DNA from: a virus
Taxonomy: Duplodnaviria > Caudoviricetes
Strand: one strand, 5' to 3'
Virus record (IMG/VR): IMGVR_UViG_3300026077_000001
DNA length: 64,000 bases
Shown here: positions 1 through 64,000 of the stretch, piece by piece
How positions within the stretch are numbered: position 1 is the first letter of the stretch
Layout of the letters: every line of letters begins with the position of its first letter
Program-made: the position numbers and the translations under genes
Notes under the pieces: model-generated
Told to the model about the DNA's origin: nothing
Database searches by the model: none
Seen by the model: only the letters and a program-made list of their open reading frames with translations

Positions 1-1
1 A

Positions 2-2065
2 CCCAAGAGTATAGAAGATATTCCTGCAATTTCAATTAACTGGGTAACATTTGATATTGCTAAGATAAGAGCAGCAGCAGACCCAACTAAGTTATATCTC
101 TATGGTTATACCAATGAGAATGCAAAACCACCTAGTAAGATTCAGGGTTATACAGTTGGTGCTAGAAAAGATGGACCAACAACTCCTGATGAGATTAACG
201 TACTGTTGATTGCTTCAGGTGCACAGCAACCAACAACTCATACTGCAAAGATTGATCCATCAGGACCTGACGTTACAGGTTCATTACCTGGTTCAGATGA
301 GTCACCTATCAAGTATGATACTAACCAGTCAAACTGGTATCTACAAGTTGATTCTACTAATAATGACATCTATACAACTCTTATTGCTAACTCACAGTAT
401 CAGAACCTAGGATTTACTCCTACTTCATTCATTAGAAGAATACCTGATGCAAGAGACCTTAAAGATAGAATCTACAGATTTAGATACGTACTGGACAAGG
501 ATGCGTTCCCGATTCCTAGAGAACCCATTACTGGTTTCGTATTACAACCTAGATCTTCAGAGACTAACTCACCTTCATATGATAAGACATACTACATCTA
601 TGAAGTAGAAATATTCCAGACATTTGAACGTGGTGTTGCTGACGGTATCTATTACCTCTCAGTTCTTAATGCTTCAGTATCTCCTGCAACATCAAACTTT
701 GATGACTTTGCATTCTCACAGTATGCTGTAGACATTTATCCTACATTTGACAGAGATAACCCAGTTGCTGACCCAGCACCTGCCGTTTCTGTTGCTGATA
801 ATGATATTCTTGGTAAGGTTACCACAACTGACGGTGCACAACCACAACCTAATGAAGATACTAAACTATCAATTAGTAAGGAGACTGCACAGTTCTTCCT
901 ATTAGAACAAGAGAACAACTTAGGATATAACACTACTTCTAATACATTGAATGCTGTTGTTGTTACTGCACGTTTAGGTGATGAGGAAGAAAGAAAGATT
1001 CCACTCAAACTAAACGCTGACAACTCTGTTGCTCCATTGCTGATTGAGTTACGAAGATACTCTATCCTTAGAGCATCAGGTCACACGTTTGAATACCTTG
1101 GTTTTGGTCCAGGTAACTACAGTACAGCATTCCCATCTACACAGGTGGAAGTTCTATCACCCACACAGGTCAGACTGTCACAGTCATTGAAGGAAGCAGC
1201 AGGTGTTGCTTACTACTCTGGTGTTAACAGTGATGGTGAACTATATGTTGGTAACCAGGTTATTAACCCGATTACTGGTCAGATCACCAATGAAGATATT
1301 GCACAGTTGAATGTTGTTGGTGAAGAAGGAACTACAATTCAGACATTCTCTGAGGTTGTTCTTACTGATAAACTAACCGTAATTGGTGGTGCATCTAACC
1401 AACTTGAGTCTGTATTCTCAGGTCCAGTGACTTTCCAGAAGAGAATCAATGCTCAGGAAAATATTCAGACAATAAAATTGACGTATGCCAACGATGATGG
1501 AACTGTACTAAAGCAGAACTTCCTTGCAGAAGATGATGGCACAGGTCAACCAGATATTGATTCGACATTAGCATTTAATGATGGCGATATTATCTATAAC
1601 ATTGACTGGCAAGCTGGTGATTCATTAGGTTGGATTTACGAGACAGGTATATGGTATAAGTTCGGTCTAACCGATACTACACCTATAACTGCACGTAGAT
1701 TCTCTGGTGTTACAAATTATGGTATTGGTATGGCACCTGACGCATCCAACAGGATGAAGATTGCAGGTAACACTTATATTAATGGTAACCTAGATGTTAC
1801 TGGTAGATACGGTTGTCAAGATAAATACACTCTTGCAACGGGTATTGCTAACAATAACAACGGGGTTGTATATAATGGAAACGGATCCACTACTGGATTC
1901 GCTATTTCTCCTGGACACACATCATATTCAGTGATAGTGTTCAATAATGGTGTTTGTCAGATTCCTGGTGTTGATTATCAGGTATCAGGTAACGCAGTTG
2001 ACTTTAGTATTTCGACCCCACCTGCTACAGGGTCGGTGATCCATATAAGAGAGATGGTTATCTAA
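2..2065 (+). CDS. Large virion structural/tail-fibre-associated protein, C-terminal part (5' truncated)
   Basis: The frame is open from base 2 (PKSIEDIPAISINW...) through the track ORF 206-2065. It ends in a GNGSTTGF...VFNNGVCQIPGVDYQVSGNAVDF module typical of cyanomyovirus virion proteins. Confidence 0.7.
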   Translation, partial: PKSIEDIPAISINWVTFDIAKIRAAADPTKLYLYGYTNENAKPPSKIQGYTVGARKDGPTTPDEINVLLIASGAQQPTTHTAKIDPSGPDVTGSLPGSDESPIKYDTNQSNWYLQVDSTNNDIYTTLIANSQYQNLGFTPTSFIRRIPDARDLKDRIYRFRYVLDKDAFPIPREPITGFVLQPRSSETNSPSYDKTYYIYEVEIFQTFERGVADGIYYLSVLNASVSPATSNFDDFAFSQYAVDIYPTFDRDNPVADPAPAVSVADNDILGKVTTTDGAQPQPNEDTKLSISKETAQFFLLEQENNLGYNTTSNTLNAVVVTARLGDEEERKIPLKLNADNSVAPLLIELRRYSILRASGHTFEYLGFGPGNYSTAFPSTQVEVLSPTQVRLSQSLKEAAGVAYYSGVNSDGELYVGNQVINPITGQITNEDIAQLNVVGEEGTTIQTFSEVVLTDKLTVIGGASNQLESVFSGPVTFQKRINAQENIQTIKLTYANDDGTVLKQNFLAEDDGTGQPDIDSTLAFNDGDIIYNIDWQAGDSLGWIYETGIWYKFGLTDTTPITARRFSGVTNYGIGMAPDASNRMKIAGNTYINGNLDVTGRYGCQDKYTLATGIANNNNGVVYNGNGSTTGFAISPGHTSYSVIVFNNGVCQIPGVDYQVSGNAVDFSISTPPATGSVIHIREMVI

Positions 2066-2068
2066 ATA
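2062..2068 (+). promoter_or_regulatory. Possible T4-type late promoter (CTAAATA)
   Basis: TAAATA core about 30 nt upstream of the ATG at 2097. Confidence 0.45.
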
Positions 2069-2096
2069 GTTAACAAAGAGGGGAGGTTAGTCTAGT

Positions 2097-2951
2097 ATGT
2101 CTACCCAGATTAATGGTAATAATATTCAAGCAACAACTAGAGGTCTAGTTGAAGCGTGGAGCATTACCGAACAACTTAATTTACCAAATCTGAACCAAGC
2201 ACAAGTAACTGCTTTAGGTACTCCTGCTTTTGGTACTTTGGTGTATAACAGCACCGAAGATATGGCACAGATATACAAACAAGATGCTAACCAAGGTAAC
2301 CCAGGTTGGACAGACGTTGGTGGAGGTGGTCCTGCTCTTGGTGAAGGAAGTATAATTAGAACGAACGGTACAACAATACAAGAAAATATAACCATTGGTC
2401 CTATAGCGAACGGTGGTGTAGAATTTACAAACGGTTTTACTGCTGGTCCTGTAGAAATTGCTTCAGGATGGACAGTTACTATTGAAAACACCGCATCTTG
2501 GACATTACTTGGAGACGACGACCTGTCATATGCTCACTTTGTTGATATTGAATCACAACATATTACTTCAACTGGTAGGTTACACTTTGAAGAAACTTCA
2601 GAGCGTATCTACTACTATACAACAAGTGGAAGTATAACTCACGACTATAATAATGGTAACTCTATTTGGGTAAATAAGAACGGTGGAGGTAACTGGACAT
2701 TATCTTTAAACAATGTTCCTACTGATGGTGCACACGGATATGGTATTACGGTTGCTGTATATGAAGTAGGTGGGTCTGGTATTCCATCATCCATTAATAT
2801 TAATGGACAGAGTACTAACATCCAGTGGATAGGTGGATCAGCTCCATCACACGATGAGAAATGGTGCGTAGTATCATTTGCTTTGGTAAATACACCTAAT
2901 ACTTCTCAACACGCATTCACTGTATTTGGGTCTGGATCTAATTACGCATAA
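2097..2951 (+). CDS. Tail fibre-like structural protein
   Basis: Contains the IRTNGTTIQENITI...TAGPVEIASGWTVTI beta-rich segment common in cyanophage fibres. It lies in a fibre gene cluster. Confidence 0.6.
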   Translation: MSTQINGNNIQATTRGLVEAWSITEQLNLPNLNQAQVTALGTPAFGTLVYNSTEDMAQIYKQDANQGNPGWTDVGGGGPALGEGSIIRTNGTTIQENITIGPIANGGVEFTNGFTAGPVEIASGWTVTIENTASWTLLGDDDLSYAHFVDIESQHITSTGRLHFEETSERIYYYTTSGSITHDYNNGNSIWVNKNGGGNWTLSLNNVPTDGAHGYGITVAVYEVGGSGIPSSININGQSTNIQWIGGSAPSHDEKWCVVSFALVNTPNTSQHAFTVFGSGSNYA

Positions 2952-2953
2952 TT

Positions 2954-3928
2954 ATGTCAACACAAATTGGTTATTCAGGGTTATTAAATAACTTTAGTCA
3001 TTCACTAGGATCCAGAGGACCTGGAGGTGGTGGTGGAATGGAGAAGGTGACTGCTGACGATAATGGATCAGTATTTAATACATCACAGTTTGGTAAACAA
3101 CTAAGATGTCACAGGTTTCAGGGTAGTGGAGATAATAGTCTTTATATAAGAACAGGTACAGGTAACTATATTTGGGTTTGGGCTTGGGGTGCTGCTGGTG
3201 GAAATGGTGGACAAGGTGGTCAGCACGGTGGTTCAGGTGGTGCTGCATATGCCAAACTTGTTTTACAACAAGGATGGGTAGAGTCAGCTCGCTTCCGAGC
3301 ATACGTCGGAGGTGGCGGAGGTGGCGGTGGAGGCTGCTTCGGATGTTGGGGTGGTGGAGGAGAAGGTAATAACGGATCTGGTTATGGTTCAGGTGGACGT
3401 GGCACACACGCTTCTTGTAGTGGATGCTCTGCAGGTGGTGGAGGTGGTGGAGCAGCAAGTATGTTCTTCTCACCTTGGGGTGTAAATTTAAGTCAAGGCA
3501 ATATCCTGTTGGTAGCAGCAGGTGGTGGCGGGGGCGGTGGACGTGAAGGATGCTCTTCTGCAGGTCGTGGTGGAGCAGGTGGACAGAGAGGAGAGAACGG
3601 ACAGTGTGGTTCCCAAGGTGGTGCTGCAGGTGGTAACGGAGATACTAATGGAGATGAGTGTGGAAGACCAGGTAATGACGCTTCTGGAGGAGGAGGCGGT
3701 GGAGGCGGTTGGAACGCAGGTAATTGTGGATCAAACCCAGGCTGTGACTGTAATGGTGCTGCTGGTGGGGGTGGTGGAAACAACTGGTCAGGTTCTAACT
3801 ATGCTGAAGAAACCGAAACTTGGTCTGGTTCATATGGAAACGGTGGAAACTGGGGACATTGGGCAAGAAACGGTGCAGGTGCATATAATGGTGGAACAGG
3901 AAACATTACCGTATGTTATGAATTGTAA
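2954..3928 (+). CDS. Glycine-rich, Cys-rich fibre-tip/adhesin-like protein
   Basis: Many polyglycine runs (WGAAGGNGG, VGGGGGGGGG, AAGGGGGGG) separated by short Cys/Trp-containing loops. It has 12 Cys. Confidence 0.6.
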   Translation: MSTQIGYSGLLNNFSHSLGSRGPGGGGGMEKVTADDNGSVFNTSQFGKQLRCHRFQGSGDNSLYIRTGTGNYIWVWAWGAAGGNGGQGGQHGGSGGAAYAKLVLQQGWVESARFRAYVGGGGGGGGGCFGCWGGGGEGNNGSGYGSGGRGTHASCSGCSAGGGGGGAASMFFSPWGVNLSQGNILLVAAGGGGGGGREGCSSAGRGGAGGQRGENGQCGSQGGAAGGNGDTNGDECGRPGNDASGGGGGGGGWNAGNCGSNPGCDCNGAAGGGGGNNWSGSNYAEETETWSGSYGNGGNWGHWARNGAGAYNGGTGNITVCYEL

Positions 3929-3930
3929 TT

Positions 3931-4485
3931 ATGGAACAAATTAGTAACCCAAGAATAACGGATCCTAATGATCCAAGACCAGCTGATGAAAACATTCAAG
4001 CAGTTGAGTATAATGAAGCAACAGTAGTATTTGATGTTGCTAAGAAGACTGTAGAATCTTCAGGATTTCAGACATTAAAATCTTATGACCCTAATCTTAA
4101 GATGAGTGTCAGAAAGAATGGTGAGTATAAACTTTACTTCAAAGACCTAGAGATGTATGTGTGTATCAGCAAAGGAAACGATACACCACTGTATGAGATG
4201 AAGTATGATCAAATCATATGTACAGATTGTCCTTGGTTTGAGAACTTATCATTCCCTAGACTTGACCCTGATACTGACTACATAGTACAGGCTTATGTTA
4301 AGGAAGATGGTGTCACTTTAACATTTAAAGAGACATTTCAAGTAACATCTTGGGAGGATACTTCTAGTCGTAGAGATTATCCTGCTAATAAAGTTCATTA
4401 TCATCCAGGTTATTACCCTGATGATGAACAATGGAATAGAGATCAACCATATCTGGAGACAGATGAGGTTAGACCAACTCCATAA
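3931..4485 (+). CDS. Hypothetical protein
   Basis: 184-aa ORF tightly packed between fibre genes. Confidence 0.7.
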   Translation: MEQISNPRITDPNDPRPADENIQAVEYNEATVVFDVAKKTVESSGFQTLKSYDPNLKMSVRKNGEYKLYFKDLEMYVCISKGNDTPLYEMKYDQIICTDCPWFENLSFPRLDPDTDYIVQAYVKEDGVTLTFKETFQVTSWEDTSSRRDYPANKVHYHPGYYPDDEQWNRDQPYLETDEVRPTP

Positions 4486-4488
4486 ACA

Positions 4489-4496
4489 TATAAATA
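4489..4496 (+). promoter_or_regulatory. T4-type late promoter TATAAATA
   Basis: Exact T4 late consensus 27 nt upstream of the ATG at 4523. Confidence 0.7.
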
Positions 4497-4522
4497 GATT
4501 TGAGGAAAACTAAACAGGTAAA

Positions 4523-5323
4523 ATGAGTACACTTAAAGTTGCATCTATTAGAGACCTGTCAGGCATCGGTGGATTTACCCTAGCGTCTGGTAATATTACT
4601 GCGAACGGAACTTTAACCGTCAGTAATTTGACCGTGAACGGAACTATGTCAGGTTCGTCTGGTCAGATCGTACCTAGTGTCTCTGGACAGTCTGGAAAGT
4701 TTCTAACTAACAATGGTTCTTCTATGTCTTGGACATCAGTAAGTTCCGAAAACATTTATAATATGCAAGTATGGACAGGAGGGGGAACCTGGAACCGTCC
4801 ATCAGGTGTTAAATACATCCACGTACGCTGCAATGGTGGAGGTGGTGGTGGTGCTGGACACGGAGAGTCTGGTGGTGCTGGTGGATATTCTGAGCGTGTA
4901 ATGAGCGTCGAAAACATTTCTTCAGTTGGTATTTCTATCGGTGGCGGTGGAGGAGGTACTTGGTACTTCAACCGTGGTGGTGACGGAGGATCCTCATCCT
5001 TTGGACCTTACCTATCTGCTGGTGGTGGACACGGTGCTGCACGTAACAACTCTCACTCAGGTGGACTCGGCAGACAGGGTTCTGGCGGTGACCTGAATAT
5101 CTGGGGTGGTGGTGGACAATCACACGCTGCTCACGGTGGTGGAACTGGTGGACCTTCTCACTTTGGAGGATCAGTTGCTGCTGGTTGGCCAAATGGAGGA
5201 AACTTCTCACACAATCACCAAGATCACGCTGCATATGGTGCTGGTGGATCTGGTGGACACTTTGGTTCTTTCCGTGGTTCTGAAGGTAAGCACGGTGTTA
5301 TTACTGTTATTAACTACAAATAG
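4523..5323 (+). CDS. Glycine-rich short fibre/adhesin-like protein
   Basis: N-terminal MSTLKVASI motif, followed by a TGGGTWNRPSGVKYIHVRCNGGGGGG glycine-rich domain. Confidence 0.65.
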   Translation: MSTLKVASIRDLSGIGGFTLASGNITANGTLTVSNLTVNGTMSGSSGQIVPSVSGQSGKFLTNNGSSMSWTSVSSENIYNMQVWTGGGTWNRPSGVKYIHVRCNGGGGGGAGHGESGGAGGYSERVMSVENISSVGISIGGGGGGTWYFNRGGDGGSSSFGPYLSAGGGHGAARNNSHSGGLGRQGSGGDLNIWGGGGQSHAAHGGGTGGPSHFGGSVAAGWPNGGNFSHNHQDHAAYGAGGSGGHFGSFRGSEGKHGVITVINYK

Positions 5324-5332
5324 GGGTCACCA

Positions 5333-5857
5333 ATGAAGAAAGCATTAATGGATTTCAATGGATACGTGGCAGACGTAGTGGATCCTGGTGAAGAATATAC
5401 ATTATTCTTAGGTCGTGGATGTGCTCAGATGTGGGTGAATGCACCTGATGATGTATCAATCACTTGGACACTAGAATGGTCACCATCTGCCAATGATATG
5501 ATATGGGTTAAGCGTGTAGATACATATGCTGATCCTGCTACAACTCGTAGAGTTGCATATGGTGAGGTAGGTCAGCAATTAGATATGCTATACAAAGACA
5601 TCGCAGCAGGTAAAGATCTAGCAGCATCGGATGCTTTGTGGTATAATCACGTTAAGACAGTTAAAGAGAATACTCAAAGACCATCTGACGTAGAGGAACC
5701 AATGGATCCAGCTATGACAGAGGAAGAGATTCAAGAGTTTATGTCTGATATGGTTGAGCCATCAACGACAAGACCTGCTAAACTGTGTTCACAAGACAAT
5801 CCCTGTTGGGAGCGTTATTCAAATTGGGGTGGTTCTTACGTAGAAGCACCTGTATAA
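5333..5857 (+). CDS. Tail-fibre assembly/chaperone-like protein
   Basis: The R..AY..V.QQLDMLYKDI...W...VK.VK motif is seen after fibre genes in marine phages. Confidence 0.5.
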   Translation: MKKALMDFNGYVADVVDPGEEYTLFLGRGCAQMWVNAPDDVSITWTLEWSPSANDMIWVKRVDTYADPATTRRVAYGEVGQQLDMLYKDIAAGKDLAASDALWYNHVKTVKENTQRPSDVEEPMDPAMTEEEIQEFMSDMVEPSTTRPAKLCSQDNPCWERYSNWGGSYVEAPV

Positions 5858-5863
5858 AATATT

Positions 5864-7363
5864 ATGAAATTTAATAACATCTGTATTGTCGGAGGTGGCA
5901 GTGCAGGGTGGATGACAGCATCAGTGCTACTTAAACATTTTGAGGGCACTAAAAATATTACGTTGATTGAGTCTCCTCTCGTAGGTTCTATTGGAGTAGG
6001 AGAGTCAACAACACAGCATTTCAATACATTTATTAGGTATCTGGAACTCGAAGATAAAGAGTGGATGCCAGCGTGTGACGCAACATATAAGAACAGCATT
6101 CAATTTGAAAATTGGGGTACTGACCAACCGTGGCAGTACCCTTTTGGTTCGTTTGATACTAATATTCCACCCTTAGACTATTATATTTGGAAGTACTATA
6201 GACAACCATCTAATTCATTATTTCAGAATGTATTCTCTAATGCTGCTGCAGTATCTGCACAAGGAAAATTATATACACCACACATAGAAAAGTTAGTTGG
6301 TTATCATATTGATGCTAGTAAGTTTGCTAAGTATCTAAAGGATAGTTTTTGTATCCCACGTGGTTTAAATTATATTAGTGAAACAGTAGATAGGATTGAC
6401 ACTGAGGGTGACAACATAACTAAACTAACTCTTGATGATGGTAGAGAGATAACTGCTGATCTATTCATAGACTGTACAGGATTCAGAGCAATATTGATGA
6501 ATCGTCTTGGAGTAGAGTGGGAGGATTGGAGTGACGTGTTACTCAATGACAGCACGTGGTGCACAAGAATGGATTACTGTGATAAAGAACGGGAACTTAC
6601 GAGCTATACACGGGTCACTGCACTGTCAAGTGGTTGGGTCTGGTCTGTACCAACTTGGTCTCGTATTGGGACAGGTTATAATTTCAGTTCAAAGTTTCAG
6701 GATAAAGCCTTTGCACTAAAGGAGTTTAAGGCACATTTAGGTTGTCCTGATGCACCAGATGAGAACTTTAGATACTTACGTTGGCCAACAGGTATGAGAG
6801 AACAGATATGGGTAGGTAATACAATAGCAATAGGACTATCTGCTGGTTTTATTGAACCATTAGAATCAGGTGGTTTGTTCTCAGTACACGAGTTCTTATT
6901 TAATTTCATACAGTTTGCTGATCCTAAGAGAGATTGTATATCAGGACTACAACGTGACTGGTTCAATGCAGCGTGTCACGTCAAGTTTATGACATTCAGA
7001 GATTTTGTCGTACATCATTTCACAGCAGCATACAAAGACGACACACCATACTGGGATGCTGCAACTTCAGTACCATTTCACACATTAAATAATATTGACT
7101 GTCGTGATGTACCAACAACATTAAATGATTTGTTTATTGGTATGCAGTTTGTGATGGCAGGTCTAGGTTATACTATTATTGGTAGGAAGGAAGTTATGGA
7201 TATGGAAGCACATTATGATCGAGAGTTTGGTGGTGACTTCTTACCCATCTTAGATGCTGCTATAGAGAAGAGGATTACAGAAGGTAAGGAGATCGCATCA
7301 TTTATGCCAAGACCCATTGACTATTACAATGATGTCCTATATAATACTGACGGTATCAAATAG
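5864..7363 (+). CDS. prnA: Flavin-dependent (tryptophan-halogenase family) halogenase 1
   Basis: GGGSAG FAD motif, IGVGEST, ATYK (catalytic Lys76), WVWSVP (WxWxIP variant), FIEPLESGG. Confidence 0.9.
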   Translation: MKFNNICIVGGGSAGWMTASVLLKHFEGTKNITLIESPLVGSIGVGESTTQHFNTFIRYLELEDKEWMPACDATYKNSIQFENWGTDQPWQYPFGSFDTNIPPLDYYIWKYYRQPSNSLFQNVFSNAAAVSAQGKLYTPHIEKLVGYHIDASKFAKYLKDSFCIPRGLNYISETVDRIDTEGDNITKLTLDDGREITADLFIDCTGFRAILMNRLGVEWEDWSDVLLNDSTWCTRMDYCDKERELTSYTRVTALSSGWVWSVPTWSRIGTGYNFSSKFQDKAFALKEFKAHLGCPDAPDENFRYLRWPTGMREQIWVGNTIAIGLSAGFIEPLESGGLFSVHEFLFNFIQFADPKRDCISGLQRDWFNAACHVKFMTFRDFVVHHFTAAYKDDTPYWDAATSVPFHTLNNIDCRDVPTTLNDLFIGMQFVMAGLGYTIIGRKEVMDMEAHYDREFGGDFLPILDAAIEKRITEGKEIASFMPRPIDYYNDVLYNTDGIK

Positions 7364-7366
7364 ATT

Positions 7367-9049
7367 ATGCAAGTCAATAACGTTGTAATTGTAGGGGGTG
7401 GCACCTCTGGTTGGATGACCTGTGCTGCCTTGTTGAAACTATGCCCTTGGGTTAATGTTGTACTCGTAGAGAGTTCAAAGCATAAACCTATTGGGGTTGG
7501 TGAATCTACTTTAGGTCATTTCAATAAGTATCTTGATGCTCTTGGTCTTGAAGATAAAGACTGGATGGAGTATTGTAATGCAACCTATAAGAATAGTATT
7601 CAGTTCACAGATTTTAGAGAGAAAGGGACGACCTTTCAATATCCATTTGGTAAGTATAAGTTAGATAACACTGCTAATGGTATTGAAGATTGGTTTGACT
7701 TACAGAAGAGACATCCAGAAGAATATAATCCAGATAACAAGTCATTCTCTCAGTATTATAATCCTGAGAACGATACACTTGTAGCAAATAATAAGCAGTG
7801 GAATAGTGCTCAGACTCCAGAAGGATATATGGACTGGGATAACTATAATTTCCAGACAGATACAGCATATCATTTAGATGCTGAGAAGTTTGGTGAGTTC
7901 CTAAGAGATAGAGTATGTTATCCTTGGGTAGAGAAGAACAGGTTCACACACGTAATTGGTGAAGTACGTGGAATGATTAAGGATGTTAAACGTGGTGGAT
8001 CTCCTGCTGCATCTAACAGACAGATTAATCAGTTGGGTGTAAGACTAGACGCAGATAAAAAGCAAGTAGGAGTAACAGGAGATCTATTCATTGACTGTAC
8101 TGGATTTAAAGGTGCACTCATTGAAGGATTGATGAATGTATCATTCGAACCATTCAAAGATATACTTGCAAATGATAAAGCATTCTTTGCACGTTTACCT
8201 TATCTTGATATAGAACAACGTAAGGAAATGATGCATAATGTGACTGACTGCACAGCAGCAGAGAATGGTTGGATGTGGACTATTCCATTATGGGATCGTA
8301 TTGGTGTTGGTTATGCTTGGTCATCACGTTTTGCAATGGAACACGAGACAGAGCAAGAGTTCAGAAACTGGATCCAACGTAAGTTTGGACTAGAAGATGG
8401 TGAGTATGAGGTATCCTCTATTGATATAAAGCACGGTTATAGACAGAAAGCGTGGGAACTTAATTGTCTTGCTATTGGTCTATCATATGGATTTGTAGAA
8501 CCATTAGAATCAACAGGACTATTAACTACACACGAGAGTATCCTTAGACTGGTTGACATACTCAATAGAAGAAAGGGATACGTCACAAACATAGAGAGAC
8601 AATGGTATAATTATTGTGCACAACGTGAAGTAATTGGATTTGCTAAGTTTGTTGCTATGCACTATGCATTATCAATGAGAACTGACAATCCATACTGGAA
8701 GTGGTGTACACAACGTAATGATTATATGGATATTGAAACTATGAACAGTGGTAACATCAAGGTTAATGATAACTTTGAAAGGATGGGATCTATATTAGAT
8801 CACGCTGAACCATTGAATGCTAATATGCACGGTATGAACTATATTGCTGCAGGTCACGGATTACAATTAGGTACAAGATATCTAATGGGTAGTGAAGAGA
8901 ACGAGCACGCAATAGGAGTCAGTAAGGTGACAAGAGAAGAGTATATTGCTGGAGTGAAAAAATTTGTTGAGTCAGATGATTGTCCGACTCATTATGATTA
9001 CTTACTTGAAAACATTTATGGGGAAGACAATGTGGAATATCTTCCGTAA
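7367..9049 (+). CDS. prnA: Flavin-dependent (tryptophan-halogenase family) halogenase 2
   Basis: GGGTSG, IGVGEST, ATYK (Lys75), WMWTIP, FVEPLESTG. Confidence 0.92.
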   Translation: MQVNNVVIVGGGTSGWMTCAALLKLCPWVNVVLVESSKHKPIGVGESTLGHFNKYLDALGLEDKDWMEYCNATYKNSIQFTDFREKGTTFQYPFGKYKLDNTANGIEDWFDLQKRHPEEYNPDNKSFSQYYNPENDTLVANNKQWNSAQTPEGYMDWDNYNFQTDTAYHLDAEKFGEFLRDRVCYPWVEKNRFTHVIGEVRGMIKDVKRGGSPAASNRQINQLGVRLDADKKQVGVTGDLFIDCTGFKGALIEGLMNVSFEPFKDILANDKAFFARLPYLDIEQRKEMMHNVTDCTAAENGWMWTIPLWDRIGVGYAWSSRFAMEHETEQEFRNWIQRKFGLEDGEYEVSSIDIKHGYRQKAWELNCLAIGLSYGFVEPLESTGLLTTHESILRLVDILNRRKGYVTNIERQWYNYCAQREVIGFAKFVAMHYALSMRTDNPYWKWCTQRNDYMDIETMNSGNIKVNDNFERMGSILDHAEPLNANMHGMNYIAAGHGLQLGTRYLMGSEENEHAIGVSKVTREEYIAGVKKFVESDDCPTHYDYLLENIYGEDNVEYLP

Positions 9050-9833
9050 GAAGAAACCTTGGATCAGGTTCTTCTCACTTGAACCTGGTTTAGCAGAGAA
9101 CTATCCACTTATACCTGCATCATCCATTAAAAGACAATGGAAAGATAAGGAACATAAGGGTAGAAGGTGTCCTTTTATGGGTACACAAAATGTTGCTAAT
9201 TGTCCTGGTCTAAAACAACTCACACGTATGGGTTGGGTGGTAACCTCACCTATGGACTTCAGGATATTTACTAACAATGATGGTATCTCTTATAGATATG
9301 AACAGGTAACCAATTTTATGAGACACTCCAATTTTATTGGAGATCATCCACCTGATCAAACAGTTCCTTTATTGGAAGATAAAGAGTCAGGGTTCCCAGA
9401 GGATACCCTTGCTCACGTTATAAAACTTGAAACACCTTGGAGGGTTCGTGCTAGTGATGACATTGTATTTTTACAACTCCCAGTGTATTACAACAATGAA
9501 ACTAGATTCGAAGCAGTTGCTGGAATGTATGACCCAAGATTTGCAATGCAAGTCAACGTCCAACTCTTCTGGAAAGTCATTGACACAGGAGAAGATGGAG
9601 TCCTCGTCAAAGCAGGAACACCCTTAGCACAGTTTGTACCTGTGTTACGTGAACACATTGAAAAGGATTGGTATGATTTTGTTCAAGAACCTGCTGAACA
9701 AAAAGACTGGGACTTAGAAAACTCATTTAACTATTCATTAGCAGCAGAGTATTCAACTGAAGATACTGTTGCTAGGAAAATAGCAAGAGCAATGAGAGCA
9801 ATTAACTATCACTCTGATGGCAAAAAAAGATGA
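9030..9833 (+). CDS. Hypothetical protein (DUF6065-like, CP motif)
   Basis: Likely start is MWNIF at 9030 within the track ORF 8964-9833. It has CPGL...GWVV and a C-terminal VKAGTPLAQFVP motif. Confidence 0.55.
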   Translation: MWNIFRKKKPWIRFFSLEPGLAENYPLIPASSIKRQWKDKEHKGRRCPFMGTQNVANCPGLKQLTRMGWVVTSPMDFRIFTNNDGISYRYEQVTNFMRHSNFIGDHPPDQTVPLLEDKESGFPEDTLAHVIKLETPWRVRASDDIVFLQLPVYYNNETRFEAVAGMYDPRFAMQVNVQLFWKVIDTGEDGVLVKAGTPLAQFVPVLREHIEKDWYDFVQEPAEQKDWDLENSFNYSLAAEYSTEDTVARKIARAMRAINYHSDGKKR

Positions 9834-10135
9834 CTATTGATGAACTGATACAAAACTTCCACTTACAAAAGGAAGAACAATCTAAATTGATTGAACAACT
9901 AGATGAGGAATTTAGTAACAAGAAACTAAACCCTTATGGTGTGACCACTGTTGATTTCAGCAAGAGGTCAGAAGCATACAGTCAGAGATCAAGACTTGAA
10001 GGTGCTATTGACGCACTGTTTATGGTCAAACGTGATATACTAGGAGAGGAAGAAGATGTTAATATGCCATCATTCGAACTCGCTACCGAGGAGGATGATA
10101 ATATAGAAACCATAGGACAACGCACGGAGGACTAA
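9830..10135 (+). CDS. Hypothetical protein
   Basis: 101-aa ORF with overlapping stop/start on both sides. Confidence 0.65.
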   Translation: MTIDELIQNFHLQKEEQSKLIEQLDEEFSNKKLNPYGVTTVDFSKRSEAYSQRSRLEGAIDALFMVKRDILGEEEDVNMPSFELATEEDDNIETIGQRTED

Positions 10136-10296
10136 TGTCAACATACCACATATATCTTAAAGATCGTTGTCTATTCAAAGACCTTGATGATGACGAATTT
10201 AAAGTTATATGGGGTAGGTTATATCATTCCTATTGGGATGACTTGACATTTTCCGAGGTCAATGAACCCGCTAACGATTTAGAACCTAGTTACTAA
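10135..10296 (+). CDS. Small hypothetical protein (53 aa, MSTYHIYLKDRCLFK...)
   Basis: Read manually. TAATG coupling to the upstream stop; fills the gap exactly. Confidence 0.6.
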   Translation: MSTYHIYLKDRCLFKDLDDDEFKVIWGRLYHSYWDDLTFSEVNEPANDLEPSY

Positions 10297-10298
10297 CT

Positions 10299-10562
10299 AT
10301 GTCAGTTTACAGAGATTATGAGATACGTATCAACCTCAATGAATTAATTGAGAAGCGTGTCCCTTGTTGTGATCTATTACATCCTGATCATTGCTTCTCA
10401 GCAGATCAAATATCACAGATAGCACACGACATTAATATGGATTTAGACCTGCATCCTGTTTATCATCAGATTGATGAACATATTATGAGATATGTAACAG
10501 CAGCAGGAATAGACAACTCAGATCACTGGGTTGAAAAGAAATTACCTGACCTTAAGGATTAA
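10299..10562 (+). CDS. Hypothetical protein
   Basis: 87-aa ORF in a tight operon. Confidence 0.65.
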   Translation: MSVYRDYEIRINLNELIEKRVPCCDLLHPDHCFSADQISQIAHDINMDLDLHPVYHQIDEHIMRYVTAAGIDNSDHWVEKKLPDLKD

Positions 10563-10564
10563 TT

Positions 10565-11143
10565 ATGTCACTCAAAGAAGCAACGTGGGAACACCACAAA
10601 AGAGCAGAAGAACAACCATTTGTAGGTATGATGTTTGGAGGTAAGTTACATCCAAAATCATATGCTATATTCTTATACAATCAGATCCAACAGTATGATG
10701 TATTAGAGGACACAGCATCAAAGAATGATGTACTAACAGGACTAGAAGATATCAATAGATATCCTGGTTTAGTTAAAGACTTCCAAGAATTATGGGGAGA
10801 GTATGGTGGAGAAGCAGAGATACCACCAACTTTAGAAACAACCAACGAGTTTACTAAGTACATTCTGGAGATTGATAAAGATCCTAGTTCAGAGAGTAGA
10901 CAAAAAAGATTGATGGCACACATCTACACACGTCATATGGGTGATCTTATGGGTGGACAGATGCTTGCTAAGAAAGTACCAGGATCTTCAGCAATGTATG
11001 AGTTTGCTGACCCAGAAAAACTGAAAGGTGCTATTCGTGCTAAACTAGATGATTCAATGGCAGATGAAGTAAGAGTTGCTTACAAGTTTGCTACCAGTAC
11101 ATTCAAGGAGATGCTACCTTACGCTAATGTCAAAGAAGAGTAA
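10565..11143 (+). CDS. ho1: Heme oxygenase
   Basis: LKEATWEHHKRAE (proximal His) and HIYTRHMGDLMGGQMLAKKV signature. Confidence 0.92.
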   Translation: MSLKEATWEHHKRAEEQPFVGMMFGGKLHPKSYAIFLYNQIQQYDVLEDTASKNDVLTGLEDINRYPGLVKDFQELWGEYGGEAEIPPTLETTNEFTKYILEIDKDPSSESRQKRLMAHIYTRHMGDLMGGQMLAKKVPGSSAMYEFADPEKLKGAIRAKLDDSMADEVRVAYKFATSTFKEMLPYANVKEE

Positions 11144-11297
11144 CGACACAAATTTCTGGTCTTCATTTATTAACTATGAAACTCATCCACCCACTCTTAA
11201 ACGTCTATCCAAAAAGGTTAGAGAAGAGACTGCCAAACGAGTCAAGCAGTTAAAGGAGAGAATGGATGAGTTTAATAATAACACCAGACGACCCTAA
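11127..11297 (+). CDS. Small hypothetical protein (56 aa)
   Basis: MSKKSNDTNFWSSF... from an internal Met of the track ORF 11076-11297. Confidence 0.45.
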   Translation: MSKKSNDTNFWSSFINYETHPPTLKRLSKKVREETAKRVKQLKERMDEFNNNTRRP

Positions 11298-11880
11298 ACC
11301 AGTTGAGTACATTCCAAATTATGTTTGGAGACTCAACTATGATTTTGAGTATGAACAAGGTGGTTCATTACAATATGATATTGGGTCATTATTAGATACA
11401 GTTAAAAAGAATTCAGAACTAGAGAGCAACAACGCATTTAGTACAGCGTCAGCATCACTAGAACCTTATGCACCCCATAATTGGGAGTGCTTAGAGAAGT
11501 TTTTATATATTATTCACAAACAGTTGGTTCCAATTTGGAAGCACTGGGGTTATTTCGATTGTCGCATTGCACCACGTGAGTCTTGGATCAATATCCACAA
11601 GCGTGGTGGAATAACCACAGAGCATTTACACAGTCCCTGTCCTATGGTAGTCTCTTGTTATCTCAAGGCACCACGAGGATCAGGGAACTTTTTAATTAGA
11701 GATCCATTAGAGTATCATCGCTTTGGTTCTCCACAGGTACCAGAACAAAATTTATGGAGAGAGATACCAGTTCAAACAAATGACATACTGGTATTTCCTG
11801 GTTGGTTGAAGCACGCAACACAACCAAATAATACTGATGAAGATCGCATTAATCTATCAATCAATTATGAAGGTCATTAA
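11266..11880 (+). CDS. 2OG-Fe(II) oxygenase (TIGR02466-like)
   Basis: WINIHKRGG..EHLH, FPGWLKH, RINLSINY. Confidence 0.85.
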   Translation: MSLIITPDDPKPVEYIPNYVWRLNYDFEYEQGGSLQYDIGSLLDTVKKNSELESNNAFSTASASLEPYAPHNWECLEKFLYIIHKQLVPIWKHWGYFDCRIAPRESWINIHKRGGITTEHLHSPCPMVVSCYLKAPRGSGNFLIRDPLEYHRFGSPQVPEQNLWREIPVQTNDILVFPGWLKHATQPNNTDEDRINLSINYEGH

Positions 11881-12385
11881 CAAACTGCTTCCAGAATTAT
11901 ATGCAGACAGAATTCACGAGATGATGTCAGGAATAAAATTCAACTGGCATTTTTTAGATGATATAACATATGCTAATGAAGGTCCACATCAACGAGGTAC
12001 ACCAGGATTTGCACACCTATTCTTTGATGAACAAGAGGGAATAGAATCAGAGTGTTTGGATTTTGTATATCCTATGCTCTTACACTTTATACCTAAGAAA
12101 CATAAACTACTGAGGATTAAGGGAGGGTTGCTTTTAAGTACCAAAACAGGATATAATAGACCACATATTGATTTTGATATACCACACACTACAGCACTAT
12201 ATTATGTCAATGATTCTGATGGTGAAACTATCTTCTTTGATGAAAATGGTACAATCACAGACAAGATTAAACCAGAGAAAAATAAACTCATTATTTTTGA
12301 TGGTTCTAAGATGCACGCATCGAGTTCACCTACCTACGCTACAAATAGAATTGTGATTAATTTTAACTATGTCTGTACTGATTAA
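11867..12385 (+). CDS. 2OG-Fe(II) oxygenase
   Basis: PHID...YYVNDSDGET...FDGSKMHASS...RIVINFN. Likely start is MKVINK. Confidence 0.85.
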   Translation: MKVINKLLPELYADRIHEMMSGIKFNWHFLDDITYANEGPHQRGTPGFAHLFFDEQEGIESECLDFVYPMLLHFIPKKHKLLRIKGGLLLSTKTGYNRPHIDFDIPHTTALYYVNDSDGETIFFDENGTITDKIKPEKNKLIIFDGSKMHASSSPTYATNRIVINFNYVCTD

Positions 12386-13058
12386 CTACTACCAATACGA
12401 AGGTGCTGAAAATGTCACAGACATACTAGATTCACCTCTATCAATAGATGGTGTTGGCATTGAACCAGAGAGAACTCTGGATAAAATGCCTAAGACAACA
12501 CCATACTTAGATTGTCCTGCATTTACTCATAAAGCATCACGTGAGTGGATAGTATATGCACCTAAAGATATCACACTAGAGATTGATAATGATAATTCAC
12601 AAATAATATGTAAGCAGTTAAATGCTCAAGATTTAAACAGAACAGTACAGGTACAAAATAAGAGAGCACCAATAACAACATTACAATGTTGTATGCCTAT
12701 GTTAATATGTTGGACTTGTTGTAAAAATATATGGGTAGAGGTTAAAGATTATCCACTCACTTCACTTAATAATAATTTCACAGTAGTTCAAGGATGGTTC
12801 AATCTATCATCTTGGACACGTCCAATATCATTTGGGTTGAATATTGTTGACAATACTAAACCTGTTATCATTAAGCGTGGTGATCCATTATATAAAATAA
12901 ACTTCATTCAAGAGGGTAATCTCAATCAAGATTTTAGATTTGAAAAGGCAATGCCACCTGAAGATCTATTAATCCAAATGAATAAGAGAGTGAGGGTGAA
13001 GGGATTCATCAACAACTTAGCAAAGACTCTTATGTTTAAACAATGTCCATTCAAATAA
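12369..13058 (+). CDS. Hypothetical protein, paralogue A (DUF6065-like)
   Basis: DGVGIEPER, CPAF, GWFNLSSWTRPI, IIKRGDPLY, C-terminal CPFK. Confidence 0.6.
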   Translation: MSVLINYYQYEGAENVTDILDSPLSIDGVGIEPERTLDKMPKTTPYLDCPAFTHKASREWIVYAPKDITLEIDNDNSQIICKQLNAQDLNRTVQVQNKRAPITTLQCCMPMLICWTCCKNIWVEVKDYPLTSLNNNFTVVQGWFNLSSWTRPISFGLNIVDNTKPVIIKRGDPLYKINFIQEGNLNQDFRFEKAMPPEDLLIQMNKRVRVKGFINNLAKTLMFKQCPFK

Positions 13059-13741
13059 ACTATCTACAATATGAGTCACCAGACTGGTCACTTGATAGAG
13101 CACTAGACTCTTCATTGACACTAGATGGTGTTGGGTTTGAACCTGAGAGATATTATGATACGTTTGATCCTAGTAAAACAATATATCATTCTTGTCCTGC
13201 TTGGCAGCATAAGGTGAAACGGGAATTTGTGATACGGGCACCTAAGCATATTGAATTAAGAATGAATAGAGAAGAGCAGTTCATCACATCTAATATTGAA
13301 GGTGATCTGTTTCATCAAATAATACAACCACCACCAAATTGGGAGGTGGATCAGACATTTCAAATACATATACCTATCTTCTTAATGTGGACAAGATCAA
13401 AGAATGTATGGGTAGAACAGAAACAATGTAATGGTAATAACTTTAAGGTAGTAGAAGGATGGTGGAATCTATCTGATTGGTCACGTCCTATTGGATTTGC
13501 TATTAACTTTATAGATGAGTCTAAACCTATTATAATTAGAAGAGGAGATCCAATATATCGTGTAGCATTCTCTCAAGAGCATAACCATAATCAAACATAT
13601 AATATGGTTAAATCTACACCAACAAGTAAACAATTACGTGATGCACAAAAGAGAGTAGATACTAAGAATCTATTCCCTAGAATCACACACAATCTTATTT
13701 TTAACACGACTAAATGTCCTTTTAGATTATGGCAGAAATAG
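13043..13741 (+). CDS. Hypothetical protein, paralogue B (DUF6065-like)
   Basis: DGVGFEPER, CPAW, GWWNLSDWSRPI, IIRRGDPIY, C-terminal CPFR. Clear tandem paralogue of 12369-13058. Confidence 0.6.
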   Translation: MSIQINYLQYESPDWSLDRALDSSLTLDGVGFEPERYYDTFDPSKTIYHSCPAWQHKVKREFVIRAPKHIELRMNREEQFITSNIEGDLFHQIIQPPPNWEVDQTFQIHIPIFLMWTRSKNVWVEQKQCNGNNFKVVEGWWNLSDWSRPIGFAINFIDESKPIIIRRGDPIYRVAFSQEHNHNQTYNMVKSTPTSKQLRDAQKRVDTKNLFPRITHNLIFNTTKCPFRLWQK

Positions 13742-14391
13742 TACCAACAACTATTATTGATAGATTTTTTGAGACACCAAGTTTAGTGCGAAAGTATGCA
13801 CAATCACTTGAATATTATCCTTGTACTGAACATCCAAACAGAGGGTATTGGCCAGGTAAGAGAACTAAACTCATACAAGATTTAGATCCTGTTTTTCACG
13901 AGATTATATGTAGAAAGATAATTAAATACTTACCAAGTTATCGTGCATTTGAGATAGCAGACGCAGCATTTCATATTAGTACAGGTGAGTGTGGTAGTGG
14001 ATGGATACACACAGATGATGACCATTTAGGAATTGGTGGTGTTATCTATCTTAATCCAGATATGACTGAGGATAGTGGAACAACAATATATGATGTACCT
14101 GCTGGTGCTGAAATGCAAGGATATGAAGAGGAGTTTCATAAGGCAATGGAAGCACAAGGTACTGAAGCGATTACTAACTTTGATAAGTATAAGGAGGAGT
14201 GTAATTCATATTTTAATGAGTCTATCAAGGTGCAAGCACGTTACAATCGTGCTATAATATTTGATGGACGTAAGTATCACGGAGGACAGAACTTCTATGG
14301 TTCTACATCTGATGATGCAAGACTAACCTTAGTATTCTTTGGCAGGGGAATTAATGACTACCAATCATATGACGCAAGATTTGAATGTTGA
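13729..14391 (+). CDS. 2OG-Fe(II) oxygenase (DUF6445-like)
   Basis: GWIHTDD...GVIYLNP...SGT...YNRAIIFDGRKYHG...RLTLVFF. Confidence 0.8.
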   Translation: MAEIVPTTIIDRFFETPSLVRKYAQSLEYYPCTEHPNRGYWPGKRTKLIQDLDPVFHEIICRKIIKYLPSYRAFEIADAAFHISTGECGSGWIHTDDDHLGIGGVIYLNPDMTEDSGTTIYDVPAGAEMQGYEEEFHKAMEAQGTEAITNFDKYKEECNSYFNESIKVQARYNRAIIFDGRKYHGGQNFYGSTSDDARLTLVFFGRGINDYQSYDARFEC

Positions 14392-15016
14392 TACTATACG
14401 TGATGGCAAATTATATGTCATTCGTAATGGTTTATCAATCGAGACTTGTGAACAATTAAAAATAGAATATATGATGATTAAGGATGTTGTCGAAACACAG
14501 TATTCGGGACCAACTTCTGATCCTATAATGCCAGGTGCATTTGCAATGTATTCACCAGTATGTTTTGAAGCAATGGGACAACACATACAACCACAGATTG
14601 AACAGGTGTTAGATACACAATTACATCAAACATTTAGTTATGCCAGAGTATATGTTAAAGGAACAAATTTAGTAAGACATAGAGATAGAACAAGTGGTGA
14701 ATGGGTTGCTAATGTGTGTATAACAAGAGACGATACTGATTGGCCCTTGTACTTAGAAATGGAGGGTAAATCACATCAAGTTCTTATGAATCAAGGAGAT
14801 ATATGTATCTTCCGAGGACATAAAGATTTCCACTGGAGACCTAAGTACACAGGTGAGTTACAGATACAAGCATTCGTATCTTATGTTGATGCAAATGGAA
14901 AATATGCTAAGAACAAATATGATGGACGACCAATGTTATCAATGCCTTGGGAGTCAGCAGCAGACTTCATTAAAGAAGAACAAGCAATGATTAACTCATC
15001 ACCCTACTACACATAA
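14354..15016 (+). CDS. 2OG-Fe(II) oxygenase (start uncertain)
   Basis: YARVY..G..L.RHRDR...GDICIFRG...HWR. Confidence 0.8.
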   Translation: MTTNHMTQDLNVDTIRDGKLYVIRNGLSIETCEQLKIEYMMIKDVVETQYSGPTSDPIMPGAFAMYSPVCFEAMGQHIQPQIEQVLDTQLHQTFSYARVYVKGTNLVRHRDRTSGEWVANVCITRDDTDWPLYLEMEGKSHQVLMNQGDICIFRGHKDFHWRPKYTGELQIQAFVSYVDANGKYAKNKYDGRPMLSMPWESAADFIKEEQAMINSSPYYT

Positions 15017-15017
15017 T

Positions 15018-15683
15018 ATGAAGTTCACAGTACAGTCACCATTTAAGACACAATTTAATAATATGCAAGACGTTATTGTCTTTGATGATATAATCCCACC
15101 AGTATATCAGAATTGGTTAATAGATTGTATTAAGAACCCTGATCTCAAATGGATGATTAAGGACAATGCAATTAGTGATTTATTTGAAGATGACCCTCGC
15201 AATGGATATTGTAATTTCCATTATTTGTATGAAGTAGAACAGGGTGAGTTATCACCATTATGCAACGCATTTATGCCTCTAGCATTACAGTTCAGAGATA
15301 AGTTAAAGGCAGAATCATTGCTTAGGATGAGAGTTAACCACGTACCTGCTTGGTGCTCTAACATCATTCAGTTACCACACGTTGACAGTTATGTCAAAAA
15401 CTCTTGGAATGTGGTATATTATATTGATAATTCAAATGGTGACACTATTATCTACAACGAGAGGACACAAGATCCCCAACAATATGTTGAGTTAGCAAAA
15501 CAGGATAAATTCACAGAAATGACACGAGTATCACCTAAGAAGGGTAGAGCAGTGGCATTCAAGGGTGATTTATTTCACTCATCAACAACACCAGTAGGTA
15601 CTTGGCGACCTGTTGTTAACATCAATTTAGCAGAGCAACCACCTACTGCTAATGACATCATTTACAATCCAAACAAAAAATGA
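15018..15683 (+). CDS. 2OG-Fe(II) oxygenase
   Basis: PHVD...YYIDNSNGDT...KGRAVAFKGDLFHSS...RPVVNIN. Confidence 0.85.
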   Translation: MKFTVQSPFKTQFNNMQDVIVFDDIIPPVYQNWLIDCIKNPDLKWMIKDNAISDLFEDDPRNGYCNFHYLYEVEQGELSPLCNAFMPLALQFRDKLKAESLLRMRVNHVPAWCSNIIQLPHVDSYVKNSWNVVYYIDNSNGDTIIYNERTQDPQQYVELAKQDKFTEMTRVSPKKGRAVAFKGDLFHSSTTPVGTWRPVVNINLAEQPPTANDIIYNPNKK

Positions 15684-16348
15684 CCTATAAAATTAAAGAT
15701 GGTGAGGACTGGGTATTGTACAGATCACCAGTTGTAGAGCACGAGCAAGAAGAAATGCTACGTCAACTAGGACGTGGTTATAGACTCTTCAAAGAGACAT
15801 TTACTGGTCTTGATAGTTCTTTAAGGCAAGAGGGTTTAACACTCGGTGCACTGCCATCTCTGTTCAATGTAGATCACGTTAAGAAGGATAGAGAGCACTT
15901 AGATAATATGGACACTAACTATTCTGGTTATCGGTTCTATAATCTATTTTCATTGACTGCACCATCACCATTATTCTGGTTATTGCTACAAGATATAAGG
16001 ACAGTAGTTAGAACAACGTTAGGAACTGATGAACCATTATGGATGCAATGTTGGGTTAATATGCACAAACCAAATGAAGTATTAAATTGGCACGATCATA
16101 AGTTTGATTATCACGGATATGTAAGTATTGACCCAAAGAACAGCATAACAAAATTTAGAGATAGTAGAGGTCCATTATATGAAATAAATAATGAAGTTGG
16201 TAACATTTATTTCGGACCTGGATGGGAACGAATGCACAAAGTATGTGTTAATGAAGAGTACGAAGGTAATAGAATTACCCTAGGATTTGATATAGAAACA
16301 CGAGGTGACTTACCAGACGACCAGTTCTCTCTTATCCCTTTACTGTGA
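15680..16348 (+). CDS. 2OG-Fe(II) oxygenase-like protein
   Basis: WVNMHKPNEVLNWHDH...MHKV...RITLGFD. Confidence 0.75.
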   Translation: MTYKIKDGEDWVLYRSPVVEHEQEEMLRQLGRGYRLFKETFTGLDSSLRQEGLTLGALPSLFNVDHVKKDREHLDNMDTNYSGYRFYNLFSLTAPSPLFWLLLQDIRTVVRTTLGTDEPLWMQCWVNMHKPNEVLNWHDHKFDYHGYVSIDPKNSITKFRDSRGPLYEINNEVGNIYFGPGWERMHKVCVNEEYEGNRITLGFDIETRGDLPDDQFSLIPLL

Positions 16349-16545
16349 TGTTAGGAATCAAGACACAAATATTAAATAGCGAGAGCAAAGACATCTTGCG
16401 TAAATCTCTTGGTATGTTCATATCTAAAACATATCAATCACATAGTGAAGGGAGAATAGATGAAGGACAACTGCACGAGTTGTTACATACTGTAGAAGAA
16501 ATTACTGATCTGTTATATCTAAAGTATGTTGAGAATTTAGAATAA
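16345..16545 (+). CDS. Hypothetical protein
   Basis: 66-aa coupled ORF. Confidence 0.5.
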   Translation: MMLGIKTQILNSESKDILRKSLGMFISKTYQSHSEGRIDEGQLHELLHTVEEITDLLYLKYVENLE

Positions 16546-16546
16546 T

Positions 16547-16876
16547 ATGACCATCAACATATTACTTGCAAACTCTATTCAACTTGAAATGCGTAACATT
16601 CTAAAATCTCTTGAATTAGGTAACTACATCAAATTTAAAGGTGAGACTGGTTACATATCATTTGTATGTGATGATTATATTACAATGTGTACTCACGAGA
16701 CTGACGATCCAGACGCAATGCACGGAAAAAAGTTCTGTAATGTGCTAATATACAATGGAGACTGGTTGGACATTGAAATAGATGAGAGTCTATTCCCTCG
16801 CAATGTCAGAAACTATCACGGAAAGATAGTTGAACATCCAGGAAATGACCTACTACCACCTATTGAAGAAAGATGA
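16547..16876 (+). CDS. Hypothetical protein
   Basis: 109-aa ORF; the true start may be an internal Met. Confidence 0.6.
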   Translation: MTINILLANSIQLEMRNILKSLELGNYIKFKGETGYISFVCDDYITMCTHETDDPDAMHGKKFCNVLIYNGDWLDIEIDESLFPRNVRNYHGKIVEHPGNDLLPPIEER

Positions 16877-17124
16877 TGATTAAAGCAAATCCAAATGCAA
16901 CACAAAGTGAGTTTGATGGTAAGGTTATTGTACCTTGGGTTAACATTAACCTATCAAAGAATGAAGCAGAAGCATTATTAACTGCTTTACAACATTTCCC
17001 ACTTGAGTTACAACGACCTAGTGAGAATATCCACGGAGTTAAATACTCTGACATTTACAACACTATTAGACAGGAGGTTGATGATGCCACCATTGAGGAA
17101 ATTGGCGAAAGTAAGACCAATTAG
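16873..17124 (+). CDS. Hypothetical protein
   Basis: 83-aa coupled ORF. Confidence 0.55.
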   Translation: MMIKANPNATQSEFDGKVIVPWVNINLSKNEAEALLTALQHFPLELQRPSENIHGVKYSDIYNTIRQEVDDATIEEIGESKTN

Positions 17125-17296
17125 TGATCGTGCTAAATTACAGTTCGTTGAAGCAATGAACAGTAATAATATGGCAACCATTGAAGATCGTAGAGAAGAT
17201 GGTAGGACATTCTTATCATCTAATCACAATCACGACTTTTGGTTTTGGTCAGATGGTAATGATGACCCACATTGGAGGTTTGAAGAGGTAGTATGA
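17084..17296 (+). CDS. Hypothetical protein
   Basis: MPPLRKLAKVRPISDRAK..., from an internal Met of the track ORF 17003-17296. Confidence 0.55.
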   Translation: MPPLRKLAKVRPISDRAKLQFVEAMNSNNMATIEDRREDGRTFLSSNHNHDFWFWSDGNDDPHWRFEEVV

Positions 17297-17463
17297 CTGA
17301 CGCTAAAGCAGGTGAATCACTCAAGGTTACTGTTGATGACAATGGTAAAGTTGCTCTTGAGTTTGACCCTAACGACCCACATTGGAGTTGGTTAAGTAAA
17401 GCAACTGATGAACAAATTGAAGCATTCATTCAAGCAGCGAGGGATGATTATGACACACCTTGA
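17293..17463 (+). CDS. Small hypothetical protein (56 aa)
   Basis: Read manually: MTDAKAGESLKVTVDD..., ATGA-coupled to the upstream stop. Confidence 0.55.
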   Translation: MTDAKAGESLKVTVDDNGKVALEFDPNDPHWSWLSKATDEQIEAFIQAARDDYDTP

Positions 17464-17704
17464 TAAGGTTATCCGTAACCTTGAGAAAGAGTTGGAACAA
17501 CTCAAACGTATTAACACAATGCTTAAATCAGATGATCTCAGACAAATACTATACAGAACTGAAACACGAGTTGGTAAAGATCTTGATGCACTCGACTCTC
17601 ATTGTTATGATAATCAGACTGGAGGAGCAGAGATACAAAGAACTGCTATAATAGATGATATCGAGCACTCTAAGTATTACTACGATTATGACCGTAACCG
17701 ATAG
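17450..17704 (+). CDS. Hypothetical coiled-coil protein
   Basis: MTHLDKVIRNLEKELEQLK... Confidence 0.5.
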   Translation: MTHLDKVIRNLEKELEQLKRINTMLKSDDLRQILYRTETRVGKDLDALDSHCYDNQTGGAEIQRTAIIDDIEHSKYYYDYDRNR

Positions 17705-17912
17705 CGAACTCAATTTCATTGAAGAGTTATTATCTGGTGGATATGAATACAACTCACACCACCATTGCTATGAACGTGTATGGACTACAAATGAAGGTAA
17801 GGAGTCCATAGTTGAACTATATTTAAAGGACAGTAACAGTACAGAGTGGGTTCACAAGATGATAGGGTATGGTGGTAGCATATTCTATCAAGAGAGAGTG
17901 ACAAACGTGTAA
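17688..17912 (+). CDS. Hypothetical protein
   Basis: MTVTDSELNFIEELL... Confidence 0.5.
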   Translation: MTVTDSELNFIEELLSGGYEYNSHHHCYERVWTTNEGKESIVELYLKDSNSTEWVHKMIGYGGSIFYQERVTNV

Positions 17913-17955
17913 CTGTCACATATAACTAGCATTTTGCCTTGTTTGCCTGTATGAT
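17898..17955 (+). promoter_or_regulatory. Dyad motif plus -10 box (early-type promoter) copy 1
   Basis: GTGACAAACGTGTAACTGTCAC, with TATGAT starting 35 nt after the motif's TG. Confidence 0.65.
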
Positions 17956-17976
17956 TAATACAGTTAAGCAAGGCAT

Positions 17977-19209
17977 TTGAGTATCACACTAAGACCACAC
18001 CAGAAAAGAGCACTCGAAGCAATGGGTGACAATGATAAAGGACAGATCATTGTGCCTACTGGTGGTGGTAAGACAATGATAATGATACAGCACGCTATCA
18101 AGCATTTTGAAGAGAGTCCAGTACCACAGACTATAGTTGTAGTTGCACCTCGTATTCTATTGGCACAACAACTATGTACTGAGTTCACATCATTGATTGA
18201 TGCTGATGTGTTACACGTCCATAGTGGTAAGAATGAGTATAAGAATACTACTGACCCTAAAGTTATTCAAGAGTGGGTAGATAACAATACAAATAATATA
18301 CTAATCTTTACAACATACCATTCACTTCATAAGGTATGTGTATTGGATGATGTTGACATAGTATATTATGATGAAGCACATAATAGCACAACTAAATCAT
18401 TTTTTCCTGCTGTTCAGGAGTTTAGTCAGAGAGAACAAACTAAGGACTATTATTTCACAGCAACACCTAAGTATGGAACTAGATCTAATTTCATAGGTAT
18501 GAACATACCTAGCATTTATGGTGAAATAATAGAGAATGTTACTGCTAGTGAGTTGATTGACAATGGTTCAATCATACCACCTACAATAGTACCATTTAAT
18601 GTTAATGGCACAAGGACTAGACAGAATGCTCACGAGTTTGATGTAGATGCAACACTAGACCTACTTGATGAGATAGATGATAATGAATTGACCCCTAAAG
18701 TGGTTGTCAGTATTGGATCTTCTAAGGTTCTTCAGTCAATGTTAGGTAGAACACCACTATTACAAGAGTTAAAAGATCGTGGATATGATGTATTACACGT
18801 CACTAGCAAGTTTGGTGCATACGTTAACGATAAGAAAGTATCAAGGTCTCAGTTTATGACCACACTAAATGAGTGGGGAACTGATGATGATAAGAAGTTT
18901 ATCGTATTTCATTACTCTATACTATCTGAAGGTATATCAGTTAGTGGATTGACTCACAGTATTATGTTGAGACAGTTGAATCTCATAGAAATGGCACAGA
19001 CAATAGGTAGAGTTATAAGGATGGATGCACGAGACAAGGCAGATATTAGTTCAAATAAACTGAAATCTGGTCAAGTGCAGTTCTATCGCAAGTCAACTGG
19101 TTATGTGTGTGTACCTATGAGCAGTAAAGCAACAGTAGCAAGATTACAAAGAGTAGTGGACGACATATTTGTTAAAGGTATCCCACCACTTCCTCTATCG
19201 TATAAATAA
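17977..19209 (+). CDS. SF2 DEAD/DEAH-type helicase (type III restriction Res-like)
   Basis: LRPHQ, PTGGGKT, APRILLAQQL, TTYHS, DEAH, TATP, LSEGI, QTIGRVIR. TTG start. Confidence 0.88.
   Translation: MSITLRPHQKRALEAMGDNDKGQIIVPTGGGKTMIMIQHAIKHFEESPVPQTIVVVAPRILLAQQLCTEFTSLIDADVLHVHSGKNEYKNTTDPKVIQEWVDNNTNNILIFTTYHSLHKVCVLDDVDIVYYDEAHNSTTKSFFPAVQEFSQREQTKDYYFTATPKYGTRSNFIGMNIPSIYGEIIENVTASELIDNGSIIPPTIVPFNVNGTRTRQNAHEFDVDATLDLLDEIDDNELTPKVVVSIGSSKVLQSMLGRTPLLQELKDRGYDVLHVTSKFGAYVNDKKVSRSQFMTTLNEWGTDDDKKFIVFHYSILSEGISVSGLTHSIMLRQLNLIEMAQTIGRVIRMDARDKADISSNKLKSGQVQFYRKSTGYVCVPMSSKATVARLQRVVDDIFVKGIPPLPLSYK
19201..19208 (+). promoter_or_regulatory. T4-type late promoter TATAAATA
   Basis: Exact consensus about 30 nt upstream of the ATG at 19240. 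Confidence 0.6.
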
Positions 19210-19239
19210 ATCAGGCACAGTATTAATTAGGATTTAACA

Positions 19240-19659
19240 ATGGCAACTACTCAAGTAAATAATTGGGCAGATTTATTGCTTGCTCAACTAGCAGCAAACG
19301 CTAAGGCATATAGATTGAAAGCAGTAAATGATAGCATCACCAGAGTAAGTGCTCAACAAGGAGCAGCAGAATATCGCTTTACAAATAAGAAAGCAAAGAT
19401 TGAAGCGGATGACGCTAGTGTCACTTGGACATTCAGCAAAGCGGATGCAGCAAGTGGTGATGATGTAGTAATATCAGCAACAGCACCAGTTGATAGAGGT
19501 GGACATACTAAAGTATGGGGAATAATAGAAGGCACAAGTGGTGATAATGAAGGATATGTAAGAAAGTCAACAAGTGACCCTTATGTGGATGCCAATTCAT
19601 TAGGTGACACATATCGTGCAGCATTCTTTGATAAGGTTAATCAATTTGGATGGGGATAA
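19240..19659 (+). CDS. Hypothetical protein (late-promoter-driven)
   Basis: 139-aa Ala-rich ORF with an AGGA RBS. Confidence 0.7.
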   Translation: MATTQVNNWADLLLAQLAANAKAYRLKAVNDSITRVSAQQGAAEYRFTNKKAKIEADDASVTWTFSKADAASGDDVVISATAPVDRGGHTKVWGIIEGTSGDNEGYVRKSTSDPYVDANSLGDTYRAAFFDKVNQFGWG

Positions 19660-19670
19660 TACCATAATAT

Positions 19671-19727
19671 GTGCCACTCAACAAACTGTCTCGCATTTGG
19701 TTGCAAGGCAGTTTTTTTGTGTATAAT
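19671..19727 (+). promoter_or_regulatory. Dyad motif plus -10 box copy 2
   Basis: GTGCCACTCAACAAACTGTCTC; TATAAT at 19722-19727. Confidence 0.7.
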
Positions 19728-19730
19728 AAG

Positions 19731-19897
19731 AATGTTGAGGGATATGTGGTTCCTATGCCCGAAACATCATCTGCAGTAACTGATTCGCTCATCTGCAGTA
19801 ACTGATGTAGTAGGGGTTCAGGTGTAAGCGATTCCCATAGGTTAAATTTGGACTCTTGGGTGAAACCCATTTAAGTTAGTCCCACTCTCTCAACATT
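19731..19897 (+). ncRNA. Candidate structured RNA / 5' leader
   Basis: 12-bp closing stem (AATGTTGAGGGA / TCTCTCAACATT), CCTATG/CATAGG helix, GGACT/AGTCC stem with TGGGT-GAA-ACCCA hairpin, and an 18-nt direct repeat. It starts at the predicted TSS. Confidence 0.6.
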
Positions 19898-19915
19898 CAA
19901 TTATATGGAGATTAG

Positions 19916-20092
19916 ATGACATTACAGTTTTTGACAACAGTCTTGAACAACTTCTGTTCAAACAATGGTTTACCATTTCAGTCAGCAGATGACTTACGTC
20001 ACAACTATCAAATTACTCTAACAAAATATCAAGAGAATTGGTTAGAGCAATATGGTAAGGTGTGGGATATCGTAGTGGAGAATGCAGACTAA
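19916..20092 (+). CDS. Small hypothetical protein (58 aa)
   Basis: Read manually; GGAG RBS. Confidence 0.55.
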   Translation: MTLQFLTTVLNNFCSNNGLPFQSADDLRHNYQITLTKYQENWLEQYGKVWDIVVENAD

Positions 20093-20205
20093 TGACTATT
20101 CAAGAATACAAAGAACTCATAGCACAAGACACATTAAAAATTGGATGTGAACTTGAAGATGTGACTGATGAGTGGTATGATGAAGAAGGCAACCTAAAAG
20201 AATAA
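20092..20205 (+). CDS. Small acidic hypothetical protein (37 aa)
   Basis: TAATG-coupled; fills the gap before the methyltransferase. Confidence 0.45.
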   Translation: MTIQEYKELIAQDTLKIGCELEDVTDEWYDEEGNLKE

Positions 20206-20206
20206 T

Positions 20207-21121
20207 ATGAAAGATACCATATTATATGGAGATTGTCGAGAGACTCTCAAACAATTTGATGAAAAGGCGAGGATGTGTGTAACATCACCGCCTTATTATG
20301 GTTTAAGAAACTATGGTAACGAGGACAATCAAATTGGATTAGAACAAACACCTGAAGAATACATTAAACAATTAGTTGAAGTATTCAGGTCAGTTCGTGA
20401 TGTACTTACGGATGATGGAACACTATGGGTAAACATAGGTGACACATACTATAATTACAGATCAGATGGTAATTATCCTAAGCAAACAGTATCTAAAACT
20501 AATCAAGATTTACCAACATTTACACCAGTTAGAGGTAACAAGTTTGATAACTTAAAATCTAAGGATTTAATTGGTATACCTTGGATGTTGGCATTTGCTT
20601 TGAGGGATGATGGATGGTTCTTACGTCAAGATATAATATGGCATAAACCAAATCCAATGCCTGAAAGTGTTAGAGATAGATGCACTAAATCTCACGAATA
20701 TATCTTCTTATTATCAAAGAATAAGAGATATTATTATGATAATGAAGCAATCAAAGAACCTGCTAAGGACTGGGGAACCAGAGATAGAACCAATGGCAAG
20801 TATCACAATAAAGGAACTGGACTGCAACCACATTCAGGATTGACCAAATCATATCCTATGAAGAATAAAAGAAGTGTGTGGTCAGTCACGTCCAAACCTT
20901 ATAAAGGTGCTCACTTCGCTACTTTCCCACCTGATTTGATAGAACCTTGTATCAAGGCAGGATCTTCACAAAATGACATAATTCTTGATCCATTTATGGG
21001 ATCAGGCACAACTGCAATGGTAGCAAGGGAACTGGGTAGGCATTACATAGGATGTGAGTTACATAACGACTATTCTAACCTAGTTCAGAAGCGATTAGGG
21101 TTGTTCCAGTTCACAAACTGA
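20207..21121 (+). CDS. Beta-class DNA methyltransferase (N4-cytosine type, M.SmaI/M.Cfr9I-like family)
   Basis: VTSPPYYGLR (motif IV) precedes ILDPFMGSGTT (motif I). Also LWVNIGDTY, IIWHKPNPMPES, HEYIFLLSK, HFATFP. Confidence 0.9.
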   Translation: MKDTILYGDCRETLKQFDEKARMCVTSPPYYGLRNYGNEDNQIGLEQTPEEYIKQLVEVFRSVRDVLTDDGTLWVNIGDTYYNYRSDGNYPKQTVSKTNQDLPTFTPVRGNKFDNLKSKDLIGIPWMLAFALRDDGWFLRQDIIWHKPNPMPESVRDRCTKSHEYIFLLSKNKRYYYDNEAIKEPAKDWGTRDRTNGKYHNKGTGLQPHSGLTKSYPMKNKRSVWSVTSKPYKGAHFATFPPDLIEPCIKAGSSQNDIILDPFMGSGTTAMVARELGRHYIGCELHNDYSNLVQKRLGLFQFTN

Positions 21122-21159
21122 ACACATTTACACCCATTTCACTCATTTACCATTATTAT
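21103..21159 (+). promoter_or_regulatory. Dyad motif plus -10 box copy 3
   Basis: GTTCCAGTTCACAAACTGAACA; TATTAT at 21154. Confidence 0.65.
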
Positions 21160-21187
21160 AAGAGAGTTCAAACGATTTTATTGATCT

Positions 21188-21514
21188 ATGCCAACTGCAA
21201 CTGCTACTCAAGCGACTACAACACCACGCAAGAGAGCAAGACGCAAAGCAGCAACCACTTCAAAGACTGTCACAAAGAAGGCAGCAACACCAAAACTAAA
21301 TAAGGTAGTTGCAGTTCCACAAGTGTCACGTCCACAAGTTGAGTTGATATCAAGAGATCAGTACATTCAGGACATCAAAGCACGTTGGTCAGTACATCAG
21401 TATGAGATCAACGAGTTAGGCAAGGATCTCAAATTTGGTTATGAGTATCTTGTCAAGCAATCAGTTTTACTTATTGATTATTGCAAGAATTCATACAACA
21501 GAGCATTCAACTAG
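21188..21514 (+). CDS. Hypothetical protein with basic Lys/Arg/Thr-rich N-terminus
   Basis: TPRKRARRKAATTSKTVTKKAATPK. Confidence 0.7.
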   Translation: MPTATATQATTTPRKRARRKAATTSKTVTKKAATPKLNKVVAVPQVSRPQVELISRDQYIQDIKARWSVHQYEINELGKDLKFGYEYLVKQSVLLIDYCKNSYNRAFN

Positions 21515-21573
21515 ACCACTTGAATTACTGACACACTAGCACCCTATATGGGTGCTTTTTAATGTAATATAAT
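21513..21573 (+). promoter_or_regulatory. Dyad motif plus -10 box copy 4
   Basis: AGACCACTTGAATTACTGACAC; TAATAT at 21565. Confidence 0.65.
21538..21560 (+). terminator. Intrinsic terminator
   Basis: AGCACCC-TATAT-GGGTGCT followed by TTTT. Confidence 0.7.
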
Positions 21574-21590
21574 AATAGTTAAGGAATTTT

Positions 21591-21881
21591 ATGAACAACT
21601 TCGCTGAGTTTATTGATTACTGTATGTCATTCTACAATGATGTTGATGGACTCTATCCCATTGCTAACCTAACAGAAGAAGAGTTAGCACTTGCAACTCT
21701 CAAGTATCTTGACCTATGTGCATCATCCGATATTGAGTGGGGTGATGGCGATTCACTTGATCGTGAGCGTGTACGCAACATAGTCATTGAGTCTAGAGCA
21801 ATAAAGCAAGGTGGATGGATAACAGATGAACCAGTTAGCAAAGTGTCCACAAAATCACCAAACCTACCAAATTTCGTGTAA
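21591..21881 (+). CDS. Hypothetical protein
   Basis: 96-aa ORF with AGGA RBS; GDGDSLDRERVR motif. Confidence 0.7.
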   Translation: MNNFAEFIDYCMSFYNDVDGLYPIANLTEEELALATLKYLDLCASSDIEWGDGDSLDRERVRNIVIESRAIKQGGWITDEPVSKVSTKSPNLPNFV

Positions 21882-21884
21882 TAT
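21828..21884 (+). promoter_or_regulatory. Dyad motif plus -10 box copy 5
   Basis: GAACCAGTTAGCAAAGTGTCCAC; TAATAT at 21879. Confidence 0.65.
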
Positions 21885-21890
21885 AAGAAT

Positions 21891-22046
21891 ATGAACAAAA
21901 CAATCACACTTTCCGATCAGCAACATTCACTACTTGTGGATTTATTCTCTTCAATCGCTGATCTAGACTTGCAAGAGCATTGCGAGGACTCAACAGAATT
22001 CGATTCCCTATGGGATGCAGTTATAGACGCTAAGGAGGTCAACTAA
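21891..22046 (+). CDS. Small hypothetical protein (51 aa)
   Basis: Read manually: MNKTITLSDQQHSLL... Confidence 0.5.
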   Translation: MNKTITLSDQQHSLLVDLFSSIADLDLQEHCEDSTEFDSLWDAVIDAKEVN

Positions 22047-22229
22047 ATGTCAACATTACATCACGAGTCAATAATGGAACAATGTCACGATGAAGCGTGG
22101 GAGAGTTTCAGAAAGCATAACAAATTGACTGAAGATCAGTTAAATGAGTTATGTTGGAGACAAACTTCAGGCACATTACTTGCAATAGAAAAGCAAGCAC
22201 AGAGACTATTTGAAGCGAGGTGCCAATGA
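22047..22229 (+). CDS. Small hypothetical protein
   Basis: 60-aa ORF with AGGAGG RBS. Confidence 0.6.
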   Translation: MSTLHHESIMEQCHDEAWESFRKHNKLTEDQLNELCWRQTSGTLLAIEKQAQRLFEARCQ

Positions 22230-22390
22230 GTTACACCCAAAACGAAACAGCACTTCTTACTTTGATTTCTAACATCAACAACCAATTTTATTATATTGGC
22301 GAGGACAATGATAAAGTTGCACCAGTTGATGTTAAGAAATTTACTCAACATTGTGTAGCATTTATTGACTCTTTGGAGATCGAACAATGA
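22226..22390 (+). CDS. Small hypothetical protein (54 aa)
   Basis: Read manually; ATGA-coupled. Confidence 0.5.
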   Translation: MSYTQNETALLTLISNINNQFYYIGEDNDKVAPVDVKKFTQHCVAFIDSLEIEQ

Positions 22391-22572
22391 TAGTAAACTT
22401 TACAGCATCCATAGTATGTGATGATGAAGGAGTAAATCCACTTCATTTATGTGAAGAAATTCAAGCATATTTAAACTCTAATCATAATGAGAGTTACATT
22501 GACACTAAAGTGATAAGTTATAAATTAGAAGTTGATAAACAAGTCCCATTCTTTTATCAGGAGGAGTATTAA
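22387..22572 (+). CDS. Small hypothetical protein
   Basis: 61-aa coupled ORF. Confidence 0.55.
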   Translation: MIVNFTASIVCDDEGVNPLHLCEEIQAYLNSNHNESYIDTKVISYKLEVDKQVPFFYQEEY

Positions 22573-22709
22573 TGCAAATTGAATTAACATTTGACGAGCA
22601 ATATGAGTTCGTTAAGTTATACGATCTACTCAGAGATATGGACTTTGAGTTAACACCTAATCAAACAAATGTGTTTGATAAAATATTAACAAATGGAGGA
22701 CAATCCTAA
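22572..22709 (+). CDS. Small hypothetical protein (45 aa)
   Basis: Read manually; AGGAGG RBS and TAATG coupling. Confidence 0.55.
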   Translation: MQIELTFDEQYEFVKLYDLLRDMDFELTPNQTNVFDKILTNGGQS

Positions 22710-22969
22710 TGAAAAGACAACTAACTTCACAACAATGGGATGAACTAATTGAACAGTATGTTCAGTTACAAGTTGATAGTATGGACTACAAATCTTTAGA
22801 GCAATTTGTTAAACAAACTCTAACACAAGATCTAAGAGAAATTGAGTATAGAGAAGATTTATGTGATGAAATTAAATATACATTTGATGAGGAAACATTG
22901 AATGAGTTAGTTGATAACGTAACTAATGAAACTGTACTTGACATTAACAACAATGGAGGTAAGTATTAA
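22709..22969 (+). CDS. Hypothetical protein
   Basis: 86-aa ORF with GGAGG RBS. Confidence 0.65.
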   Translation: MKRQLTSQQWDELIEQYVQLQVDSMDYKSLEQFVKQTLTQDLREIEYREDLCDEIKYTFDEETLNELVDNVTNETVLDINNNGGKY

Positions 22970-23178
22970 TGAGAGAAGATTTAATGCCAGATGGATTTAA
23001 TGGTGAAATTAACTACAATGATGACGGAACCATTAATCTCAATGGTAACCTACTTCCAGAGGATTTAAGAGTAGTATCAGAGATAATATTTGATACTATA
23101 GCAAATTGTGGTCTATTTGATGACCACGATAAATTTTCATTTCAAATAAACATTAAGGAGGAAATTGACAATGATTGA
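22969..23178 (+). CDS. Hypothetical protein
   Basis: 69-aa ORF with GGAGG RBS. Confidence 0.6.
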   Translation: MREDLMPDGFNGEINYNDDGTINLNGNLLPEDLRVVSEIIFDTIANCGLFDDHDKFSFQINIKEEIDND

Positions 23179-23275
23179 ATTATTTGTTATTGTTGGAGGT
23201 GCATACGCTCTTTATGTGTGTGGTGTTGCTATTGCAACAAATTTAGATTATTACGAGGTTAACAAACGTGATTAG
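23171..23275 (+). CDS. Small membrane peptide (34 aa)
   Basis: MIELFVIVGGAYALYVCGVAIA hydrophobic segment; AGGAGG RBS. Confidence 0.5.
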   Translation: MIELFVIVGGAYALYVCGVAIATNLDYYEVNKRD

Positions 23276-23414
23276 ATTTATTTTTGGATGTGTGTGCATC
23301 TTTATGGGTGTTAACATTCTAATCAATGTTATGAATAGCACAATGGTTGACAGTTGGGAAGAGAGGAACAGGACACTTCAAGAACTGACACAACCAAATC
23401 CCATTCAACCCTAA
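23268..23414 (+). CDS. Small membrane peptide (48 aa, GTG start)
   Basis: MIRFIFGCVCIFMGVNILINVM hydrophobic segment; GAGG RBS. Confidence 0.4.
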   Translation: MIRFIFGCVCIFMGVNILINVMNSTMVDSWEERNRTLQELTQPNPIQP

Positions 23415-23429
23415 AATCAAGTATATTAT
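23370..23429 (+). promoter_or_regulatory. Dyad motif plus -10 box copy 6
   Basis: AGGACACTTCAAGAACTGACAC; TATATT/TATTAT at 23422-23429. Confidence 0.65.
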
Positions 23430-23432
23430 AAA

Positions 23433-23543
23433 TGTGGGGGATGGTTCGATTCCATCACTAACGTGGATACGAAGATCTAGGTCTAAAGATTCGTGAACTG
23501 CTTCTAAGAAGAGAAAGCACGAAATTACTAGGTCATTCCCACA
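23433..23543 (+). ncRNA. Candidate structured RNA / 5' leader with tRNA-like T-arm
   Basis: Closing stem TGTGGGGG/TTCCCACA, GATGG-TTCGATT-CCATC hairpin, and TTCGTG/CACGAA stem enclosing CTTC-TAA-GAAG. Confidence 0.5.
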
Positions 23544-23564
23544 ATCAATTTTACAGGATTTTAA

Positions 23565-23804
23565 ATGAATTTATTTGATGCAGTTCCAACAGTTGTAAGA
23601 GACAATTTTCAAGGATACGACAAGGGTGAATCAATTTCAGTTAAAGAGATCACCAACGCAGTATTTCAGGTAATTGATCTATGTGACAACTTTGACAAGG
23701 ACACCATCAAAATGACAACATTTAGACAAATCCGTCTAATGGTCTCAAATGGTGTTGATATGTTACTCAATGACCCGATTCAATTTAACGAGGTAATGTT
23801 CTAA
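23565..23804 (+). CDS. Hypothetical protein
   Basis: 79-aa ORF with AGGA RBS. Confidence 0.6.
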   Translation: MNLFDAVPTVVRDNFQGYDKGESISVKEITNAVFQVIDLCDNFDKDTIKMTTFRQIRLMVSNGVDMLLNDPIQFNEVMF

Positions 23805-24322
23805 TGAATGTTGTTATTGACAAGATGCAATCACCCGAAGCAAAGTATCAACAACTGTTCGAAGCAATGTATCAACTTTGTGACGAAAATAACTGGGGAG
23901 ATCCTTTCAGTTATGCACGAAGCAGAGAGATACATTTAGCGAGCATACTTGGGCACCGAGTTAGTGATACTTTATCAGGTGCAGATGCCTATGATGAGAA
24001 TAACTTACCAGTTGAATATAAGTCAACTATTGGTAAGAAACTAACAGCAACTTATAACGGCATAAGTGTACAAAACTCGTGGGAGGAGCAAGTTAACTAT
24101 CTTAGAGAAGATAAGATAGGTAAGTATCACAAACACTTCTTTGCTAGGTATCATTTAGGCAAGGTAGTTGAGATTTGGGTTATGAATGCGGATGACGTAT
24201 TACGCATACTAATTGATAACCTAGAGAGACAATTTAAGACAGTTGGTAATAAGAAAGACCCCAGACTTGGGTACACTATTAGTAACAAACTCATCCAAAC
24301 TTACGGAACTAAAGTATTATGA
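23804..24322 (+). CDS. PD-(D/E)XK nuclease, PvuII restriction-endonuclease-like
   Basis: SGADAYDENNLPVEYKS catalytic motif. It aligns by eye along its whole length with R.PvuII as I recall it (EGNDAVD..QEYELKS; KY..W/FFA.Y...EI; C-terminal GTKI/VL). Confidence 0.65.
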   Translation: MNVVIDKMQSPEAKYQQLFEAMYQLCDENNWGDPFSYARSREIHLASILGHRVSDTLSGADAYDENNLPVEYKSTIGKKLTATYNGISVQNSWEEQVNYLREDKIGKYHKHFFARYHLGKVVEIWVMNADDVLRILIDNLERQFKTVGNKKDPRLGYTISNKLIQTYGTKVL

Positions 24323-24528
24323 GCATTGAACAATTAAACCCAGAGAGAGAACAATCCATTGATCTTATTGCTGAAACTTATTACAATCGTATGAAATTAC
24401 ACGTTGATAATAATAACCCACGCAATGCAGAAGCACTATGTTTAGAATACTTAGTGGACGGAATTGACCCCGAAGATGGTAACTATTCCTGGATGTTCTT
24501 ACAACATTTAGATAGTTTGTTTGAGTGA
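24319..24528 (+). CDS. Hypothetical protein
   Basis: 69-aa coupled ORF. Confidence 0.6.
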   Translation: MSIEQLNPEREQSIDLIAETYYNRMKLHVDNNNPRNAEALCLEYLVDGIDPEDGNYSWMFLQHLDSLFE

Positions 24529-24586
24529 TTACAGTCCTTAAGTATGACTTTAAACTGCTTAATCTGTTCCCTTAATTAACAATCAA

Positions 24587-24700
24587 ATGGCAGAATCCAT
24601 CCTTGAAAACAACTCTTACCTAGTTGAATTATTTGATGAATGTGTTAATGGTAATGACATATTAGCATTACTAGATGAACTCTACCCTAGTGTGGACTAA
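24587..24700 (+). CDS. Small hypothetical protein (37 aa)
   Basis: Read manually: MAESILENNSYLVELFDECVNGNDILALLDELYPSVD. Confidence 0.4.
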   Translation: MAESILENNSYLVELFDECVNGNDILALLDELYPSVD

Positions 24701-24714
24701 TTTACATTTAGTCT

Positions 24715-24772
24715 ATGACAATTAAATAAGTGGCACAGAACCCCTGTTATCAGGGGTTTTTTCCTTTATAAT
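24715..24772 (+). promoter_or_regulatory. Dyad motif plus -10 box copy 7
   Basis: ATGACAATTAAATAAGTGGCAC; TATAAT at 24767. Confidence 0.7.
24739..24762 (+). terminator. Intrinsic terminator
   Basis: AACCCCTG-TTAT-CAGGGGTT followed by TTTT. Confidence 0.75.
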
Positions 24773-24802
24773 AGGTACATACCAAACAAAGGCATTTAAC
24801 TT

Positions 24803-25126
24803 ATGAGAAAGATTGAAGCAGCAATGAACAGAGCAATCAGAAGCAGATCAAACTGGAGTTCAGGCAACACCAGAGTTGAAATCACACCTGATAATGACGC
24901 TCTTGTTTATCTTCATTCTAACCTTATTGGTAAGGTATCTCAGCATTTTGTTAAACTATTTGACGGCGGATGGCAGTCCAACACTACGAAATCCCGTTTA
25001 AATGCTATTTTGGATGAATTTCATTATGGTAGCGGAGTATTTCAAAGAGACTGGACTTGGTACGTTAATTTACAAATAGGAGGACATATTCCTTTCTATT
25101 CAGGTATAGAACTAAACCACAATTAA
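24803..25126 (+). CDS. Hypothetical protein (cyanophage early type)
   Basis: MRKIEAAM...VYLHSNLIG...DGGWQSNTTKSRLNA. Confidence 0.75.
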   Translation: MRKIEAAMNRAIRSRSNWSSGNTRVEITPDNDALVYLHSNLIGKVSQHFVKLFDGGWQSNTTKSRLNAILDEFHYGSGVFQRDWTWYVNLQIGGHIPFYSGIELNHN

Positions 25127-25248
25127 ATTGCCAAAATGTCACAAACTAACTACAAAATGACTGAAGAAACTTACAAACAACTTTGCAATCCTACCCCAAT
25201 TATTAAGTATTACTTCTTAATAAATGATCGGGTTAAGTATAACAAACG

Positions 25249-25278
25249 TTGACAAGGTATCAAACTATGATATATAAT
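25249..25278 (+). promoter_or_regulatory. Sigma70-type promoter
   Basis: TTGACA-18 nt-TATAAT. Confidence 0.7.
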
Positions 25279-25305
25279 GAGGGGAGTAAATAACCCCTCT
25301 TTTTT
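25279..25305 (+). terminator. Intrinsic terminator overlapping the TSS of the 25249 promoter
   Basis: GAGGGG-9 nt-CCCCTC followed by TTTTTT. Confidence 0.65.
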
Positions 25306-25319
25306 ATTACAAACTCGTT

Positions 25320-25976
25320 ATGGACAATAGTAACATTTTATCGGACGATCTTTCATCCATAAGTGATAAGAATGAAAGCACAGTTTACGGTATGTTTATG
25401 ACACCAGTAGGGGTAAAATCTCTCACTAATCATCAACAACATAAACAGACTATATTAGATTATATCAGCAAATTGTCGCCTGAAGATGTCACAAACAGTT
25501 CCAGGAAAGATATAAACAATGGGGTGCTACAATTAGGTCAATTAGGTTTACTTAACCTAGAACAGTTCTTAACACTTAAGGAGGACATAATTGAAGCAGT
25601 TGTTGATATAAACTCTAAATCACTATGTTATGACTTAGGAGACAATCCTAATATAATTGATGATACTTTAGAGTTGACAAATAAGGGTGGAATGTATGCA
25701 CCACACGAGCAAAGTAATTGTCTTTATAGTGCAACTTATTTTGTAAATTGGGATATTAATTTACATTCACCATTACAATTTAAACGCAATGTAACATCAA
25801 CTCATTACCCAGTTATTCAATACAATCAAACACAAATTACCCCTTTCAATATGTTAGATGGAACAGTACCAATTACAGAGGGTTGTTTATGTTTATATCC
25901 ATCAAATATGGTGCGAGGGTATCAACAAAACAACGAAGGTAACCGTATTAGTTTAACATTTAACATTGGACTTTGA
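25320..25976 (+). CDS. TIGR02466-like 2OG-Fe(II) oxygenase fold with degenerate metal ligands
   Basis: GGMYAPHEQSNCLYSATYFV, LCLYPSNMVRG, RISLTFNI. Confidence 0.65.
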   Translation: MDNSNILSDDLSSISDKNESTVYGMFMTPVGVKSLTNHQQHKQTILDYISKLSPEDVTNSSRKDINNGVLQLGQLGLLNLEQFLTLKEDIIEAVVDINSKSLCYDLGDNPNIIDDTLELTNKGGMYAPHEQSNCLYSATYFVNWDINLHSPLQFKRNVTSTHYPVIQYNQTQITPFNMLDGTVPITEGCLCLYPSNMVRGYQQNNEGNRISLTFNIGL

Positions 25977-25999
25977 CCCCTTAATTATCATTTAACGCT

Positions 26000-26329
26000 A
26001 TGAATCCCTTTAAAAAAATTGATAACGATACCTATCAAGATGATGCTGGTATTTTATACAAACCTATCCCTAATTACGAGGACTATTTTGTATCTAACGA
26101 AGGACAGATATATTCAACTAAGTGGGGTAAATGGAAGAAATTAAAGATACATTTAAACGAAAATGGATATAGACGTGTTACTTTAAGACAAAATGGTAAG
26201 ACAGTTGTAAGAAGATGTGCACGATTATGTGCTCTTGCTTATCATCCAGGCGGAACAGATTACCAGAACGTTATTCACATTGACAAAAACAAATTGAATG
26301 ACCAAAGTAATAATCTAAAATGGGTATAG
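26000..26329 (+). CDS. NUMOD4/HNH-type protein, C-terminally short
   Basis: KPIPNYEDYFVSNEGQIYS (NUMOD4), GYRRVTL, VIHIDKNKLNDQSNNLKWV then stop. Confidence 0.75.
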   Translation: MNPFKKIDNDTYQDDAGILYKPIPNYEDYFVSNEGQIYSTKWGKWKKLKIHLNENGYRRVTLRQNGKTVVRRCARLCALAYHPGGTDYQNVIHIDKNKLNDQSNNLKWV

Positions 26330-26339
26330 TTTGTATTAG

Positions 26340-26382
26340 TTTTCCACACAATTTCCACAACTAAGTAATATTTTGTGGATTA
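26340..26382. repeat. Cluster of DnaA-box-like 9-mers
   Basis: TTTTCCACA at 26340-26348, ATTTCCACA at 26351-26359, and inverted TGTGGATTA at 26374-26382. Confidence 0.55.
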
Positions 26383-26467
26383 AATAAATGGTTAAATAAA
26401 CATACTTTAGTGTTTTATATTGATGCTCTTAAATGTTATAAACCCCACGAGGAATAGCGGTGTTAGG

Positions 26468-26496
26468 AGTATATATAAGAACGGAACAGTTGTCAA
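26468..26496 (-). promoter_or_regulatory. Leftward sigma70 promoter
   Basis: The reverse complement reads TTGACA-17 nt-TATACT. Confidence 0.7.
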
Positions 26497-26503
26497 CACA
26501 TAG

Positions 26504-26525
26504 GGGACACACATATTTGTGTCAC
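26504..26525. promoter_or_regulatory. Dyad motif copy 8, between divergent promoters
   Basis: GGGACACACATATTTGTGTCAC; the CA-N10-TG core lies 34 and 35 nt from the two -10 boxes. Confidence 0.6.
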
Positions 26526-26531
26526 AAATGC

Positions 26532-26560
26532 TTGACATTTTTCCACAATTCGTTTATACT
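26532..26560 (+). promoter_or_regulatory. Rightward sigma70 promoter with TTTTCCACA in its spacer
   Basis: TTGACA-17 nt-TATACT; the 9-mer is at 26539-26547. Confidence 0.8.
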
Positions 26561-26603
26561 AACTGTATGAACACTAATTAACACAAACTCGCTCTAATTT
26601 CCA

Positions 26604-26762
26604 ATGGGAAGGACTTACAAACGTAACGACACGTATGTATCAAATAGACCAAAAAGTTTGAGAGAAAAGAGAAACAAATCAAAGCGTAATAAGACGCTTG
26701 ATTATAAACAATCCAACTCACAATCATTCCAGGAAACTAACACAAATGGACAAACAAATTAA
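26604..26762 (+). CDS. Small basic protein (52 aa)
   Basis: Read manually: MGRTYKRNDTYVSNRPKSLREKRNKSKRNK... Confidence 0.55.
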   Translation: MGRTYKRNDTYVSNRPKSLREKRNKSKRNKTLDYKQSNSQSFQETNTNGQTN

Positions 26763-26889
26763 ACCCACTAATAGTAAAGAATGGGTGGAATATATGCTTG
26801 ATAATAGTGATAATCAAGACGCTAATCTGGTCGAGGTTAGTGATAGTTCATTTGGAGATTTGGATCTTGACTATACACATTCCCAGTAA
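26746..26889 (+). CDS. Small acidic hypothetical protein
   Basis: MDKQIKPTNSKEWVEYML... Confidence 0.45.
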   Translation: MDKQIKPTNSKEWVEYMLDNSDNQDANLVEVSDSSFGDLDLDYTHSQ

Positions 26890-27082
26890 ATATGCAATCT
26901 ATTTGGATCTATTAGATGAGGGTAATTTGCCACCTGATGAACAAATAGACCTGGCACAGTTCTTAATAGATACTGACCTTAATAACCAGTTGCTTCAGTA
27001 TCAACAACTATGCGATTATTTCATTGCGGAAGGGTTATGTTATGACGTGCAATTTGAGGAGGAAAGTATTAACAACTCGTAG
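26867..27082 (+). CDS. Hypothetical protein (TTG start inferred)
   Basis: LLDEGNLPPDEQIDLAQFLIDT motif; GGAG upstream. Confidence 0.55.
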   Translation: MTIHIPSKYAIYLDLLDEGNLPPDEQIDLAQFLIDTDLNNQLLQYQQLCDYFIAEGLCYDVQFEEESINNS

Positions 27083-27305
27083 CCCCACTATGTAACACAA
27101 ACTAGCACGTAATCGTGGAGACTAAGTGATACTAACTAGTGCACGCACTAAGTAACACAAATTAATCACGATTGCACTCACTAATTAACATTTTGCTTAT
27201 ATTAATTTTTGCACTAAGTGTAACCTACAAAAGTATAGGATGGCATATATTATCGAAATCGCAATAAATGGTACCTAGATATATAAAAAATTTCCCAGTA
27301 TAAAA

Positions 27306-27722
27306 ATGACCAAAAAGGTTCGCAAGAAATTAGAAGACCAGTACTACCACTACCTTGGCAGAGAATGGTCTAAGACTAAGGGTGGAGGTTGCTTCACCCT
27401 TCTTTATGATATGGGTAAGGACATTGGTTACCATACCTGCAAAGAAGACTACAGTTTCACCGCCAAAGAGTTCCTCAAAGACCTGTGGGAGGCAGAAGGG
27501 TGGTCTGTACTGAAAACATCAGAGATGGGAGAAGTCTTTGATATAGACGATCTGCAGAAGTTTGATATATTGGTGATGAGGTTGGATAAACGTCTCAATC
27601 ACTGTGCTGTATACCTAGGAGAAGGTTACTTATTACATCATCTAGCATTTGATGTCTCAAAGATAGAGTCTGTTCAATCCTATATACCGAAGACACTCTA
27701 CGTGATAAGAAAAGATGCATAG
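27306..27722 (+). CDS. NlpC/P60-family protein
   Basis: GGGCFTLL (Cys), FDILVM, NHCAVYLGEGYLLHH. Confidence 0.75.
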   Translation: MTKKVRKKLEDQYYHYLGREWSKTKGGGCFTLLYDMGKDIGYHTCKEDYSFTAKEFLKDLWEAEGWSVLKTSEMGEVFDIDDLQKFDILVMRLDKRLNHCAVYLGEGYLLHHLAFDVSKIESVQSYIPKTLYVIRKDA

Positions 27723-27879
27723 ATTTACCACTAAGATATTGGAGGATGACCATACAGGGGATCTGTACGTCATTCTACCAGACACTATATTCGCAGAAGC
27801 TGACTTAATGGCAGGTGATGAGGTAGAATATAGCGTAGATAACGAAACCATTTTATTGGAGAAAACCAACAATGAGTGA
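27715..27879 (+). CDS. AbrB/MazE/SpoVT-like small protein (54 aa)
   Basis: Read manually: GDLYVILPDTIFAEADLMAGDEVEYSVDNETILLEK fits the swapped-hairpin pattern. Confidence 0.6.
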   Translation: MHRFTTKILEDDHTGDLYVILPDTIFAEADLMAGDEVEYSVDNETILLEKTNNE

Positions 27880-28048
27880 CTTTACTTCACAAGAGGAAAA
27901 ATTGTGTTATGATGCTGTTAGGTATTATCAAATGAACCACATTGGTCCTTTCAAACACGCAGCATACGAGACTTGCAACAGCATTCTCAGAAAACTCGAA
28001 CACACGCAACCCTATTATAATGAGCAAACAGTCGGAACCGCAGACTGA
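27872..28048 (+). CDS. Small hypothetical protein (58 aa)
   Basis: Read manually: MSDFTSQEEKLCYDAVRYYQ... Confidence 0.55.
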   Translation: MSDFTSQEEKLCYDAVRYYQMNHIGPFKHAAYETCNSILRKLEHTQPYYNEQTVGTAD

Positions 28049-28217
28049 ATGGACTGCTACGTTCACGAAGGAGGAACGTCAGTTAATATGCAACTCTGGC
28101 AAATGGTGTTTGTTATACAAGGCTGAGGTCTGTGGTGGCAAACCCCTTGAAAATGTACAGAGGATATGGAGAAGTATAAGAACAAAGTTGGAATCTGGTG
28201 ATGATTTCTTAGAGTAG
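28020..28217 (+). CDS. Small hypothetical protein
   Basis: MSKQSEPQTEWTATF..., from an internal Met of the track ORF. Confidence 0.5.
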   Translation: MSKQSEPQTEWTATFTKEERQLICNSGKWCLLYKAEVCGGKPLENVQRIWRSIRTKLESGDDFLE

Positions 28218-28259
28218 TAAACCCCTTAAAACCCCTCCTCCGCCGAGCGACGCAACATT

Positions 28260-28775
28260 ATGGAGATTAATGATAGATTCTTAGATCCGTATGAATATGG
28301 ACAACTAAGAACGGCTATAGAAGCAGATACCTTCCCTTGGTACTATGGGAGGAAGACCAATCATATTGCCCAGATGTTTGATCCTGACTTAATTAAGAAG
28401 GAGAAGTATAACTGGCATATGTTTAACCTAATGTACTCTAATGGGGTTCCTATGACCCCTGAGTACGACCTTATACTAGGATTAATAAACAAGATTAAAC
28501 CGAGGGCAATTATACGAGTGAAGGCGAATATGACCCCAGTTGCGGATACTGTCCGTGAGTTTGAAATGCATAACGACATAAACGATGATAAAAAAGGGGA
28601 ATCAAAGACCTCAATCTACTATATAAATGATAACGATGGTTTTTCCTTATTTGAAGATGGTTCGAAAATTGAATCAGTAGGGAACAGGTTAGTAACATTT
28701 CCTGAGTCTATGATGCATTGCGGAACGACTTCAACTGACGAAAGACGTATTGTAATAAACTTAAACTACTTTTAA
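28260..28775 (+). CDS. 2OG-Fe(II) oxygenase
   Basis: MHND...IYYINDNDG...SVGNRLVTFP..MMHCGTT...RIVINLNYF. Confidence 0.85.
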   Translation: MEINDRFLDPYEYGQLRTAIEADTFPWYYGRKTNHIAQMFDPDLIKKEKYNWHMFNLMYSNGVPMTPEYDLILGLINKIKPRAIIRVKANMTPVADTVREFEMHNDINDDKKGESKTSIYYINDNDGFSLFEDGSKIESVGNRLVTFPESMMHCGTTSTDERRIVINLNYF

Positions 28776-28777
28776 AA

Positions 28778-29335
28778 ATGCAAATGGATTGTTGTGTCAT
28801 TTGTGGCACCACTGAGAACCTACATCATCACCATATTATACAAAGGAATTCGAAACTAGCTGATGATATGATCGGCAAAGAGTATGAAGGTTCTACTATA
28901 GACAGGGATTGGATTAATAACCACCCACATAACCAGATTACAGTATGCGTCCCACATCATAAGTGGGTACACGGTTTGAGATATTCATTAAGAGACAAAG
29001 CTTGGTCTGAGAGTGTTAAAAGAGGTCAAGCAAAGGCAAGAGCAGAAGGTAGATTACCTGGTGCACCTAGACTTGCTGATGAGAAACGTGATATGATCTA
29101 TAAGATGTACGATGAAGGTAAGAAATGGATAGAGATTAGAGAAGAGGTAGGAGTAGGTTTTAACAGTATATCCAAATGCTTACGAGCTAGAGGAACGAAG
29201 CTTAATCGTATTAAGCGTGACTTCAATGATACGTATTGGGACGGTAAAGCAGACCTATGGTTTAAGGAAGAACAAGAAAGACTGAAGAAACCACGTATCA
29301 AGCGTGATTTCTCAGATTTAGCACTATTAAGTTAA
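28778..29335 (+). CDS. HNH endonuclease with C-terminal resolvase-type HTH (putative homing endonuclease)
   Basis: CVICG..ENLHHHHII...NQITVCVPHHKWVH, then KRGQAKARAEGRLPGAPR..IYKMYDEGK.W.EI...VGVGFNSI. Confidence 0.75.
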   Translation: MQMDCCVICGTTENLHHHHIIQRNSKLADDMIGKEYEGSTIDRDWINNHPHNQITVCVPHHKWVHGLRYSLRDKAWSESVKRGQAKARAEGRLPGAPRLADEKRDMIYKMYDEGKKWIEIREEVGVGFNSISKCLRARGTKLNRIKRDFNDTYWDGKADLWFKEEQERLKKPRIKRDFSDLALLS

Positions 29336-29337
29336 TT

Positions 29338-29601
29338 ATGGAAATCCCTGAATTTGAATCATATGAAGCCGAATTGGAATGGAGGTTTGAAAGGATTGCT
29401 GAATCCATCAAGACTCTTGCCAAACAAGCTCAGTCTCACGAAGCGTTCTTAAAGCGTGGAGCAGAGATGATACAGTATAAGATACCAGGAACAGATAAGT
29501 ATTCTAATCTAAAAGAAGTGTTTGACGATCTATATGCCCGACTAAATAAGTTGGAGGTACATTACCTAAATGCCAGCTTACCTGATAGAGACAGGACGTA
29601 G
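29338..29601 (+). CDS. Hypothetical coiled-coil protein
   Basis: 87-aa ORF coupled to the structural block. Confidence 0.65.
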   Translation: MEIPEFESYEAELEWRFERIAESIKTLAKQAQSHEAFLKRGAEMIQYKIPGTDKYSNLKEVFDDLYARLNKLEVHYLNASLPDRDRT

Positions 29602-32600
29602 TTATCAGAATCCCGTAGATTCACACGAATACTCCCGTTCATATACAACTGAAGATCATCAAGCATTTGCCCAGTTCGGTCCTGGTGGGTATCAGATTAA
29701 GGTGGAAGGAAGTGGTCCTGGATCATATGAATTTGGAAAAGATGAAGTTTATTATATCGGAACACAGGTTGAGACTTGCGTTGCTAACTGTGATGCGGAA
29801 AGAAGACCTATATGGAGATGGTTCTCTTGTAGGAGAGTAGATCATACTTGGCATTACTTAAAAGAACTACCTGATAGCGTTCCTTTTAATCCTAGACGTT
29901 ATAATGCAGAACCTAGGAATAAGAGGGAGGTCTTTTATCTTTCAGAGAAGAGTCTGACTGGTAATCAAGAGTTATTCTTATTATATGACGCTGCAAACTT
30001 TAATAGTTATTTCTCTACAGTTAGTGGTGCTAGTACAGTAGCAGCATCATTTGATTCAAGTGGTAATCTAGTTTGTACAGGATCAGGTACCGCTACGATT
30101 ACATTTAACTTTAGTTGGAACGATAATCCTAGTACTGCTGGTACTGCATTAGGAACATATGCAATTCCTAGTCTGAATATATCATTTACTCAAAGTGGAA
30201 GGACTGGTACTGCAGTTCCACAGACTGCTACGATTACAGGTGGTCAAACATACAACTGTACCATTACTAATGGTAACTCAGCAGGGTTTACCTTACAAGA
30301 TAGTAATACTAAGATATGCTTTAAGGATGGAGACGGTAGTGATTGCAATGCTTCACTTACTACAGGTATACTTAATGACCCAGGTAACTCAGTTGCTAGT
30401 CTAGGACATATCTGGTCTTCATCTGCTGCAGCAGTCTCTGCAGGTGTAACACATCCTGGTGAGTCACTAATACCTCTGTATCATTATAAGAGGTTAGATA
30501 TCATCGATGATTTCTATACTACAGACCCAGCTAATGAGTACAACCTAGAGATGGACATTCCTGGTGTCCCTAACTGTAAGTTACCACTAGATCAGGCATA
30601 CAAGTATCAAGGTATATTGGGATATGTGTTCTCTAGAAATGCACCACGTAAGAAGAAGCAGGTTGTTGAATCAGGTAAACCTATCAATACTGGAGAGGTT
30701 TCTAGGTCAACTTGGTACGAATGGGATGAAGATGGAGGCTATGGAGAGGAAGATTATAACGAACAATCACCCCCTGCAAGCACTTTAGGTTGGGGAAACC
30801 CCGATAATGCCGAATTAATCGATGAAAAAGGCAATTTTGAGTGGTATTATGGCAAAAATGGTGCTGTAAAGGCAGCTTTACCCCGATTTTTGGGTTTTCA
30901 CGACGCTTTTGAGGGTCAATTCGTGTATTATTTGTATGATACCGTATTTCCCTTCTCTGGACCCATATATGGCATCAATTTGATCACTACTGATGCACCT
31001 TGTAATCCGTCTACTGCTGACTGTCCACACGACCCGCATACAACTTACCACTCTTATTACTATCAGATGCGTCAAGATGCGTGGGTGACCCAAAAAACAC
31101 ATATTGCAGTCGATGCACCAGCTGGAAGTGGTCTTCAAGAGTCATTTTGGGCTGTAGGAACCGATGATTTGATGATATTCTTCCGATATACGAACGAAGA
31201 TGGGTTCTATACGGTTGGAGAACAGATAAATGGTTGGTTGATCCAAAGTGTAAGGTATTTTGGTGATGAATTAAGATGTGGTTATATGAGATTACAACCT
31301 ATAGCAGGTCAAAATGGCAATACTTTCCAATATCAACAGACATTTAACTCTGATAATGGAGCAATTGCTTCAATTTTAGCTGGATATGGTATAAAAGACA
31401 AAGCGTGTTTCTTTGGAGTATATGAATTTCCAAAGAAATTGTCGTATTATAAGGTAGAAATTGATAATGAAGCACAGATACCCAAAAGAGATTTTGATGA
31501 AGCTATACTAGAAGCAACAGTTAATGATGCAGGACAAATAGGATCTATTGAAATCATCAATGGTGGTAGAGATTATACTAACCCACAGGTGGTTATTTCT
31601 ATTCCTGACCTTGCAAGACAAGAAGGATACTCTGATACTGCGTCTCATATACCAGAAACCTTCGAAGATAACGTATCTGGAGAGATTGCAATCAGTTATC
31701 AGACTAATGATGACTTTAAAGAGGCAGGTTATGATGCTACAAACGTTGCAGGTAACGTAAAAAATCAACAATATATCACTGAAGCTGGATATACTGGTAA
31801 TATTAAGCAAGCAGAAGCGACTGTTACTATAGATGCATTAGGTTGTGTCAAGACAGTAACCATTGCTGACCCAGGTGCTGGTTATCAACCTGGTGAAGAA
31901 GTACAGATCTCTGTAGTACAACGTGATAAAAAGACTCGTAGTGACTCATATGTTGCTGAAAGTGCTGTAGGACTTGAAGAAGAATTGGATAGATCACTAA
32001 AATCTGATACTGAAGGTGAAAATATACCAGATAAAGCAGCATTAGATGCTTGGGGTGAAGGTTTAGGATACGCAAAAGAGTCATTTAAACAATTTAACAC
32101 ACCTATTCAGTCTGAATATGTCTCTGGGTACATTAAAGCTACTGATTATGACCCTGATGAAAAGACAAAATTCTGTGATCAGGTACCTGTTGCGTGTTTA
32201 AACCCAGGTGTAGGTAAAGGATGGACAAATTTAAGCACATATCTTGATCCAAAAGCATATCAGAGTCAAATTTTGAACGCTGATGCAACTTGGGGACAGA
32301 ATGATGCGTTTATTTCGGATTCTGTATCGAATTCTGTTGACAATGCTGATTATGTTGAGAGTAAAATGGCTGCTGGAATGCCTGGAATGTTTGGTGGAGA
32401 CTGTTTAGAGACATTTCAGACCAAATTTTATCAAGTTAGGCGTTTCTTTGACATACCTTGTCCATATGTTGCATTCAATCAGTACGGTGAAAGCACAACT
32501 TATGGGTATCTACCTTACAAATATTGCGGAAGTAAGGAAGAATTCGCTCAAGTACGTGTATCAATGTGGTGTGAAGGTGATGTTTCCCAAAAAGGTGAGG

Positions 32601-33331
32601 TAATTAACCAGAGATTCTTAGATTGGTTGGAGTCTTTACCCAAGCCTTCTTACACAAAACCACGCCCAGCTGGTCCAAATGATAAATCTCACTCCTGTAC
32701 ACGTGGTTCTTCGGTAAAAGGACGGTGTTTTAGTTCAGGTGGTGGTAATTATACGTTCGTTCCTAGTGCTGGTGATGAAACTACATTCGATTTCTATGGA
32801 ACAGAGCTCGAGAAACTCGCTACTTGGGTTGGTCCTGACAACTATACGGCGTATGGAAGTGGTTCTATAAGCATCTATGATACTATGAATGGTCAAACAT
32901 ACAATCATACGTACAATACTATCCAGTTAGATAGCTGTACCAACAACAAATTCCCAGATCTTTGTTGGCATAACTTTGTTGCTGATGGTGTTTTGGACGT
33001 ATATAGTGGATATGATGCTAATGGTAATGGTTTGGCAAGTGATGATATCTGTACAGGGCAACCTTTCTCTAACCCCTCTACGTGGGTACAGAGCAGCAAC
33101 CTTAATGAATATGGTCAATGTGCTGCACTACAGAACGTTGTGCACTCTACAGTAGCATTTGATACAGGTAAAACTACAGAAGACAATCCATACATAGAAA
33201 TAGGACCGTGGAATGGCAAGATGCACTGGGCAAACTACTTACCTGGAGCAACAAACCTATTAGAAGATTCAATTAAGAGATGGGGTAACCCATATTTCGA
33301 TGAATGTGATTTAACTAACCAAGATCAATAA
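29570..33331 (+). CDS. Large virion/baseplate-associated structural protein
   Basis: 1253 aa and Cys-rich. It has GG.DY..P.V and PGAGY repeats like those of gp7, plus LYHY...DFYTT (DUF5648-like). It lies directly upstream of the PAAR gene. Confidence 0.65.
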   Translation: MPAYLIETGRSYQNPVDSHEYSRSYTTEDHQAFAQFGPGGYQIKVEGSGPGSYEFGKDEVYYIGTQVETCVANCDAERRPIWRWFSCRRVDHTWHYLKELPDSVPFNPRRYNAEPRNKREVFYLSEKSLTGNQELFLLYDAANFNSYFSTVSGASTVAASFDSSGNLVCTGSGTATITFNFSWNDNPSTAGTALGTYAIPSLNISFTQSGRTGTAVPQTATITGGQTYNCTITNGNSAGFTLQDSNTKICFKDGDGSDCNASLTTGILNDPGNSVASLGHIWSSSAAAVSAGVTHPGESLIPLYHYKRLDIIDDFYTTDPANEYNLEMDIPGVPNCKLPLDQAYKYQGILGYVFSRNAPRKKKQVVESGKPINTGEVSRSTWYEWDEDGGYGEEDYNEQSPPASTLGWGNPDNAELIDEKGNFEWYYGKNGAVKAALPRFLGFHDAFEGQFVYYLYDTVFPFSGPIYGINLITTDAPCNPSTADCPHDPHTTYHSYYYQMRQDAWVTQKTHIAVDAPAGSGLQESFWAVGTDDLMIFFRYTNEDGFYTVGEQINGWLIQSVRYFGDELRCGYMRLQPIAGQNGNTFQYQQTFNSDNGAIASILAGYGIKDKACFFGVYEFPKKLSYYKVEIDNEAQIPKRDFDEAILEATVNDAGQIGSIEIINGGRDYTNPQVVISIPDLARQEGYSDTASHIPETFEDNVSGEIAISYQTNDDFKEAGYDATNVAGNVKNQQYITEAGYTGNIKQAEATVTIDALGCVKTVTIADPGAGYQPGEEVQISVVQRDKKTRSDSYVAESAVGLEEELDRSLKSDTEGENIPDKAALDAWGEGLGYAKESFKQFNTPIQSEYVSGYIKATDYDPDEKTKFCDQVPVACLNPGVGKGWTNLSTYLDPKAYQSQILNADATWGQNDAFISDSVSNSVDNADYVESKMAAGMPGMFGGDCLETFQTKFYQVRRFFDIPCPYVAFNQYGESTTYGYLPYKYCGSKEEFAQVRVSMWCEGDVSQKGEVINQRFLDWLESLPKPSYTKPRPAGPNDKSHSCTRGSSVKGRCFSSGGGNYTFVPSAGDETTFDFYGTELEKLATWVGPDNYTAYGSGSISIYDTMNGQTYNHTYNTIQLDSCTNNKFPDLCWHNFVADGVLDVYSGYDANGNGLASDDICTGQPFSNPSTWVQSSNLNEYGQCAALQNVVHSTVAFDTGKTTEDNPYIEIGPWNGKMHWANYLPGATNLLEDSIKRWGNPYFDECDLTNQDQ

Positions 33332-33864
33332 TGGCATTAGGACTCTTACGACCAGTTGCACACCATAATGGACTACCCTGTTCAGGGCACGGTGTGCCTA
33401 TTCCTTCAACAATACACAGTACACAGACTTGCGGTACACCACCGATTCAGCTGCCTATTATTGTTAAGGAGAAGACTTGTATGTGGCCTCCAATGCCACT
33501 AGTCCCACTTACTGCCATAAACCCAATGAGGGCAACGGTTCTCGTCAATGGTTTACCAATTATGATCTTTGGTGATCAATTTATACCACATTTATCACCA
33601 ACAACCAATATTATCAATTATCTTTGTCCTTGTGGTAAAGCAACTTGTGTTATTCCAACTCCAACCGTTTGCAGTCTCATTACAACAGAGGATATGCTAG
33701 GTAAAGGACATTGGAGACTCCTTTATGCTACTACAAAAACAGTTTTAGCATTTAAGATCCCAATAGGACGTATTATGGATCCCCTTGGGTATGGAATGCC
33801 AGGTAAAAGTTGGCCTTGTTCATCAGTGGTTGCATTTGGTAGTCCAAATGTGTTAGCATCATAG
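33331..33864 (+). CDS. PAAR-family spike-tip protein (T4 gp5.4-like)
   Basis: CSGHG, TVLVNGLP, DQFIPH, GHWR, GRIMDPL, C...VAFGSPNVLA. Confidence 0.75.
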   Translation: MALGLLRPVAHHNGLPCSGHGVPIPSTIHSTQTCGTPPIQLPIIVKEKTCMWPPMPLVPLTAINPMRATVLVNGLPIMIFGDQFIPHLSPTTNIINYLCPCGKATCVIPTPTVCSLITTEDMLGKGHWRLLYATTKTVLAFKIPIGRIMDPLGYGMPGKSWPCSSVVAFGSPNVLAS

Positions 33865-33880
33865 AAACAGCAAACGCATT

Positions 33881-34033
33881 ATGGCAGTAAAAACCAAATC
33901 AGGTGCTTGGGGTTCTTCTACCTTTGTTGAAGCAACACCTAAAAAGACCCGTCAAGGGATGGGTAAGCACACTAAATTGAGTGCAACTTCAAGAAACAAA
34001 GCAAGGAAGAAGTACCGAGGACAAGGAAAGTGA
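33881..34033 (+). CDS. Small basic protein (50 aa)
   Basis: Read manually: ...PKKTRQGMGKHTKLSATSRNKARKKYRGQGK. Confidence 0.65.
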   Translation: MAVKTKSGAWGSSTFVEATPKKTRQGMGKHTKLSATSRNKARKKYRGQGK

Positions 34034-34040
34034 CTAAATA
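34033..34040 (+). promoter_or_regulatory. Late promoter (ACTAAATA)
   Basis: TAAATA core 28 nt upstream of gp25. Confidence 0.55.
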
Positions 34041-34067
34041 GAAATACGAATACAATAATACCGCCTA

Positions 34068-34475
34068 ATGGCGTATAGGTTTAAAGCAGAAAGGAACTTG
34101 TCGAGGCAGTTCCGTGACCTCAGTATAGGGATGAAAAACAACCCCAATACTGAGGATTTTTCTGTGGTTAAAAATGAGAACGCTATTAAGCAATCCATCA
34201 AAAACCTGATCCTGACTGGGTTTGGAGAGAGACCTTTCCAACCAACTAAAGGATCACGGTTACGTCAGATGCTCTTTGAAAATTTCGATGTCTTTATGGC
34301 TGAGGAATTAAAAGAAGAAATATTTAACGTATGTTCACGATTTGAACCACGTGTTGTTATTAATGAAGTTAGATTAGAGGTAGCTGATACCAATGATCTC
34401 GAAGTTGAGGTTGATTACACTATTATCGGTGAAACTCTTACCCAAACTGTAGACTTCTTGTTGGAGAAAACATAA
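34068..34475 (+). CDS. gp25: Baseplate wedge subunit gp25
   Basis: AIKQSIKNLILTGFGERPFQP..GS.L...LFE...FEPRV. Confidence 0.93.
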   Translation: MAYRFKAERNLSRQFRDLSIGMKNNPNTEDFSVVKNENAIKQSIKNLILTGFGERPFQPTKGSRLRQMLFENFDVFMAEELKEEIFNVCSRFEPRVVINEVRLEVADTNDLEVEVDYTIIGETLTQTVDFLLEKT

Positions 34476-36559
34476 TGGCAGCAATACCATCAAATTTAAC
34501 GTCTTTAGACTTTACGGAGATACGTGAATCCATTAGATCGTACCTGAGAACTAGAGATGAGTTCACAGATTATGATTTTGACGGATCTGCAGCATCATAT
34601 TTACTTGACGTTTTATCATATAACACATACTACGCTTCTTTCAACGCTAATATGGCGATGAATGAGGCATTTCTAGAGTCTGCAACTATTAGAGATAATG
34701 TTGTAAAGATTGCAAAGCAATTAAATTATACACCTAGATCTATTAAAGCACCAAAAGCTTGTGTACGATTTGCTATACAAACAGAACCTGTTGGATCTGG
34801 TACATCCTATCCTAGTACAGTATCTTTACAAGCTGGTGATGTTTTTGTATCTTCTGTAAGTGGACAAGGATTTACATTTACTTTACCATCAGCTTTACAA
34901 GCATCAGTTGATCAAAGTAGTGGTATTGCTGTTTTTAGTAAGGTGGTTATCAATCAAGGTAACACTATAGAGTATCAGTACACTGTTGACGATGTTAAGA
35001 AGCGAGATTACTTAATTCCTGCTGATCAGGTAGATACAGACCTTTTATCGGTCTCTATTTCACCCAATGCACAGTCTGAAGAGATTGATACATATAATTT
35101 GGTACAAAATATTGTTGATGTTGATGGTACTACTCGTGGATACTTCCTTGAGGAGACTGATGATCAACGTTATAGCGTAGTTTTTGGTGATGGAGTTATC
35201 TGTCGTCAGTTAATTGCGGGTGAAGTCATTAAATTAAAGTATGTACGTACTGAAGGAACAAAAGCTAACGGATGTAAGCAATTTAGTTTCATTGGTCGTG
35301 TGATAGACTCAGAAGGTCGCTTTGTATCTTCGTCTAATATCTCTCTGGTGACCATAGACGGTGCTCAGGATGGTGAAGACGTAGAAACTACCTTAAGTAT
35401 AAAATTCAACGCTCCTAGAGCGTTTAATAGTCAAAACAGAGCAGTAACTGAATCTGACTATGAATTTATTACTAAAAAAGTATACCCACAGGCAAAATCC
35501 GTTACTGCTTACGGTGGTGAACGTTTAAGTCCACCAGTTTACGGAAAAGTCTACATATCCATTCGTACGAAATCAGGTGCCTTACTTAATACAACAACCA
35601 AGAAGAGAATCAAGAACAATCTGCTTAAATACTCGATTGCAGCAATCGAACCTGTTATTGTCGATCCAATTACCCTATACATTAGACCAAAAACTTGGGC
35701 GTTCTTTGACGGTAATAAAACTACACTCTCAAATAATGAAGTTGCGTCTAAAGTTTTGGGAGCTGTCGATCAATACAATAGTCAAGCAGAATCTACTAGA
35801 TTCAATGGTCGCATTGACCTCAGTGCTTACCAATCGATGATAGATTCCTCTGATCCTTCGATCAGTGGAAATATCACTCATATGTCATTAGGTATGAACA
35901 TTGAGGGATTCAATTTTGGTCAAACATTTACACAGTGTATTGACTTTAATAATGAAATAGCAAATCCAAATGACCTTTCAGGTGGAAATAAAGGTTCAAC
36001 TGGTGCTGGAGATGGTACTTGTGTACCAAAATACTCCTCAGTGAAGACAGGTACCTTCTATTCCACAGGTTATACGGAAGGACTGTTAAATATACAGGGT
36101 GGTGTTAATGCTAACCAGATATCATCAACAAGTTTACTTACAAATGATACTACAGCATTATTACCCGTAAATATAAGAGATGACGGTTACGGAACTCTAA
36201 TTATGGTAACTAAAGTTGATGAAACTGAAGTTACTCTTAAAAAGAATGTAGGAACCGTTGATTATAAGAGTGGACAGGTCTGTGTTGGACCTGTTGACAT
36301 TGCTAGTACTCCTGATGGTACTAACAGGGTTCCTGTTACAGTTATCCCTGCTTCTGGCAATATTAACGTCGGTACAGGTTTAGATCCTACGATCTTTAAC
36401 CCAACTGTACAAACCATCGACTACACAATTGATGGAACTAACGTTCCAACCTTCGATCCGTTCGATTTCAACGCTATTAACTTCGATGGAAGCTCAATAA
36501 ATATCATTGATTACCCAACCACCGTCTTTGAGATTCCAGAATTTAATTCTTGTTTCTAA
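34475..36559 (+). CDS. gp6: Baseplate wedge subunit gp6
   Basis: LDFTEIR, FTDYDFDGS, LSYNTYY, EAFLESA, QNRAVTESDY, AYGGE; immediately follows gp25. Confidence 0.92.
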   Translation: MAAIPSNLTSLDFTEIRESIRSYLRTRDEFTDYDFDGSAASYLLDVLSYNTYYASFNANMAMNEAFLESATIRDNVVKIAKQLNYTPRSIKAPKACVRFAIQTEPVGSGTSYPSTVSLQAGDVFVSSVSGQGFTFTLPSALQASVDQSSGIAVFSKVVINQGNTIEYQYTVDDVKKRDYLIPADQVDTDLLSVSISPNAQSEEIDTYNLVQNIVDVDGTTRGYFLEETDDQRYSVVFGDGVICRQLIAGEVIKLKYVRTEGTKANGCKQFSFIGRVIDSEGRFVSSSNISLVTIDGAQDGEDVETTLSIKFNAPRAFNSQNRAVTESDYEFITKKVYPQAKSVTAYGGERLSPPVYGKVYISIRTKSGALLNTTTKKRIKNNLLKYSIAAIEPVIVDPITLYIRPKTWAFFDGNKTTLSNNEVASKVLGAVDQYNSQAESTRFNGRIDLSAYQSMIDSSDPSISGNITHMSLGMNIEGFNFGQTFTQCIDFNNEIANPNDLSGGNKGSTGAGDGTCVPKYSSVKTGTFYSTGYTEGLLNIQGGVNANQISSTSLLTNDTTALLPVNIRDDGYGTLIMVTKVDETEVTLKKNVGTVDYKSGQVCVGPVDIASTPDGTNRVPVTVIPASGNINVGTGLDPTIFNPTVQTIDYTIDGTNVPTFDPFDFNAINFDGSSINIIDYPTTVFEIPEFNSCF

Positions 36560-36586
36560 GACAATAAAATAGCAGAATAACAGCAG

Positions 36587-39500
36587 ATGAAGGCTATTAC
36601 CGTCTCAAATAGGGTGCAGGACCAGATACCTGCATTCATACGAGAAGATAACGAACAATTTGTCAATCTTCTTTCAGAATACTATAGATCTCAAGAGAAA
36701 TCAGGTCGTCCGTATGACATACTGAATAATATCTTAAGATACACTGATATAGGTTCTGGAGAGTTTGATCCTAATTTCCTATCTTCACAATCTGCTGTGT
36801 TGGAGAAGGTTGATCCTACTCAAAAGGATATTGTTGCTGAGAACGTTAATTATTTCTTAGAGAAAGATGGTACGGTACAAATTGATAATGAGGTAATTTA
36901 TTACGAGTCTGTTACTCATTCTCCTGACATTGTATTCACTCCTGGTGTTAATAAGGCAGAATTTGATCGTAAAATACAAGAATTTGAACCAATATCTTCA
37001 CAATTTGATAATAGTCAGACTTTATTTAATCTTAGACTTTTAGGTAAGCCAGTTTCACCACAAACTGCTGATCATCTCTTAGTTGTTGTAAATAACGAAT
37101 TTTTATTCCCAAATATCGACTATTTTATCGAAGGTGATAAGATACGTCTTCAGAACCCTCCTGCTCCCCCTACAGGAGAACTTACAGGTGCTATTAATAC
37201 TATTCGGTACCTTATTGGTTACACAAGCATCCCAGTACGTTCTATAGACACTATTACTGTTAGTGGTGATTCTAAAGAATTTAATTTAACGAACAATAAT
37301 AACAAATATACTCCATTATCAACTGTTTCAACTATAGTTGTTGTAGACAGAGTAGAAAAGCGTCCTTATGAAGATTTTACTATCTTCGAAGATAAGTTAA
37401 TATTCAAGAATGATGTTGCAGAGAATTCAGTCATAAATCTCAGATCTATTGAGATGATAGCACCTGAGTTCGGTGCTGGTGCTACTGCTATTGCAGATAT
37501 TGAACAAGGTGTTGTAGATAAGGTTATTGTTAAGAATGGTGGTAGTGGATATAGACTAAGTTTTGCTCCAAAGATCAGTATTGCGTCTACTAAAGGTCCA
37601 GGATTCGGTGCTACTGCTGAAGCATTAGTAAATGGTATTAAAGATACTAGATTACTCTTTTCAGGACAAGGTTACTCTGCTAACAACCCTCCTATCGTTG
37701 TAGTTGACCCTCCAGTGGATCCTGAAGGCAAGACTGCTCAAATTAGGGCAATTGTTGATGATTCTATTGAAGGGGTCTCACAACTCATTGTAGACAGTTC
37801 TGGAAGTGGTTACGATAAGATTCCATCTATCAGTTTTGTTAATCCTGGTGGTGCAACCATTACTCAACCAACACTTCACACAGGATCCATCCAAGATGGG
37901 TCTATCACTGTTGTAGAGAAGGGTTCTGGATACACAACTCCTCCTTTGGTTTATTTGGATCTACCAACTGGTGATAATGCTATAAGAGCAAACGTTGTTG
38001 CAACTATTGATCAATATGGACGTGTTAATGGAATTACTGTTGTATCAGGTGGACAAGGATATGTAACAACACCTAGGGCAAAGATTATCGATCCTGTAGG
38101 TGCTCAAATACTTGATGTTTCAGTTACTGGTGGTAGAGTTACTAATATTGAACTATTAACTGGTGGTGCAGGTTATACTGATGCTCCATCTGTGTATATT
38201 GTTGATAATAGGAAGGATATTGCTGGTGCACCAGCTGGTGGTACTGGAGCAACTGCTGTTGCAACCATATTCAACGGAGAGATTACTGATATCAATATAA
38301 CCAGTTTTGGAAGTGGATACTCTTCTGCAGAACCACCTAAAGTCTTTATCGCTGCTCCACCTGCTCCAGAAGCGTCTTGTGACGTTGGATTTGGTGAGAT
38401 TACTGGATTTACCATCCATAATGGTGGATCTGGATATCAACCATCTGCTTTTGTTAATTGTAAGCGTGGTGTTTCATCTGTAAGTTCATTTGATCAGAAA
38501 GGTAATCAAGTTTACTCTAAAGAAGCGGATACTGTTCAGTCTTCTCACGAGGTTGGGTCTACAATACATAACCTCGATACACTATTTGCTAAGGAATTAT
38601 ACAGAAGGTACGTAAATCAATATCTTCCTAATGCGGAAATTGACTATGAAAAGGTAAATGCTCCGCAAATTATCAAGACTATTAGTGATTTCTACGCATC
38701 TAAAGGTACGAAGATCTCTACACAGTACCTCTTTAAGATGCTATTCTCTGAAAATGTGGATGTATCTTATCCAAAAGATGAGGTTATTAAGCCATCTGCT
38801 GCATCTTGGAACGTAGATACAGTACTTCGTGCGGAACTTATGAGTGGAGATCCATCTGATCTTCTAGATGCACAGTTAATTCAGTATGTAGATCAGGTAG
38901 ATATCAATGTTAAAGGTGCATCTGCACTGATTGAGAACGTTATATCCATCAATACTGGTGTAGGAACCATATATGAACTTGCTATATCCGAGGAAACACT
39001 ACAAGGTACATTCACTATACCTTACAAAACAACCCTTGTAGAATCACTTAACACTACAGAATCGATCATTACTGTTGACTCTACGATTGGTTGGCCTGAA
39101 AGAAACGGTACAATCCTTATTAATGACAATGAGGAGGTACAGTACAAGGAGAAGACTCTTAACCAGTTCATCGAATGTACACGTTCTGAGAACGGTGTTG
39201 TGGAGGATTGGGACGCAGGTACCACAATTTACTCAGAAATTTTTGTATATGTGAATCGTGGTCTTCCAAATGAGATAAAAATGCGTGTTTTGGGTATTGC
39301 AGATGCAAAATCCACCGTATTGACCAACACAGGATCATATTACTTACCAGGTGACAAACTAAACGTTGCTTCTCTTGGATCTACTTCTGTTGATCAACGT
39401 ATCACTTCTTGGTTGTATAACGTTAAGAAACTGATCAATGTTACTGGAATTGTACCTGGCGGACTTAATAACCAGACTGCAACCGTAACTTGCTCTAATA

Positions 39501-42500
39501 AGCACGGTCTTCTTGTTGGTGACACTGTTACTATCTACGGTGCAAACCCAACTGTGTTCAACGGTACGTTCCTAGTAACATCACGTATTAGTGATTTTAT
39601 CTTTGAGTATAACATTCCTGCACCTGCAGATGCTTCACCTCAAGGTAATATCCTCTTATCTGTTGACTTGAACAAAGGTAAGTCTCCAGAAGAGGGAATT
39701 AGTATTGCAATTAGAGATTTTACTACAAACGTACAGAATACATTCTTCAACAATACGTATGCTTACATAGCATCTTCTGGTATTCCTAACTATGAGGTTG
39801 GTCCTTTTGTTGGATCTGCACTACTTCCAGGTAACCAGCGTAAGTTAATCCGTATTCCTAGAGTTATCAATACGATTTCCAAACGTGATGATACCAACTT
39901 TGGTCCTATTGGTGCGTGGGTTAATGGTGTATCTGCGTGGTCATATAAGTCAGAAACCAAGATTAAGTATGGTGGTGTAATTGGAATTAATATTACTAAT
40001 GTTGGACAGGGATATGATGCAGCGAATCCTCCTATTATTGAAATTAGTGGAGGAAATGGTACAGGTGCTACTGCTAGTGTTGTTGTTAACGGACAATTAA
40101 GTGAAATTGATGTTTCTGCGGGGGGTACTGGTTACACTTCTAGTCCTCTTGTTTCTATCGTGGGTGGTGGTGGATTCGGTGCAACTGCTACTGCTGTTAT
40201 TACTAATGGTATAGTTTCTAAGATTCTTGTTGAAAACCCAGGTCAAGGATACACTTCTCAACCTGATGTCTCTATTTCAGGTGGAAATGGTACAGGTGCT
40301 ACCGCAACTGCACGTGTAAGAGGTCCAATTCAATCTGTAAGTGTAGATAATGCAGGTTCATCTTATACTGAATCTCCTACTATTAAGTTAAACTCTGGTG
40401 AAGGTGCTGTTGCACAAGCAATCATTATTAACGGTCGTATAGTTTCTATTGCTATCATTGCTGCAGGTAAGGGATATACCACTGCTCCTGAGATTGTAAT
40501 CAATGGTGATGGTTATGGTGCTGTTGCAAAAGCAAGTATTGGTACTGTTGGTGAAGATAGAGGTAAGGTCATTGGTGTTACTGTGGTCAATAGAGGTATT
40601 GGTTACACTACTGGACTCACAACTGTTAGATTAGAAGCAGTCGGTGAAATGGCAACATTTACTGCAAATGTGTTTGAGTGGACAAGAAACCTACAAGATG
40701 AGTTAGGTCAATCTTTCGATACAGCACGTGGTTACGTATTTGCAGGATATAACACTCAATATGGTGGTGAATACGCACATTTATCAGATCCTAAGCAGTT
40801 GCGTTATGTTTTGGGTGATAATGTCTTTAAGAACCAAGCAACACAACAATTACAAGAATTATCTACAGGATGGCAACACTCACCAATCCTCGGATGGGCA
40901 TTTGATGGTAACCCCATTTATGGTCCTTATGGTTACATAGATGCTACTGACCAGTCTTCTGGTATACGTCGTATTAGATCTTCTTACCGTATCAAGCCAA
41001 TTCTAATATATGACCTAGCAACCAACCCTAATCCAGTTCGTTCAGATGGTCCTTTACTAAGTGACTATCCTGCAGGTTCATTTATCGAAGATTTTGAGTA
41101 TACTTTCCAATATGGTGATCTAGACCAGTATAATGGTCGTTTCTGTAAGACACCTCAATTCCCTGAAGGTGTATACGCATACTTTATCTCAATTGACGCA
41201 TCTGATGCAGGTAATCCAGTATTCCCATATATTGCTGGTCCTCAGTTATATTCTAAGGCAGATGAGTGGAACTACAGTCAGGATGCTGTACAGACAAATA
41301 TTCCTGATGATGTTGTTCGTTTCCGTGATCCTTACGAAGATGTTGATATTGATATTGAACGTCAACCAAACCAAGACACTGATATCCTTGTAACTGAACT
41401 TGGTGAGGAACTTATCTTTGAAATTGAAGATACTAATAGAGACGGTGTAATCAATAACCTTGAAGATACTACACCAATCAATATCGCTGAAGAACCAGTA
41501 TTACAATTATTTGATTACTACCCTAGAGTCTCTACAAGATCTGAGGTGGATATTGATATTGAGACTACTACCAAGTTTGAGGATGCTCAGGTTGATGGAT
41601 TTGTTGTTGAGAACCCAGGTATCTCTTATAAGGTTGGTGACAAACTATATTTTGATAATACAGACACACAAGGATTTGGTGCATCTGCTAAGGTTAATTC
41701 AGTTAAAGGTCTTGATGTAGCAGGTTATTCGTCTTATATGACTAATGACGTACCTTACGGACAAATTACAACTGCTACTGAACACGAATTACGTGCTAAC
41801 GATGAAATTATCGTTAAGAGCACACCTGTTCTTGATGATACTAATAAAACTCTTAAAGTTAAGGTTATTGCTGGTGTAGAGCAATTAAACATTACACAGG
41901 AAGGTGTTGGTTATTCTTCTGAACTTCCTCCAACATATGAACTAATTTCTACAATTGGACAAGATTTCAAGTTAACTTTAGAAAGAACTGAAGCGGGTGC
42001 TGTTAAGAAAGCAAATATAATCAACTCTGGTTCTGGATATGACTCAACAAATCCACCTAAGATTCGTGTATCACATCCACAGAGATATAAGAAGGCAAAT
42101 TACTTCTTATCATTCTTGAATGAAGCAACTGGTACTGTTTCTATAAATGACGTTCAAGTTGCTGATGATCGTACTATCTACGTTGCTGCTGAAAGAAATC
42201 TTGCTGATGGTGATACTTGTGGTATTCTTGCTAAGTTTAATAGTGATGGTCGTTTACTTTGGCAGAGAACCCTAGTACCTACAGTACCTTCTGGTCCAAA
42301 ATCACTAAGATGGAAGTCTTTATATGTTGAGAATAGTAATCCTCATAATATCTACGTAATTGGTGAGACAGTTACTAACATCACAAATATTACTTACAAC
42401 CCAGATATTGTTGTTGCTAAGTATACTTCAGGATTTGATAATGCAAATAACCCTGATGGTATTCTTCAGTGGCAACGTGATATTGCTGGTATCTCTGGTG

Positions 42501-45500
42501 CTACAAGAAGAGATTATGCAACTACTATTTCATTAGATCAAGACGGTAGAACTATGATCGGTGGTTATACCGATGCTAACTCCTTGCAACCAGATGATAT
42601 GTGGGTTGCATTATTAGATCTTGATGGATCTATGATGGAGAAACGTAAGATTGCTTCTACTGATGTTAGTGAGCATTTACATCAGATAAAGTGGAAATCT
42701 AAGGATACCTTCCTATTCTGTGGTGTATCTGAACCTGATAATACATCTGACATCATAATTGGTGAAACTTATTATGATACTGCAACTATTGAGGTTGTAT
42801 GGTCTAAAAAAATCACTAATGCCAGTTATAAGTTTAAGAACCCAACATTCACCATTGATGAATATGGTGCTGTATATGTAACTGCTACAGCAGAAGATAC
42901 TAATGGTAAGGATTATGGTGTTTTATACACCAAGTTTGATGATGGTGACTTTACAGCAGCTGAGCAAAGTAGAATATTTGTTCCTACTGGAACCTATAAT
43001 GCTGTTCATAATGGTGGTGTAGAGTTTGATATCTTTGGTAATGTTGATGTATCTTGTTCTGTAGAAAGAGCATTTAATCAAGTTGAATCCACTACTCTTA
43101 AGATTGGTTGGAATACAGGTACAGTAATTACTGCTTCAACTGCAACTGAGACTGATGGTATTGGATTTAAAGCAATTGCTGTATCTAACGACAGTTCTGG
43201 TGACACAATTGTTGTTGGTAATAAGGTAGAAGCAGATCAGTTAGCGATATTTAACTGGAATACTGCTGATAACCTTGCTGATGACACATATAATGATACT
43301 CTTGCTACTGGAACTAACAAACAGTGGTATGCAACTGGTAATGCTGTAATTGATGATACTAAGAAGTATGATGGTGCTTCTTCAGTAAAACTAGATGCAT
43401 CTAATGCTATGACGATGCTCTATGGATCAGATGTTGCTACAAGCTATACTGTAGAAGCATTTTGGGCACTTTCAACTGCTCAGTATACTGCTGCTAACAC
43501 AAAACCAGAATTCTTCACTGTAACTGATGCTATAGGTAATACAGTTAAAGCTGGTCTTGATGCAGATCAGACAAGTCCCAACTATGGTAAGACTTGGATT
43601 GATATAACTGGTACTACAACATTCTCCACTGCTGCAAACTACCTAGCAATCTTTAATAACGAGGAGTTTATTCACGTTGCTTTAGTTAAAGATCGTGTAG
43701 GTGTTGGTGATTACAAGTATCGTGTATATGTTAATGGTATTGAAACACAGGTACTTACAAGTACAACAGTTGATATTAACCTTAAAGATGTAACAATTGG
43801 ATCTAATTCAACTCCTAACGCAACAAATAACTGGATTGGATGGATTGATAACCTAGTTGTCTCACCTACTGCTAAGTATGATGATACATTTACTTCTGCT
43901 TTAGTTACTGGTACTAATAGTATTGCACAAGGATTTGTTTATAAGATTGATAAGGACAAGACAGCATTAGGATCATTCAATCTTAACGATGTTGAGACAG
44001 GACATACCTTTAATATCGCCTCTGAGAGCAATTATACGTTTAATACCCAGAACGTTGCAATGAATCCTTGGACTATTGGTCCTGCTGGTATTCAAATTCT
44101 TGATTATGGTGATGTTATTTCTACACATCAGCCTGGTATATTCACTGTATCGTCAACAGATCAGTCATTTGGTAACAGAACTGCTACTATTCCGACTCCT
44201 GGTGGTAAGAAACTACTTCTTACAACGACTGTTGTACCAAAATTCTACTTTAGAGACGCAAAATATCAGTTAATTGACCTTGTTAAGACAATTAACTTCA
44301 ATCAGGCTGCTACTTTCACTAAGGGATCTATATTACAACAGTATTCAGTCATTGGTGGTAACGATGTTGTCTCTGGATATGGAACAATTGTTGAAGTTGG
44401 AACTCAATCTTGCAAGATTGGTAAGATTGCAGGTAGTTTTGACACTACAAAACTAGTAAAATCAACTGCTAATGATGTAAATGACCTTGAATGGAACTTT
44501 ACAGAGCAAAAGACTGACCCAATTTGGGCAACTAACTTTGTATATGCACAAGAAGACATAGTTTACAACGATAAGAAGCTATATCAGTGTACCTCTCCTG
44601 GTACATCTGGTACTATTGCACCTACTCATACAACTGGTATTGTATCTGATGGTGCTGTTTCTTGGGCATATTTGTCTGCATCTGGCATATATGAGGTAGA
44701 TTTAGCAAATACTTCATATAGTGGTTCTACTTTAGGTGCATTTGCTTCTTGGAAAGAATTCTCAGCTGAGGATTACACTATCAAGATCGAAGAAATATAT
44801 CAAGACTCTTCATTCATTAAAGGAGATACCATTGATGCCGATGCTGTTAATCTTCAGTTTGCTGTTGATGCTACTGGTAAGATTGCAACATTCACTGGTT
44901 TGACTGGTGTTAAGAAGATATCCTTGATTGCACAACTTAATAAGGACGTAATTCCTAGTGGTTCATTAGTAAATACTGACCTTGTTTACTGTTCTGCTTC
45001 TAGTAGACACAATTTTGTAGAAAATGAGATCATATTTACAGAGAACTTTGCTACAAATGACTATAATGGTTCGTTCTTCGTAGAAGAGGTCTTTAACTCA
45101 AGAGACTTCTCATTCCGTATGAGAGGTACTGCTGTACAGGATCCAACCTTTGCTGGTAGTGGAAATTCAGTATCTAACGTTAATATCTACGCAAAACATC
45201 CTAAATTCCTCTTTGTTAGAGGTCATCAGTACATATTTGACCTTGATGATGAATCTAACCTTGGATACTTCCTATCATTTTCTAGAGATAACCAGTATAA
45301 ACTGGAATATCCATTCATTAATATTATTAGAGAGGGTACACCTGGATTTACTGATGATGATTCACCAACTCCGTTGGTTAAATTCGTCATTAATGAGGAT
45401 GTTACTAATATTTCATATTACTTTGACCCATCTAGAACAGGTGCAGATTCACCAGTTGGAGAAGGATCCTTCATTGACGTTATTAAATCTCCTTATGATG

Positions 45501-48500
45501 GCACATTCAGAGTTACTTCTGTAACCGATGCTGGTAAAAAATTCGCCTTTAGACTATTAAATGAACCTGAAAAGACAAATGCTCCTGTTGGTAATAATGA
45601 ATTTGGCAATGCTCGTTCTTCTTACTCAACAACCTCAGTTAAGGCAATTGGTCCAATATCTGATATCAAACTTGTAAATGCAGGTGGATTCTATCAGAGA
45701 CTACCAATTGTTACTGATATTGCTTCTAACAGAGAAATTGAGAAGGTTAGAATCACAAATGGTGGTACTGAGTACGTAAATGGTGTTTACTATAACGTTC
45801 CTATTGATGGAGATGGTGAAGGTGCTATGTGCAACATCACTGTTCAAGATGACGGTGACTTTGAAGGTGTTATAACTGATGTTGTCCTTACATCTGCAGG
45901 TAAAGGTTATAAGACTGCTTCTATTGATGTAGATGCTATACCAGGTATCCTAGGACCTTTACTTGCAGGTTCTGGTGCAGTACTAGATGTTGTCATTCCT
46001 GATGAAGGATCAGGTGCATCTGTATTCTTACAAGGTAAATCAATTGGTAAGATCAAGAAACTTAAGAATAATGAGTTTGGTTTCGGTTATTCACACGATT
46101 ATACACTGAGACCTGAAATAACTTTCCCTGTGAACCTTCAGCTGTTTAATACCGCTTTACTCGCACAGATCAAGATAACTGACCCAGGTGCTGGATATAC
46201 TTCAGTTCCTGCTGTTGTAATTGAAGGTGGTGGTGGATCAGGTGCTAAGGCAGAAGCAATTGTTAAGAATAATCGTCTTTCTGAGGTTATTATTAAGGAT
46301 CCTGGCTCAGGATACAGTTCTGAACCTTCAGTTACACTTAAATCAGAATTTAACTACGTTGTTAACGTTGATTTAGGTTATTTACAGTTCAACTTCCCAC
46401 ACGGTATCACAACTGGTGCTGAAGTTCAGTTAAGAGCAGAAGACCTAGGATCAACCGTAGGTATTCTTCCAAAACCTAGTTCTGCAGGTTTGGTTAGCTT
46501 GAACTCAAATCAGACATACTATGCTATTGCTGGTGAAGCAAATTCACTTGAATCAGACCAATTACGTATCTCTCTAACCAAGTTAGATGCTGAATCTGGT
46601 TCTTATATCACATTCTTGACTCAAGGTGAAGGTAGACAGGTACTACTCACCGAGGTATTTGGTGGTAAAGCAACTGCTATCGTTGAAACTTCTAGATTCC
46701 TTGCAGGTGAACTTGTTTATCAGGGTACTTCACTTGAACTCGCATCTGCTACTGGTTATGTTTCTACTAACGAAGGTTGGCAGATTGGACCTAGAATCCT
46801 TAAACTTGAGAACTATGATGGTGTTTGGAGATCTGGAGAGCGTGTAACTGGTGAAGTTTCTCGTGCATCTGGTTTGATTGATAACCTATCAATCGCTACT
46901 GGTACACTGAATATTGCTTCTCTAACCAATACTCCTGGTCAATTTATCGATGACGTTGGTAAACCATCTGAAATTGTTCAAAAAATACAAGATTCTTACT
47001 TCTATCAGAACTTCTCATACGTTATTAAGTCTCAAACACCTATTAACCAGTGGAGAAAGCCTGTATTAGAAACAAACCACCCTGTTGGTTTCAACCTCTT
47101 CGGTGAACTAGCAATCACTGGTGGTAAGGATATTTCTGGAAGAAAGGTTGTATCTGACCTTATTAAAGAAGTTAATATCAATAGTTTCACTAATATTAAT
47201 CAAATTACATCATTTGCTAACGCACAACCCATTTATACTCAGTTTAATAATACTGAGGTACTGTTCAGACAGAAGAGATTAACTAACTCAGAGGAAATCT
47301 TAACCTCTATCGTTAAGAAGATTGATAACATCTCTGATGACTTTGATGGAATTAAAACCCAATTCCCTCTTAATGTAGAAGGTAGTTCCATAACTGCAGC
47401 AGATAATCAGATGTTTATCTTGATTAATGGTGTTGCACAGTCACCAGGTACTGCATTCTCAACAGCTGGACCTTCTGTTGTCTTTACTGAAGCACCTAAA
47501 GCACCTTCTAGAATTAAGTTCCGTGAAGCAGTTTATGCTCAGAAAGTAATCACTAGAATGACATTCAGTTCTATTGGTGGTATTTTCCCACTTTTAGGTA
47601 ATACTGTTCGTGGTTTGGTATCAGAAGCAACTGCAACTTGCATAGATTCAGGTGTTGACTATATTGACGTTATTGACATACAAGGAACCTTCCAACTTAA
47701 TGAAAGTATAATGGGTTCACAAACTGGATTCAATTCTACTTTAAGTGATGTTTCTCCTATAACTTCTAAGACTATCTACGAACAAGGTGAGAGAATCACT
47801 AATTTGGCTGGTAATTTTGCTATTATTGAAGAGAATAACTTACAAGATGGTGTTATTACTAATGAACTAGTTCTTTCACGTACTTCTGGTACTGCTAAGT
47901 ATGAGACTGGTGAATTTAATATCAAGTTCAATGATATCATTTATTCTGCACGTTCTAAGATTGCAGCAACTATTACAAGTATTGCACCTTATCAGGATGA
48001 TATATCTAACCAAATTATTGATCAGGTAGACCTATCACCTAGTTCTTCCTTCTTTGGATTAGTATTCCAGAGGGTACCTTCTATTACCTTCCCTAATAAG
48101 ATACTTGATAACATATCAGAAACAGTTATTAACCCTGTTGAACTATATGATCCTGAGACAGCTAATAACCAAGACTTCCTAGACTTTGAGAGAGTTCGTA
48201 ACCAAGAGATACGTTATGACAATTTAACTGGTACTGACTTTGCTGCTGGTTCTGACATTCGTCTTAAGAAGATTTACTTTGGTAATTCATCTCTAAGAAG
48301 GACTCACGATGTACGTCTTAATGATGCTTCTAACGCTTTGCAGCGTAATGCGAGATTTATCGCTGAAGAAGCCGTGGGAGCAATGTTAGATTTCTACCCC
48401 TCCTTCCAAATCAATACTGGTAGAAATGCAGATTGTGAAGATGATATTGTAGATGCTATCAATATGATGGCTTGGCAGTTAGAGTTTGATGGTAACTCTG

Positions 48501-51500
48501 AAGTTTGGGATATTGCTAATACTTACGTTCAAGGTAACACTGTATATCACGTTGATGGTGCTGAAGCTCAAACAGTTTGGGCAATGAATAAAGCACGAGA
48601 CTTAGCACTCCAGTGCATAAGAATGGAGGATATTGATACTTCATTTACTACATTACAGCAGTGGAGAGACTTAACTGTTACTGGTGAGTATAGTGTAACT
48701 GATAATAGTCACGCTGATGCTAGAGCACTATTACTTGCTAACAAGTGGTATATCGCTCACGAAGCATTGTATTATGCTAAACAACAGAATCCTGGTTATA
48801 CAGTATCTGGTGGTGACTCACATTGCTTGTCAGATATAGTTGATGTTGTTGAAGCAATTGCATATAACACTGCTGTTGGTGGTAATGACTTTGTTTGGGA
48901 AGCAACAGATCGTATTCTTCATTATGGTACTGTAACTGGTGATATCGATACTATGGTAGATGCCTTTACTAAGGCAAGAGATATAGCAATTAATGTTCAG
49001 AGGAACGTTGTATATGCCAAGCAAGATACTTCACACGGTTGGACACAATTTACTGATAGTGGTATTACTGCTGATGGTGCATCTCCTGCTTGTCAGGCAC
49101 CTGCTGCAACAATAACCACCCTAGCGAATATTCTGATTAATGCCCTAGGTACTACTGCATCACCTGGAACTAGAGCAGCATTCCAAGCTGGAACAACGAA
49201 GACTGAACCATCTACTGCTTTGATGGCAAATCCTTCTACAACTGCTTGTGTAAACGTAACATCTGCTATTACTAATTACTTTGCAATTATCACTGATTCA
49301 TTACAGGATCCAACTGGTGCTGCACCTGGAACTTATCCTTGGTCTATTTCAAATGTAACTAGAGTTGCACCTCCATATTCATTCAGTGATTCTGAGACAC
49401 TTAAGTCTATTAAGCACGCTTATAAAGATAAGTCTTCTGGTGGATTCTTTGTCTTCGGTGAAATTGTTAAAGGTATAACATCTGGATCTACTGCTGAGAT
49501 CATTGGTTCTAATGCAGGTAATAAGTGGATCTATAGTAAACAACCTTCAGGAGCATTCAATGATGGAGAATACATTACTAATAGTCTTTTAGTTAATACT
49601 AACGTAACTGTAGATAATTTAGATTATGCTGCTGGTGCTGGATCTCTTGAATTTAATGGTAGTGCATATCTAACACATCCATCTACTGAGAAAGTTGCAT
49701 TTGGTGATGGATCTATTCCTGATGGTAACTTCACTATAGAATTATGGGTTAAAGCAACAGGTGTTAGTGGTAACCAAACATTATTAGATTTCCGTACTTC
49801 AACTGGTGATACAAGTTCTGCTTACTTGATTATGGTCAATAACACTGTTCGTTGGAACACTGGTAATGTTGACAGAATAACATCAAGTGCAAATCTAGCA
49901 GCAAATACTTGGACTCATATCGCTATCGTAAGAAATAGTGGTGCTACAAATATGTACGTTGGTGGTACTAAGCAAACCACAACTTATACTGATAACACCA
50001 ATTATGGCAATATGCCAGTTAAGATTGGTGCTAATGCTGCTAATGCTCAAGCATTTACAGGTAATATGGAGAACCTAATGATTAAGTTAGGTTCTACTGC
50101 TGTTGATTATACTAGCGACTTTACTCCTAGTGGAACTTATGATGATACAGATATAAATCTTAAGTTTGGATTTAATGGTGAAGCACCTATTCCTATTATT
50201 AAGGGTGAAATTTATGCTACATTCCAACAAACTATAACTTCTACTGCTACTGCTGAGGGTGTAGAACTATGGCGTGATGAGATTATGACTGAGGGAGTTG
50301 ATCTTTCTCGTGATGATTATGTTGATTGTGCAGATATTATTGACAAGAACAAGTACTGGATTGCTGAAGAAGCAGTCGGTAGAATGAAGGCTATGTATCC
50401 TGACTTTGTGATACCTGGTGATACTGGTACTTCAGATCAAGGTACACAAACTTGCTTAAGAGATACTTATGAATACATTATACCTGCTATCGTTAATGAT
50501 CTAAGGTATGGTGGTAACTTTAATAGTATCGTTGCTGCAAGAGGATATCTTGCTAACCAAGAAGGACAATTAGCACACGTTAACGGAGAATTGCTTCAAT
50601 CCATCTATGCTTGGAGAGAAGTTGGTAAACTTTGCAATACTGTTATTACTGCTAATGCTGATGACCTAACTGGTGAGCATACAACACGTATTCGTATTCC
50701 TAACTACTTCTCATCTCCTGCAGCTGCTGGTATACAGACCTTTATTACTGATCTAGTAGATAGTTTACTATTAGTTCTTGGTCCTACAGGTAATAGATTT
50801 AGAGATGGTGCTGATTTACTATACTTCAACCGTAAGTGTATCGCTGATGAAGTTGCTTTCTGGTTAGAAGAACAGTATAACGTAACTATTAACTTCATTC
50901 AGGAAGATAAGTTTGACATTCCTGGTGGTACTCCAGGTCGTGATAAGTGTGTTCGTGACCTTAGAGATCATATTATACCTGCTATTGCTGGTGACTTATT
51001 AACTGGTGGTAATGCTAACGTTCAAGGTATTATTGATCAATACTTAGATTCTACAGGTAAGATCATTCAAGTTGAAGAAGAATTACTTCCAATGCTTGAT
51101 GCAATTGGTTACTCTAAGATGTTGATGGAGAAGGCACTACAGAATGCTTTAGTTGGACGTAGTGAAAACCTTGCAAATCTTGCTGGTACAACTGCTCAAA
51201 CTATTGACGACTTCTTCCAATTCCAATATACAGATTTCGCTGCATTCCGTAAGGATCAGGCAACTGAACCTACCTTCTTACACGATCCTCAAATCTATGC
51301 AGGTTCTCAGAGAGCATTAGATGCTGCTGATATGCTTGAAACTAATAAGCGTGCTATTGCAGGTGAAGCAGTTGATCTTATGCTTAAGTGTTCTGCATTT
51401 AAACATTATCACTTCAGTGTTAAAGGTGGTAAGAATCATTGTGAAGATGATATTGTTGACGTTATCGAAGCTATCATTCACGACCTTAGATTCAATTCTA

Positions 51501-54500
51501 ACTCTGCAACTTATGATGCAGCGATGTTATATCTGAATACTGAGAATGGACTGAAGCACGTTACTGATGAGACTGAAGAAACTGCCTTTGCTATGAAGAT
51601 GGCTAGGGATATGTCTGCTTTGGCGATCCAGAACAAGTTAGGGTTTAATCCCTACCCTGATTATTCTGCAGGTGGTGGAGCTGGTGGCGGTCAAGGTGGC
51701 GGTGGCGGCTTCGGTGGAGGTGGCGGTGGTCAAGGTGGTAACCAAGGTGGCGGTGGTGCAGCACGTGGTGATTATGATAATAATGAGTCTGGTAATAAGG
51801 CATATAACGCTGCTGATGAAATTAGAAATAACTTAAGATTTATTGCTTCTACTGCTGTTGGTCGTGGTGTTTCTCAGTACCCATCATTAGGATTTGGTGG
51901 ATATGGTTATCAGTCTTGTGTTGATGATTGTGTTGATATTTTAGAAGCATTGATATTCAACTTATCACACGGTGGTAATAACAAGATGTGGTATGCCACT
52001 GAGTTCTATGTTACTGATGCTAATGCTGTTCAGCATATCAATGGTCAACCAAATGAAGTTAAGTATGTATTTGAACAAGCAAGAGATATTGCTATTCAAG
52101 TAATGAGACAACAGTTAGTTGCTACTAATGGTTATACAGAAGGTGATCCAGTATATGATGATGAAATTACTATCGATCAACAAACTGCATCTGGTCAACA
52201 TACTCCAACAGCAGCAACTTATGATCCTGCAACTGGTGATTTAGTTTTAACTTTAGGTGCATCACACAATGTAACTACTAACGATACAATTAGAATTAAT
52301 ACAAATTCACTTGTATTCACTTGTGATCAAGATGATCATCAGACTCAACATACTTATCCAAGAATTTCCGACCCAGCAGCTGTTGCTTTACTACCCGTCA
52401 CGAACGTAAGTGGTAACGATATTACAGTCAATGTTGGTATAACAGAGAGAGTTAACTTTGATGCTAAAGATTCTACTTATGATCCTGAAACAGGTCTATT
52501 AACTCTTGATATTGGATCTCATAGTTTAAGAGAAGGTCAAACACTTAAGATTCTTCAGGATGAATTAAATTATCGTTGTTCTCAGGATAATTATAGATCT
52601 ATTCATAAGTATCCTCGTGCTACTGATCCAGCAGTTGATAAAGCATTAGATATCGTTTCAGTTGGAACAACTCACCATACAGCAACTTGGGCAGACTTCA
52701 ACCCTGTTACTGGTATGTTGAATGTTACCGTTCCTAATCACGGATTTAAGAATGGTGACAAGATTAGACTTGCTAACGATTCTATGACATTCACTTGTGA
52801 TATGGATGAGCATTACAGCAAGAAAACATATCCAAGACTGTCTGATCCTGCTAGTGGACGTTTCCTACCAATCTCAAACGTAACTAAGAATACTTTTGGG
52901 ATGAGTATTGGTAAGACTCCTATCAAATACTTCACACCATCTCAAGCAAACTATGATCCTGAAACAGGTGGTTTAGAACTCATACTTGGTGTACACGGTT
53001 TAACAACTGGTACTCATATTAAGTTAGCACCTAACTCCTTAACATTTACTTGTAAGGAAGATGATGATGCTACCTTCCACACATATCCAAGAGCTCAAAC
53101 AACTACTGTTACTCCATCTGATGCTTCTTACAATCCTGTTAATGGTCACTTAACTGTTACTGTTGCTAACCACGGATTCAAAGTTGGTGAAATGGTTCAC
53201 GTTGAGAAGAACGGAATTGTGATGACTTGTGATATGGACGGAAATGCTTCTGAGCATCCATATCCAAGACAAGATGACCCTGCAAACAATTCTTGGATGA
53301 GAATTGAAGCAGTATCTACAAATACATTTACCTTTAAAGTTGGTGAATCACCTAAAGTAAGTTTCACACCAACAGCAGTGGATTACACCCCTACTACTGG
53401 TGATATGAAGATGACCATTGGTAATCATAGTCTTACTGCAGGAACTGCACTTAAGATTGCTGAAGGTGGTATTACATTTACTTGTGCACAAGATAGTCAT
53501 CAAACTCTTCACCCTTATCCTAGAAATACAACTTATACAGTATCTGACATTAATAACGGTTCTTATGATCCTGAAACAGGAATAATGACCGTTACAACTG
53601 CTGCTAATCACGGTCTTCAGGATGGTGATAAAGTTAAGTTTGCTGATGGTGCTATTACATTTACTTGTTCTATGGACGGTAATGGTTCTAACCATCCATA
53701 TCCAAGATCAACTGACCCTGCATCTGGTAAGTGGTTAGAGATTGATGTAACTGGTAATACAACATTTACTGTTAATGTTGGTAAGACTCCTACTGTTGGA
53801 TTTGCTCCAACAATGGTTGATTACAATCCAACAACAGGTTTAATGACATTGACCATTGGACAGGGACATAATTTATCTGTTGGTCAATCTGTAAGGTTCT
53901 CTCAGAATTCACTTACATTCAAATGTGCCTTTGATAATTATGCTACTGATCACTCATATCCTCGTGCTTCAGGTCAAGGTGGTGCTACTCAAGATGACCC
54001 ATTCTATGATACTGCTTGTGCAATTACTCAGACTACAGCAGACACAATTACAGTTCAAGTTCTAAGTTCACAACCATCTACTAACACAACTGCTCATACT
54101 TGGCAGGCTCCTACTAAGTTAACTCCAACTGGAGCATCATATAACCCATCAACAGGTGTTATGTCTCTTACTGTTACTGGACACGGTATGGTAAATGGAG
54201 ATCATATTAAAGTTGATGATAATTTTGTAACCTTTACTTGTGGTCAAGATAGTGATCAAACTAATCACTCATATCCAAGACCAAAAGATCCTGTATCTAA
54301 TAAGTTTATTCCTATCACATACATTGATGCTAATACCTTTAGTATTCAAGTTCTAGAGAATGTACCTTCAACCAATACTACAACTCACAACTTTGTAAGT
54401 GCTGTTGCTAATAGTATTGAGAGATGTGTTGTAAGAGCTGGTGGTATTTACACACACGCTTATGTTTCTTCAACTGCTGGTTCTCTAACTGCTAAGAAAG

Positions 54501-57500
54501 ACCAAACATACGATTCATCAGTTAACATTAAGTACGAAGGTACTCCAATGACTGCTGCAAGTGGTACTACTTACAGTGGAACTACAGGTATTCTTGAGGT
54601 AACAACATCTGCTAATCACGGATTAGTTGTTGGAGATTATGTTAAGTTAAGAGATGGTGCAGTAACCTTTACTTGCTTAGAAGATAGTAATTCTTCTAAC
54701 CATCCTTATCCAAGAGCAACTGATCCAATTAGTGATAAGTGGATTAGAGTTATGACTGTTCCAAATGCAACTACATTTAGTGTACAAGTATTAGATGCTA
54801 TTCCATCTTCAAATACTACAACTCACACATTTGTTTCTGGTCTATCTAACGGAATTATTAAAAAGGATGATACTATTACAGTTAATGTTGGTATCTCTTC
54901 TAATACAACTGCTCATATCTTTAAGGAAGCAGTACCTGCTTGTATAACAACAGGTGGTAACTACACTCACACATTCGTTCGTGCTGAAACTAATTGTATT
55001 ATTAAGTCTAAAGACCCTGTATATGGTAACTCTTTAGAAATTACAGGTACAACTGCTACTTCTATTACTCTAAACGTTTTACCAGTTGTTCCATCTACTA
55101 ACGTAACTCAGCATACATTTATATCTGCCACAAATAATTGTGTAACTACTGGTGGTAATTACAGTCATAAGTTTATTTCTGCTGAGAAGGATGGTGTAGA
55201 ACTAGAATCTGGTTCTGTTACTGTTAACGTTGGTACAACACCTGCTGTATTCTATAGCGTTGGTGATGCTAATTATGATGGCGAAACTGGCGATATGATG
55301 ATTAAGGTTGGTGCTCATAAGTTAATCGATGGTACTACTATTAAGATTGCAGATGAAGCATTAACATTCACCTGTGATATGGATAGTCACGCTTCAGAGC
55401 ACGTTTATCCACGTCTAACTGACCCTGCTAGAAACACTGCTTTAAAAATAAAAGAGTCAAGTTCTAACTCTCATACTATTACTGGTGCAACTTATACTCC
55501 TACAAGTGGTGTATTAACTGCAACTATTAATAATCACGGATTCCAGTCTAAGCGTACAATATCTCCAACCTTTGCTAAGTTCGATCCAGCAACAGGTGAT
55601 TTGGAAGTTTATTCTGCAGACAACAGACTTGCTGTTGGTGATAGTGTAATGATCGATGATGGTGCTATTACATTCAGATGTTCTAAAGACCAATACAGTT
55701 CAACTCACCCATATCCAAGATCAACTGACCCTGCATCAGGAACTTACTTAATAGTTAAGAAAGCATCTAGAAATAGATTCACAGTTAATGTTGGATCAAA
55801 TGCTTTAGGTGGTGCTATCTCTGATCAGAGTATTCACGTATTCGAAGCATCTAATGGTAATAGTATTCACGTTGCTCCTACTTTAGTTAAGTTTGATCTT
55901 AATTCAATTACATTCAATTGTACTAAGGATAGCAACGCTACTAACCACACATATCCAAGAGCAGATGATCCAGAAGCAGGACATTGGTTAGAAGTTCTAT
56001 CAACACCTGATGCCAATACATTCACCTGTAATGTTGGTATTGCTGGTGGTGGTAACTTTGCCCATACATTTGTTGGTGCTACTGCTGGTGGATTAAAAGA
56101 ACAGACTGGATGGGTTACTGTTAACGTTGGTGCTACTCCTTCAACTGGACATACAGTTTCTACTGCTAACTTCAACGCAATTACAGGTACAATGGTACTT
56201 GGTATAGGTAACCATTACTTTAACAAGCACGACAATATTAGAATTTCACCTGATTCATTAACATTTACTTGTGGATTAGATAGCAACCAGACAAATCATA
56301 CTTATCCAAGAGCAAATACTGTAGTAACTCAACCAACAGCAGCATCATATGATCCTGAAACTGGATATATGCTTCTAACATTGAACAACCACGGATACTC
56401 TAATGGAGACTTCGTTAAGTTTGAGTTAAATGCATTTACATTTACTTGCACAATGGATAACAATGGTTCAAGCCACACATATCCACGTGCTACTGATCCT
56501 ACTTACGGTAAGTGGTTACCAGTAGAGGATGTACAAGCAAATACATTTAAAGTTCAAGTTGGTAAAACACCAACTACAGGATTTGAACCTATCTCTGTAA
56601 GTTACAACCCAACTTCAGGTGTTATGGAGATGGAGATTGGTGAGCACGAATTTACTACTAATCATAAGATTCGTATCGCTGCTAACTCATTAAACTTCAG
56701 ATGTGCTCAGGATAATTATCAAACAGATCACTTATATCCACGTATCGGAGATCCTACTTATCAGTCATCTGTTCCTATTATTGCAACAACACCTACTACA
56801 ATTTCTGTACAGGTTCTTGCTTCACAACCTTCTACAAACACTACAACTCATCAGTTTGTACAGCAAGTAGGTAAGACACCAACTGATATTAATTACAATC
56901 CTATTACAGGTGTTATGACTGTGACTATTGCTAATCACGGTTATAACGATGGTGATATGATCAAGATCGCTGAGAACTCACTCACATTCACTTGTGATAA
57001 AGATAGTCACGCTAGTGATCACGTTTATCCAAGAAGAACAGATCCATTCTGGGATAAGTGGATGGTAATTGATACTGTTACTCAGGATACCTTCAATGTT
57101 AAGGTTCTTGAGACTGCACCTTCTACAAATACTTCAACACATATCTTTAAGTCTTGTACTGCTAATTGCATAACAAGATCTGCAATCAGAGGTGGTGGTA
57201 TTTACACACATACCAATACTGGAATTGCTTCTGGAGGTATGATCCATAAGAAGGATCCATTCTATCAGCGTGGAATTAACATTGATCAAGTTGGATACAC
57301 TACTCATACTGTAACCAATGCTAAGTATAACCCCAATACTGGTGTGATGAATCTCACCATACCGAATCACGGGTTTACTACCTCTCTCCAAAAGACAGTA
57401 ACTGGTGCTACTTACGATGTAACAACCAGTATGTTAAGGATAACAAGTGCTGCTCACGGAATGAAGAATGGTGACAGAGTAAGAATTGCTGATAATTCTA

Positions 57501-60500
57501 TTACATTCACTTGTGCTCAAGATGGTAATGCTACAAACCATTCTTATCCAAGACCAAGTGATCCTGCATCTCAACGTTTCTTAGTTGTTACTAACGCAAG
57601 TACCAATACATTTGAAGTTAACGTTGGTAATTTCTTCGGTAGAGGTCCAATTTCTAACCAGACTGCTCATACATTTGTATCTGCAACTACTGGTGGACTT
57701 GAAGTTGCAAGAGATAGTATTAAGATGGCTGAAAATTCCATCACATTTACTTGTGCTAGAGATGATAATGAAACACTTCACTCATATCCAAGAGAAAATG
57801 ATCCTTCATATGATGAGTATCTACCAATTTCTAATGTAGGTACAAACGATTTTGATGTATATGTAGGACACGCTAACCTTGATAAGACAGTTCATCAGTT
57901 TGTATCTGCTACTTCTAATGGTATTCATCATCTTGATGGAACAATTACAATCAACGTTGGTATTTCTTCTAACACTACAACTCATAACTTCGTCAATCAA
58001 CAGACAACTTGGACACCTAGCAGTGCTGCATACAACCCAACAACAGGTGTTATTACGTTAACTGTTAATAATCATAAGTTCTATGAAGGTGAGTACATTT
58101 ATCTTGCTGATAATGCAGTAACTTTCCGTTGTGATCAAGATGGTCAAGCATCTGACCACGCTTATCCACGTAGTACTGACCCTGCATCTGGAAGAATGCT
58201 TCGCATTTCTAACGTAACTACTAACACATTTGATGTGAAGGTATTAGATGTAACTCCTTCTACAAACACTACAACTCACGTATTCCAGTCTGCTGCTGCT
58301 AATTCAATCACCAAACCTCAAGTACTTGGTGGTGGAGTTTATGAGCACAAGTATGTAAGTTCTAAGGGAATGGCAGTACGTAGTGGTGGACTTTATACAC
58401 ACGTATTTGAAGGACCAACTAAGAAGACAGTAACTAATGCTTCATACTTACCTGCTACAGGTATTATGACAGTTACAGTTCCTGATCACGGATGGAGTAA
58501 TGGTGATGGAATTATCCTTGATGATTATTCATTAGTCTTTACTTGCTTAGAAGATAGTAACAATACTGAGCACCCATATCCACGTCCAACTGATCCATTC
58601 AGTAATAGAGTTATGACGATTTCTAACGTCACAACTGACACATTTACTGTACAGGTTCTAGCATCTGCTCCTTCTACTAACACTACAACTCATACATTTG
58701 TGAGTGCTACTACTCACGGAATTAGAAGAGCAGCAGTACACACTGGTGGTGCTTATGCTCATACCTTCATTAGTTCTCAGAGTAATGCTGTTACCTCATT
58801 TACAGGTGGTGGTGCTGCACGTTGTAGCAATGAAGCATCTGCTATTACTACATTGATGAATATTCCTATCAATCTGTTTGGTTCTGGTGTTAGTAATCCT
58901 GATGCATACATTGGTGGTATTACAAGAACTCTACCAGGCGAATGGCCACTAACAGGTGAACGTGCTGCAATTCGTGATTTAACAATCACTTATGACTCTG
59001 CTGGTAATGGTGAGTGTGCTGTTGTTGGATCTCAAATAATGCAGTTATTTAATTATCCAATTAATGTTATTGACACTGCTGCTCAAGGTAATGGTAATTG
59101 GTTTACTAATCAATCTGTCTTTAGACAGGCTCCACTTCAAAATAATACATTACAATCTGGTGGTGGTATTTGTTATAACGTAGTATCTGCTTCTAATACA
59201 TTAGCAGATATGATTAATATGACACTTGGTCGTGCACCTGAAATGTATCGTCAGGCAGCAAGATTGATATGGTTCAATGATCAGTATATTGATCGTGAAT
59301 CATATTACAAGACTATGCAAAATTATGGTGGATATACAGGAGACGAATCATTCGCAACTAATATCCGTAAAGCATTGATATATGACTTAATTACTGATGG
59401 TAATATCAAAACTCTCGAATTAGTTAACAGTTGGTTTGATGCCGAGGGTAACTTCATAGCGTTCCCTAATATCTTCAGAACATATCTGTTGTATCATACT
59501 GCTGCTGTTAAAGATATGACACTTAAAGTTCTTCAACAAAAAGCAGATAATCCTGGTCCTTATAACCAAGAGGTACCATATGAGAATCGAGAACTACGTC
59601 CTACTGAAACAGCACAACATAAGGTTTGGCAGTTATTCCACTTAATTGAAGTTGCACTTGAGAGATCAACTCTACCTACAGCTTACCTTAAGTTCCAATT
59701 TAATGTTGGAACTATGGTTAATACTGATGGTTCTATTGATGCTCCTAATGGACATTTATTCCAAGCATATGATCGTGTTACTTACACAGTTCTAGGTTCT
59801 GCTATTGCTGAACTAGACAGGCAAGTATATTTCATTCACCCAGATACTACTGAAAATCTAATATGGATTTCAGAATACATTGATGGTGATAAGATTGAAT
59901 TATTATCTCCAGGAACAGCAGGTCAAGTTCATACATTATCTGTAGTTGATGAGACTGGTATACATCGTACTCCATCAACATTTGGTGAGCGTAATGTACC
60001 AACACCTATTTCTGGTGGTATACAACCTGCAGATATATTCTTCGGTGATACTACTGGTGCATATGCTGAAGTTATTAGAATACAAGATAACTGGGCTAAG
60101 GTTCTTTATAATGTCATTTACTTACCACTTACAGTTACTAGCGATCCTGAAGTATTTGTTAATGGTGAGGAAGTTGTTAAGACTGGTGCTACAGGAAATA
60201 AAGGAACCATCCTTGCAACAGATAATTCTACTTACATTAAGTTAGTTCTTACTGGTGGTAACATTGTACAAGGAGATAATATTGAAGGATTAACATCTGG
60301 TGCTCAAGGTACTGTTAGTGATGCTACCCATAAGCGTATATTAGTTAACTTTAGAATGGGTGAATTTATTGCAACTGATCTATTATTCAGTAAGCAAGAT
60401 TCTGGTAGAGCAAATGCACTTATCGTACGTAATAATGATGGTGCTCTACTTGATAACCAGTCAGGTCGTGTAACATTTGATATTGAGACTGTTACTGGTA

Positions 60501-62377
60501 ACTATGGTGTTGGAGATGTTATCTACGGTTCTGTTACTGATCAAATTATTGAAGTTGAGGCATTTAATATTATGCCTGGATTTGGTGAGTACATCCATTC
60601 TACCGAGATTACTAGATTTGAATATGCATCATTAATTACTGACTTTGGTGTAGATGATACATTTAAGGTTGGTGATGTACTACAACTTCAAAATGCAGGT
60701 CAGTCAGTTGGTCACACATTCGTTGTTACTGAACACGATGTTGATAACAAGTACGTTTACCTTGCAAATGAAGAAGGTAGATTCTCTGCTATCGGTAATG
60801 ATTTAACAGTTATTGCTGGTGATGTTGCTTATCAACTTGCTAAGATTCCTTCTGGATCTAACTTCCCAAGTGTATACACATCCGCTATCTCTTCTGTTGT
60901 AATTACTGCAACAACTGCATATGGACGTATTGAGAGAATTGAGCAAATTGGTCTACGTGCAATCATTCATCTTGGTGATACTGCTGGAAACTTCCTGAAG
61001 AACTCACAGATTATTGGTGATTATGGATTCAGAGGTGCTTGTTCAGTTGCTAAGACTTTACGTGGACGTGTTAGAAGGTACTTCAGAGGATTCGATGGAG
61101 AAACTAAGGACTTCAAGTTGACCACTGAAAATGGTACTGCATACTTCCCAGATCCAGCTGGTCATATGATGATCTTCGTGAATGGAATCCTACAACCTCC
61201 AGGTGGTAATCTTGCATTCACCGCATTCTCAGATAACATTCAGTTCACTGAAGCACCTGCAATTAACTCAACATTCCACGGTGTTTACGTAGGTAAGTTG
61301 AGACAATTAGATGATATCTCATTCGACTTTGATTCATTACGTAACTCCTTCAACTTGAAGTTAGGTGGAGTATTCTACTCACTAACATTGACTGAAGGTG
61401 TACAGTCTAACACTATCAGACCTGAGAACAACATCGTCTGTCAGTTAAATGGTGTTGTACAGGAACCAGGTATCGGTTTTGAACTTGTTGGTTCACGTAT
61501 TATCTTCTCTGAAGTTCCTCGTGCGGGTTCTACATTCGTTGCATTCTCCTACATTGGTTCTGATGTTGACGTTATCGCAGCAACAGTTGTACCTCCAATT
61601 GAAACTGGTGACAAACTAGCAATCGAGGGTGAGGAATTTGAAAGAGAAGTTGCTCTTATTGAGTCTTCTAACTCACTAATTACTTTCGAGTACACAGGAT
61701 CTGTACGTGGACGTAACGCACAAGCACTTGCAAATATCGAGAGAGGTCGTATTATTGAGGCAATTCTAACAAATTCAGGTGATGGTTATACATCACGTCC
61801 TCAAGTTGATGTGATTTCCTCCTCTGGTTTCGGTGGTAAGATCAAGGCATTAGTTGGTCTCGCACGTATTGATGTTAAGAATGCTGGTCAAGGTTATGTA
61901 CTACCTTCAGTAGATGTTCATACGACAGTTGATGAAACATTCTTAGGACCTACAGGTGCTGGTGTTAATGGTGGTATTGACATTTATGATCCTAACTACA
62001 TTCCTCAAGGTGAATCTGAAGCACAAGGTGAATCATATATCACTATTGAATCACAACCAGTTAACACAACAGTTAACCAAGGTCAGACTGCTTCCTTTAC
62101 TGTAATCGCATCCACAACTCCTGCTGGTGGAGTTATTAACTATCAGTGGCAGAAGAAGGATTACGGTACTAATGAATGGATAAATATTAACGGAGCTACA
62201 TCACCAACATATACTACACCTGCTACAACTCAGGGTGACGGAGGAGATGAATTTAGAGTCGGATTAACATCACTTGGTGCTACACCAACCCTATCTCAAT
62301 CTTCCATACTGACAATCAACATAGGTTCTACCACAGTTGATAACTTCACCCCAGATCAAATATTTGATGACAACTAA
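36587..62377 (+). CDS. gp7: Giant (8,596 aa) gp7-like baseplate wedge initiator/structural protein
   Basis: Follows gp6. It has QIPAFIRE..FV.LL.EYY, FYASKGT..S..YLFKMLF and HPVGF (T4 gp7-type motifs). It also carries a YHYH domain, a LamG-like domain, helical repeats, a nested repeat array and a C-terminal Ig-like domain. Confidence 0.8.
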   Translation: MKAITVSNRVQDQIPAFIREDNEQFVNLLSEYYRSQEKSGRPYDILNNILRYTDIGSGEFDPNFLSSQSAVLEKVDPTQKDIVAENVNYFLEKDGTVQIDNEVIYYESVTHSPDIVFTPGVNKAEFDRKIQEFEPISSQFDNSQTLFNLRLLGKPVSPQTADHLLVVVNNEFLFPNIDYFIEGDKIRLQNPPAPPTGELTGAINTIRYLIGYTSIPVRSIDTITVSGDSKEFNLTNNNNKYTPLSTVSTIVVVDRVEKRPYEDFTIFEDKLIFKNDVAENSVINLRSIEMIAPEFGAGATAIADIEQGVVDKVIVKNGGSGYRLSFAPKISIASTKGPGFGATAEALVNGIKDTRLLFSGQGYSANNPPIVVVDPPVDPEGKTAQIRAIVDDSIEGVSQLIVDSSGSGYDKIPSISFVNPGGATITQPTLHTGSIQDGSITVVEKGSGYTTPPLVYLDLPTGDNAIRANVVATIDQYGRVNGITVVSGGQGYVTTPRAKIIDPVGAQILDVSVTGGRVTNIELLTGGAGYTDAPSVYIVDNRKDIAGAPAGGTGATAVATIFNGEITDINITSFGSGYSSAEPPKVFIAAPPAPEASCDVGFGEITGFTIHNGGSGYQPSAFVNCKRGVSSVSSFDQKGNQVYSKEADTVQSSHEVGSTIHNLDTLFAKELYRRYVNQYLPNAEIDYEKVNAPQIIKTISDFYASKGTKISTQYLFKMLFSENVDVSYPKDEVIKPSAASWNVDTVLRAELMSGDPSDLLDAQLIQYVDQVDINVKGASALIENVISINTGVGTIYELAISEETLQGTFTIPYKTTLVESLNTTESIITVDSTIGWPERNGTILINDNEEVQYKEKTLNQFIECTRSENGVVEDWDAGTTIYSEIFVYVNRGLPNEIKMRVLGIADAKSTVLTNTGSYYLPGDKLNVASLGSTSVDQRITSWLYNVKKLINVTGIVPGGLNNQTATVTCSNKHGLLVGDTVTIYGANPTVFNGTFLVTSRISDFIFEYNIPAPADASPQGNILLSVDLNKGKSPEEGISIAIRDFTTNVQNTFFNNTYAYIASSGIPNYEVGPFVGSALLPGNQRKLIRIPRVINTISKRDDTNFGPIGAWVNGVSAWSYKSETKIKYGGVIGINITNVGQGYDAANPPIIEISGGNGTGATASVVVNGQLSEIDVSAGGTGYTSSPLVSIVGGGGFGATATAVITNGIVSKILVENPGQGYTSQPDVSISGGNGTGATATARVRGPIQSVSVDNAGSSYTESPTIKLNSGEGAVAQAIIINGRIVSIAIIAAGKGYTTAPEIVINGDGYGAVAKASIGTVGEDRGKVIGVTVVNRGIGYTTGLTTVRLEAVGEMATFTANVFEWTRNLQDELGQSFDTARGYVFAGYNTQYGGEYAHLSDPKQLRYVLGDNVFKNQATQQLQELSTGWQHSPILGWAFDGNPIYGPYGYIDATDQSSGIRRIRSSYRIKPILIYDLATNPNPVRSDGPLLSDYPAGSFIEDFEYTFQYGDLDQYNGRFCKTPQFPEGVYAYFISIDASDAGNPVFPYIAGPQLYSKADEWNYSQDAVQTNIPDDVVRFRDPYEDVDIDIERQPNQDTDILVTELGEELIFEIEDTNRDGVINNLEDTTPINIAEEPVLQLFDYYPRVSTRSEVDIDIETTTKFEDAQVDGFVVENPGISYKVGDKLYFDNTDTQGFGASAKVNSVKGLDVAGYSSYMTNDVPYGQITTATEHELRANDEIIVKSTPVLDDTNKTLKVKVIAGVEQLNITQEGVGYSSELPPTYELISTIGQDFKLTLERTEAGAVKKANIINSGSGYDSTNPPKIRVSHPQRYKKANYFLSFLNEATGTVSINDVQVADDRTIYVAAERNLADGDTCGILAKFNSDGRLLWQRTLVPTVPSGPKSLRWKSLYVENSNPHNIYVIGETVTNITNITYNPDIVVAKYTSGFDNANNPDGILQWQRDIAGISGATRRDYATTISLDQDGRTMIGGYTDANSLQPDDMWVALLDLDGSMMEKRKIASTDVSEHLHQIKWKSKDTFLFCGVSEPDNTSDIIIGETYYDTATIEVVWSKKITNASYKFKNPTFTIDEYGAVYVTATAEDTNGKDYGVLYTKFDDGDFTAAEQSRIFVPTGTYNAVHNGGVEFDIFGNVDVSCSVERAFNQVESTTLKIGWNTGTVITASTATETDGIGFKAIAVSNDSSGDTIVVGNKVEADQLAIFNWNTADNLADDTYNDTLATGTNKQWYATGNAVIDDTKKYDGASSVKLDASNAMTMLYGSDVATSYTVEAFWALSTAQYTAANTKPEFFTVTDAIGNTVKAGLDADQTSPNYGKTWIDITGTTTFSTAANYLAIFNNEEFIHVALVKDRVGVGDYKYRVYVNGIETQVLTSTTVDINLKDVTIGSNSTPNATNNWIGWIDNLVVSPTAKYDDTFTSALVTGTNSIAQGFVYKIDKDKTALGSFNLNDVETGHTFNIASESNYTFNTQNVAMNPWTIGPAGIQILDYGDVISTHQPGIFTVSSTDQSFGNRTATIPTPGGKKLLLTTTVVPKFYFRDAKYQLIDLVKTINFNQAATFTKGSILQQYSVIGGNDVVSGYGTIVEVGTQSCKIGKIAGSFDTTKLVKSTANDVNDLEWNFTEQKTDPIWATNFVYAQEDIVYNDKKLYQCTSPGTSGTIAPTHTTGIVSDGAVSWAYLSASGIYEVDLANTSYSGSTLGAFASWKEFSAEDYTIKIEEIYQDSSFIKGDTIDADAVNLQFAVDATGKIATFTGLTGVKKISLIAQLNKDVIPSGSLVNTDLVYCSASSRHNFVENEIIFTENFATNDYNGSFFVEEVFNSRDFSFRMRGTAVQDPTFAGSGNSVSNVNIYAKHPKFLFVRGHQYIFDLDDESNLGYFLSFSRDNQYKLEYPFINIIREGTPGFTDDDSPTPLVKFVINEDVTNISYYFDPSRTGADSPVGEGSFIDVIKSPYDGTFRVTSVTDAGKKFAFRLLNEPEKTNAPVGNNEFGNARSSYSTTSVKAIGPISDIKLVNAGGFYQRLPIVTDIASNREIEKVRITNGGTEYVNGVYYNVPIDGDGEGAMCNITVQDDGDFEGVITDVVLTSAGKGYKTASIDVDAIPGILGPLLAGSGAVLDVVIPDEGSGASVFLQGKSIGKIKKLKNNEFGFGYSHDYTLRPEITFPVNLQLFNTALLAQIKITDPGAGYTSVPAVVIEGGGGSGAKAEAIVKNNRLSEVIIKDPGSGYSSEPSVTLKSEFNYVVNVDLGYLQFNFPHGITTGAEVQLRAEDLGSTVGILPKPSSAGLVSLNSNQTYYAIAGEANSLESDQLRISLTKLDAESGSYITFLTQGEGRQVLLTEVFGGKATAIVETSRFLAGELVYQGTSLELASATGYVSTNEGWQIGPRILKLENYDGVWRSGERVTGEVSRASGLIDNLSIATGTLNIASLTNTPGQFIDDVGKPSEIVQKIQDSYFYQNFSYVIKSQTPINQWRKPVLETNHPVGFNLFGELAITGGKDISGRKVVSDLIKEVNINSFTNINQITSFANAQPIYTQFNNTEVLFRQKRLTNSEEILTSIVKKIDNISDDFDGIKTQFPLNVEGSSITAADNQMFILINGVAQSPGTAFSTAGPSVVFTEAPKAPSRIKFREAVYAQKVITRMTFSSIGGIFPLLGNTVRGLVSEATATCIDSGVDYIDVIDIQGTFQLNESIMGSQTGFNSTLSDVSPITSKTIYEQGERITNLAGNFAIIEENNLQDGVITNELVLSRTSGTAKYETGEFNIKFNDIIYSARSKIAATITSIAPYQDDISNQIIDQVDLSPSSSFFGLVFQRVPSITFPNKILDNISETVINPVELYDPETANNQDFLDFERVRNQEIRYDNLTGTDFAAGSDIRLKKIYFGNSSLRRTHDVRLNDASNALQRNARFIAEEAVGAMLDFYPSFQINTGRNADCEDDIVDAINMMAWQLEFDGNSEVWDIANTYVQGNTVYHVDGAEAQTVWAMNKARDLALQCIRMEDIDTSFTTLQQWRDLTVTGEYSVTDNSHADARALLLANKWYIAHEALYYAKQQNPGYTVSGGDSHCLSDIVDVVEAIAYNTAVGGNDFVWEATDRILHYGTVTGDIDTMVDAFTKARDIAINVQRNVVYAKQDTSHGWTQFTDSGITADGASPACQAPAATITTLANILINALGTTASPGTRAAFQAGTTKTEPSTALMANPSTTACVNVTSAITNYFAIITDSLQDPTGAAPGTYPWSISNVTRVAPPYSFSDSETLKSIKHAYKDKSSGGFFVFGEIVKGITSGSTAEIIGSNAGNKWIYSKQPSGAFNDGEYITNSLLVNTNVTVDNLDYAAGAGSLEFNGSAYLTHPSTEKVAFGDGSIPDGNFTIELWVKATGVSGNQTLLDFRTSTGDTSSAYLIMVNNTVRWNTGNVDRITSSANLAANTWTHIAIVRNSGATNMYVGGTKQTTTYTDNTNYGNMPVKIGANAANAQAFTGNMENLMIKLGSTAVDYTSDFTPSGTYDDTDINLKFGFNGEAPIPIIKGEIYATFQQTITSTATAEGVELWRDEIMTEGVDLSRDDYVDCADIIDKNKYWIAEEAVGRMKAMYPDFVIPGDTGTSDQGTQTCLRDTYEYIIPAIVNDLRYGGNFNSIVAARGYLANQEGQLAHVNGELLQSIYAWREVGKLCNTVITANADDLTGEHTTRIRIPNYFSSPAAAGIQTFITDLVDSLLLVLGPTGNRFRDGADLLYFNRKCIADEVAFWLEEQYNVTINFIQEDKFDIPGGTPGRDKCVRDLRDHIIPAIAGDLLTGGNANVQGIIDQYLDSTGKIIQVEEELLPMLDAIGYSKMLMEKALQNALVGRSENLANLAGTTAQTIDDFFQFQYTDFAAFRKDQATEPTFLHDPQIYAGSQRALDAADMLETNKRAIAGEAVDLMLKCSAFKHYHFSVKGGKNHCEDDIVDVIEAIIHDLRFNSNSATYDAAMLYLNTENGLKHVTDETEETAFAMKMARDMSALAIQNKLGFNPYPDYSAGGGAGGGQGGGGGFGGGGGGQGGNQGGGGAARGDYDNNESGNKAYNAADEIRNNLRFIASTAVGRGVSQYPSLGFGGYGYQSCVDDCVDILEALIFNLSHGGNNKMWYATEFYVTDANAVQHINGQPNEVKYVFEQARDIAIQVMRQQLVATNGYTEGDPVYDDEITIDQQTASGQHTPTAATYDPATGDLVLTLGASHNVTTNDTIRINTNSLVFTCDQDDHQTQHTYPRISDPAAVALLPVTNVSGNDITVNVGITERVNFDAKDSTYDPETGLLTLDIGSHSLREGQTLKILQDELNYRCSQDNYRSIHKYPRATDPAVDKALDIVSVGTTHHTATWADFNPVTGMLNVTVPNHGFKNGDKIRLANDSMTFTCDMDEHYSKKTYPRLSDPASGRFLPISNVTKNTFGMSIGKTPIKYFTPSQANYDPETGGLELILGVHGLTTGTHIKLAPNSLTFTCKEDDDATFHTYPRAQTTTVTPSDASYNPVNGHLTVTVANHGFKVGEMVHVEKNGIVMTCDMDGNASEHPYPRQDDPANNSWMRIEAVSTNTFTFKVGESPKVSFTPTAVDYTPTTGDMKMTIGNHSLTAGTALKIAEGGITFTCAQDSHQTLHPYPRNTTYTVSDINNGSYDPETGIMTVTTAANHGLQDGDKVKFADGAITFTCSMDGNGSNHPYPRSTDPASGKWLEIDVTGNTTFTVNVGKTPTVGFAPTMVDYNPTTGLMTLTIGQGHNLSVGQSVRFSQNSLTFKCAFDNYATDHSYPRASGQGGATQDDPFYDTACAITQTTADTITVQVLSSQPSTNTTAHTWQAPTKLTPTGASYNPSTGVMSLTVTGHGMVNGDHIKVDDNFVTFTCGQDSDQTNHSYPRPKDPVSNKFIPITYIDANTFSIQVLENVPSTNTTTHNFVSAVANSIERCVVRAGGIYTHAYVSSTAGSLTAKKDQTYDSSVNIKYEGTPMTAASGTTYSGTTGILEVTTSANHGLVVGDYVKLRDGAVTFTCLEDSNSSNHPYPRATDPISDKWIRVMTVPNATTFSVQVLDAIPSSNTTTHTFVSGLSNGIIKKDDTITVNVGISSNTTAHIFKEAVPACITTGGNYTHTFVRAETNCIIKSKDPVYGNSLEITGTTATSITLNVLPVVPSTNVTQHTFISATNNCVTTGGNYSHKFISAEKDGVELESGSVTVNVGTTPAVFYSVGDANYDGETGDMMIKVGAHKLIDGTTIKIADEALTFTCDMDSHASEHVYPRLTDPARNTALKIKESSSNSHTITGATYTPTSGVLTATINNHGFQSKRTISPTFAKFDPATGDLEVYSADNRLAVGDSVMIDDGAITFRCSKDQYSSTHPYPRSTDPASGTYLIVKKASRNRFTVNVGSNALGGAISDQSIHVFEASNGNSIHVAPTLVKFDLNSITFNCTKDSNATNHTYPRADDPEAGHWLEVLSTPDANTFTCNVGIAGGGNFAHTFVGATAGGLKEQTGWVTVNVGATPSTGHTVSTANFNAITGTMVLGIGNHYFNKHDNIRISPDSLTFTCGLDSNQTNHTYPRANTVVTQPTAASYDPETGYMLLTLNNHGYSNGDFVKFELNAFTFTCTMDNNGSSHTYPRATDPTYGKWLPVEDVQANTFKVQVGKTPTTGFEPISVSYNPTSGVMEMEIGEHEFTTNHKIRIAANSLNFRCAQDNYQTDHLYPRIGDPTYQSSVPIIATTPTTISVQVLASQPSTNTTTHQFVQQVGKTPTDINYNPITGVMTVTIANHGYNDGDMIKIAENSLTFTCDKDSHASDHVYPRRTDPFWDKWMVIDTVTQDTFNVKVLETAPSTNTSTHIFKSCTANCITRSAIRGGGIYTHTNTGIASGGMIHKKDPFYQRGINIDQVGYTTHTVTNAKYNPNTGVMNLTIPNHGFTTSLQKTVTGATYDVTTSMLRITSAAHGMKNGDRVRIADNSITFTCAQDGNATNHSYPRPSDPASQRFLVVTNASTNTFEVNVGNFFGRGPISNQTAHTFVSATTGGLEVARDSIKMAENSITFTCARDDNETLHSYPRENDPSYDEYLPISNVGTNDFDVYVGHANLDKTVHQFVSATSNGIHHLDGTITINVGISSNTTTHNFVNQQTTWTPSSAAYNPTTGVITLTVNNHKFYEGEYIYLADNAVTFRCDQDGQASDHAYPRSTDPASGRMLRISNVTTNTFDVKVLDVTPSTNTTTHVFQSAAANSITKPQVLGGGVYEHKYVSSKGMAVRSGGLYTHVFEGPTKKTVTNASYLPATGIMTVTVPDHGWSNGDGIILDDYSLVFTCLEDSNNTEHPYPRPTDPFSNRVMTISNVTTDTFTVQVLASAPSTNTTTHTFVSATTHGIRRAAVHTGGAYAHTFISSQSNAVTSFTGGGAARCSNEASAITTLMNIPINLFGSGVSNPDAYIGGITRTLPGEWPLTGERAAIRDLTITYDSAGNGECAVVGSQIMQLFNYPINVIDTAAQGNGNWFTNQSVFRQAPLQNNTLQSGGGICYNVVSASNTLADMINMTLGRAPEMYRQAARLIWFNDQYIDRESYYKTMQNYGGYTGDESFATNIRKALIYDLITDGNIKTLELVNSWFDAEGNFIAFPNIFRTYLLYHTAAVKDMTLKVLQQKADNPGPYNQEVPYENRELRPTETAQHKVWQLFHLIEVALERSTLPTAYLKFQFNVGTMVNTDGSIDAPNGHLFQAYDRVTYTVLGSAIAELDRQVYFIHPDTTENLIWISEYIDGDKIELLSPGTAGQVHTLSVVDETGIHRTPSTFGERNVPTPISGGIQPADIFFGDTTGAYAEVIRIQDNWAKVLYNVIYLPLTVTSDPEVFVNGEEVVKTGATGNKGTILATDNSTYIKLVLTGGNIVQGDNIEGLTSGAQGTVSDATHKRILVNFRMGEFIATDLLFSKQDSGRANALIVRNNDGALLDNQSGRVTFDIETVTGNYGVGDVIYGSVTDQIIEVEAFNIMPGFGEYIHSTEITRFEYASLITDFGVDDTFKVGDVLQLQNAGQSVGHTFVVTEHDVDNKYVYLANEEGRFSAIGNDLTVIAGDVAYQLAKIPSGSNFPSVYTSAISSVVITATTAYGRIERIEQIGLRAIIHLGDTAGNFLKNSQIIGDYGFRGACSVAKTLRGRVRRYFRGFDGETKDFKLTTENGTAYFPDPAGHMMIFVNGILQPPGGNLAFTAFSDNIQFTEAPAINSTFHGVYVGKLRQLDDISFDFDSLRNSFNLKLGGVFYSLTLTEGVQSNTIRPENNIVCQLNGVVQEPGIGFELVGSRIIFSEVPRAGSTFVAFSYIGSDVDVIAATVVPPIETGDKLAIEGEEFEREVALIESSNSLITFEYTGSVRGRNAQALANIERGRIIEAILTNSGDGYTSRPQVDVISSSGFGGKIKALVGLARIDVKNAGQGYVLPSVDVHTTVDETFLGPTGAGVNGGIDIYDPNYIPQGESEAQGESYITIESQPVNTTVNQGQTASFTVIASTTPAGGVINYQWQKKDYGTNEWININGATSPTYTTPATTQGDGGDEFRVGLTSLGATPTLSQSSILTINIGSTTVDNFTPDQIFDDN
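52190..58795 (+). repeat. Array of 21 protein repeat modules (Y[DN]P.TG / HG / F.C..D.....H.YPR / H.F) within the giant protein
   Basis: I counted 21 F/Y/M-x-C-x2-D-x5-[HK]-x-YPR motifs in the translation. Confidence 0.9.
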
Positions 62378-64000
62378 TGGCAGCAAACGGTAGTTACAAT
62401 CCAAGCAATGATGTACTCACAGTAACGGGAGATGGTTTACCCAATCCCGTTGCTAAGGGTACGTTCCCTAATGCAAACAATTCTAATGATGTTGAGTCTT
62501 ATACTTTTAGTCACGCTTTTACATATAGAGGTGGTACTAACACTCAAGCAGGTGGTAGTTTACCACTAGGTGTTGTTGGAATAAGTGCTAATGGAGTTGT
62601 TTTAAATAATCCATCTGCAGGTACTCTTGGTAGTCCTCCAACTGGATTTAATTGGGTGGCTACTGATGCTTTTGGTATGTACAATCCTGGTGATGATGCT
62701 GCTGGTGGTCGTCCTAATGCTAATGATCAATATCATTATATTGACGGTGAGTTTATAGGTGCTTGGAAAACCAATCAGGTGATGGGTTCTTATAATGATT
62801 ACTATGGATTAAGTCAGTATGTTGGTGACAATATGCGTCACCCTGACGGACACTCTAAGATCTTGGGTCTTGCATTTGATGGTTATCCTGTTTATGGTCC
62901 TTATGGATATAATTTACCACAGGACAATACTTCTCCAGTAGTTTTAATGGAGACGGGATATCAGATGAAAGAATCTATTGCTGTTAATAGACCTGCATAT
63001 GGTACTACAACAGCAAATCCTCCTAAAGGTGCATTAATGGAGGATTATGAATATAATGTAGATAAGGTTGGAAGGCATCTAGATGTTTATAATGGTCGCT
63101 ATTGTTATACTCCTGAGTATCCCAATGGTACTTTTGCTTACTTCATAACACTATGGAATGATGAAACTGAAAGTAAAGAATATACTGTAACAGTTACAAG
63201 TGAGAATGATGGTAATAAGTATCGTCTTGATGGAGTCTTGTATCCAAATTTAACATTTATTCAAGGAAGTACTTATAGGTTTATACAATCAGATCCATCT
63301 AATTTATCACATCCTATTAAATTCTCAACAACAGAGAATGGTATACACGGTGGTGGAGTTGAATATACAAGTGGTGTAACATCTGTTGGTACTGCAGGTG
63401 AGTCTGGTGCATATACAGAGATCACTGTACCTTCTGATGCACCTAATTTATATTATTATTGCCTCAATCATTCGGGAATGTCTAGTGGTGGAGGTGCTAT
63501 TACGGTAGTACCTAATCGTTATATGACACCAAAGTTCCCTTATATATTTGGTCTTTCTTCTAAAGAAACTCTAAATATACCAGCAAATCAAGGTATTGGT
63601 CAGGAATCATCAGGTGGTGGAGAAAGTGGAGGTGGAGAGACCCAAACTACTCCTAGTATTATTATTACTAATCAGCCTACCAATGCAACGATTGCTGATG
63701 GTGGTACTCAAAACTTTAGTTTGATTGCTGTTATAGAACCTGAAGATGGTACTAAAGGATATCAATGGCAAGTATCTACTGATGGTGGATTTGCTTGGGC
63801 AAATATAACTGGTGCTAATAGTACATCCTATTCACTTGTAGCAGCAGCCTTTATGACTGGCTATAGGTATAGATGTATTGTTACTGGACCTCTAGGTGAA
63901 TCACAGCAAGCGTCTAACTCTCCTCTTGCATCTAACCTTGTTATACTCACAGTCACTGGTGGTACTAGTGGCGAAGACACTTCATCGGTTTTGAAGTGGG
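62377..64000 (+). CDS. YHYH-domain virion protein with cupredoxin-like and Ig-like domains (3' truncated)
   Basis: TAATG-coupled, and the frame is open to the window end. It has GISANGV, YHY, HSKILGLAFDGYPVYGPYG, DVYNGR, HPIKFS...LYYYCLNHSGM and QPTN...YQWQ. Confidence 0.8.
   Translation, partial: MAANGSYNPSNDVLTVTGDGLPNPVAKGTFPNANNSNDVESYTFSHAFTYRGGTNTQAGGSLPLGVVGISANGVVLNNPSAGTLGSPPTGFNWVATDAFGMYNPGDDAAGGRPNANDQYHYIDGEFIGAWKTNQVMGSYNDYYGLSQYVGDNMRHPDGHSKILGLAFDGYPVYGPYGYNLPQDNTSPVVLMETGYQMKESIAVNRPAYGTTTANPPKGALMEDYEYNVDKVGRHLDVYNGRYCYTPEYPNGTFAYFITLWNDETESKEYTVTVTSENDGNKYRLDGVLYPNLTFIQGSTYRFIQSDPSNLSHPIKFSTTENGIHGGGVEYTSGVTSVGTAGESGAYTEITVPSDAPNLYYYCLNHSGMSSGGGAITVVPNRYMTPKFPYIFGLSSKETLNIPANQGIGQESSGGGESGGGETQTTPSIIITNQPTNATIADGGTQNFSLIAVIEPEDGTKGYQWQVSTDGGFAWANITGANSTSYSLVAAAFMTGYRYRCIVTGPLGESQQASNSPLASNLVILTVTGGTSGEDTSSVLKW

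Follow-up and report, generated by a model that had tools for sequence, protein, structure and literature searches.

Strong and continuing selection against CATG in a clade of T4-like cyanophages, and candidate nucleases behind it

Is the tetranucleotide CATG purged from this phage DNA, and which agent keeps it out? An exact count over the window (the whole 64,000-nt stretch analyzed here, GC content 0.379) gave 0 CATG on both strands. Expected numbers were 220 from the base composition, 346 using a first-order Markov model and 233 using the maximum-order model, the last value stemming from the frequent CAT and ATG trinucleotides. The original prediction that CATG is purged was thus confirmed against approximately 233 Markov-expected sites, and so was its statement that the word should be common at this base composition (220 expected, 0 observed). 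CATT was found at 1.57 of its expectation. Further tetranucleotides were absent, namely CCGG (0 of 19 expected), CGCG (0 of 11) and GCGC (0 of 17), and a strong depletion was observed for AGCT (52 of 186 expected, 0.28) and GGCT (24 of 74 expected). The absence of CCGG, CGCG and GCGC had been overlooked before.

1..64000, no strand: stretch free of CATG on both strands; likewise 0 for CCGG, CGCG and GCGC; AGCT at 0.28 of expectation

CATG was avoided by codon choice in all three reading frames, and the non-coding DNA was CATG-free as well. The word was removed via synonymous codon and dicodon choice. In front of codons starting with G, histidine was encoded 0 times by CAT and 92 times by CAC (CAT|G versus CAC|G), compared to 160 CAT and 69 CAC elsewhere, just as had been claimed for the His codons. 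Serine, proline, threonine and alanine codons ending in A were never placed before TGG, TGT or TGC (NCA|TGN, 0 of 113), with A being the third base in 42% of such codons overall. C-ending codons before internal methionine were missing in the window (NNC|ATG, 0 of 247), and none of its ATG start codons was preceded by a C. The proposed resort to NCG codons before Trp and Cys was found in 15 cases, about 4-fold over the background of 3.4%, but the main substitute was NCT with 90 cases.

The window derives from a T4-like cyanomyovirus (Kyanoviridae) with P-RSM6 and P-TIM40 as nearest phages; megablast with three window segments detected relatives at only 71-76% identity. All 80 of 80 gp6-related IMG/VR contigs (70-100% amino acid identity) contained 0 CATG. 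The complete 182-kb relative G003 had 0 versus 620 expected, and a second relative, G002, had 12 versus 666 expected, all 12 located in the final 2.5 kb. The GC content of the marine CATG-free clade ranged from 0.345 to 0.44, a spread that in our view points to different hosts. Cultured relatives (n = 10) showed CATG at 0.77-0.91 of expectation, and sister phages from the same Prochlorococcus strain NATL2A retained the word. Neutral substitution simulations for the window versus its relatives (200 per comparison) generated a mean of 16-38 new CATG with 7 in the lowest single run, compared to 0 observed. As new CATG were predicted and none was seen, selection against the word is still acting and its absence is no relic. 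Strong, continuing selection against CATG in the window and the clade is supported by these data. The pattern looks as though the phage DNA encountered an enzyme cutting CATG at each infection, and we infer a nuclease as the cause; nuclease-driven avoidance is well supported. The strong selection postulated in the original prediction was therefore recovered (0 versus 16-38 simulated), but of the agents it had named, a host NlaIII-like system or the phage nuclease R, neither was established. Additional words were purged in single lineages, with GTAC at 0 of 110 expected in S-SM1 and GATATC at 0 of 127 in the subclade of G002 and G003, and CCGG was absent from every Kyanoviridae genome sampled.

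With any new CATG, the phage DNA, being unmodified, would become open to cleavage at this word, and the resulting purifying selection would be continuous and of the type known from restriction avoidance. Since the trait is fixed clade-wide across GC contents of 0.345-0.44, presumably in different hosts, we consider the cutter most likely to be phage-borne. A phage-borne agent is our leading reading of the CATG purge, and we give it an even chance of being correct. The cutter would travel with the phage lineage as a nuclease that has no methylase to protect from it; a site-free genome would suffer no harm, whereas DNA of the host or of rival phages could be cut. The agent would foremost be R, with H or an unrecognised clade-specific gene as the remainder.

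23804..24322, plus strand: R, 172-aa PvuII-fold nuclease (PD-(D/E)xK type), from AlphaFold, Foldseek and alignment
26000..26329, plus strand: H, protein of 109 aa carrying NUMOD4 plus the first half of an HNH_3 motif, from Pfam

The AlphaFold model of R reached a pLDDT of 90. Using Foldseek, the top 12 matches in the PDB were all R.PvuII (E 1.9e-7, TM 0.66-0.74, probability 1.00). The residues D61, E71 and K73 of the D...ExK motif were invariant in 16 aligned homologues; we take them to correspond to D58, E68 and K70 of PvuII, presumably at the same spacing. R is a genuine PvuII-fold enzyme with an intact D...ExK motif, the site specificity of which is not deducible from sequence data. A Pfam search with the window R protein gave no match at E up to 1, 3 of the 16 homologues matched PF09225 at E 0.0056 or weaker and all under the gathering score, and the R family profile retrieved no PvuII match from the PDB sequences. 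About 1,570 members of the family were found in metagenomes.

R was present in 16 of 16 CATG-free clade contigs that extend to its position, and it was not found in 10 CATG-normal phages and 401 host-family genomes. The comparison of genomes with and without R, as suggested along with the original prediction, gave CATG at 0-0.62 of expectation for 13 R-carrying genomes and at 0.77-0.91 for 10 genomes lacking it, without any overlap. Homologues of R were also found alongside many CATG, with 414 sites in P-SSM2, 505 in P-TIM68 and 95 in phage G037; in P-SSM2, P-TIM68 and other contigs with R homologues CATG was present at 0.3-0.6 of expectation. No shared protecting methylase was found in these CATG-bearing phages (P-SSM2, P-TIM68, G037). 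Orthologues of the type-C (DPPY) methylase were missing from P-SSM2 and P-TIM68, and PSSM2_068 was without an orthologue in P-TIM68. Group A of the R tree, which contains CATG, was nested within a CATG-free grade. In the unrelated phage G038, CATG was the most depleted tetranucleotide of all, and R adjoins a methylase with the DPPY motif, which is typical of adenine methylases. A longer R site around the residual CATG of R-carrying genomes was not indicated, every NCATGN context being present. A mosaic origin of the partial depletion was likewise rejected, as CATG was evenly spread in P-SSM2, G038 and G039; CATG-free blocks around R were observed solely in G037 and P-TIM68. CCGG-containing words, AGGCCT and GTCGAC were also absent from every R-carrying Kyanoviridae genome. 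Several words were likewise lacking in all R-bearing genomes without protection. As several words besides CATG are missing from these genomes, the R site is not deducible. Among phage-borne candidates for the selective agent we place R first; R as the cutter of CATG is a tentative and rather doubtful assignment.

We are aware of the fact that clade-specific genes all correlate with the trait through shared ancestry alone. The link between R and CATG is also weakened by the R homologues coexisting with CATG, by H being a closer marker, and by other words being purged without a known nuclease.

A methylase is encoded 2.7 kb upstream of R.

20207..21121, plus strand: M1, N6/N4 DNA methyltransferase (PF01555, Pfam E 8.4e-59) with motif IV SPPY

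The SPPY form of motif IV is typical of N4-cytosine enzymes. Orthologues of M1 (75-84% identical) were found in phages with and without R. The CATG purge persisted in M1-bearing lineages, so M1 provides no relief of the selection on CATG. In G002 and G003, R was present and the PF01555 methylase wholly absent, with one D12-class methylase being present. Taken together, the PvuII homology and an SPPY-type methylase close by would point to CAGCTG rather than CATG as the R site. In the window CAGCTG was found at expectation (12 versus 11 expected). Among R-carrying genomes it amounted to 0 of 86 expected without M1 and 24 of 32 with M1, a contrast confounded with subclade. A protection of AGCT or CAGCTG by M1 was not retained as an explanation, the trend being subclade-confounded and showing overlap in new contigs.

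Restriction by the host is a serious rival to a phage-borne agent and quite possible, if short of probable. The hosts of the clade, or a regularly encountered share of them, would carry a CATG-specific restriction-modification system, and with the very large cyanophage populations even rare encounters would purge all sites. In that case R would be a PvuII-type enzyme unconnected with the purge, perhaps recognizing CAGCTG with M1 as its partner. Many palindromes are purged, and the lists are lineage-specific (GTAC, GATATC, CCGG), which is the usual sign of contact with many restriction systems. Also in favor of the host, the cyanophage genomes searched yielded no phage nuclease matching the other purged words (CCGG, GATATC), with nothing above cut-off for the HpaII, MspI, EcoRV and NlaIII Pfam families, and R and CATG coexist in several phages. 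In the host genomes a heme-oxygenase query gave no match, and psbA was used in its place. The 401 host-family genomes contained C5 methylases in 45, HpaII in 0 and NlaIII/IceA in 1 case. This sole NlaIII/IceA-type gene adjoins a C5 methylase, which counts for a host system, but a known family of CATG nucleases in just 1 of 401 genomes speaks against the hosts as a source. Moreover, host Prochlorococcus DNA showed no depletion of CATG (0.89 of expectation), sister phages on the same strain NATL2A retain the word, and the purge is absolute and uniform over a deep clade whose GC range of 0.345-0.44 we read as different hosts. In the phages themselves NlaIII/IceA (PF05315) was found in 0 of 5 clade genomes or contigs (3 at least 94% complete) at E up to 0.1.

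Within the reading of a phage-borne agent, and as a part of it rather than in addition, the cutter might be H or another clade-specific gene instead of R, which we consider improbable. H was detected in 24 of 35 clade contigs, including every contig extending to its position, and 42 of 42 IMG/VR loci with close H homologues had 0 CATG. It was thus present in every assessable CATG-free contig, and no H was found in CATG-containing genomes, R-bearing ones included. H marks the CATG-free clade perfectly, more exactly than R, and is a second, weaker candidate agent. The CATG-core enzymes NlaIII, SphI and NspI are of the HNH type, which counts for H. On the other hand, H lacks the second half of the HNH motif, its sequence stopping short of it with no continuation downstream, its wider family (735 phage records, many hosts) consists of ordinary homing-endonuclease-like genes, and the correlation stems from a single clade with no independent contrast. 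An HNH_2-like ORF at 28778-29335 was rejected as agent, since the match was weak (E 0.007) and the ORF was absent from the CATG-free G002 and G003. Neither PHROGs nor the ESM Atlas returned a function for the remaining clade-specific ORFs.

A cause other than cleavage, i.e., a replication, packaging or transcription signal or a mutational bias, might be considered as no cutting agent was pinned down, but is very improbable, because CATG is palindromic and missing from both strands, all codon phases and non-coding DNA, short palindromes of the sort recognized by Type II enzymes make up the rest of the purged words as well, the trinucleotides CAT and ATG are frequent, and an exact 0 is not expected from mutational bias with CATT at 1.57.

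How does the purge compare to known systems? Avoidance of restriction sites is found in other phages, e.g., Staphylococcus phage K is GATC-free. In the chlorovirus system R.CviAII/M.CviAII, which recognizes CATG, the nuclease degrades host DNA, and chloroviruses methylate their own CATG. A phage-borne agent would likewise be a site-specific nuclease encoded by a virus and able to cleave the host at CATG early in infection, but the clade has no CATG in need of protection. R shares its fold over the full length with R.PvuII of the Type IIP system R.PvuII/M.PvuII (CAG^CTG; PF09225; PDB 1pvi, 3pvi), and a PF01555 SPPY methylase lies nearby. In contrast to PvuII, R is only about 20% identical, CAGCTG in the window is at expectation, and the methylase is not adjacent to R in the window lineage and absent altogether from the complete relatives. 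Restriction-site avoidance in phage genomes was surveyed by Rusinov et al. (2018; PMC6286503), a text in which CATG, cyanophage, Prochlorococcus and Synechococcus are not mentioned. The removal of a Type II-like palindrome genome-wide by synonymous codons, and of several words together, resembles such avoidance. However, the purge described here is absolute over a deep, abundant clade and not restricted to a single phage, the sampled hosts are almost without matching restriction genes, and sisters on the same host genus are unaffected. Solitary restriction endonucleases were surveyed in bacterial and archaeal chromosomes (Ershova et al., 2012; PMC3488263); the article suggests that their genes may be unexpressed or changed in function. 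G002 and G003 resemble such cases in having the Type II nuclease gene intact and in possibly lacking its cognate methylase, none being recognisable apart from the one D12-class enzyme; in contrast to the surveyed genes, R is conserved across a lytic phage clade with several candidate target words missing. In the literature searched no report of CATG-free cyanophages was found.

An abundant cyanophage clade might practice restriction without modification, with one or more orphan site-specific nucleases that would shred the DNA of hosts or rival phages, R as a PvuII-fold enzyme cutting CATG, and self-protection by word purge alone; the purge lists of other lineages (GTAC, GATATC, CCGG) would reflect other unrecognised nucleases. 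We regard this extended picture as speculative and unlikely to hold in full. If the cutter were phage-borne, this would be a natural self/non-self discrimination by sequence absence instead of methylation, and its enzyme would represent a new family of CATG type or PvuII type, with about 1,570 metagenome members. Few viruses infecting the main primary producers of the ocean are as abundant as the T4-like cyanophages. The clade-wide, actively maintained absence of CATG and the absence of CCGG from all sampled Kyanoviridae provide a strong and simple genomic signal. Absence of CATG is a marker for sorting metagenomic contigs and a constraint for engineering these phages, and it poses the testable question of whether the cutter is of host or phage origin.

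R is part of a small operon (23565-24528) in a variable early-gene island.

17977..19209, plus strand: DEAD/ResIII helicase, anchor of the variable early-gene island in which M1 and R lie
23165..23193, plus strand: match to a sigma-70-like promoter, TTGACA-17-TATTGT, the second hexamer being preceded by TG, from consensus match
24737..24760, plus strand: hairpin resembling an intrinsic terminator (stem of 10 bp, then a T run), closing the R operon

The promoter match lies upstream of the operon and is a consensus match only, promoter-like sites near R showing no enrichment over shuffles. Terminator-like sites were more frequent than expected (13 found versus 5.6). The helicase-anchored neighborhood recurs in P-TIM40, P-SSM2 and metagenomic contigs.

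CATG did not occur once in the 64,000 bases of the window (GC 0.379). Base composition predicts 220 occurrences, a first-order Markov model 346 and the maximum-order model 233. CCGG, CGCG and GCGC were missing as well (0 found, 19, 11 and 17 expected, respectively), AGCT (52 of 186 expected) and GGCT (24 of 74) were depleted, and GATC, ACGT, GTAC and CTAG were found close to expectation. All long ORFs of the window are located on the + strand, and in 27 of them codon choice avoided CATG, as had been claimed, and did so in all three codon phases. Histidine in front of a codon starting with G was encoded by CAC in 92 cases and never by CAT; at other positions CAT was used 160 times and CAC 69 times. 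None of 247 codons preceding an internal methionine ended with C, and no ATG start codon was directly preceded by C. At 113 positions before TGG, TGT or TGC no Ser, Pro, Thr or Ala codon ended with A. The NCG codons proposed as replacement before Trp and Cys were indeed used there (15 cases), but NCT was the main substitute (90 cases), followed by NCC (8 cases). Taken together, exact count and codon phases show that the original prediction of a CATG purge was right.

The window belongs to a T4-like cyanomyovirus of the Kyanoviridae. Its closest records are the cyanophages P-RSM6 and P-TIM40 (72-76% nucleotide identity, patchy), both isolated on Prochlorococcus NATL2A. The gene order is that of P-TIM40, with tail fibres, tryptophan halogenases, 2OG-Fe(II) oxygenases, a DEAD helicase, a DNA methylase, many small ORFs, gp25, gp6 and a giant structural gene. 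The following features are relevant here.

Features of the window
12369-16348, tandem array of six ORFs (220-232 aa each), of which three match DUF6445 or 2OG-Fe(II) oxygenase
20207-21121 (+), M1, PF01555 DNA methyltransferase with SPPY motif
23804-24322 (+), R, 172-aa PvuII-fold nuclease, with a sigma-70-like promoter match on one side and a strong terminator-like hairpin on the other
26000-26329 (+), H, 109 aa, NUMOD4 plus HNH_3 motif (first half)
34475-36559, gp6
36587-62377, single ORF of 8,596 codons after gp6; its homologues in P-TIM40 (65082-87137) and P-RSM6 carry the annotation virion structural protein

Using gp6 as query, 80 IMG/VR loci with 70-100% amino acid identity were collected from many samples (GC 0.345-0.44). 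CATG was absent from all 80, with 9-72 occurrences expected in each, and so was CCGG. Two complete genomes of this CATG-free clade were read whole. G003 (181,945 bp, terminal repeats) contained CATG 0 times (620 expected), CCGG 0 times (111 expected) and AGCT 16 times (394 expected). In G002 12 of 666 expected CATG were found, all in the final 2.5 kb. These sites are confined to positions 185063-187347 of the 187-kb contig (L096-L105), and this end appears to stem from a CATG-normal phage, either by recent recombination or by a mis-join during assembly. Ten cultured relatives outside the clade (P-RSM6, P-TIM40, syn9, P-SSM4, P-SSM3, S-SM1, S-PM2, S-RIM2, S-SZBM1, metaG-MbCM1) retained CATG at 0.77-0.91 of expectation. 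For a neutral simulation, the window was compared with nine relatives (6-24% divergence), and the substitutions observed in each comparison were redistributed to random positions, with their number and type kept. This created on average 16-38 CATG per comparison and never fewer than 7 in any single run, versus 0 in the real sequences. The strong selection originally postulated is thereby upheld and is ongoing; it actively maintains a purge that is real and absolute throughout the clade.

The selective force is very probably cleavage at CATG. Concerning its origin, we favour, with about even confidence, a phage-borne cutter, for three reasons: the trait shows no variation throughout a deep clade whose members seem to have different hosts, it breaks off abruptly at sister lineages infecting the same host genus, and a matching system is almost never found in host genomes. 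Classical host restriction is a serious rival, to which we assign a substantial, although less than even, probability. In its favour, many lineage-specific purged words occur without a visible phage nuclease. Against it, sister phages on the same host genus keep CATG, and the NlaIII/IceA family was detected in only 1 of 401 host-family genomes. In the same genomes the HpaII and R families were not found, and C5 DNA methylases were found in 45. Host DNA pooled from 31 Prochlorococcus genomes (543 kb) contained 1484 CATG (1667 expected), 2817 AGCT (2687 expected) and 218 CCGG (276 expected), so that host DNA carries one CATG per ~370 bp; word counts for marine Synechococcus were similar. The sole NlaIII/IceA-type gene (genome G406, contig C84, 25366-26733) adjoins a C5 DNA methylase gene, possibly forming a CATG-type restriction-modification pair in a picocyanobacterium.

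Other words are purged as well. CCGG was also missing from all ten CATG-keeping relatives, which makes its purge common to every Kyanoviridae genome sampled. Pooled over the window, loci L001-L155 and the whole genomes of G002, G003, P-RSM6, P-TIM40, P-SSM2 and P-TIM68, it occurred 0 times versus ~1,170 expected, in Synechococcus and Prochlorococcus phages alike. AGGCCT and GTCGAC were close to 0 in every Kyanoviridae sequence inspected. Which words are purged differs among the lineages outside the clade: GTAC was found 0 times in S-SM1 (110 expected; L143-L144) and 136 times in P-TIM40 (668 expected; L116-L125), none of the 726 CATG sites of P-RSM6 (L106-L115) lies in GCATGC, and S-RIM2 (L151-L152) contained 51 of 181 expected AATT. 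The subclade of G002 and G003 lacks GATATC (0 of 127 expected) and CAGCTG (0 of 86), with GTATAC, TACGTA and AGTACT nearly gone. Despite the full purges of CCGG, GATATC and other words, nucleases of the HpaII, MspI, EcoRV and NlaIII families were not detectable in these phages, a point against linking R to CATG.

If the CATG cutter is encoded by the phage lineage, R would be the best candidate gene, an assignment we regard as possible and tentative. Pfam yielded no PvuII family match for the R protein of the window, and 3 of 16 R homologues matched at E 0.0056 or weaker. An AlphaFold model built from the 16 homologues was confident (pLDDT 90.1), and its 12 best PDB matches were all R.PvuII (E 1.9e-7, TM 0.66-0.74, ~20% identity over the whole chain). 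Residues D61, E71 and K73, forming a PD...ExK motif, are invariant. The family comprises ~1,570 environmental, unannotated proteins. R is present in G002 and G003 and in 16 of 35 clade contigs; the other 19 are fragments. Ten of these, traced to their own gp6 loci, extend upstream of gp6 for 2-9 kb and stop before the expected R position. All clade contigs long enough to reach that position carry R. Searches of whole P-RSM6, whole P-TIM40 and the eight further cultured phages gave no match. The flanks of the gene hint at early transcription.

Less probable within the phage-borne reading is H or some other phage gene as the agent. H was found in 24 of the 35 clade contigs, including ones cut just upstream of R, and in 42 IMG/VR loci, all without CATG; it was absent from P-RSM6, P-TIM40, P-SSM2, P-TIM68 and the R-bearing G037, and by this distribution predicts zero CATG better than R. 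Three points count against H. It stops directly after NLKW of the HNH motif, with no continuation in any frame; its wider relatives, found in 735 phage records, are genes of the ordinary homing-endonuclease-like type, although short proteins of this sort are common; and its correlation with CATG rests on one clade. Five of the six tandem ORFs matched the CATG-free G002 and G003, with no match in the five genomes lacking H; the sixth (15018-15683) had weak matches in P-RSM6 and P-TIM40. The other clade-specific ORFs, oxygenase-like paralogues or proteins without known family, belong to no recognisable nuclease family.

Returning to R, the observed/expected ratio of CATG split completely by its presence: the clade stood at 0, thirteen further R-bearing genomes and contigs (among them P-SSM2 0.50, P-TIM68 0.58, G037 0.40, G038 0.33, G039 0.38, G040 0.50, G041 0.62, L291 0.41, L295 0.34 and L296 0.54) at 0.30-0.62, and the ten Kyanoviridae without R at 0.77-0.91. 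CATG was the most depleted tetranucleotide of all in the unrelated phage G038, whose CCGG content is normal. In G038, G041 and L176 the direct neighbour of R is a PF01555 methylase with the motif DPPY, and the three methylases are orthologous to one another. DPPY is typical of adenine methylases; on this basis the R site would contain an A. R coexists with CATG in P-SSM2 (414 sites), P-TIM68 (505) and G037 (95), where neither a shared DPPY methylase orthologue nor a common extra methylase was found; some other protection would thus be needed there if R cuts CATG. In the R tree the CATG-containing group A is nested inside the CATG-free grade. Blocks of 6-12 kb surrounding R (and M1, if the phage has it) are nearly without CATG and AGCT in G037 (L201-L204, ~4.5-16.9 kb) and P-TIM68 (~46-58 kb), suggesting transfer from a CATG-free donor.

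R shares the PvuII fold, and the nearby M1, which adjoins R in P-TIM68 and also neighbours the helicase in phages lacking R, recalls M.PvuII by its SPPY motif, typical of N4-cytosine enzymes. Judged from homology, motif and adjacency, this suggests a putative PvuII-like CAGCTG system. CAGCTG occurred 12 times in the window (11 expected) and 24 times in M1-bearing clade members (32 expected), whereas those lacking M1 had 0 of 86 expected, a contrast confounded by the other hexamers purged in the same subclade. M1 does not protect CATG, since selection continues to keep this word out of lineages that carry M1. As R site, any word would fit that is missing from every unprotected genome with R; among such words are CATG, CCGG-containing words, AGGCCT and GTCGAC. 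The reading of R as CATG cutter is plausible, but weaker than at first look. The unrelated phage contig L296 (JGI 3300041083; 6227-6976 and 10001-12623) encodes an MvaI/BcnI-family nuclease and an R homologue, the latter followed by a 344-aa gene of no known function and a PF01555 methylase; its 20.5-kb locus contained CGCG 0 times (21 expected) and GGCC 3 times (49 expected).

Follow-up and report, generated by a model that had tools for sequence, protein, structure and literature searches.

A conserved intergenic module in T4-like cyanophages as candidate replication origin or host-DnaA-reading switch

In phage T4, the replication origins oriF and oriG are located at uvsY and at gene 34, respectively. 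In phage lambda, ori-lambda is subject to transcriptional activation driven by pR and stimulated by DnaA, and in phage P1, DnaA boxes flank the origin oriR; both phages need their own initiators (O protein and RepA, respectively) and iterons. T4-like cyanophages rank among the ocean's most abundant viruses; to our knowledge, their replication origins are unmapped.

The T4 origins oriF and oriG are defined by a promoter that fires into an A+T-rich unwinding element, and oriE requires a promoter of the early type (Kreuzer and Brister 2010, PMC3016281). An earlier note on the locus analysed here described T4 origins as R-loop origins made of a promoter and an unwinding element. Cyanomyoviruses lack motA and asiA, and just a single theta origin has been predicted for Syn9 (PMC2984593). 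CfrI of S-PM2 is an RNA of ~225 nt at psbA that is antisense to a homing endonuclease gene (Millard et al. 2010, cited in PMC2984593). TTTTCCACA is the “species-specific” cyanobacterial DnaA box, which is present in the oriC of S. elongatus, Anabaena, and Cyanothece; in electrophoretic mobility shift assays (EMSA), domain IV of Cyanothece DnaA bound oligonucleotides bearing this box (PMC4674748). A literature search, which left the Syn9 genome and transcriptome papers outside its scope, retrieved no paper tying cyanophages to DnaA boxes.

Setting and anatomy of the module

All long open reading frames (ORFs) of the window, i.e., the entire 64-kb stretch of DNA that was analysed, are located on the plus strand, including a giant ORF of 8,596 aa. 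Taken together, this layout, the Pfam and PHROG matches (Kyano_Gp96, 2OG-Fe(II) oxygenases, and baseplate-like proteins), and weak DNA and protein matches to the cyanophages P-RSM6, S-WAM1, P-TIM40, and S-SZBM1 assign the window to a T4-like cyanophage of the family Kyanoviridae. The closest record is an IMG/VR contig that is 98% identical over the module region. The features of the module, which occupies a gene-free gap, are listed in Table 1.

Table 1. Features of the module and its flanks in the window, and loci of repeats and spacers in related phages and host genomes.
Feature	Position	Strand	Remarks
HNH/NUMOD4 homing-type endonuclease gene, 109 aa	26000..26329	+	Pfam NUMOD4, PHROG HNH endonuclease
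Module gap	between HNH/NUMOD4 gene (26000-26329) and 52-aa ORF (26604-26762)		274 bp, gene-free
DnaA box 1, exact TTTTCCACA	26340..26348	+	43 nt before core
DnaA box 2, ATTTCCACA	26351..26359	+	one mismatch; 11 bp from box 1
Degenerate inverted DnaA box, TAATCCACA	26374..26382	-	two mismatches from cyanobacterial box
AT-rich core, consensus ATTAAATGnTTAAATAAACATAcTTnnGTGTTcTATA, ~37 nt	26377..26426		conserved, single-copy; candidate unwinding element; nhmmer E = 6e-10
Leftward sigma-70-type promoter, TTGACA-17-TATACT	26468..26496	-	-35 at 26496-26491, -10 at 26473-26468; 11/12
Dyad GACACA-N6-TGTGTC	26506-26523		CA-N10-TG core at 26508-26521
Second, overlapping dyad ATTTGTG-N-CACAAAT	26515-26529		
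Rightward early promoter of small-ORF operon, TTGACA-17-TATACT	26532..26560	+	-35 at 26532-26537, -10 at 26555-26560; 11/12
DnaA box 4, exact TTTTCCACA	26539..26547	+	inside rightward promoter spacer
Basic protein, 52 aa (MGRTYKRND...RPKSLREKR)	26604..26762	+	first gene of rightward operon; PHROG 1464/3226
TTGCCY repeats in related loci	L009 2268-2310; L071 739-775; L041 2236-2345; L007 2294-2302, 2439-2447		
Box-bracketed spacers in host genomes	L280 1638-1932; L281 1485-1774; L282 1530-1817		genomes G004, G057, G016

In the module, two exact and two near copies of the host-consensus DnaA box cluster within 210 bp. The 64 kb contain just two copies of the exact form, TTTTCCACA, both of which are located inside the module, and all three copies of TTTCCACA in the same 64 kb are also found there. 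The earlier note had recognized the cyanobacterial form of the box, which is indeed identical to the published one (PMC4674748), and had correctly placed an exact copy in the spacer of the rightward promoter. It had also listed three box-like 9-mers on the left, the first two of which stand as plus-strand boxes, whereas for the third, the minus-strand reading TAATCCACA (26382-26374) is preferable; the homologous position is occupied by an exact TGTGGAAAA in one related locus (L016) and by TGTGGATAA in another (L017).

The DnaA box is the only repeat family between positions 26250 and 26700, and no other direct repeats, i.e., no iterons of the kind that mark an iteron-type origin, were found in this interval. 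Three boxes with at most one mismatch lie within 210 bp at the module, despite their scarcity in the window as a whole, and host DnaA would be their most economical ligand. In the entire window, there are 14 boxes with at most one mismatch, compared to 25 ± 4 expected from dinucleotide shuffles, and each of the 100 shuffles contained at least 14; this under-representation may reflect an avoidance of stray DnaA sites.

The AT-rich tract that had been noted at about 26380-26430 is real, with an A+T content of 80%. A profile of the core (nhmmer) has exactly one match each in the window and in the complete genomes of S-WAM1, S-SZBM1, P-TIM40, and P-RSM6, with E-values of 6e-10 to 5e-7 and a next-best match at E > 4. 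The core (26377-26426), which begins ~35 nt after the predicted start of the leftward transcript (~26461), is part of the 100-bp stretch with the lowest helix stability in the 64-kb window; by the same measure, it takes second place at 60 bp and fourth place at 40 bp. It is also among the top 0.03-0.04% of the 40- and 60-bp windows with the lowest stability in S-WAM1 and S-SZBM1; in the AT-richer phages of Prochlorococcus, its stability is unremarkable. DnaA-trios were not detected among 40 variants of the core, whose longest in-phase TAA/TAG run (1-2) is below shuffled expectation. Readings of the core as a late promoter, an NtcA site, or a LexA box were judged by eye to be poor fits and were dropped.

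The back-to-back occurrence of TTGACA-17-TATACT on both strands was confirmed, as was the position of the dyad between the promoters, with C26508 located 35 nt from the leftward and G26521 located 34 nt from the rightward -10 box; the second, overlapping dyad had been missed. The shared dyad is one of eight copies in the window of an early-promoter dyad (CA-N10-TG, 34-35 nt before a -10 box) and is a member of the general early-promoter family of this phage, not special to the module. In relatives, its half-sites GGACAC (left) and TGTCACA (right) keep constant distances to the two -35 boxes. Another of these dyad-type promoters precedes the gene of a 410-aa SF2 helicase (ResIII/DEAD/Helicase_C; 17977-19209), which may be a counterpart of UvsW, the protein that removes origin R-loops in T4. 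A gp59-like helicase loader is encoded by Syn9.

The leftward promoter, the only minus-strand promoter found in the earlier note, is not the sole promoter-like match on this strand: matches at 20250 and 14438 also score 11/12; both lie inside coding sequence. The number of promoter-like matches in the window (56) corresponds to the expectation from shuffles (52.4 ± 6.2). As had been stated, there is no ORF downstream of the leftward promoter; a conserved small ORF on the minus strand is also lacking, with an ATG in the core that yields 3-17 codons and is absent from S-WAM1, and no intrinsic terminator follows the promoter. A structured small RNA originating from the leftward promoter was considered and dropped because RNAalifold predicted 0 pairs and no common fold among 22 divergent leftward transcripts. 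No Rfam family was detected (no meaningful match at E ≤ 1 between 24000 and 29000; two matches elsewhere were far below gathering scores).

Metatranscriptome contigs covering the rightward operon start at 26588 and 26489, which places the operon in RNA libraries. One sequencing run leaves 26325-26587 uncovered, and one contig crosses the entire region; the contigs give neither strand nor ends and are therefore neutral with respect to a leftward RNA. An overlapping pair of promoter-like sequences on opposite strands is also present at 25236-25278, upstream of a 2OG oxygenase gene (plus-strand TTGACA-18-TATAAT at 25249, 12/12; minus-strand TTGATA-16-TATACT at 25263, 10/12). The entire module is bracketed by a 14-nt inverted repeat with 86% complementarity (26328-26341 and 26576-26589), which is probably due to chance, since its left arm differs in relatives that are 93% identical.

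Conservation among cyanophages

The relatives of the module were reached via its flanking proteins. A near-identity search of the phage collection yielded no match, a distant search of that collection matched only the downstream 94-aa ORF, and a degenerate pattern of the core had no match in IMG/VR. In S-WAM1, P-TIM40, S-SZBM1, and P-RSM6, two small downstream ORFs are syntenic, and the intergenic DNA of the module is alignable across the same four phages. The core profile recovered 54 loci (48 distinct), on the same strand and 385-704 nt upstream of the 94-aa ORF. The module is present in six isolates (S-WAM1, S-SZBM1, P-TIM40, P-RSM6, Syn9, and S-PM2) and in 46-48 distinct IMG/VR loci; the copies of Syn9 (52.56-52.76 kb) and S-PM2 (19.23-19.35 kb) consist of boxes and a weak match to the core, and their leftward promoters are degenerate.

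The elements of the module share a common order. The series opens with TTTTCCACA boxes, two to four in number and frequently two direct plus one inverted, which are followed by the ~37-nt core (ATTAAATGnTTAAATAAACATAcTTnnGTGTTcTATA), 50-100 variable nucleotides, the leftward -10 and -35 boxes, a dyad-type motif, the rightward promoter, and an ORF starting with MGRTYKRND. This small basic ORF was the first gene past the module in every case compared; its look-up in a protein atlas returned unnamed clusters alone, all below 0.9. A rearranged order was observed in one lineage (L018-L024; e.g., L018, 1915-2110), where the core comes first and the boxes, every one of them inverted, are located between the core and the leftward promoter. 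The Syn9 record carries two small ORFs, gp86 and gp87, across its copy of the module (L131, 1478-1798; Syn9, 52477-52797), and these gene calls are probably spurious.

The position of the boxes relative to the core is conserved as well. In 234 kb of related loci, 108 of the 127 exact copies of TTTTCCACA fall into the interval from -130 to +330 relative to the core. A plus-strand box 43-45 nt (mostly exactly 43 nt) before the core was found in most of the 48 distinct loci; a further box of the relatives is located at -32/-33 or -22. A box in the rightward spacer (+156/+157) is restricted to the clade of the window, whereas other clades have boxes at +300 to +350 within the first ORF, where the window's clade has none. 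In many lineages, these boxes occupy the same position of the protein in either orientation and translate as FST or, if inverted, as VEK/VEN, which points to a selection on the DNA word rather than on the peptide. In one locus (L008, 2609-2629) and its relatives, the boxes in the small basic ORF translate as DFSTDFST, whereas the inverted boxes elsewhere translate as VEK or VEN, so the ORF tolerates whatever the DNA word encodes.

The module is the sole box cluster in the genome of S-WAM1 and holds four of the eight boxes in that of S-SZBM1. P-TIM40 and P-RSM6, both of which were isolated on Prochlorococcus, have retained the core and both promoters without any exact box, and DnaA is therefore not essential to the module everywhere. 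In P-TIM40, the two sites that read TTTTCCACA in the window (in the left cluster and in the rightward spacer) both read TTTTTGCCC. Lineages without exact boxes have short TTGCCY repeats (e.g., ATTGCCTTAATTGCCT, TTTTGCCCCTTTTGCCT) just past the rightward promoter (Table 1). Repeats of this type, including TTTTTGCCC of P-TIM40, could be alternative protein sites.

Both promoters are widely conserved. Among the 46 distinct loci, the leftward -35 box reads TTGACA in 42, and the spacer has a length of 17 nt in 41 and of 18 nt in the remainder. In the leftward -10 box, T1 is kept in 44 loci, and A2 and T6 in 41 each, whereas positions 3-5 are free to vary; such conservation of the functional positions only is characteristic of a genuine sigma-70-type promoter. 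The rightward promoter matches the consensus at 10-12 of 12 positions in 44 of the 46 loci (the other two score 5) and starts 41-43 nt from the leftward -35 box in 40 of them.

The genes that flank the module are less uniform. In S-WAM1, P-TIM40, and S-SZBM1, the HNH gene is absent at this location and a 2OG-Fe(II) oxygenase gene (homologous to 25320-25976 of the window) abuts the boxes instead. The HNH gene directly to the left of the module is therefore an insertion specific to certain lineages, namely the clade of the window and some of the metagenomic lineages. It is placed exactly between the oxygenase gene and the first DnaA box and looks like a homing-endonuclease insertion beside a conserved non-coding target. 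The flanking oxygenases of the window and S-WAM1 are only 36% identical; the N-terminus of the 52-aa ORF is 78% identical to its counterpart in S-WAM1. Judged from these sequence comparisons, the conservation of the module is far above that of the neighbouring genes.

Comparison with known origins and regulatory elements

The module shares the two defining parts of the T4 origins oriF and oriG. Its leftward promoter, which is of the early host-sigma type like that of oriE, corresponds to the promoter of the minimal origin, and its core corresponds to the AT-rich unwinding element downstream of that promoter. The MotA box at -30 of oriF and oriG is not present in the module, which has a consensus -35 box (TTGACA) there instead, because cyanophages lack MotA. 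The resemblance to oriE comprises the early host-sigma promoter, short direct repeats, and the adjoining small ORFs. However, the repeats of the module are host DnaA boxes, and no T4 origin has been reported to carry such boxes (PMC3016281). Moreover, T4 has several origins, whereas the module of the cyanophages, a candidate origin, is single-copy.

With bacterial oriC, whose basal unwinding system combines DnaA boxes, DnaA-trios, and an AT-rich unwinding element, and with its cyanobacterial form, the module has in common a cluster of exact host-consensus boxes that are spaced in pairs at 9-12 bp and directly adjoin an AT-rich stretch of low stability. Unlike oriC, it has only three or four boxes and no DnaA-trios, and it shows no GC-skew switch; its AT-rich element is the target of a promoter, and it lacks any sequence similarity to the box-bracketed host loci examined. 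The analysis of GC and AT skew that had been proposed as a check gave no origin signal in six complete genomes, with no inflection of the cumulative GC skew at the module; coding-strand bias dominates the signal. The GC skew is positive almost everywhere because transcription runs one way, and in the detrended cumulative GC skew, which is dominated by the same bias, the module is nearer to the maximum than to the minimum.

The host sample comprised 61 genomes of the picocyanobacterial family, which were reached by a box-pair scan through a Vulcanococcus contig. Only 8 of the 61 genomes contained the exact box as tight direct pairs, and in the five genomes studied in detail, the exact box was not enriched over its reversed control. 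A recurrent element in these hosts is an AT-rich spacer of ~280-290 bp that is bracketed by convergent exact boxes (TTTTCCACA ... TGTGGAAAA) and located between a gene of ~500 aa and a gene of ~247 aa (Table 1); it may be a host locus controlled by DnaA. These spacers have nothing in common with the phage module beyond the boxes. An origin of the module as a copied host oriC was rejected, based on the lack of enrichment of the exact box over the reversed control in the five genomes and the dissimilarity of the host spacers examined.

Like lambda and P1, the phage combines host DnaA boxes with transcription beside a putative origin, and the boxes of the module are located on both flanks in many lineages, as in P1. 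In contrast to both phages, the module has no iterons except the boxes, and no initiator gene is evident. With CfrI, the module shares a (predicted) transcript from the opposite strand, a T4-like cyanophage genome encoded on one strand, and an adjoining homing endonuclease gene. However, the endonuclease gene at the module has been inserted in certain lineages only, and the predicted transcript has non-coding DNA as its conserved target.

Possible functions of the module

Comparative sequence evidence identifies the module as a conserved, single-copy, replication-linked control hub of Kyanoviridae. It is the best candidate for the unmapped replication origin of the related phages or, alternatively, for a switch that reads host DnaA. 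The reading that we favour, to which we assign slightly less than an even chance, is an origin of the T4 promoter-plus-unwinding-element kind, with DnaA acting as an accessory factor and as a brake on the rightward operon. In this scenario, the two back-to-back early promoters that share one dyad would be served by the RNA polymerase of the host carrying its primary sigma factor. The rightward promoter would express the early operon of small ORFs, and the gene-less leftward promoter would transcribe, 35 to 85 nt downstream, into the easily melted AT-rich core. Built like oriF, oriG, and oriE of T4, the module would serve as an origin for early, origin-dependent replication, where the leftward transcript opens or primes the DNA at the core. 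Host DnaA bound to the boxes would be an accessory that aids the opening of the core or times the firing of the origin, and it would damp the rightward early operon via the box in the spacer or, in other clades, via the boxes in the first ORF. DnaA binding, leftward transcription, R-loop formation or priming, and the initiation of replication are all predicted steps of this scheme.

The earlier note had proposed a hybrid origin or a DnaA-sensing switch, and the present results support this proposal in part. It agrees with the anatomy of the module, which is under strong selection across Kyanoviridae, with its presence as a single copy, and with the low stability of the core. Against a simple origin stand the missing origin signal in the strand skew, the lack of DnaA-trios, the missing exact boxes in two phages of Prochlorococcus, and the degenerate leftward promoters of Syn9 and S-PM2. 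A leftward promoter without an ORF or a conserved fold fits a transcript that acts on the DNA itself.

A DnaA-gated switch of early transcription that involves no origin is possible, if rather unlikely. Through the boxes, host DnaA, which reports the replication state of the cell, would act as a repressor or roadblock of the rightward operon and would also tune the divergent promoter pair; the core would serve as an architectural or UP-like element or would bind some other factor. Such a role is consistent with the exact box in the rightward spacer of the window's clade, a position from which DnaA would keep RNA polymerase off the promoter, and with the boxes of the other clades, which lie ~100 nt past the rightward start within the first ORF. 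It is also in line with the occurrence of the shared dyad type at seven other promoters of the window, with a GC skew that carries no origin signal, and with the established role of DnaA as a transcription regulator that binds closely spaced pairs of sites (PMC11317965). However, a switch leaves unexplained why a gene-less leftward promoter has been kept at its functional positions only and why the first box has a fixed spacing to a single-copy core of low stability; moreover, most boxes are more than 100 nt away from either promoter, beyond the core.

Another reading, which is improbable, is that the leftward promoter gives rise to an unstructured RNA that, as an antisense transcript or an insulator, counteracts read-through from the genes upstream (HNH endonuclease or 2OG oxygenase) in the manner of CfrI; box-bound DnaA would be the roadblock at which this RNA ends. 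In the window, the HNH endonuclease gene is situated directly downstream of the leftward promoter, which is not followed by an intrinsic terminator, and with CfrI, an antisense RNA has been documented for a T4-like cyanophage (PMC2984593). Yet most relatives that have kept the leftward promoter lack the HNH gene, the transcript has no conserved structure, and the conserved single-copy core would be left without explanation.

The cluster of boxes might act as a sink that is amplified with the phage DNA, titrates host DnaA, and stops initiation at the host chromosome, and the boxes are in fact exact, tightly paired (9 to 12 bp apart), and, allowing up to one mismatch, fewer than expected elsewhere in the window. 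This is nevertheless very unlikely, given just three to six boxes per genome, a strict geometry of boxes, core, and promoters that titration does not need, and the retention of the other parts of the module in lineages without boxes. A chance juxtaposition of motifs in AT-rich intergenic DNA, with which the number of promoter-like matches in the window (56 versus 52.4 ± 6.2 in shuffles) would be compatible, is already refuted by the comparative data, mainly because the same architecture with fixed spacing recurs in six isolate genomes and in over 46 divergent lineages; in addition, three boxes with at most one mismatch are crowded into 210 bp of a window in which such boxes are scarce.

If the module is indeed an origin of the kind favoured here, T4-like cyanophages might, unlike T4, initiate the first replication round from a single defined origin to which host DnaA is recruited, although this stronger claim is doubtful. 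It would make the module a hybrid between the promoter-plus-unwinding-element origin of T4 and the oriC of bacteria, and the DNA synthesis of the phage and the neighbouring early operon would be coupled to the replication state of the host, for example via the control of DnaA by day and night or by nutrients.

As a conserved single-copy element of ~300 bp, the module is a precise target for experiments. It also provides a landmark for the annotation of metagenomic contigs of Kyanoviridae and flags spurious small ORFs across its copies, such as gp86 and gp87 of Syn9. If host DnaA is used, the replication of these phages would be tied to the cell cycle and to the light and nutrient state of their hosts, which bears on the dependence of cyanophage DNA synthesis on host physiology.

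What the first reader, a model, noticed from the sequence alone, without database searches (positions are those of the whole stretch)
52190..58795. Recursively nested (Russian-doll) protein repeats: 21 modules inserted inside one another in bracket-matched order
Seen: a full module reads Y[DN]P.TG - HG - F.C..D.....H.YPR - DP..L.I - F.V.V - H.F. Many modules break off part-way (after YPR, after L.I, after V.VG or after HG) and a new module starts. The missing parts reappear later in last-in-first-out order. Module 4 stops at YPRAQ and resumes about 630 aa later as KSKDPVYGNSLEI..ITLNV..QHTF. Module 6 resumes as KKDQTYDSSVNI and again as DTITVNVG..AHIF. Module 2 resumes as GSVTVNVG and module 14 as KKDPFYQRGINI. 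Module 1 closes only at the far end (GGAYAHTF). I count 21 Cys/YPR cores and exactly 21 closing H.[FYWN] strands. Inference: the protein folds as a branched tree of domains generated by repeated in-frame insertion into loops, not as beads on a string. I know of no description of this architecture.
Basis: partly seen in the sequence, partly recalled or inferred. Interest (0 to 1): 0.9.

Follow-up and report, generated by a model that had tools for sequence, protein, structure and literature searches.

The report
Nested beta-barrel tree in cyanophage baseplate protein
A giant (8,596-residue) baseplate protein of a marine cyanophage carries 21 copies of a small beta-barrel domain inserted inside one another up to eight deep, deeper than the six levels a 2026 survey of domain insertions reports as its most complex case.

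Summary

**Location.** The stretch is residues 5206-7400 of one 8,596-aa ORF (window 36587-62377, +). The ORF sits in the gp7 (baseplate wedge) position of a T4-like cyanomyovirus.

**Sequence evidence.**
- 37 fragments tile the region without gaps.
- Joined last-in-first-out, they give 21 full-length ~100-aa modules: 9 contiguous and 12 split into 2-3 pieces. Maximum depth is 8.
- None of 10^6 shuffles gives a valid nest.
- Breaks fall in four loops only.

**Structure prediction.**
- AlphaFold2 on a five-module subtree gives pLDDT 91.6.
- Split module 7 superposes on solved E1 FCCH beta-barrels (Z 8-9, 2.5 Å) at least as well as a contiguous module does (Z 7.1).
- Three-piece module 6 also forms one barrel.

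**Context.**
- The whole tree is itself inserted in a loop of a helical host domain.
- P-SSM4 gp7 has an 11-module, depth-5 tree in the same loop.
- Many metagenomic relatives carry split modules.

**Novelty.** Recursive self-insertion is already known from the Si3 region of cyanobacterial RNA polymerase (six levels). This is therefore a new and more extreme variant in a different fold, not a new principle.

**Function.** Its function, possibly an adhesin or decoration bush closed by a His/Cys/His site, is inferred only.

The parts
36587..62377 (+). Giant ORF, 8596 aa (P0001), in the gp7 position; giant virion/baseplate wedge protein
   Evidence: PHROG 701/2885 hits; follows the gp6-like gene 34475-36559 (phrog_219); P-SSM4 ortholog annotated gp7
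51809..52201 (+). N-terminal part of the helical host domain (aa 5075-5205); ends ...ITIDQQTASGQH
   Evidence: joined flanks align across the junction with an uninterrupted paralogous copy at aa 4040-4260; score 166 vs shuffled 33+-5
52202..58786 (+). Whole nested array: 21 modules in 37 fragments (aa 5206-7400). Tree: 1(2(3(4(5(6(7(8,9),10))))),11(12(13),14(15(16,17),18(19)),20)),21)
58787..59056 (+). C-terminal part of the helical host domain (aa 7401-7490); ...GGGAARCSNEASAITTLMNIPINLFG...
52202..52456 (+). Module 1, strands A-E (root of the tree)
   Evidence: HMM 1-78
58721..58786 (+). Module 1, closing strand (GGAYAHTF); starts 2,088 residues after the end of its first piece
52457..52672 (+). 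Module 2, A-D
   Evidence: HMM 4-71
55202..55252 (+). Module 2, strand E (GSVTVNVG)
58367..58426 (+). Module 2, closing strand (GGLYTHVF)
52673..52924 (+). Module 3, A-E
   Evidence: HMM 2-79
55139..55201 (+). Module 3, closing strand (GGNYSHKF)
52925..53098 (+). Module 4, A-C (stops at YPRAQ)
   Evidence: HMM 1-55; N-half of the complementation test
55001..55138 (+). Module 4, D-F (KSKDPVYGNSLEI...QHTF)
   Evidence: HMM 53-97; C-half
53099..53359 (+). Module 5, A-E
   Evidence: HMM 1-80
54935..55000 (+). Module 5, closing strand (GGNYTHTF)
53360..53530 (+). Module 6, A-C
   Evidence: HMM 1-55; in the AF2 model
54491..54547 (+). Module 6, strand D (KKDQTYDSSVNI)
   Evidence: beta-strand in the AF2 model
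54860..54934 (+). Module 6, E-F (DTITVNVG..AHIF)
   Evidence: HMM 70-95; single-barrel matches span model 1..521
53531..53797 (+). Module 7, A-E
   Evidence: HMM 5-80
54422..54490 (+). Module 7, closing strand (GGIYTHAY)
   Evidence: FCCH barrels align to model 59..381 over 78 residues, Z 8.5-9.0
53798..54112 (+). Module 8, contiguous
54113..54421 (+). Module 9, contiguous (modelled alone: pLDDT 97.3)
54548..54859 (+). Module 10, contiguous
55253..55477 (+). Module 11, A-D
   Evidence: HMM 4-75
56093..56146 (+). Module 11, strand E (GWVTVNVG)
58304..58366 (+). Module 11, closing strand (GGVYEHKY)
55478..55555 (+). Module 12, A-B (stops after HGF)
   Evidence: HMM 2-29
55874..56092 (+). Module 12, C-F; holds a contiguous VG..GGNFAHTF hairpin
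   Evidence: HMM 28-95
55556..55873 (+). Module 13, contiguous
56147..56317 (+). Module 14, A-C
   Evidence: HMM 2-55
57245..57307 (+). Module 14, strand D (KKDPFYQRGINI)
   Evidence: HMM 54-75
57929..58012 (+). Module 14, E-F
   Evidence: HMM 73-95
56318..56575 (+). Module 15, A-E
   Evidence: HMM 2-80
57167..57244 (+). Module 15, closing strand (GGIYTHTN)
   Evidence: DNA repeat D16 with the module 7 closing strand
56576..56872 (+). Module 16, contiguous
56873..57166 (+). Module 17, contiguous
57308..57388 (+). Module 18, A-B
   Evidence: HMM 2-25
57704..57928 (+). Module 18, C-F
   Evidence: HMM 26-97
57389..57703 (+). Module 19, contiguous
58013..58303 (+). Module 20, contiguous
58427..58720 (+). 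Module 21, contiguous
48704..49366 (+). Uninterrupted paralogous copy of the helical host module (aa 4040-4260); shows where the array was inserted

Best explanation
Residues 5206-7400 of the giant gp7-position baseplate protein form a single-rooted tree of 21 homologous ~100-residue six-stranded beta-barrels of the E1-FCCH / endosialidase-barrel type. Each barrel has adjacent N- and C-terminal strands, so it can be a guest in a loop. It also has four permissive loops, so it can be a host: after the HG turn, after YPR, after strand 4 and after strand 5. Twelve barrels are interrupted in 16 loops by 20 guest barrels, up to eight deep. Their pieces reunite in space in last-in-first-out order. 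The whole tree is itself an insertion in a loop of a helical domain, so the chain enters and leaves at one point. The flanking load-bearing parts of the baseplate protein therefore stay adjacent. The tree grew by insertions and by duplication of already nested blocks; [6(7(8,9)),10] and [14(15(16,17)),18(19)] are paralogous. Shown: the parse, its statistics, the family-wide loop hot spots, the predicted fold and the predicted reunion of split modules. Inferred: the tree is a surface-exposed decoration or adhesin bush at the baseplate, and the near-invariant His23/Cys42/His90 triad (a possible metal site) helps clamp the late-arriving closing strand.
For: 1) The parse is perfect: 37 fragments tile the region and make 21 full modules, with 0 of 10^6 shuffles valid. 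2) In 120 metagenomic relatives the break points cluster at HMM columns 23-28, 57, 73-77 and 84-86. 105 of 121 resumptions continue the top-of-stack module. 3) P-SSM4 gp7 parses by hand as a(b(c(d,e,f(g,h),i(j,k)))). Exactly three consecutive GG.Y.H.F closing strands appear where three modules are open. 4) AF2 of aa 5590-6120 gives pLDDT 91.6 and pTM 0.71 with no low-confidence stretch; all resumed pieces are strands. 5) VIA-align: about 30 solved E1 FCCH domains align to model range 59..381 (split module 7) over 75-79 residues at rmsd 2.3-2.8 Å, Z 8-9. Contiguous module 9 alone reaches Z 7.1 on the same targets. Module 6 (three pieces) matches single barrels across 25..504, 1..521 and 1..531. 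6) The two halves of module 4 were folded as separate chains. Verdict: weak support, ipSAE 0.32 against best control 0.00, with 158-180 cross contacts. The mark was reached by 58 of 80 solved complexes and 2 of 110 mismatched pairs; at a score of 0.60 or below, only 7 of those 80 solved complexes and both mismatches passed. 7) Direct-coupling analysis of 416 contiguous modules gives ladders b1-b5, b2-b4 and b3-b6. It places the N-terminal segment next to the closing strand (11-87, 9-90), so the termini are adjacent. 8) The joined flanks of the array align with an uninterrupted paralogous helical module: score 166 against shuffled 33+-5. 9) Block duplication: best partners are m7-m15 52%, m8-m16 52%, m14-m6 43%; DNA repeat D16 links the two closing strands.
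Against: All structural evidence is predicted, not measured. Only a five-module, depth-3 subtree was modelled; closure of modules 1-5, up to about 2,090 residues apart, is inferred from sequence alone. The complementation test gave only weak support. A coupling-energy test of LIFO pairing was underpowered (p about 0.06; not significant). The function has no direct evidence. DCA couplings between near-invariant columns such as C42-H90 are unreliable on their own.
Confidence: 0.88

Rival explanations
1. Domain-swapped linear chain: the modules are arranged as a string, and each incomplete barrel borrows its missing strand(s) from a neighbouring module. The late 'closing' pieces then complete whichever barrels are nearest in sequence.
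For: In RNA polymerase Si3 some recursively inserted domains do exchange secondary-structure elements (PMC11515920). I could not inspect coordinates of the AF2 model directly.
Against: The modules next to the closing strands (9, 10, 17, 20, 21) are already complete, so the strands would be surplus there and lacking elsewhere. In the AF2 model the closing strand of module 7 lies within the range that superposes on a contiguous FCCH barrel (59..381, 78 residues, 2.5 Å). HMM coordinates of the pieces are exactly complementary.
Confidence: 0.05
2. Intermolecular completion: the protein is part of an oligomeric (for example trimeric) fibre. The missing strands of a module are supplied in trans by other copies of the chain, as in intertwined phage fibres with His-metal sites.
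For: The same module occurs in cyanophage proteins annotated as tail fibre proteins. Baseplate and fibre proteins are usually oligomers (general knowledge). His residues are conserved.
Against: A monomer model folds with pLDDT 91.6 and all pieces placed. A single module alone gives pLDDT 97.3 as a globular barrel. Counts of open and closing pieces match exactly within one chain, in two phages.
Confidence: 0.04
3. Decayed tandem repeats: the partial modules are truncated remnants, and the short GG.Y.H.F / ITVNVG / KKDP pieces are independent mini-motifs that do not complement them.
For: Repeat arrays often contain truncated copies. The short pieces are weakly detected by HMMs.
Against: The pieces tile the region with nothing left over and rebuild 21 full modules. 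Valid nesting was never obtained by shuffling. Break points sit at four loop positions across 120 relatives. All pieces are confidently structured in AF2.
Confidence: 0.03

Closest known systems
Si3 insertion of cyanobacterial / plastid RNA polymerase beta' (recursively inserted SBHM/HABAS domains)
   Same: One small beta-domain family is inserted into copies of itself. Several domains are built from distant chain segments. The whole array sits in one loop of a host domain (the trigger loop), so the chain enters and leaves at one point. It was described as a six-level recursive architecture, the most complex case in a survey of 2.7 million domains (PMC10895346; PMC11515920; PMC13114784).
   Different: The fold differs: hybrid-motif/HABAS there, FCCH-like closed barrel here. 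Si3 has 8-10 domains and up to 6 levels; this array has 21 modules and 8 levels, or 9 counting the host. Si3 is part of a cellular enzyme; this is a phage virion protein. Here tree shape varies between related phages.
FCCH domain of ubiquitin-activating enzymes (Pfam PF16190) and FCCH-like decoration domains of siphophage tail tubes
   Same: Six-stranded closed beta-barrel. It is the best structural match: Z 8-9, rmsd 2.5 Å, 18-27% identity. FCCH is itself an inserted domain in E1 (my recollection, not tested here). In siphophage tail tubes it faces outward, as an alternative to Ig-like decoration domains (PMC13576161).
   Different: Single modules do not reach Pfam significance: 3 of 141 at E<0.01. 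The motifs Y.P.TG, F.C..D.....H.YPR and the closing H.F, and the His/Cys/His triad, are specific to the cyanophage family. No nesting of FCCH domains has been described.
Beta-barrel insertion domains of phage proteins (endosialidase K1F/phi92 barrel, P22 and CUS-3 coat I-domain)
   Same: Similar barrel: phi92 residues 257-340 Z 6.8-7.6; K1F 424-510 Z about 7; P22 I-domain Z 5.0. These are guest domains inserted in a host fold. From memory, the endosialidase barrel binds sialic acid.
   Different: They occur as single insertions, not self-nested. No sequence-level relationship: 1 of 141 modules hits PF12195.
gp7 'baseplate wedge initiator' of Prochlorococcus phage P-SSM4 (7312 aa) and other Kyanoviridae giant structural proteins
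   Same: An ortholog in the same gene position with the same module family. Its array sits in the same host loop and has a valid LIFO parse.
   Different: It has 11 modules, depth 5, with the root split after the HG turn instead of after strand 5. The public annotation does not mention the repeats or their nesting.

Membership tests
Recursive same-family domain insertion (architecture type of RNAP Si3) | Modules of one family are interrupted by modules of the same family, with bracket-matched order | tested here: met
   (0 of 10^6 shuffles valid); also in P-SSM4
Recursive same-family domain insertion (architecture type of RNAP Si3) | Separated pieces reunite into the same fold as contiguous copies | tested here: met
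   Predicted only. AF2; split module 7 matches FCCH at Z 8.5-9.0 against Z 7.1 for contiguous module 9; module 6 spans 1..521; weak support from the split-chain fold
Recursive same-family domain insertion (architecture type of RNAP Si3) | The whole array is an insertion in a loop of a host domain | tested here: met
   Flanks align with an uninterrupted paralog: score 166 against shuffled 33+-5
RNAP Si3 SBHM/HABAS domain family | Module has the sandwich-barrel hybrid / HABAS fold | tested here: not met
   Top structural matches are E1 FCCH, endosialidase barrel and FNR-type FAD-binding barrels. No RNAP or hybrid-motif domain appears among the 50 rows shown
E1_FCCH (Pfam PF16190) | Six-stranded closed beta-barrel superposable on FCCH | tested here: met
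   Z 7.1-9.0, rmsd 2.3-2.8 Å, 72-79 residues, 15-27% identity
E1_FCCH (Pfam PF16190) | A single module matches the Pfam HMM | tested here: not met
   3 of 141 modules at E<0.01, best 3.3e-4. The 2701-aa region sums to 36.1 bits (cut-off 29.5), but no single stretch passes
T4-type gp7 baseplate wedge protein | Gene position directly after gp6 in the baseplate module; hits to baseplate wedge families | tested here: met
   Upstream ORF matches phrog_219 at 3e-190; P0001 hits phrog_2885/708/438 'baseplate wedge subunit'; P-SSM4 ortholog annotated gp7
T4-type gp7 baseplate wedge protein | Sequence or fold similarity to T4 gp7 itself; presence in the virion | not tested
   No comparison with T4 gp7 was run. 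Virion presence rests on others' annotation
Beads-on-a-string decoration arrays (tandem Ig-like/FN3/BACON repeats of phage proteins) | Every module is contiguous in sequence | tested here: not met
   12 of 21 modules are split into 2-3 pieces
Structural metal site (His/Cys/His) | Conserved ligand set that is close in space and binds a metal | tested here: inconclusive
   H23 97%, C42 99%, H90 100% across 416 modules. The b3-b6 ladder puts C42 opposite H90. No coordinates or metal data

The most novel reading that the evidence does not exclude
This may be the deepest and largest self-nested protein architecture yet seen: 21 barrels, 8 levels, or 9 with the host domain. The published record in a 2.7-million-domain survey is 6 levels. 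The FCCH-like barrel would then be a 'self-hosting insertion domain' that lets cyanophages grow and prune a branched, metal-clamped adhesin bush at a fixed point of the baseplate. Tree shape would evolve between phages as a host-range or adsorption cassette. Outer barrels would stay unfinished until up to about 2,100 further residues have been translated, which would make this a natural model for last-in-first-out co-translational folding.
Probability: 0.3. Interest if true: 0.85.

Novelty: new variant of a known kind. Interest (0 to 1): 0.7.

Why it matters
- **Limits of domain insertion.** It extends the known limits from 6 levels and about 10 domains in RNA polymerase Si3 to 8-9 levels and 21 domains. 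It does so with a different fold and in a virus, so recursive self-insertion is a general route to very large proteins rather than a one-off.
- **Folding.** Up to seven barrels must wait, incomplete, for their last strand. Module 1 waits about 2,090 residues.
- **Phage biology.** It gives the first structural reading of about a quarter of the largest protein of abundant marine cyanomyoviruses. It points to a variable, probably surface-exposed appendage of the baseplate.
- **Annotation.** Linear domain parsers split or miss such modules. A grammar-type parser is needed for this family, which has about 700 representative proteins.

Tried and rejected
1) **Coupling-energy test.** I asked whether LIFO partners co-vary better than other pairings, using mean-field DCA trained on 416 contiguous modules. 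In the window's own protein the LIFO assignment ranked 298 of 5040 (p about 0.06). An automated version across relatives found too few pairs and was not significant (Stouffer Z 0.75). The test is underpowered and is not used as support.

2) **Automatic stack parse of relatives.** Using HMM hits alone, only 46% of resumptions matched, because short closing strands are invisible to the HMM. Ignoring strand-F-only closures gave 105 of 121. A sub-motif HMM tokeniser found 89 of 105 expected tokens, too incomplete for an automatic grammar.

3) **Split-chain fold of module 4 halves.** The verdict was only 'weak support': score 0.32 against best control 0.00. The mark was reached by 58 of 80 solved complexes and 2 of 110 mismatches; at 0.60 or below, only 7 of those 80 solved complexes and both mismatches passed.

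4) **Sequence searches of the PDB.** Single sequence and profile searches found nothing. NCBIfam found nothing. Foldseek against the PDB gave no hit below E 0.02.

5) **Own genome.** It is not held. The nearest record is a 34-kb fragment without the module.

6) **AF2 availability.** Only two jobs were allowed, so deeper subtrees (modules 1-5) were not modelled.

7) **Model coordinates.** They are not exposed, so His/Cys/His distances and explicit strand pairing could not be measured.

8) **SBHM/HABAS homology with Si3.** Considered and rejected on fold matches.

Full report
**Where it is.**
- The finding lies inside one uninterrupted ORF, window 36587..62377 on the + strand, 8,596 aa (P0001).
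- The window is from a T4-like cyanomyovirus. tblastn of the region hits 321 phage records, all Synechococcus/Prochlorococcus/marine cyanophages.
- The gene follows a gp6-like baseplate wedge gene (34475-36559; phrog_219, E 3e-190). It hits PHROG families called 'virion structural protein' and 'baseplate wedge subunit'.
- Its ortholog in Prochlorococcus phage P-SSM4 is the 7,312-aa 'gp7 baseplate wedge initiator'.
- No module copy occurs elsewhere in the window.

**The observation.**
- I built an HMM from eight contiguous modules only and scanned the protein. Besides full-length hits it gives partial hits whose model coordinates are complementary: 1-55 later followed by 53-97, 2-29 by 28-95, 2-25 by 26-97, and 1-55 by 70-95.
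- By hand, 37 fragments tile aa 5206-7400 (nt 52202-58786) with no gap or overlap. Joined last-in-first-out they make 21 modules that align over their full length.
- Nine modules are contiguous (8, 9, 10, 13, 16, 17, 19, 20, 21). Twelve are split into two or three pieces.
- The tree is 1(2(3(4(5(6(7(8,9),10))))),11(12(13),14(15(16,17),18(19)),20)),21).
- Sixteen loops are interrupted: 2 after the HG turn, 3 after YPR, 4 after strand 4 and 7 after strand 5. Together they hold 20 guests. Maximum depth is 8.
- A stack parser accepts the observed order. It accepts none of 10^6 shuffles of all fragments, and none of 10^6 shuffles of only the 16 resuming fragments.
- The region holds 21 YPR and 21 Cys cores, against one YPR in the rest of the protein.

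**It is a family trait.**
- A profile of the module finds only 703 of 1.84 billion representative proteins.
- In 120 metagenomic relatives the break points of partial hits cluster at model columns 23-28, 57, 73-77 and 84-86. These are the same four loops.
- 105 of 121 resumptions continue the module on top of the stack, and 80 of the 120 proteins have at least one split module.
- P-SSM4 gp7 parses by hand as a(b(c(d,e,f(g,h),i(j,k)))): 11 modules, 5 of them split, depth 5. Exactly three consecutive GG.Y.H.F strands appear at the point where three modules are still open.
- Tree shape therefore differs between phages.

**Fold and the test of nesting.**
- Direct-coupling analysis of 416 contiguous modules (Meff about 300) gives clean antiparallel ladders: strand 1 with 5, 2 with 4, 3 with its hairpin partner, and the closing strand 6 with strand 3.
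- It also places the N-terminal segment next to strand 6. The termini are therefore adjacent, which a guest domain needs.
- AlphaFold2 of contiguous module 9, with 141 aligned modules, gives pLDDT 97.3 and pTM 0.87.
- AlphaFold2 of aa 5590-6120, with 62 aligned relatives, gives pLDDT 91.6 and pTM 0.71. No stretch falls below 50, and every resumed piece is a beta-strand. This stretch holds module 6 in three pieces, module 7 in two, and modules 8, 9 and 10.
- Coordinates are not exposed, so I read the packing from structural alignments.
  - About 30 solved E1 FCCH domains (UBA1, UBA6, UBA7; 81 residues) align to model range 59..381 over 75-79 residues, at 2.3-2.8 Å and Z 8.0-9.0.
  - That range is module 7's first piece (60-148) plus its closing piece (357-379). 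The closing strand therefore sits where the last FCCH strand sits.
  - Contiguous module 9 reaches Z 7.1 on the same targets. A split module is thus at least as barrel-like as a contiguous one.
  - Module 6 is matched as one barrel by chains spanning 25..504, 1..521 and 1..531.
- The two halves of module 4, 634 residues apart, were folded as separate chains. They interdigitate with 158-180 contacts. The verdict is only weak support: ipSAE 0.32 against best control 0.00. The mark was reached by 58 of 80 solved complexes and 2 of 110 mismatches, but at 0.60 or below only 7 of those 80 solved complexes and both mismatches passed.

**What the module is.**
- The best fold matches are the E1 FCCH barrel and the beta-barrel of phage endosialidases (phi92, K1F). 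Next come FNR-type FAD-binding barrels and several phage tail and capsid insertion domains: N4 tail, lambda J and the P22 I-domain.
- At sequence level the link is faint. Only 3 of 141 modules hit PF16190 and 1 hits PF12195 at E<0.01. There are no PDB or NCBIfam sequence hits.
- I call it an FCCH-like barrel and do not file it as a Pfam member.
- In siphophage tail tubes, FCCH domains face outward and alternate with Ig-like decoration domains (PMC13576161).

**The tree is itself an insertion.**
- The sequence just before the array is ...ARDIAIQVMRQQ...DDEITIDQQTASGQH. The sequence just after is ...GGGAARCSNEASAITTLMNIPINLFG.
- Joined, these flanks align across the junction with an uninterrupted paralogous helical module at aa 4040-4260 (...ARDIAINVQRN...DSGITADGASPACQAPAATITTLANILINALG). 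The score is 166, against 33+-5 for shuffles.
- P-SSM4 has its array at the same place.
- The chain therefore leaves and re-enters a helical host domain at one loop. Counting the host, the nesting has nine levels.

**How it grew.**
- The best partners among the 21 modules are m7-m15 (52%), m8-m16 (52%), m14-m6 (43%) and m9-m17 (49%).
- A DNA repeat links the closing strands of m7 and m15 (D16, 76% identity).
- The whole block 6520-7142 aligns with 5590-6120 at 46% identity.
- A nested block was therefore duplicated as a unit and now sits in loops of two different hosts.
- DNA-level repeats are only 60-80% identical, so none of this is recent.

**How it most likely works (inferred).**
- A barrel with adjacent termini and four tolerant loops can be both guest and host, so the family can grow recursively.
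- The array has a single root in a host loop. It therefore adds about 240 kDa of domains at one point without lengthening or loading the chain path of the baseplate protein.
- Fold relatives suggest an exposed decoration or carbohydrate-adhesion role.
- His23 (97%), Cys42 (99%) and His90 (100%) are nearly invariant across 416 modules. The strand 3-strand 6 ladder puts Cys42 opposite His90.
- A metal or other Cys/His cluster that clamps the late closing strand is plausible but untested.

**Comparison with what is known.**
- Recursive insertion of one domain family into itself is documented for the Si3 insertion of cyanobacterial RNA polymerase. It has eight SBHM/HABAS domains, four of them built from distant segments (PMC10895346). 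[quoted passage not shown]
- A 2026 survey of 2.7 million classified domains cites it as a six-level nested structure, its example of greatest complexity (PMC13114784).
- The principle is therefore known. This case differs in fold, host (a virion protein), size (21 modules), depth (8-9) and variability between relatives.
- Searches of the paper library found no description of it in cyanophages.

**Verdict.** It is a new and more extreme variant of a known architectural principle. Structure-level claims rest on prediction for a five-module subtree, and function is inferred.

Noticed in passing
window 52202-58786 (all modules); model columns 23, 42, 90: His23 (97%), Cys42 (99%) and His90 (100%) are near-invariant across 416 modules from many phages. 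Asp45 (60%) and His51 (44%) are not. This is a possible metal or Cys/His cluster, and its ligands come from different fragments in split modules.
   Followed up: partly
window 54425-54463, 54941-54976, 55139-55174, 57155-57217: Re-entry linkers before closing strands carry an extra Cys in a recurring C[IV].T.GG.Y.H.F pattern (CVVRAGGIY, CITTGGNY, CVTTGGNY, CTANCITRSAIRGGGIY). This could be a neck disulfide or an extra ligand.
   Followed up: no
window ~48300-52201 and 58787-59056 (aa ~3905-5205, 7401-7490): At least four copies of a ~130-aa helical module with the core RFIAEEAVG...C.DDIVD..EA...GGN. One stretch (50318-50476) gives a weak Pfam Phycobilisome (PF00502) signal: E 3.7e-6, no single stretch passing. 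That is curious in a cyanophage baseplate protein.
   Followed up: partly
window 51671-51763: A 31-residue Gly-rich low-complexity linker (GGGAGGGQGGGGGFGGGGGGQGGNQGGGGAA) lies between two helical modules, just upstream of the host domain of the array.
   Followed up: no
window 40691-41197, 49685-50083, 62063-62176: Other recognisable domains of the giant protein: YHYH (PF14240, E 2.7e-29), Laminin_G_3 / concanavalin-like (E 4e-18), and a weak PKD-like Ig domain at the C-terminus.
   Followed up: no
window 36587-~40700 (aa ~300-1350) and aa ~3070-3200: Many short repeats with a GG.GY / G.GYT signature (e.g. KNGGSGY, SGGQGY, AGKGYT). This is a second, apparently tandem, repeat family in the same protein.
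   Followed up: no
L001 (P-SSM4 AY940168.2 57144-79082), locus aa 4001-5150: P-SSM4 gp7 carries an 11-module, depth-5 nested tree with three consecutive closing strands (aa 5013-5075). The public annotation says only 'baseplate wedge initiator'.
   Followed up: yes
window 62377-63999: The next ORF (541+ aa, runs off the window) shares YHYH-like and tail-fibre PHROG families with the giant protein (phrog_25852, 2576, 708).
   Followed up: no
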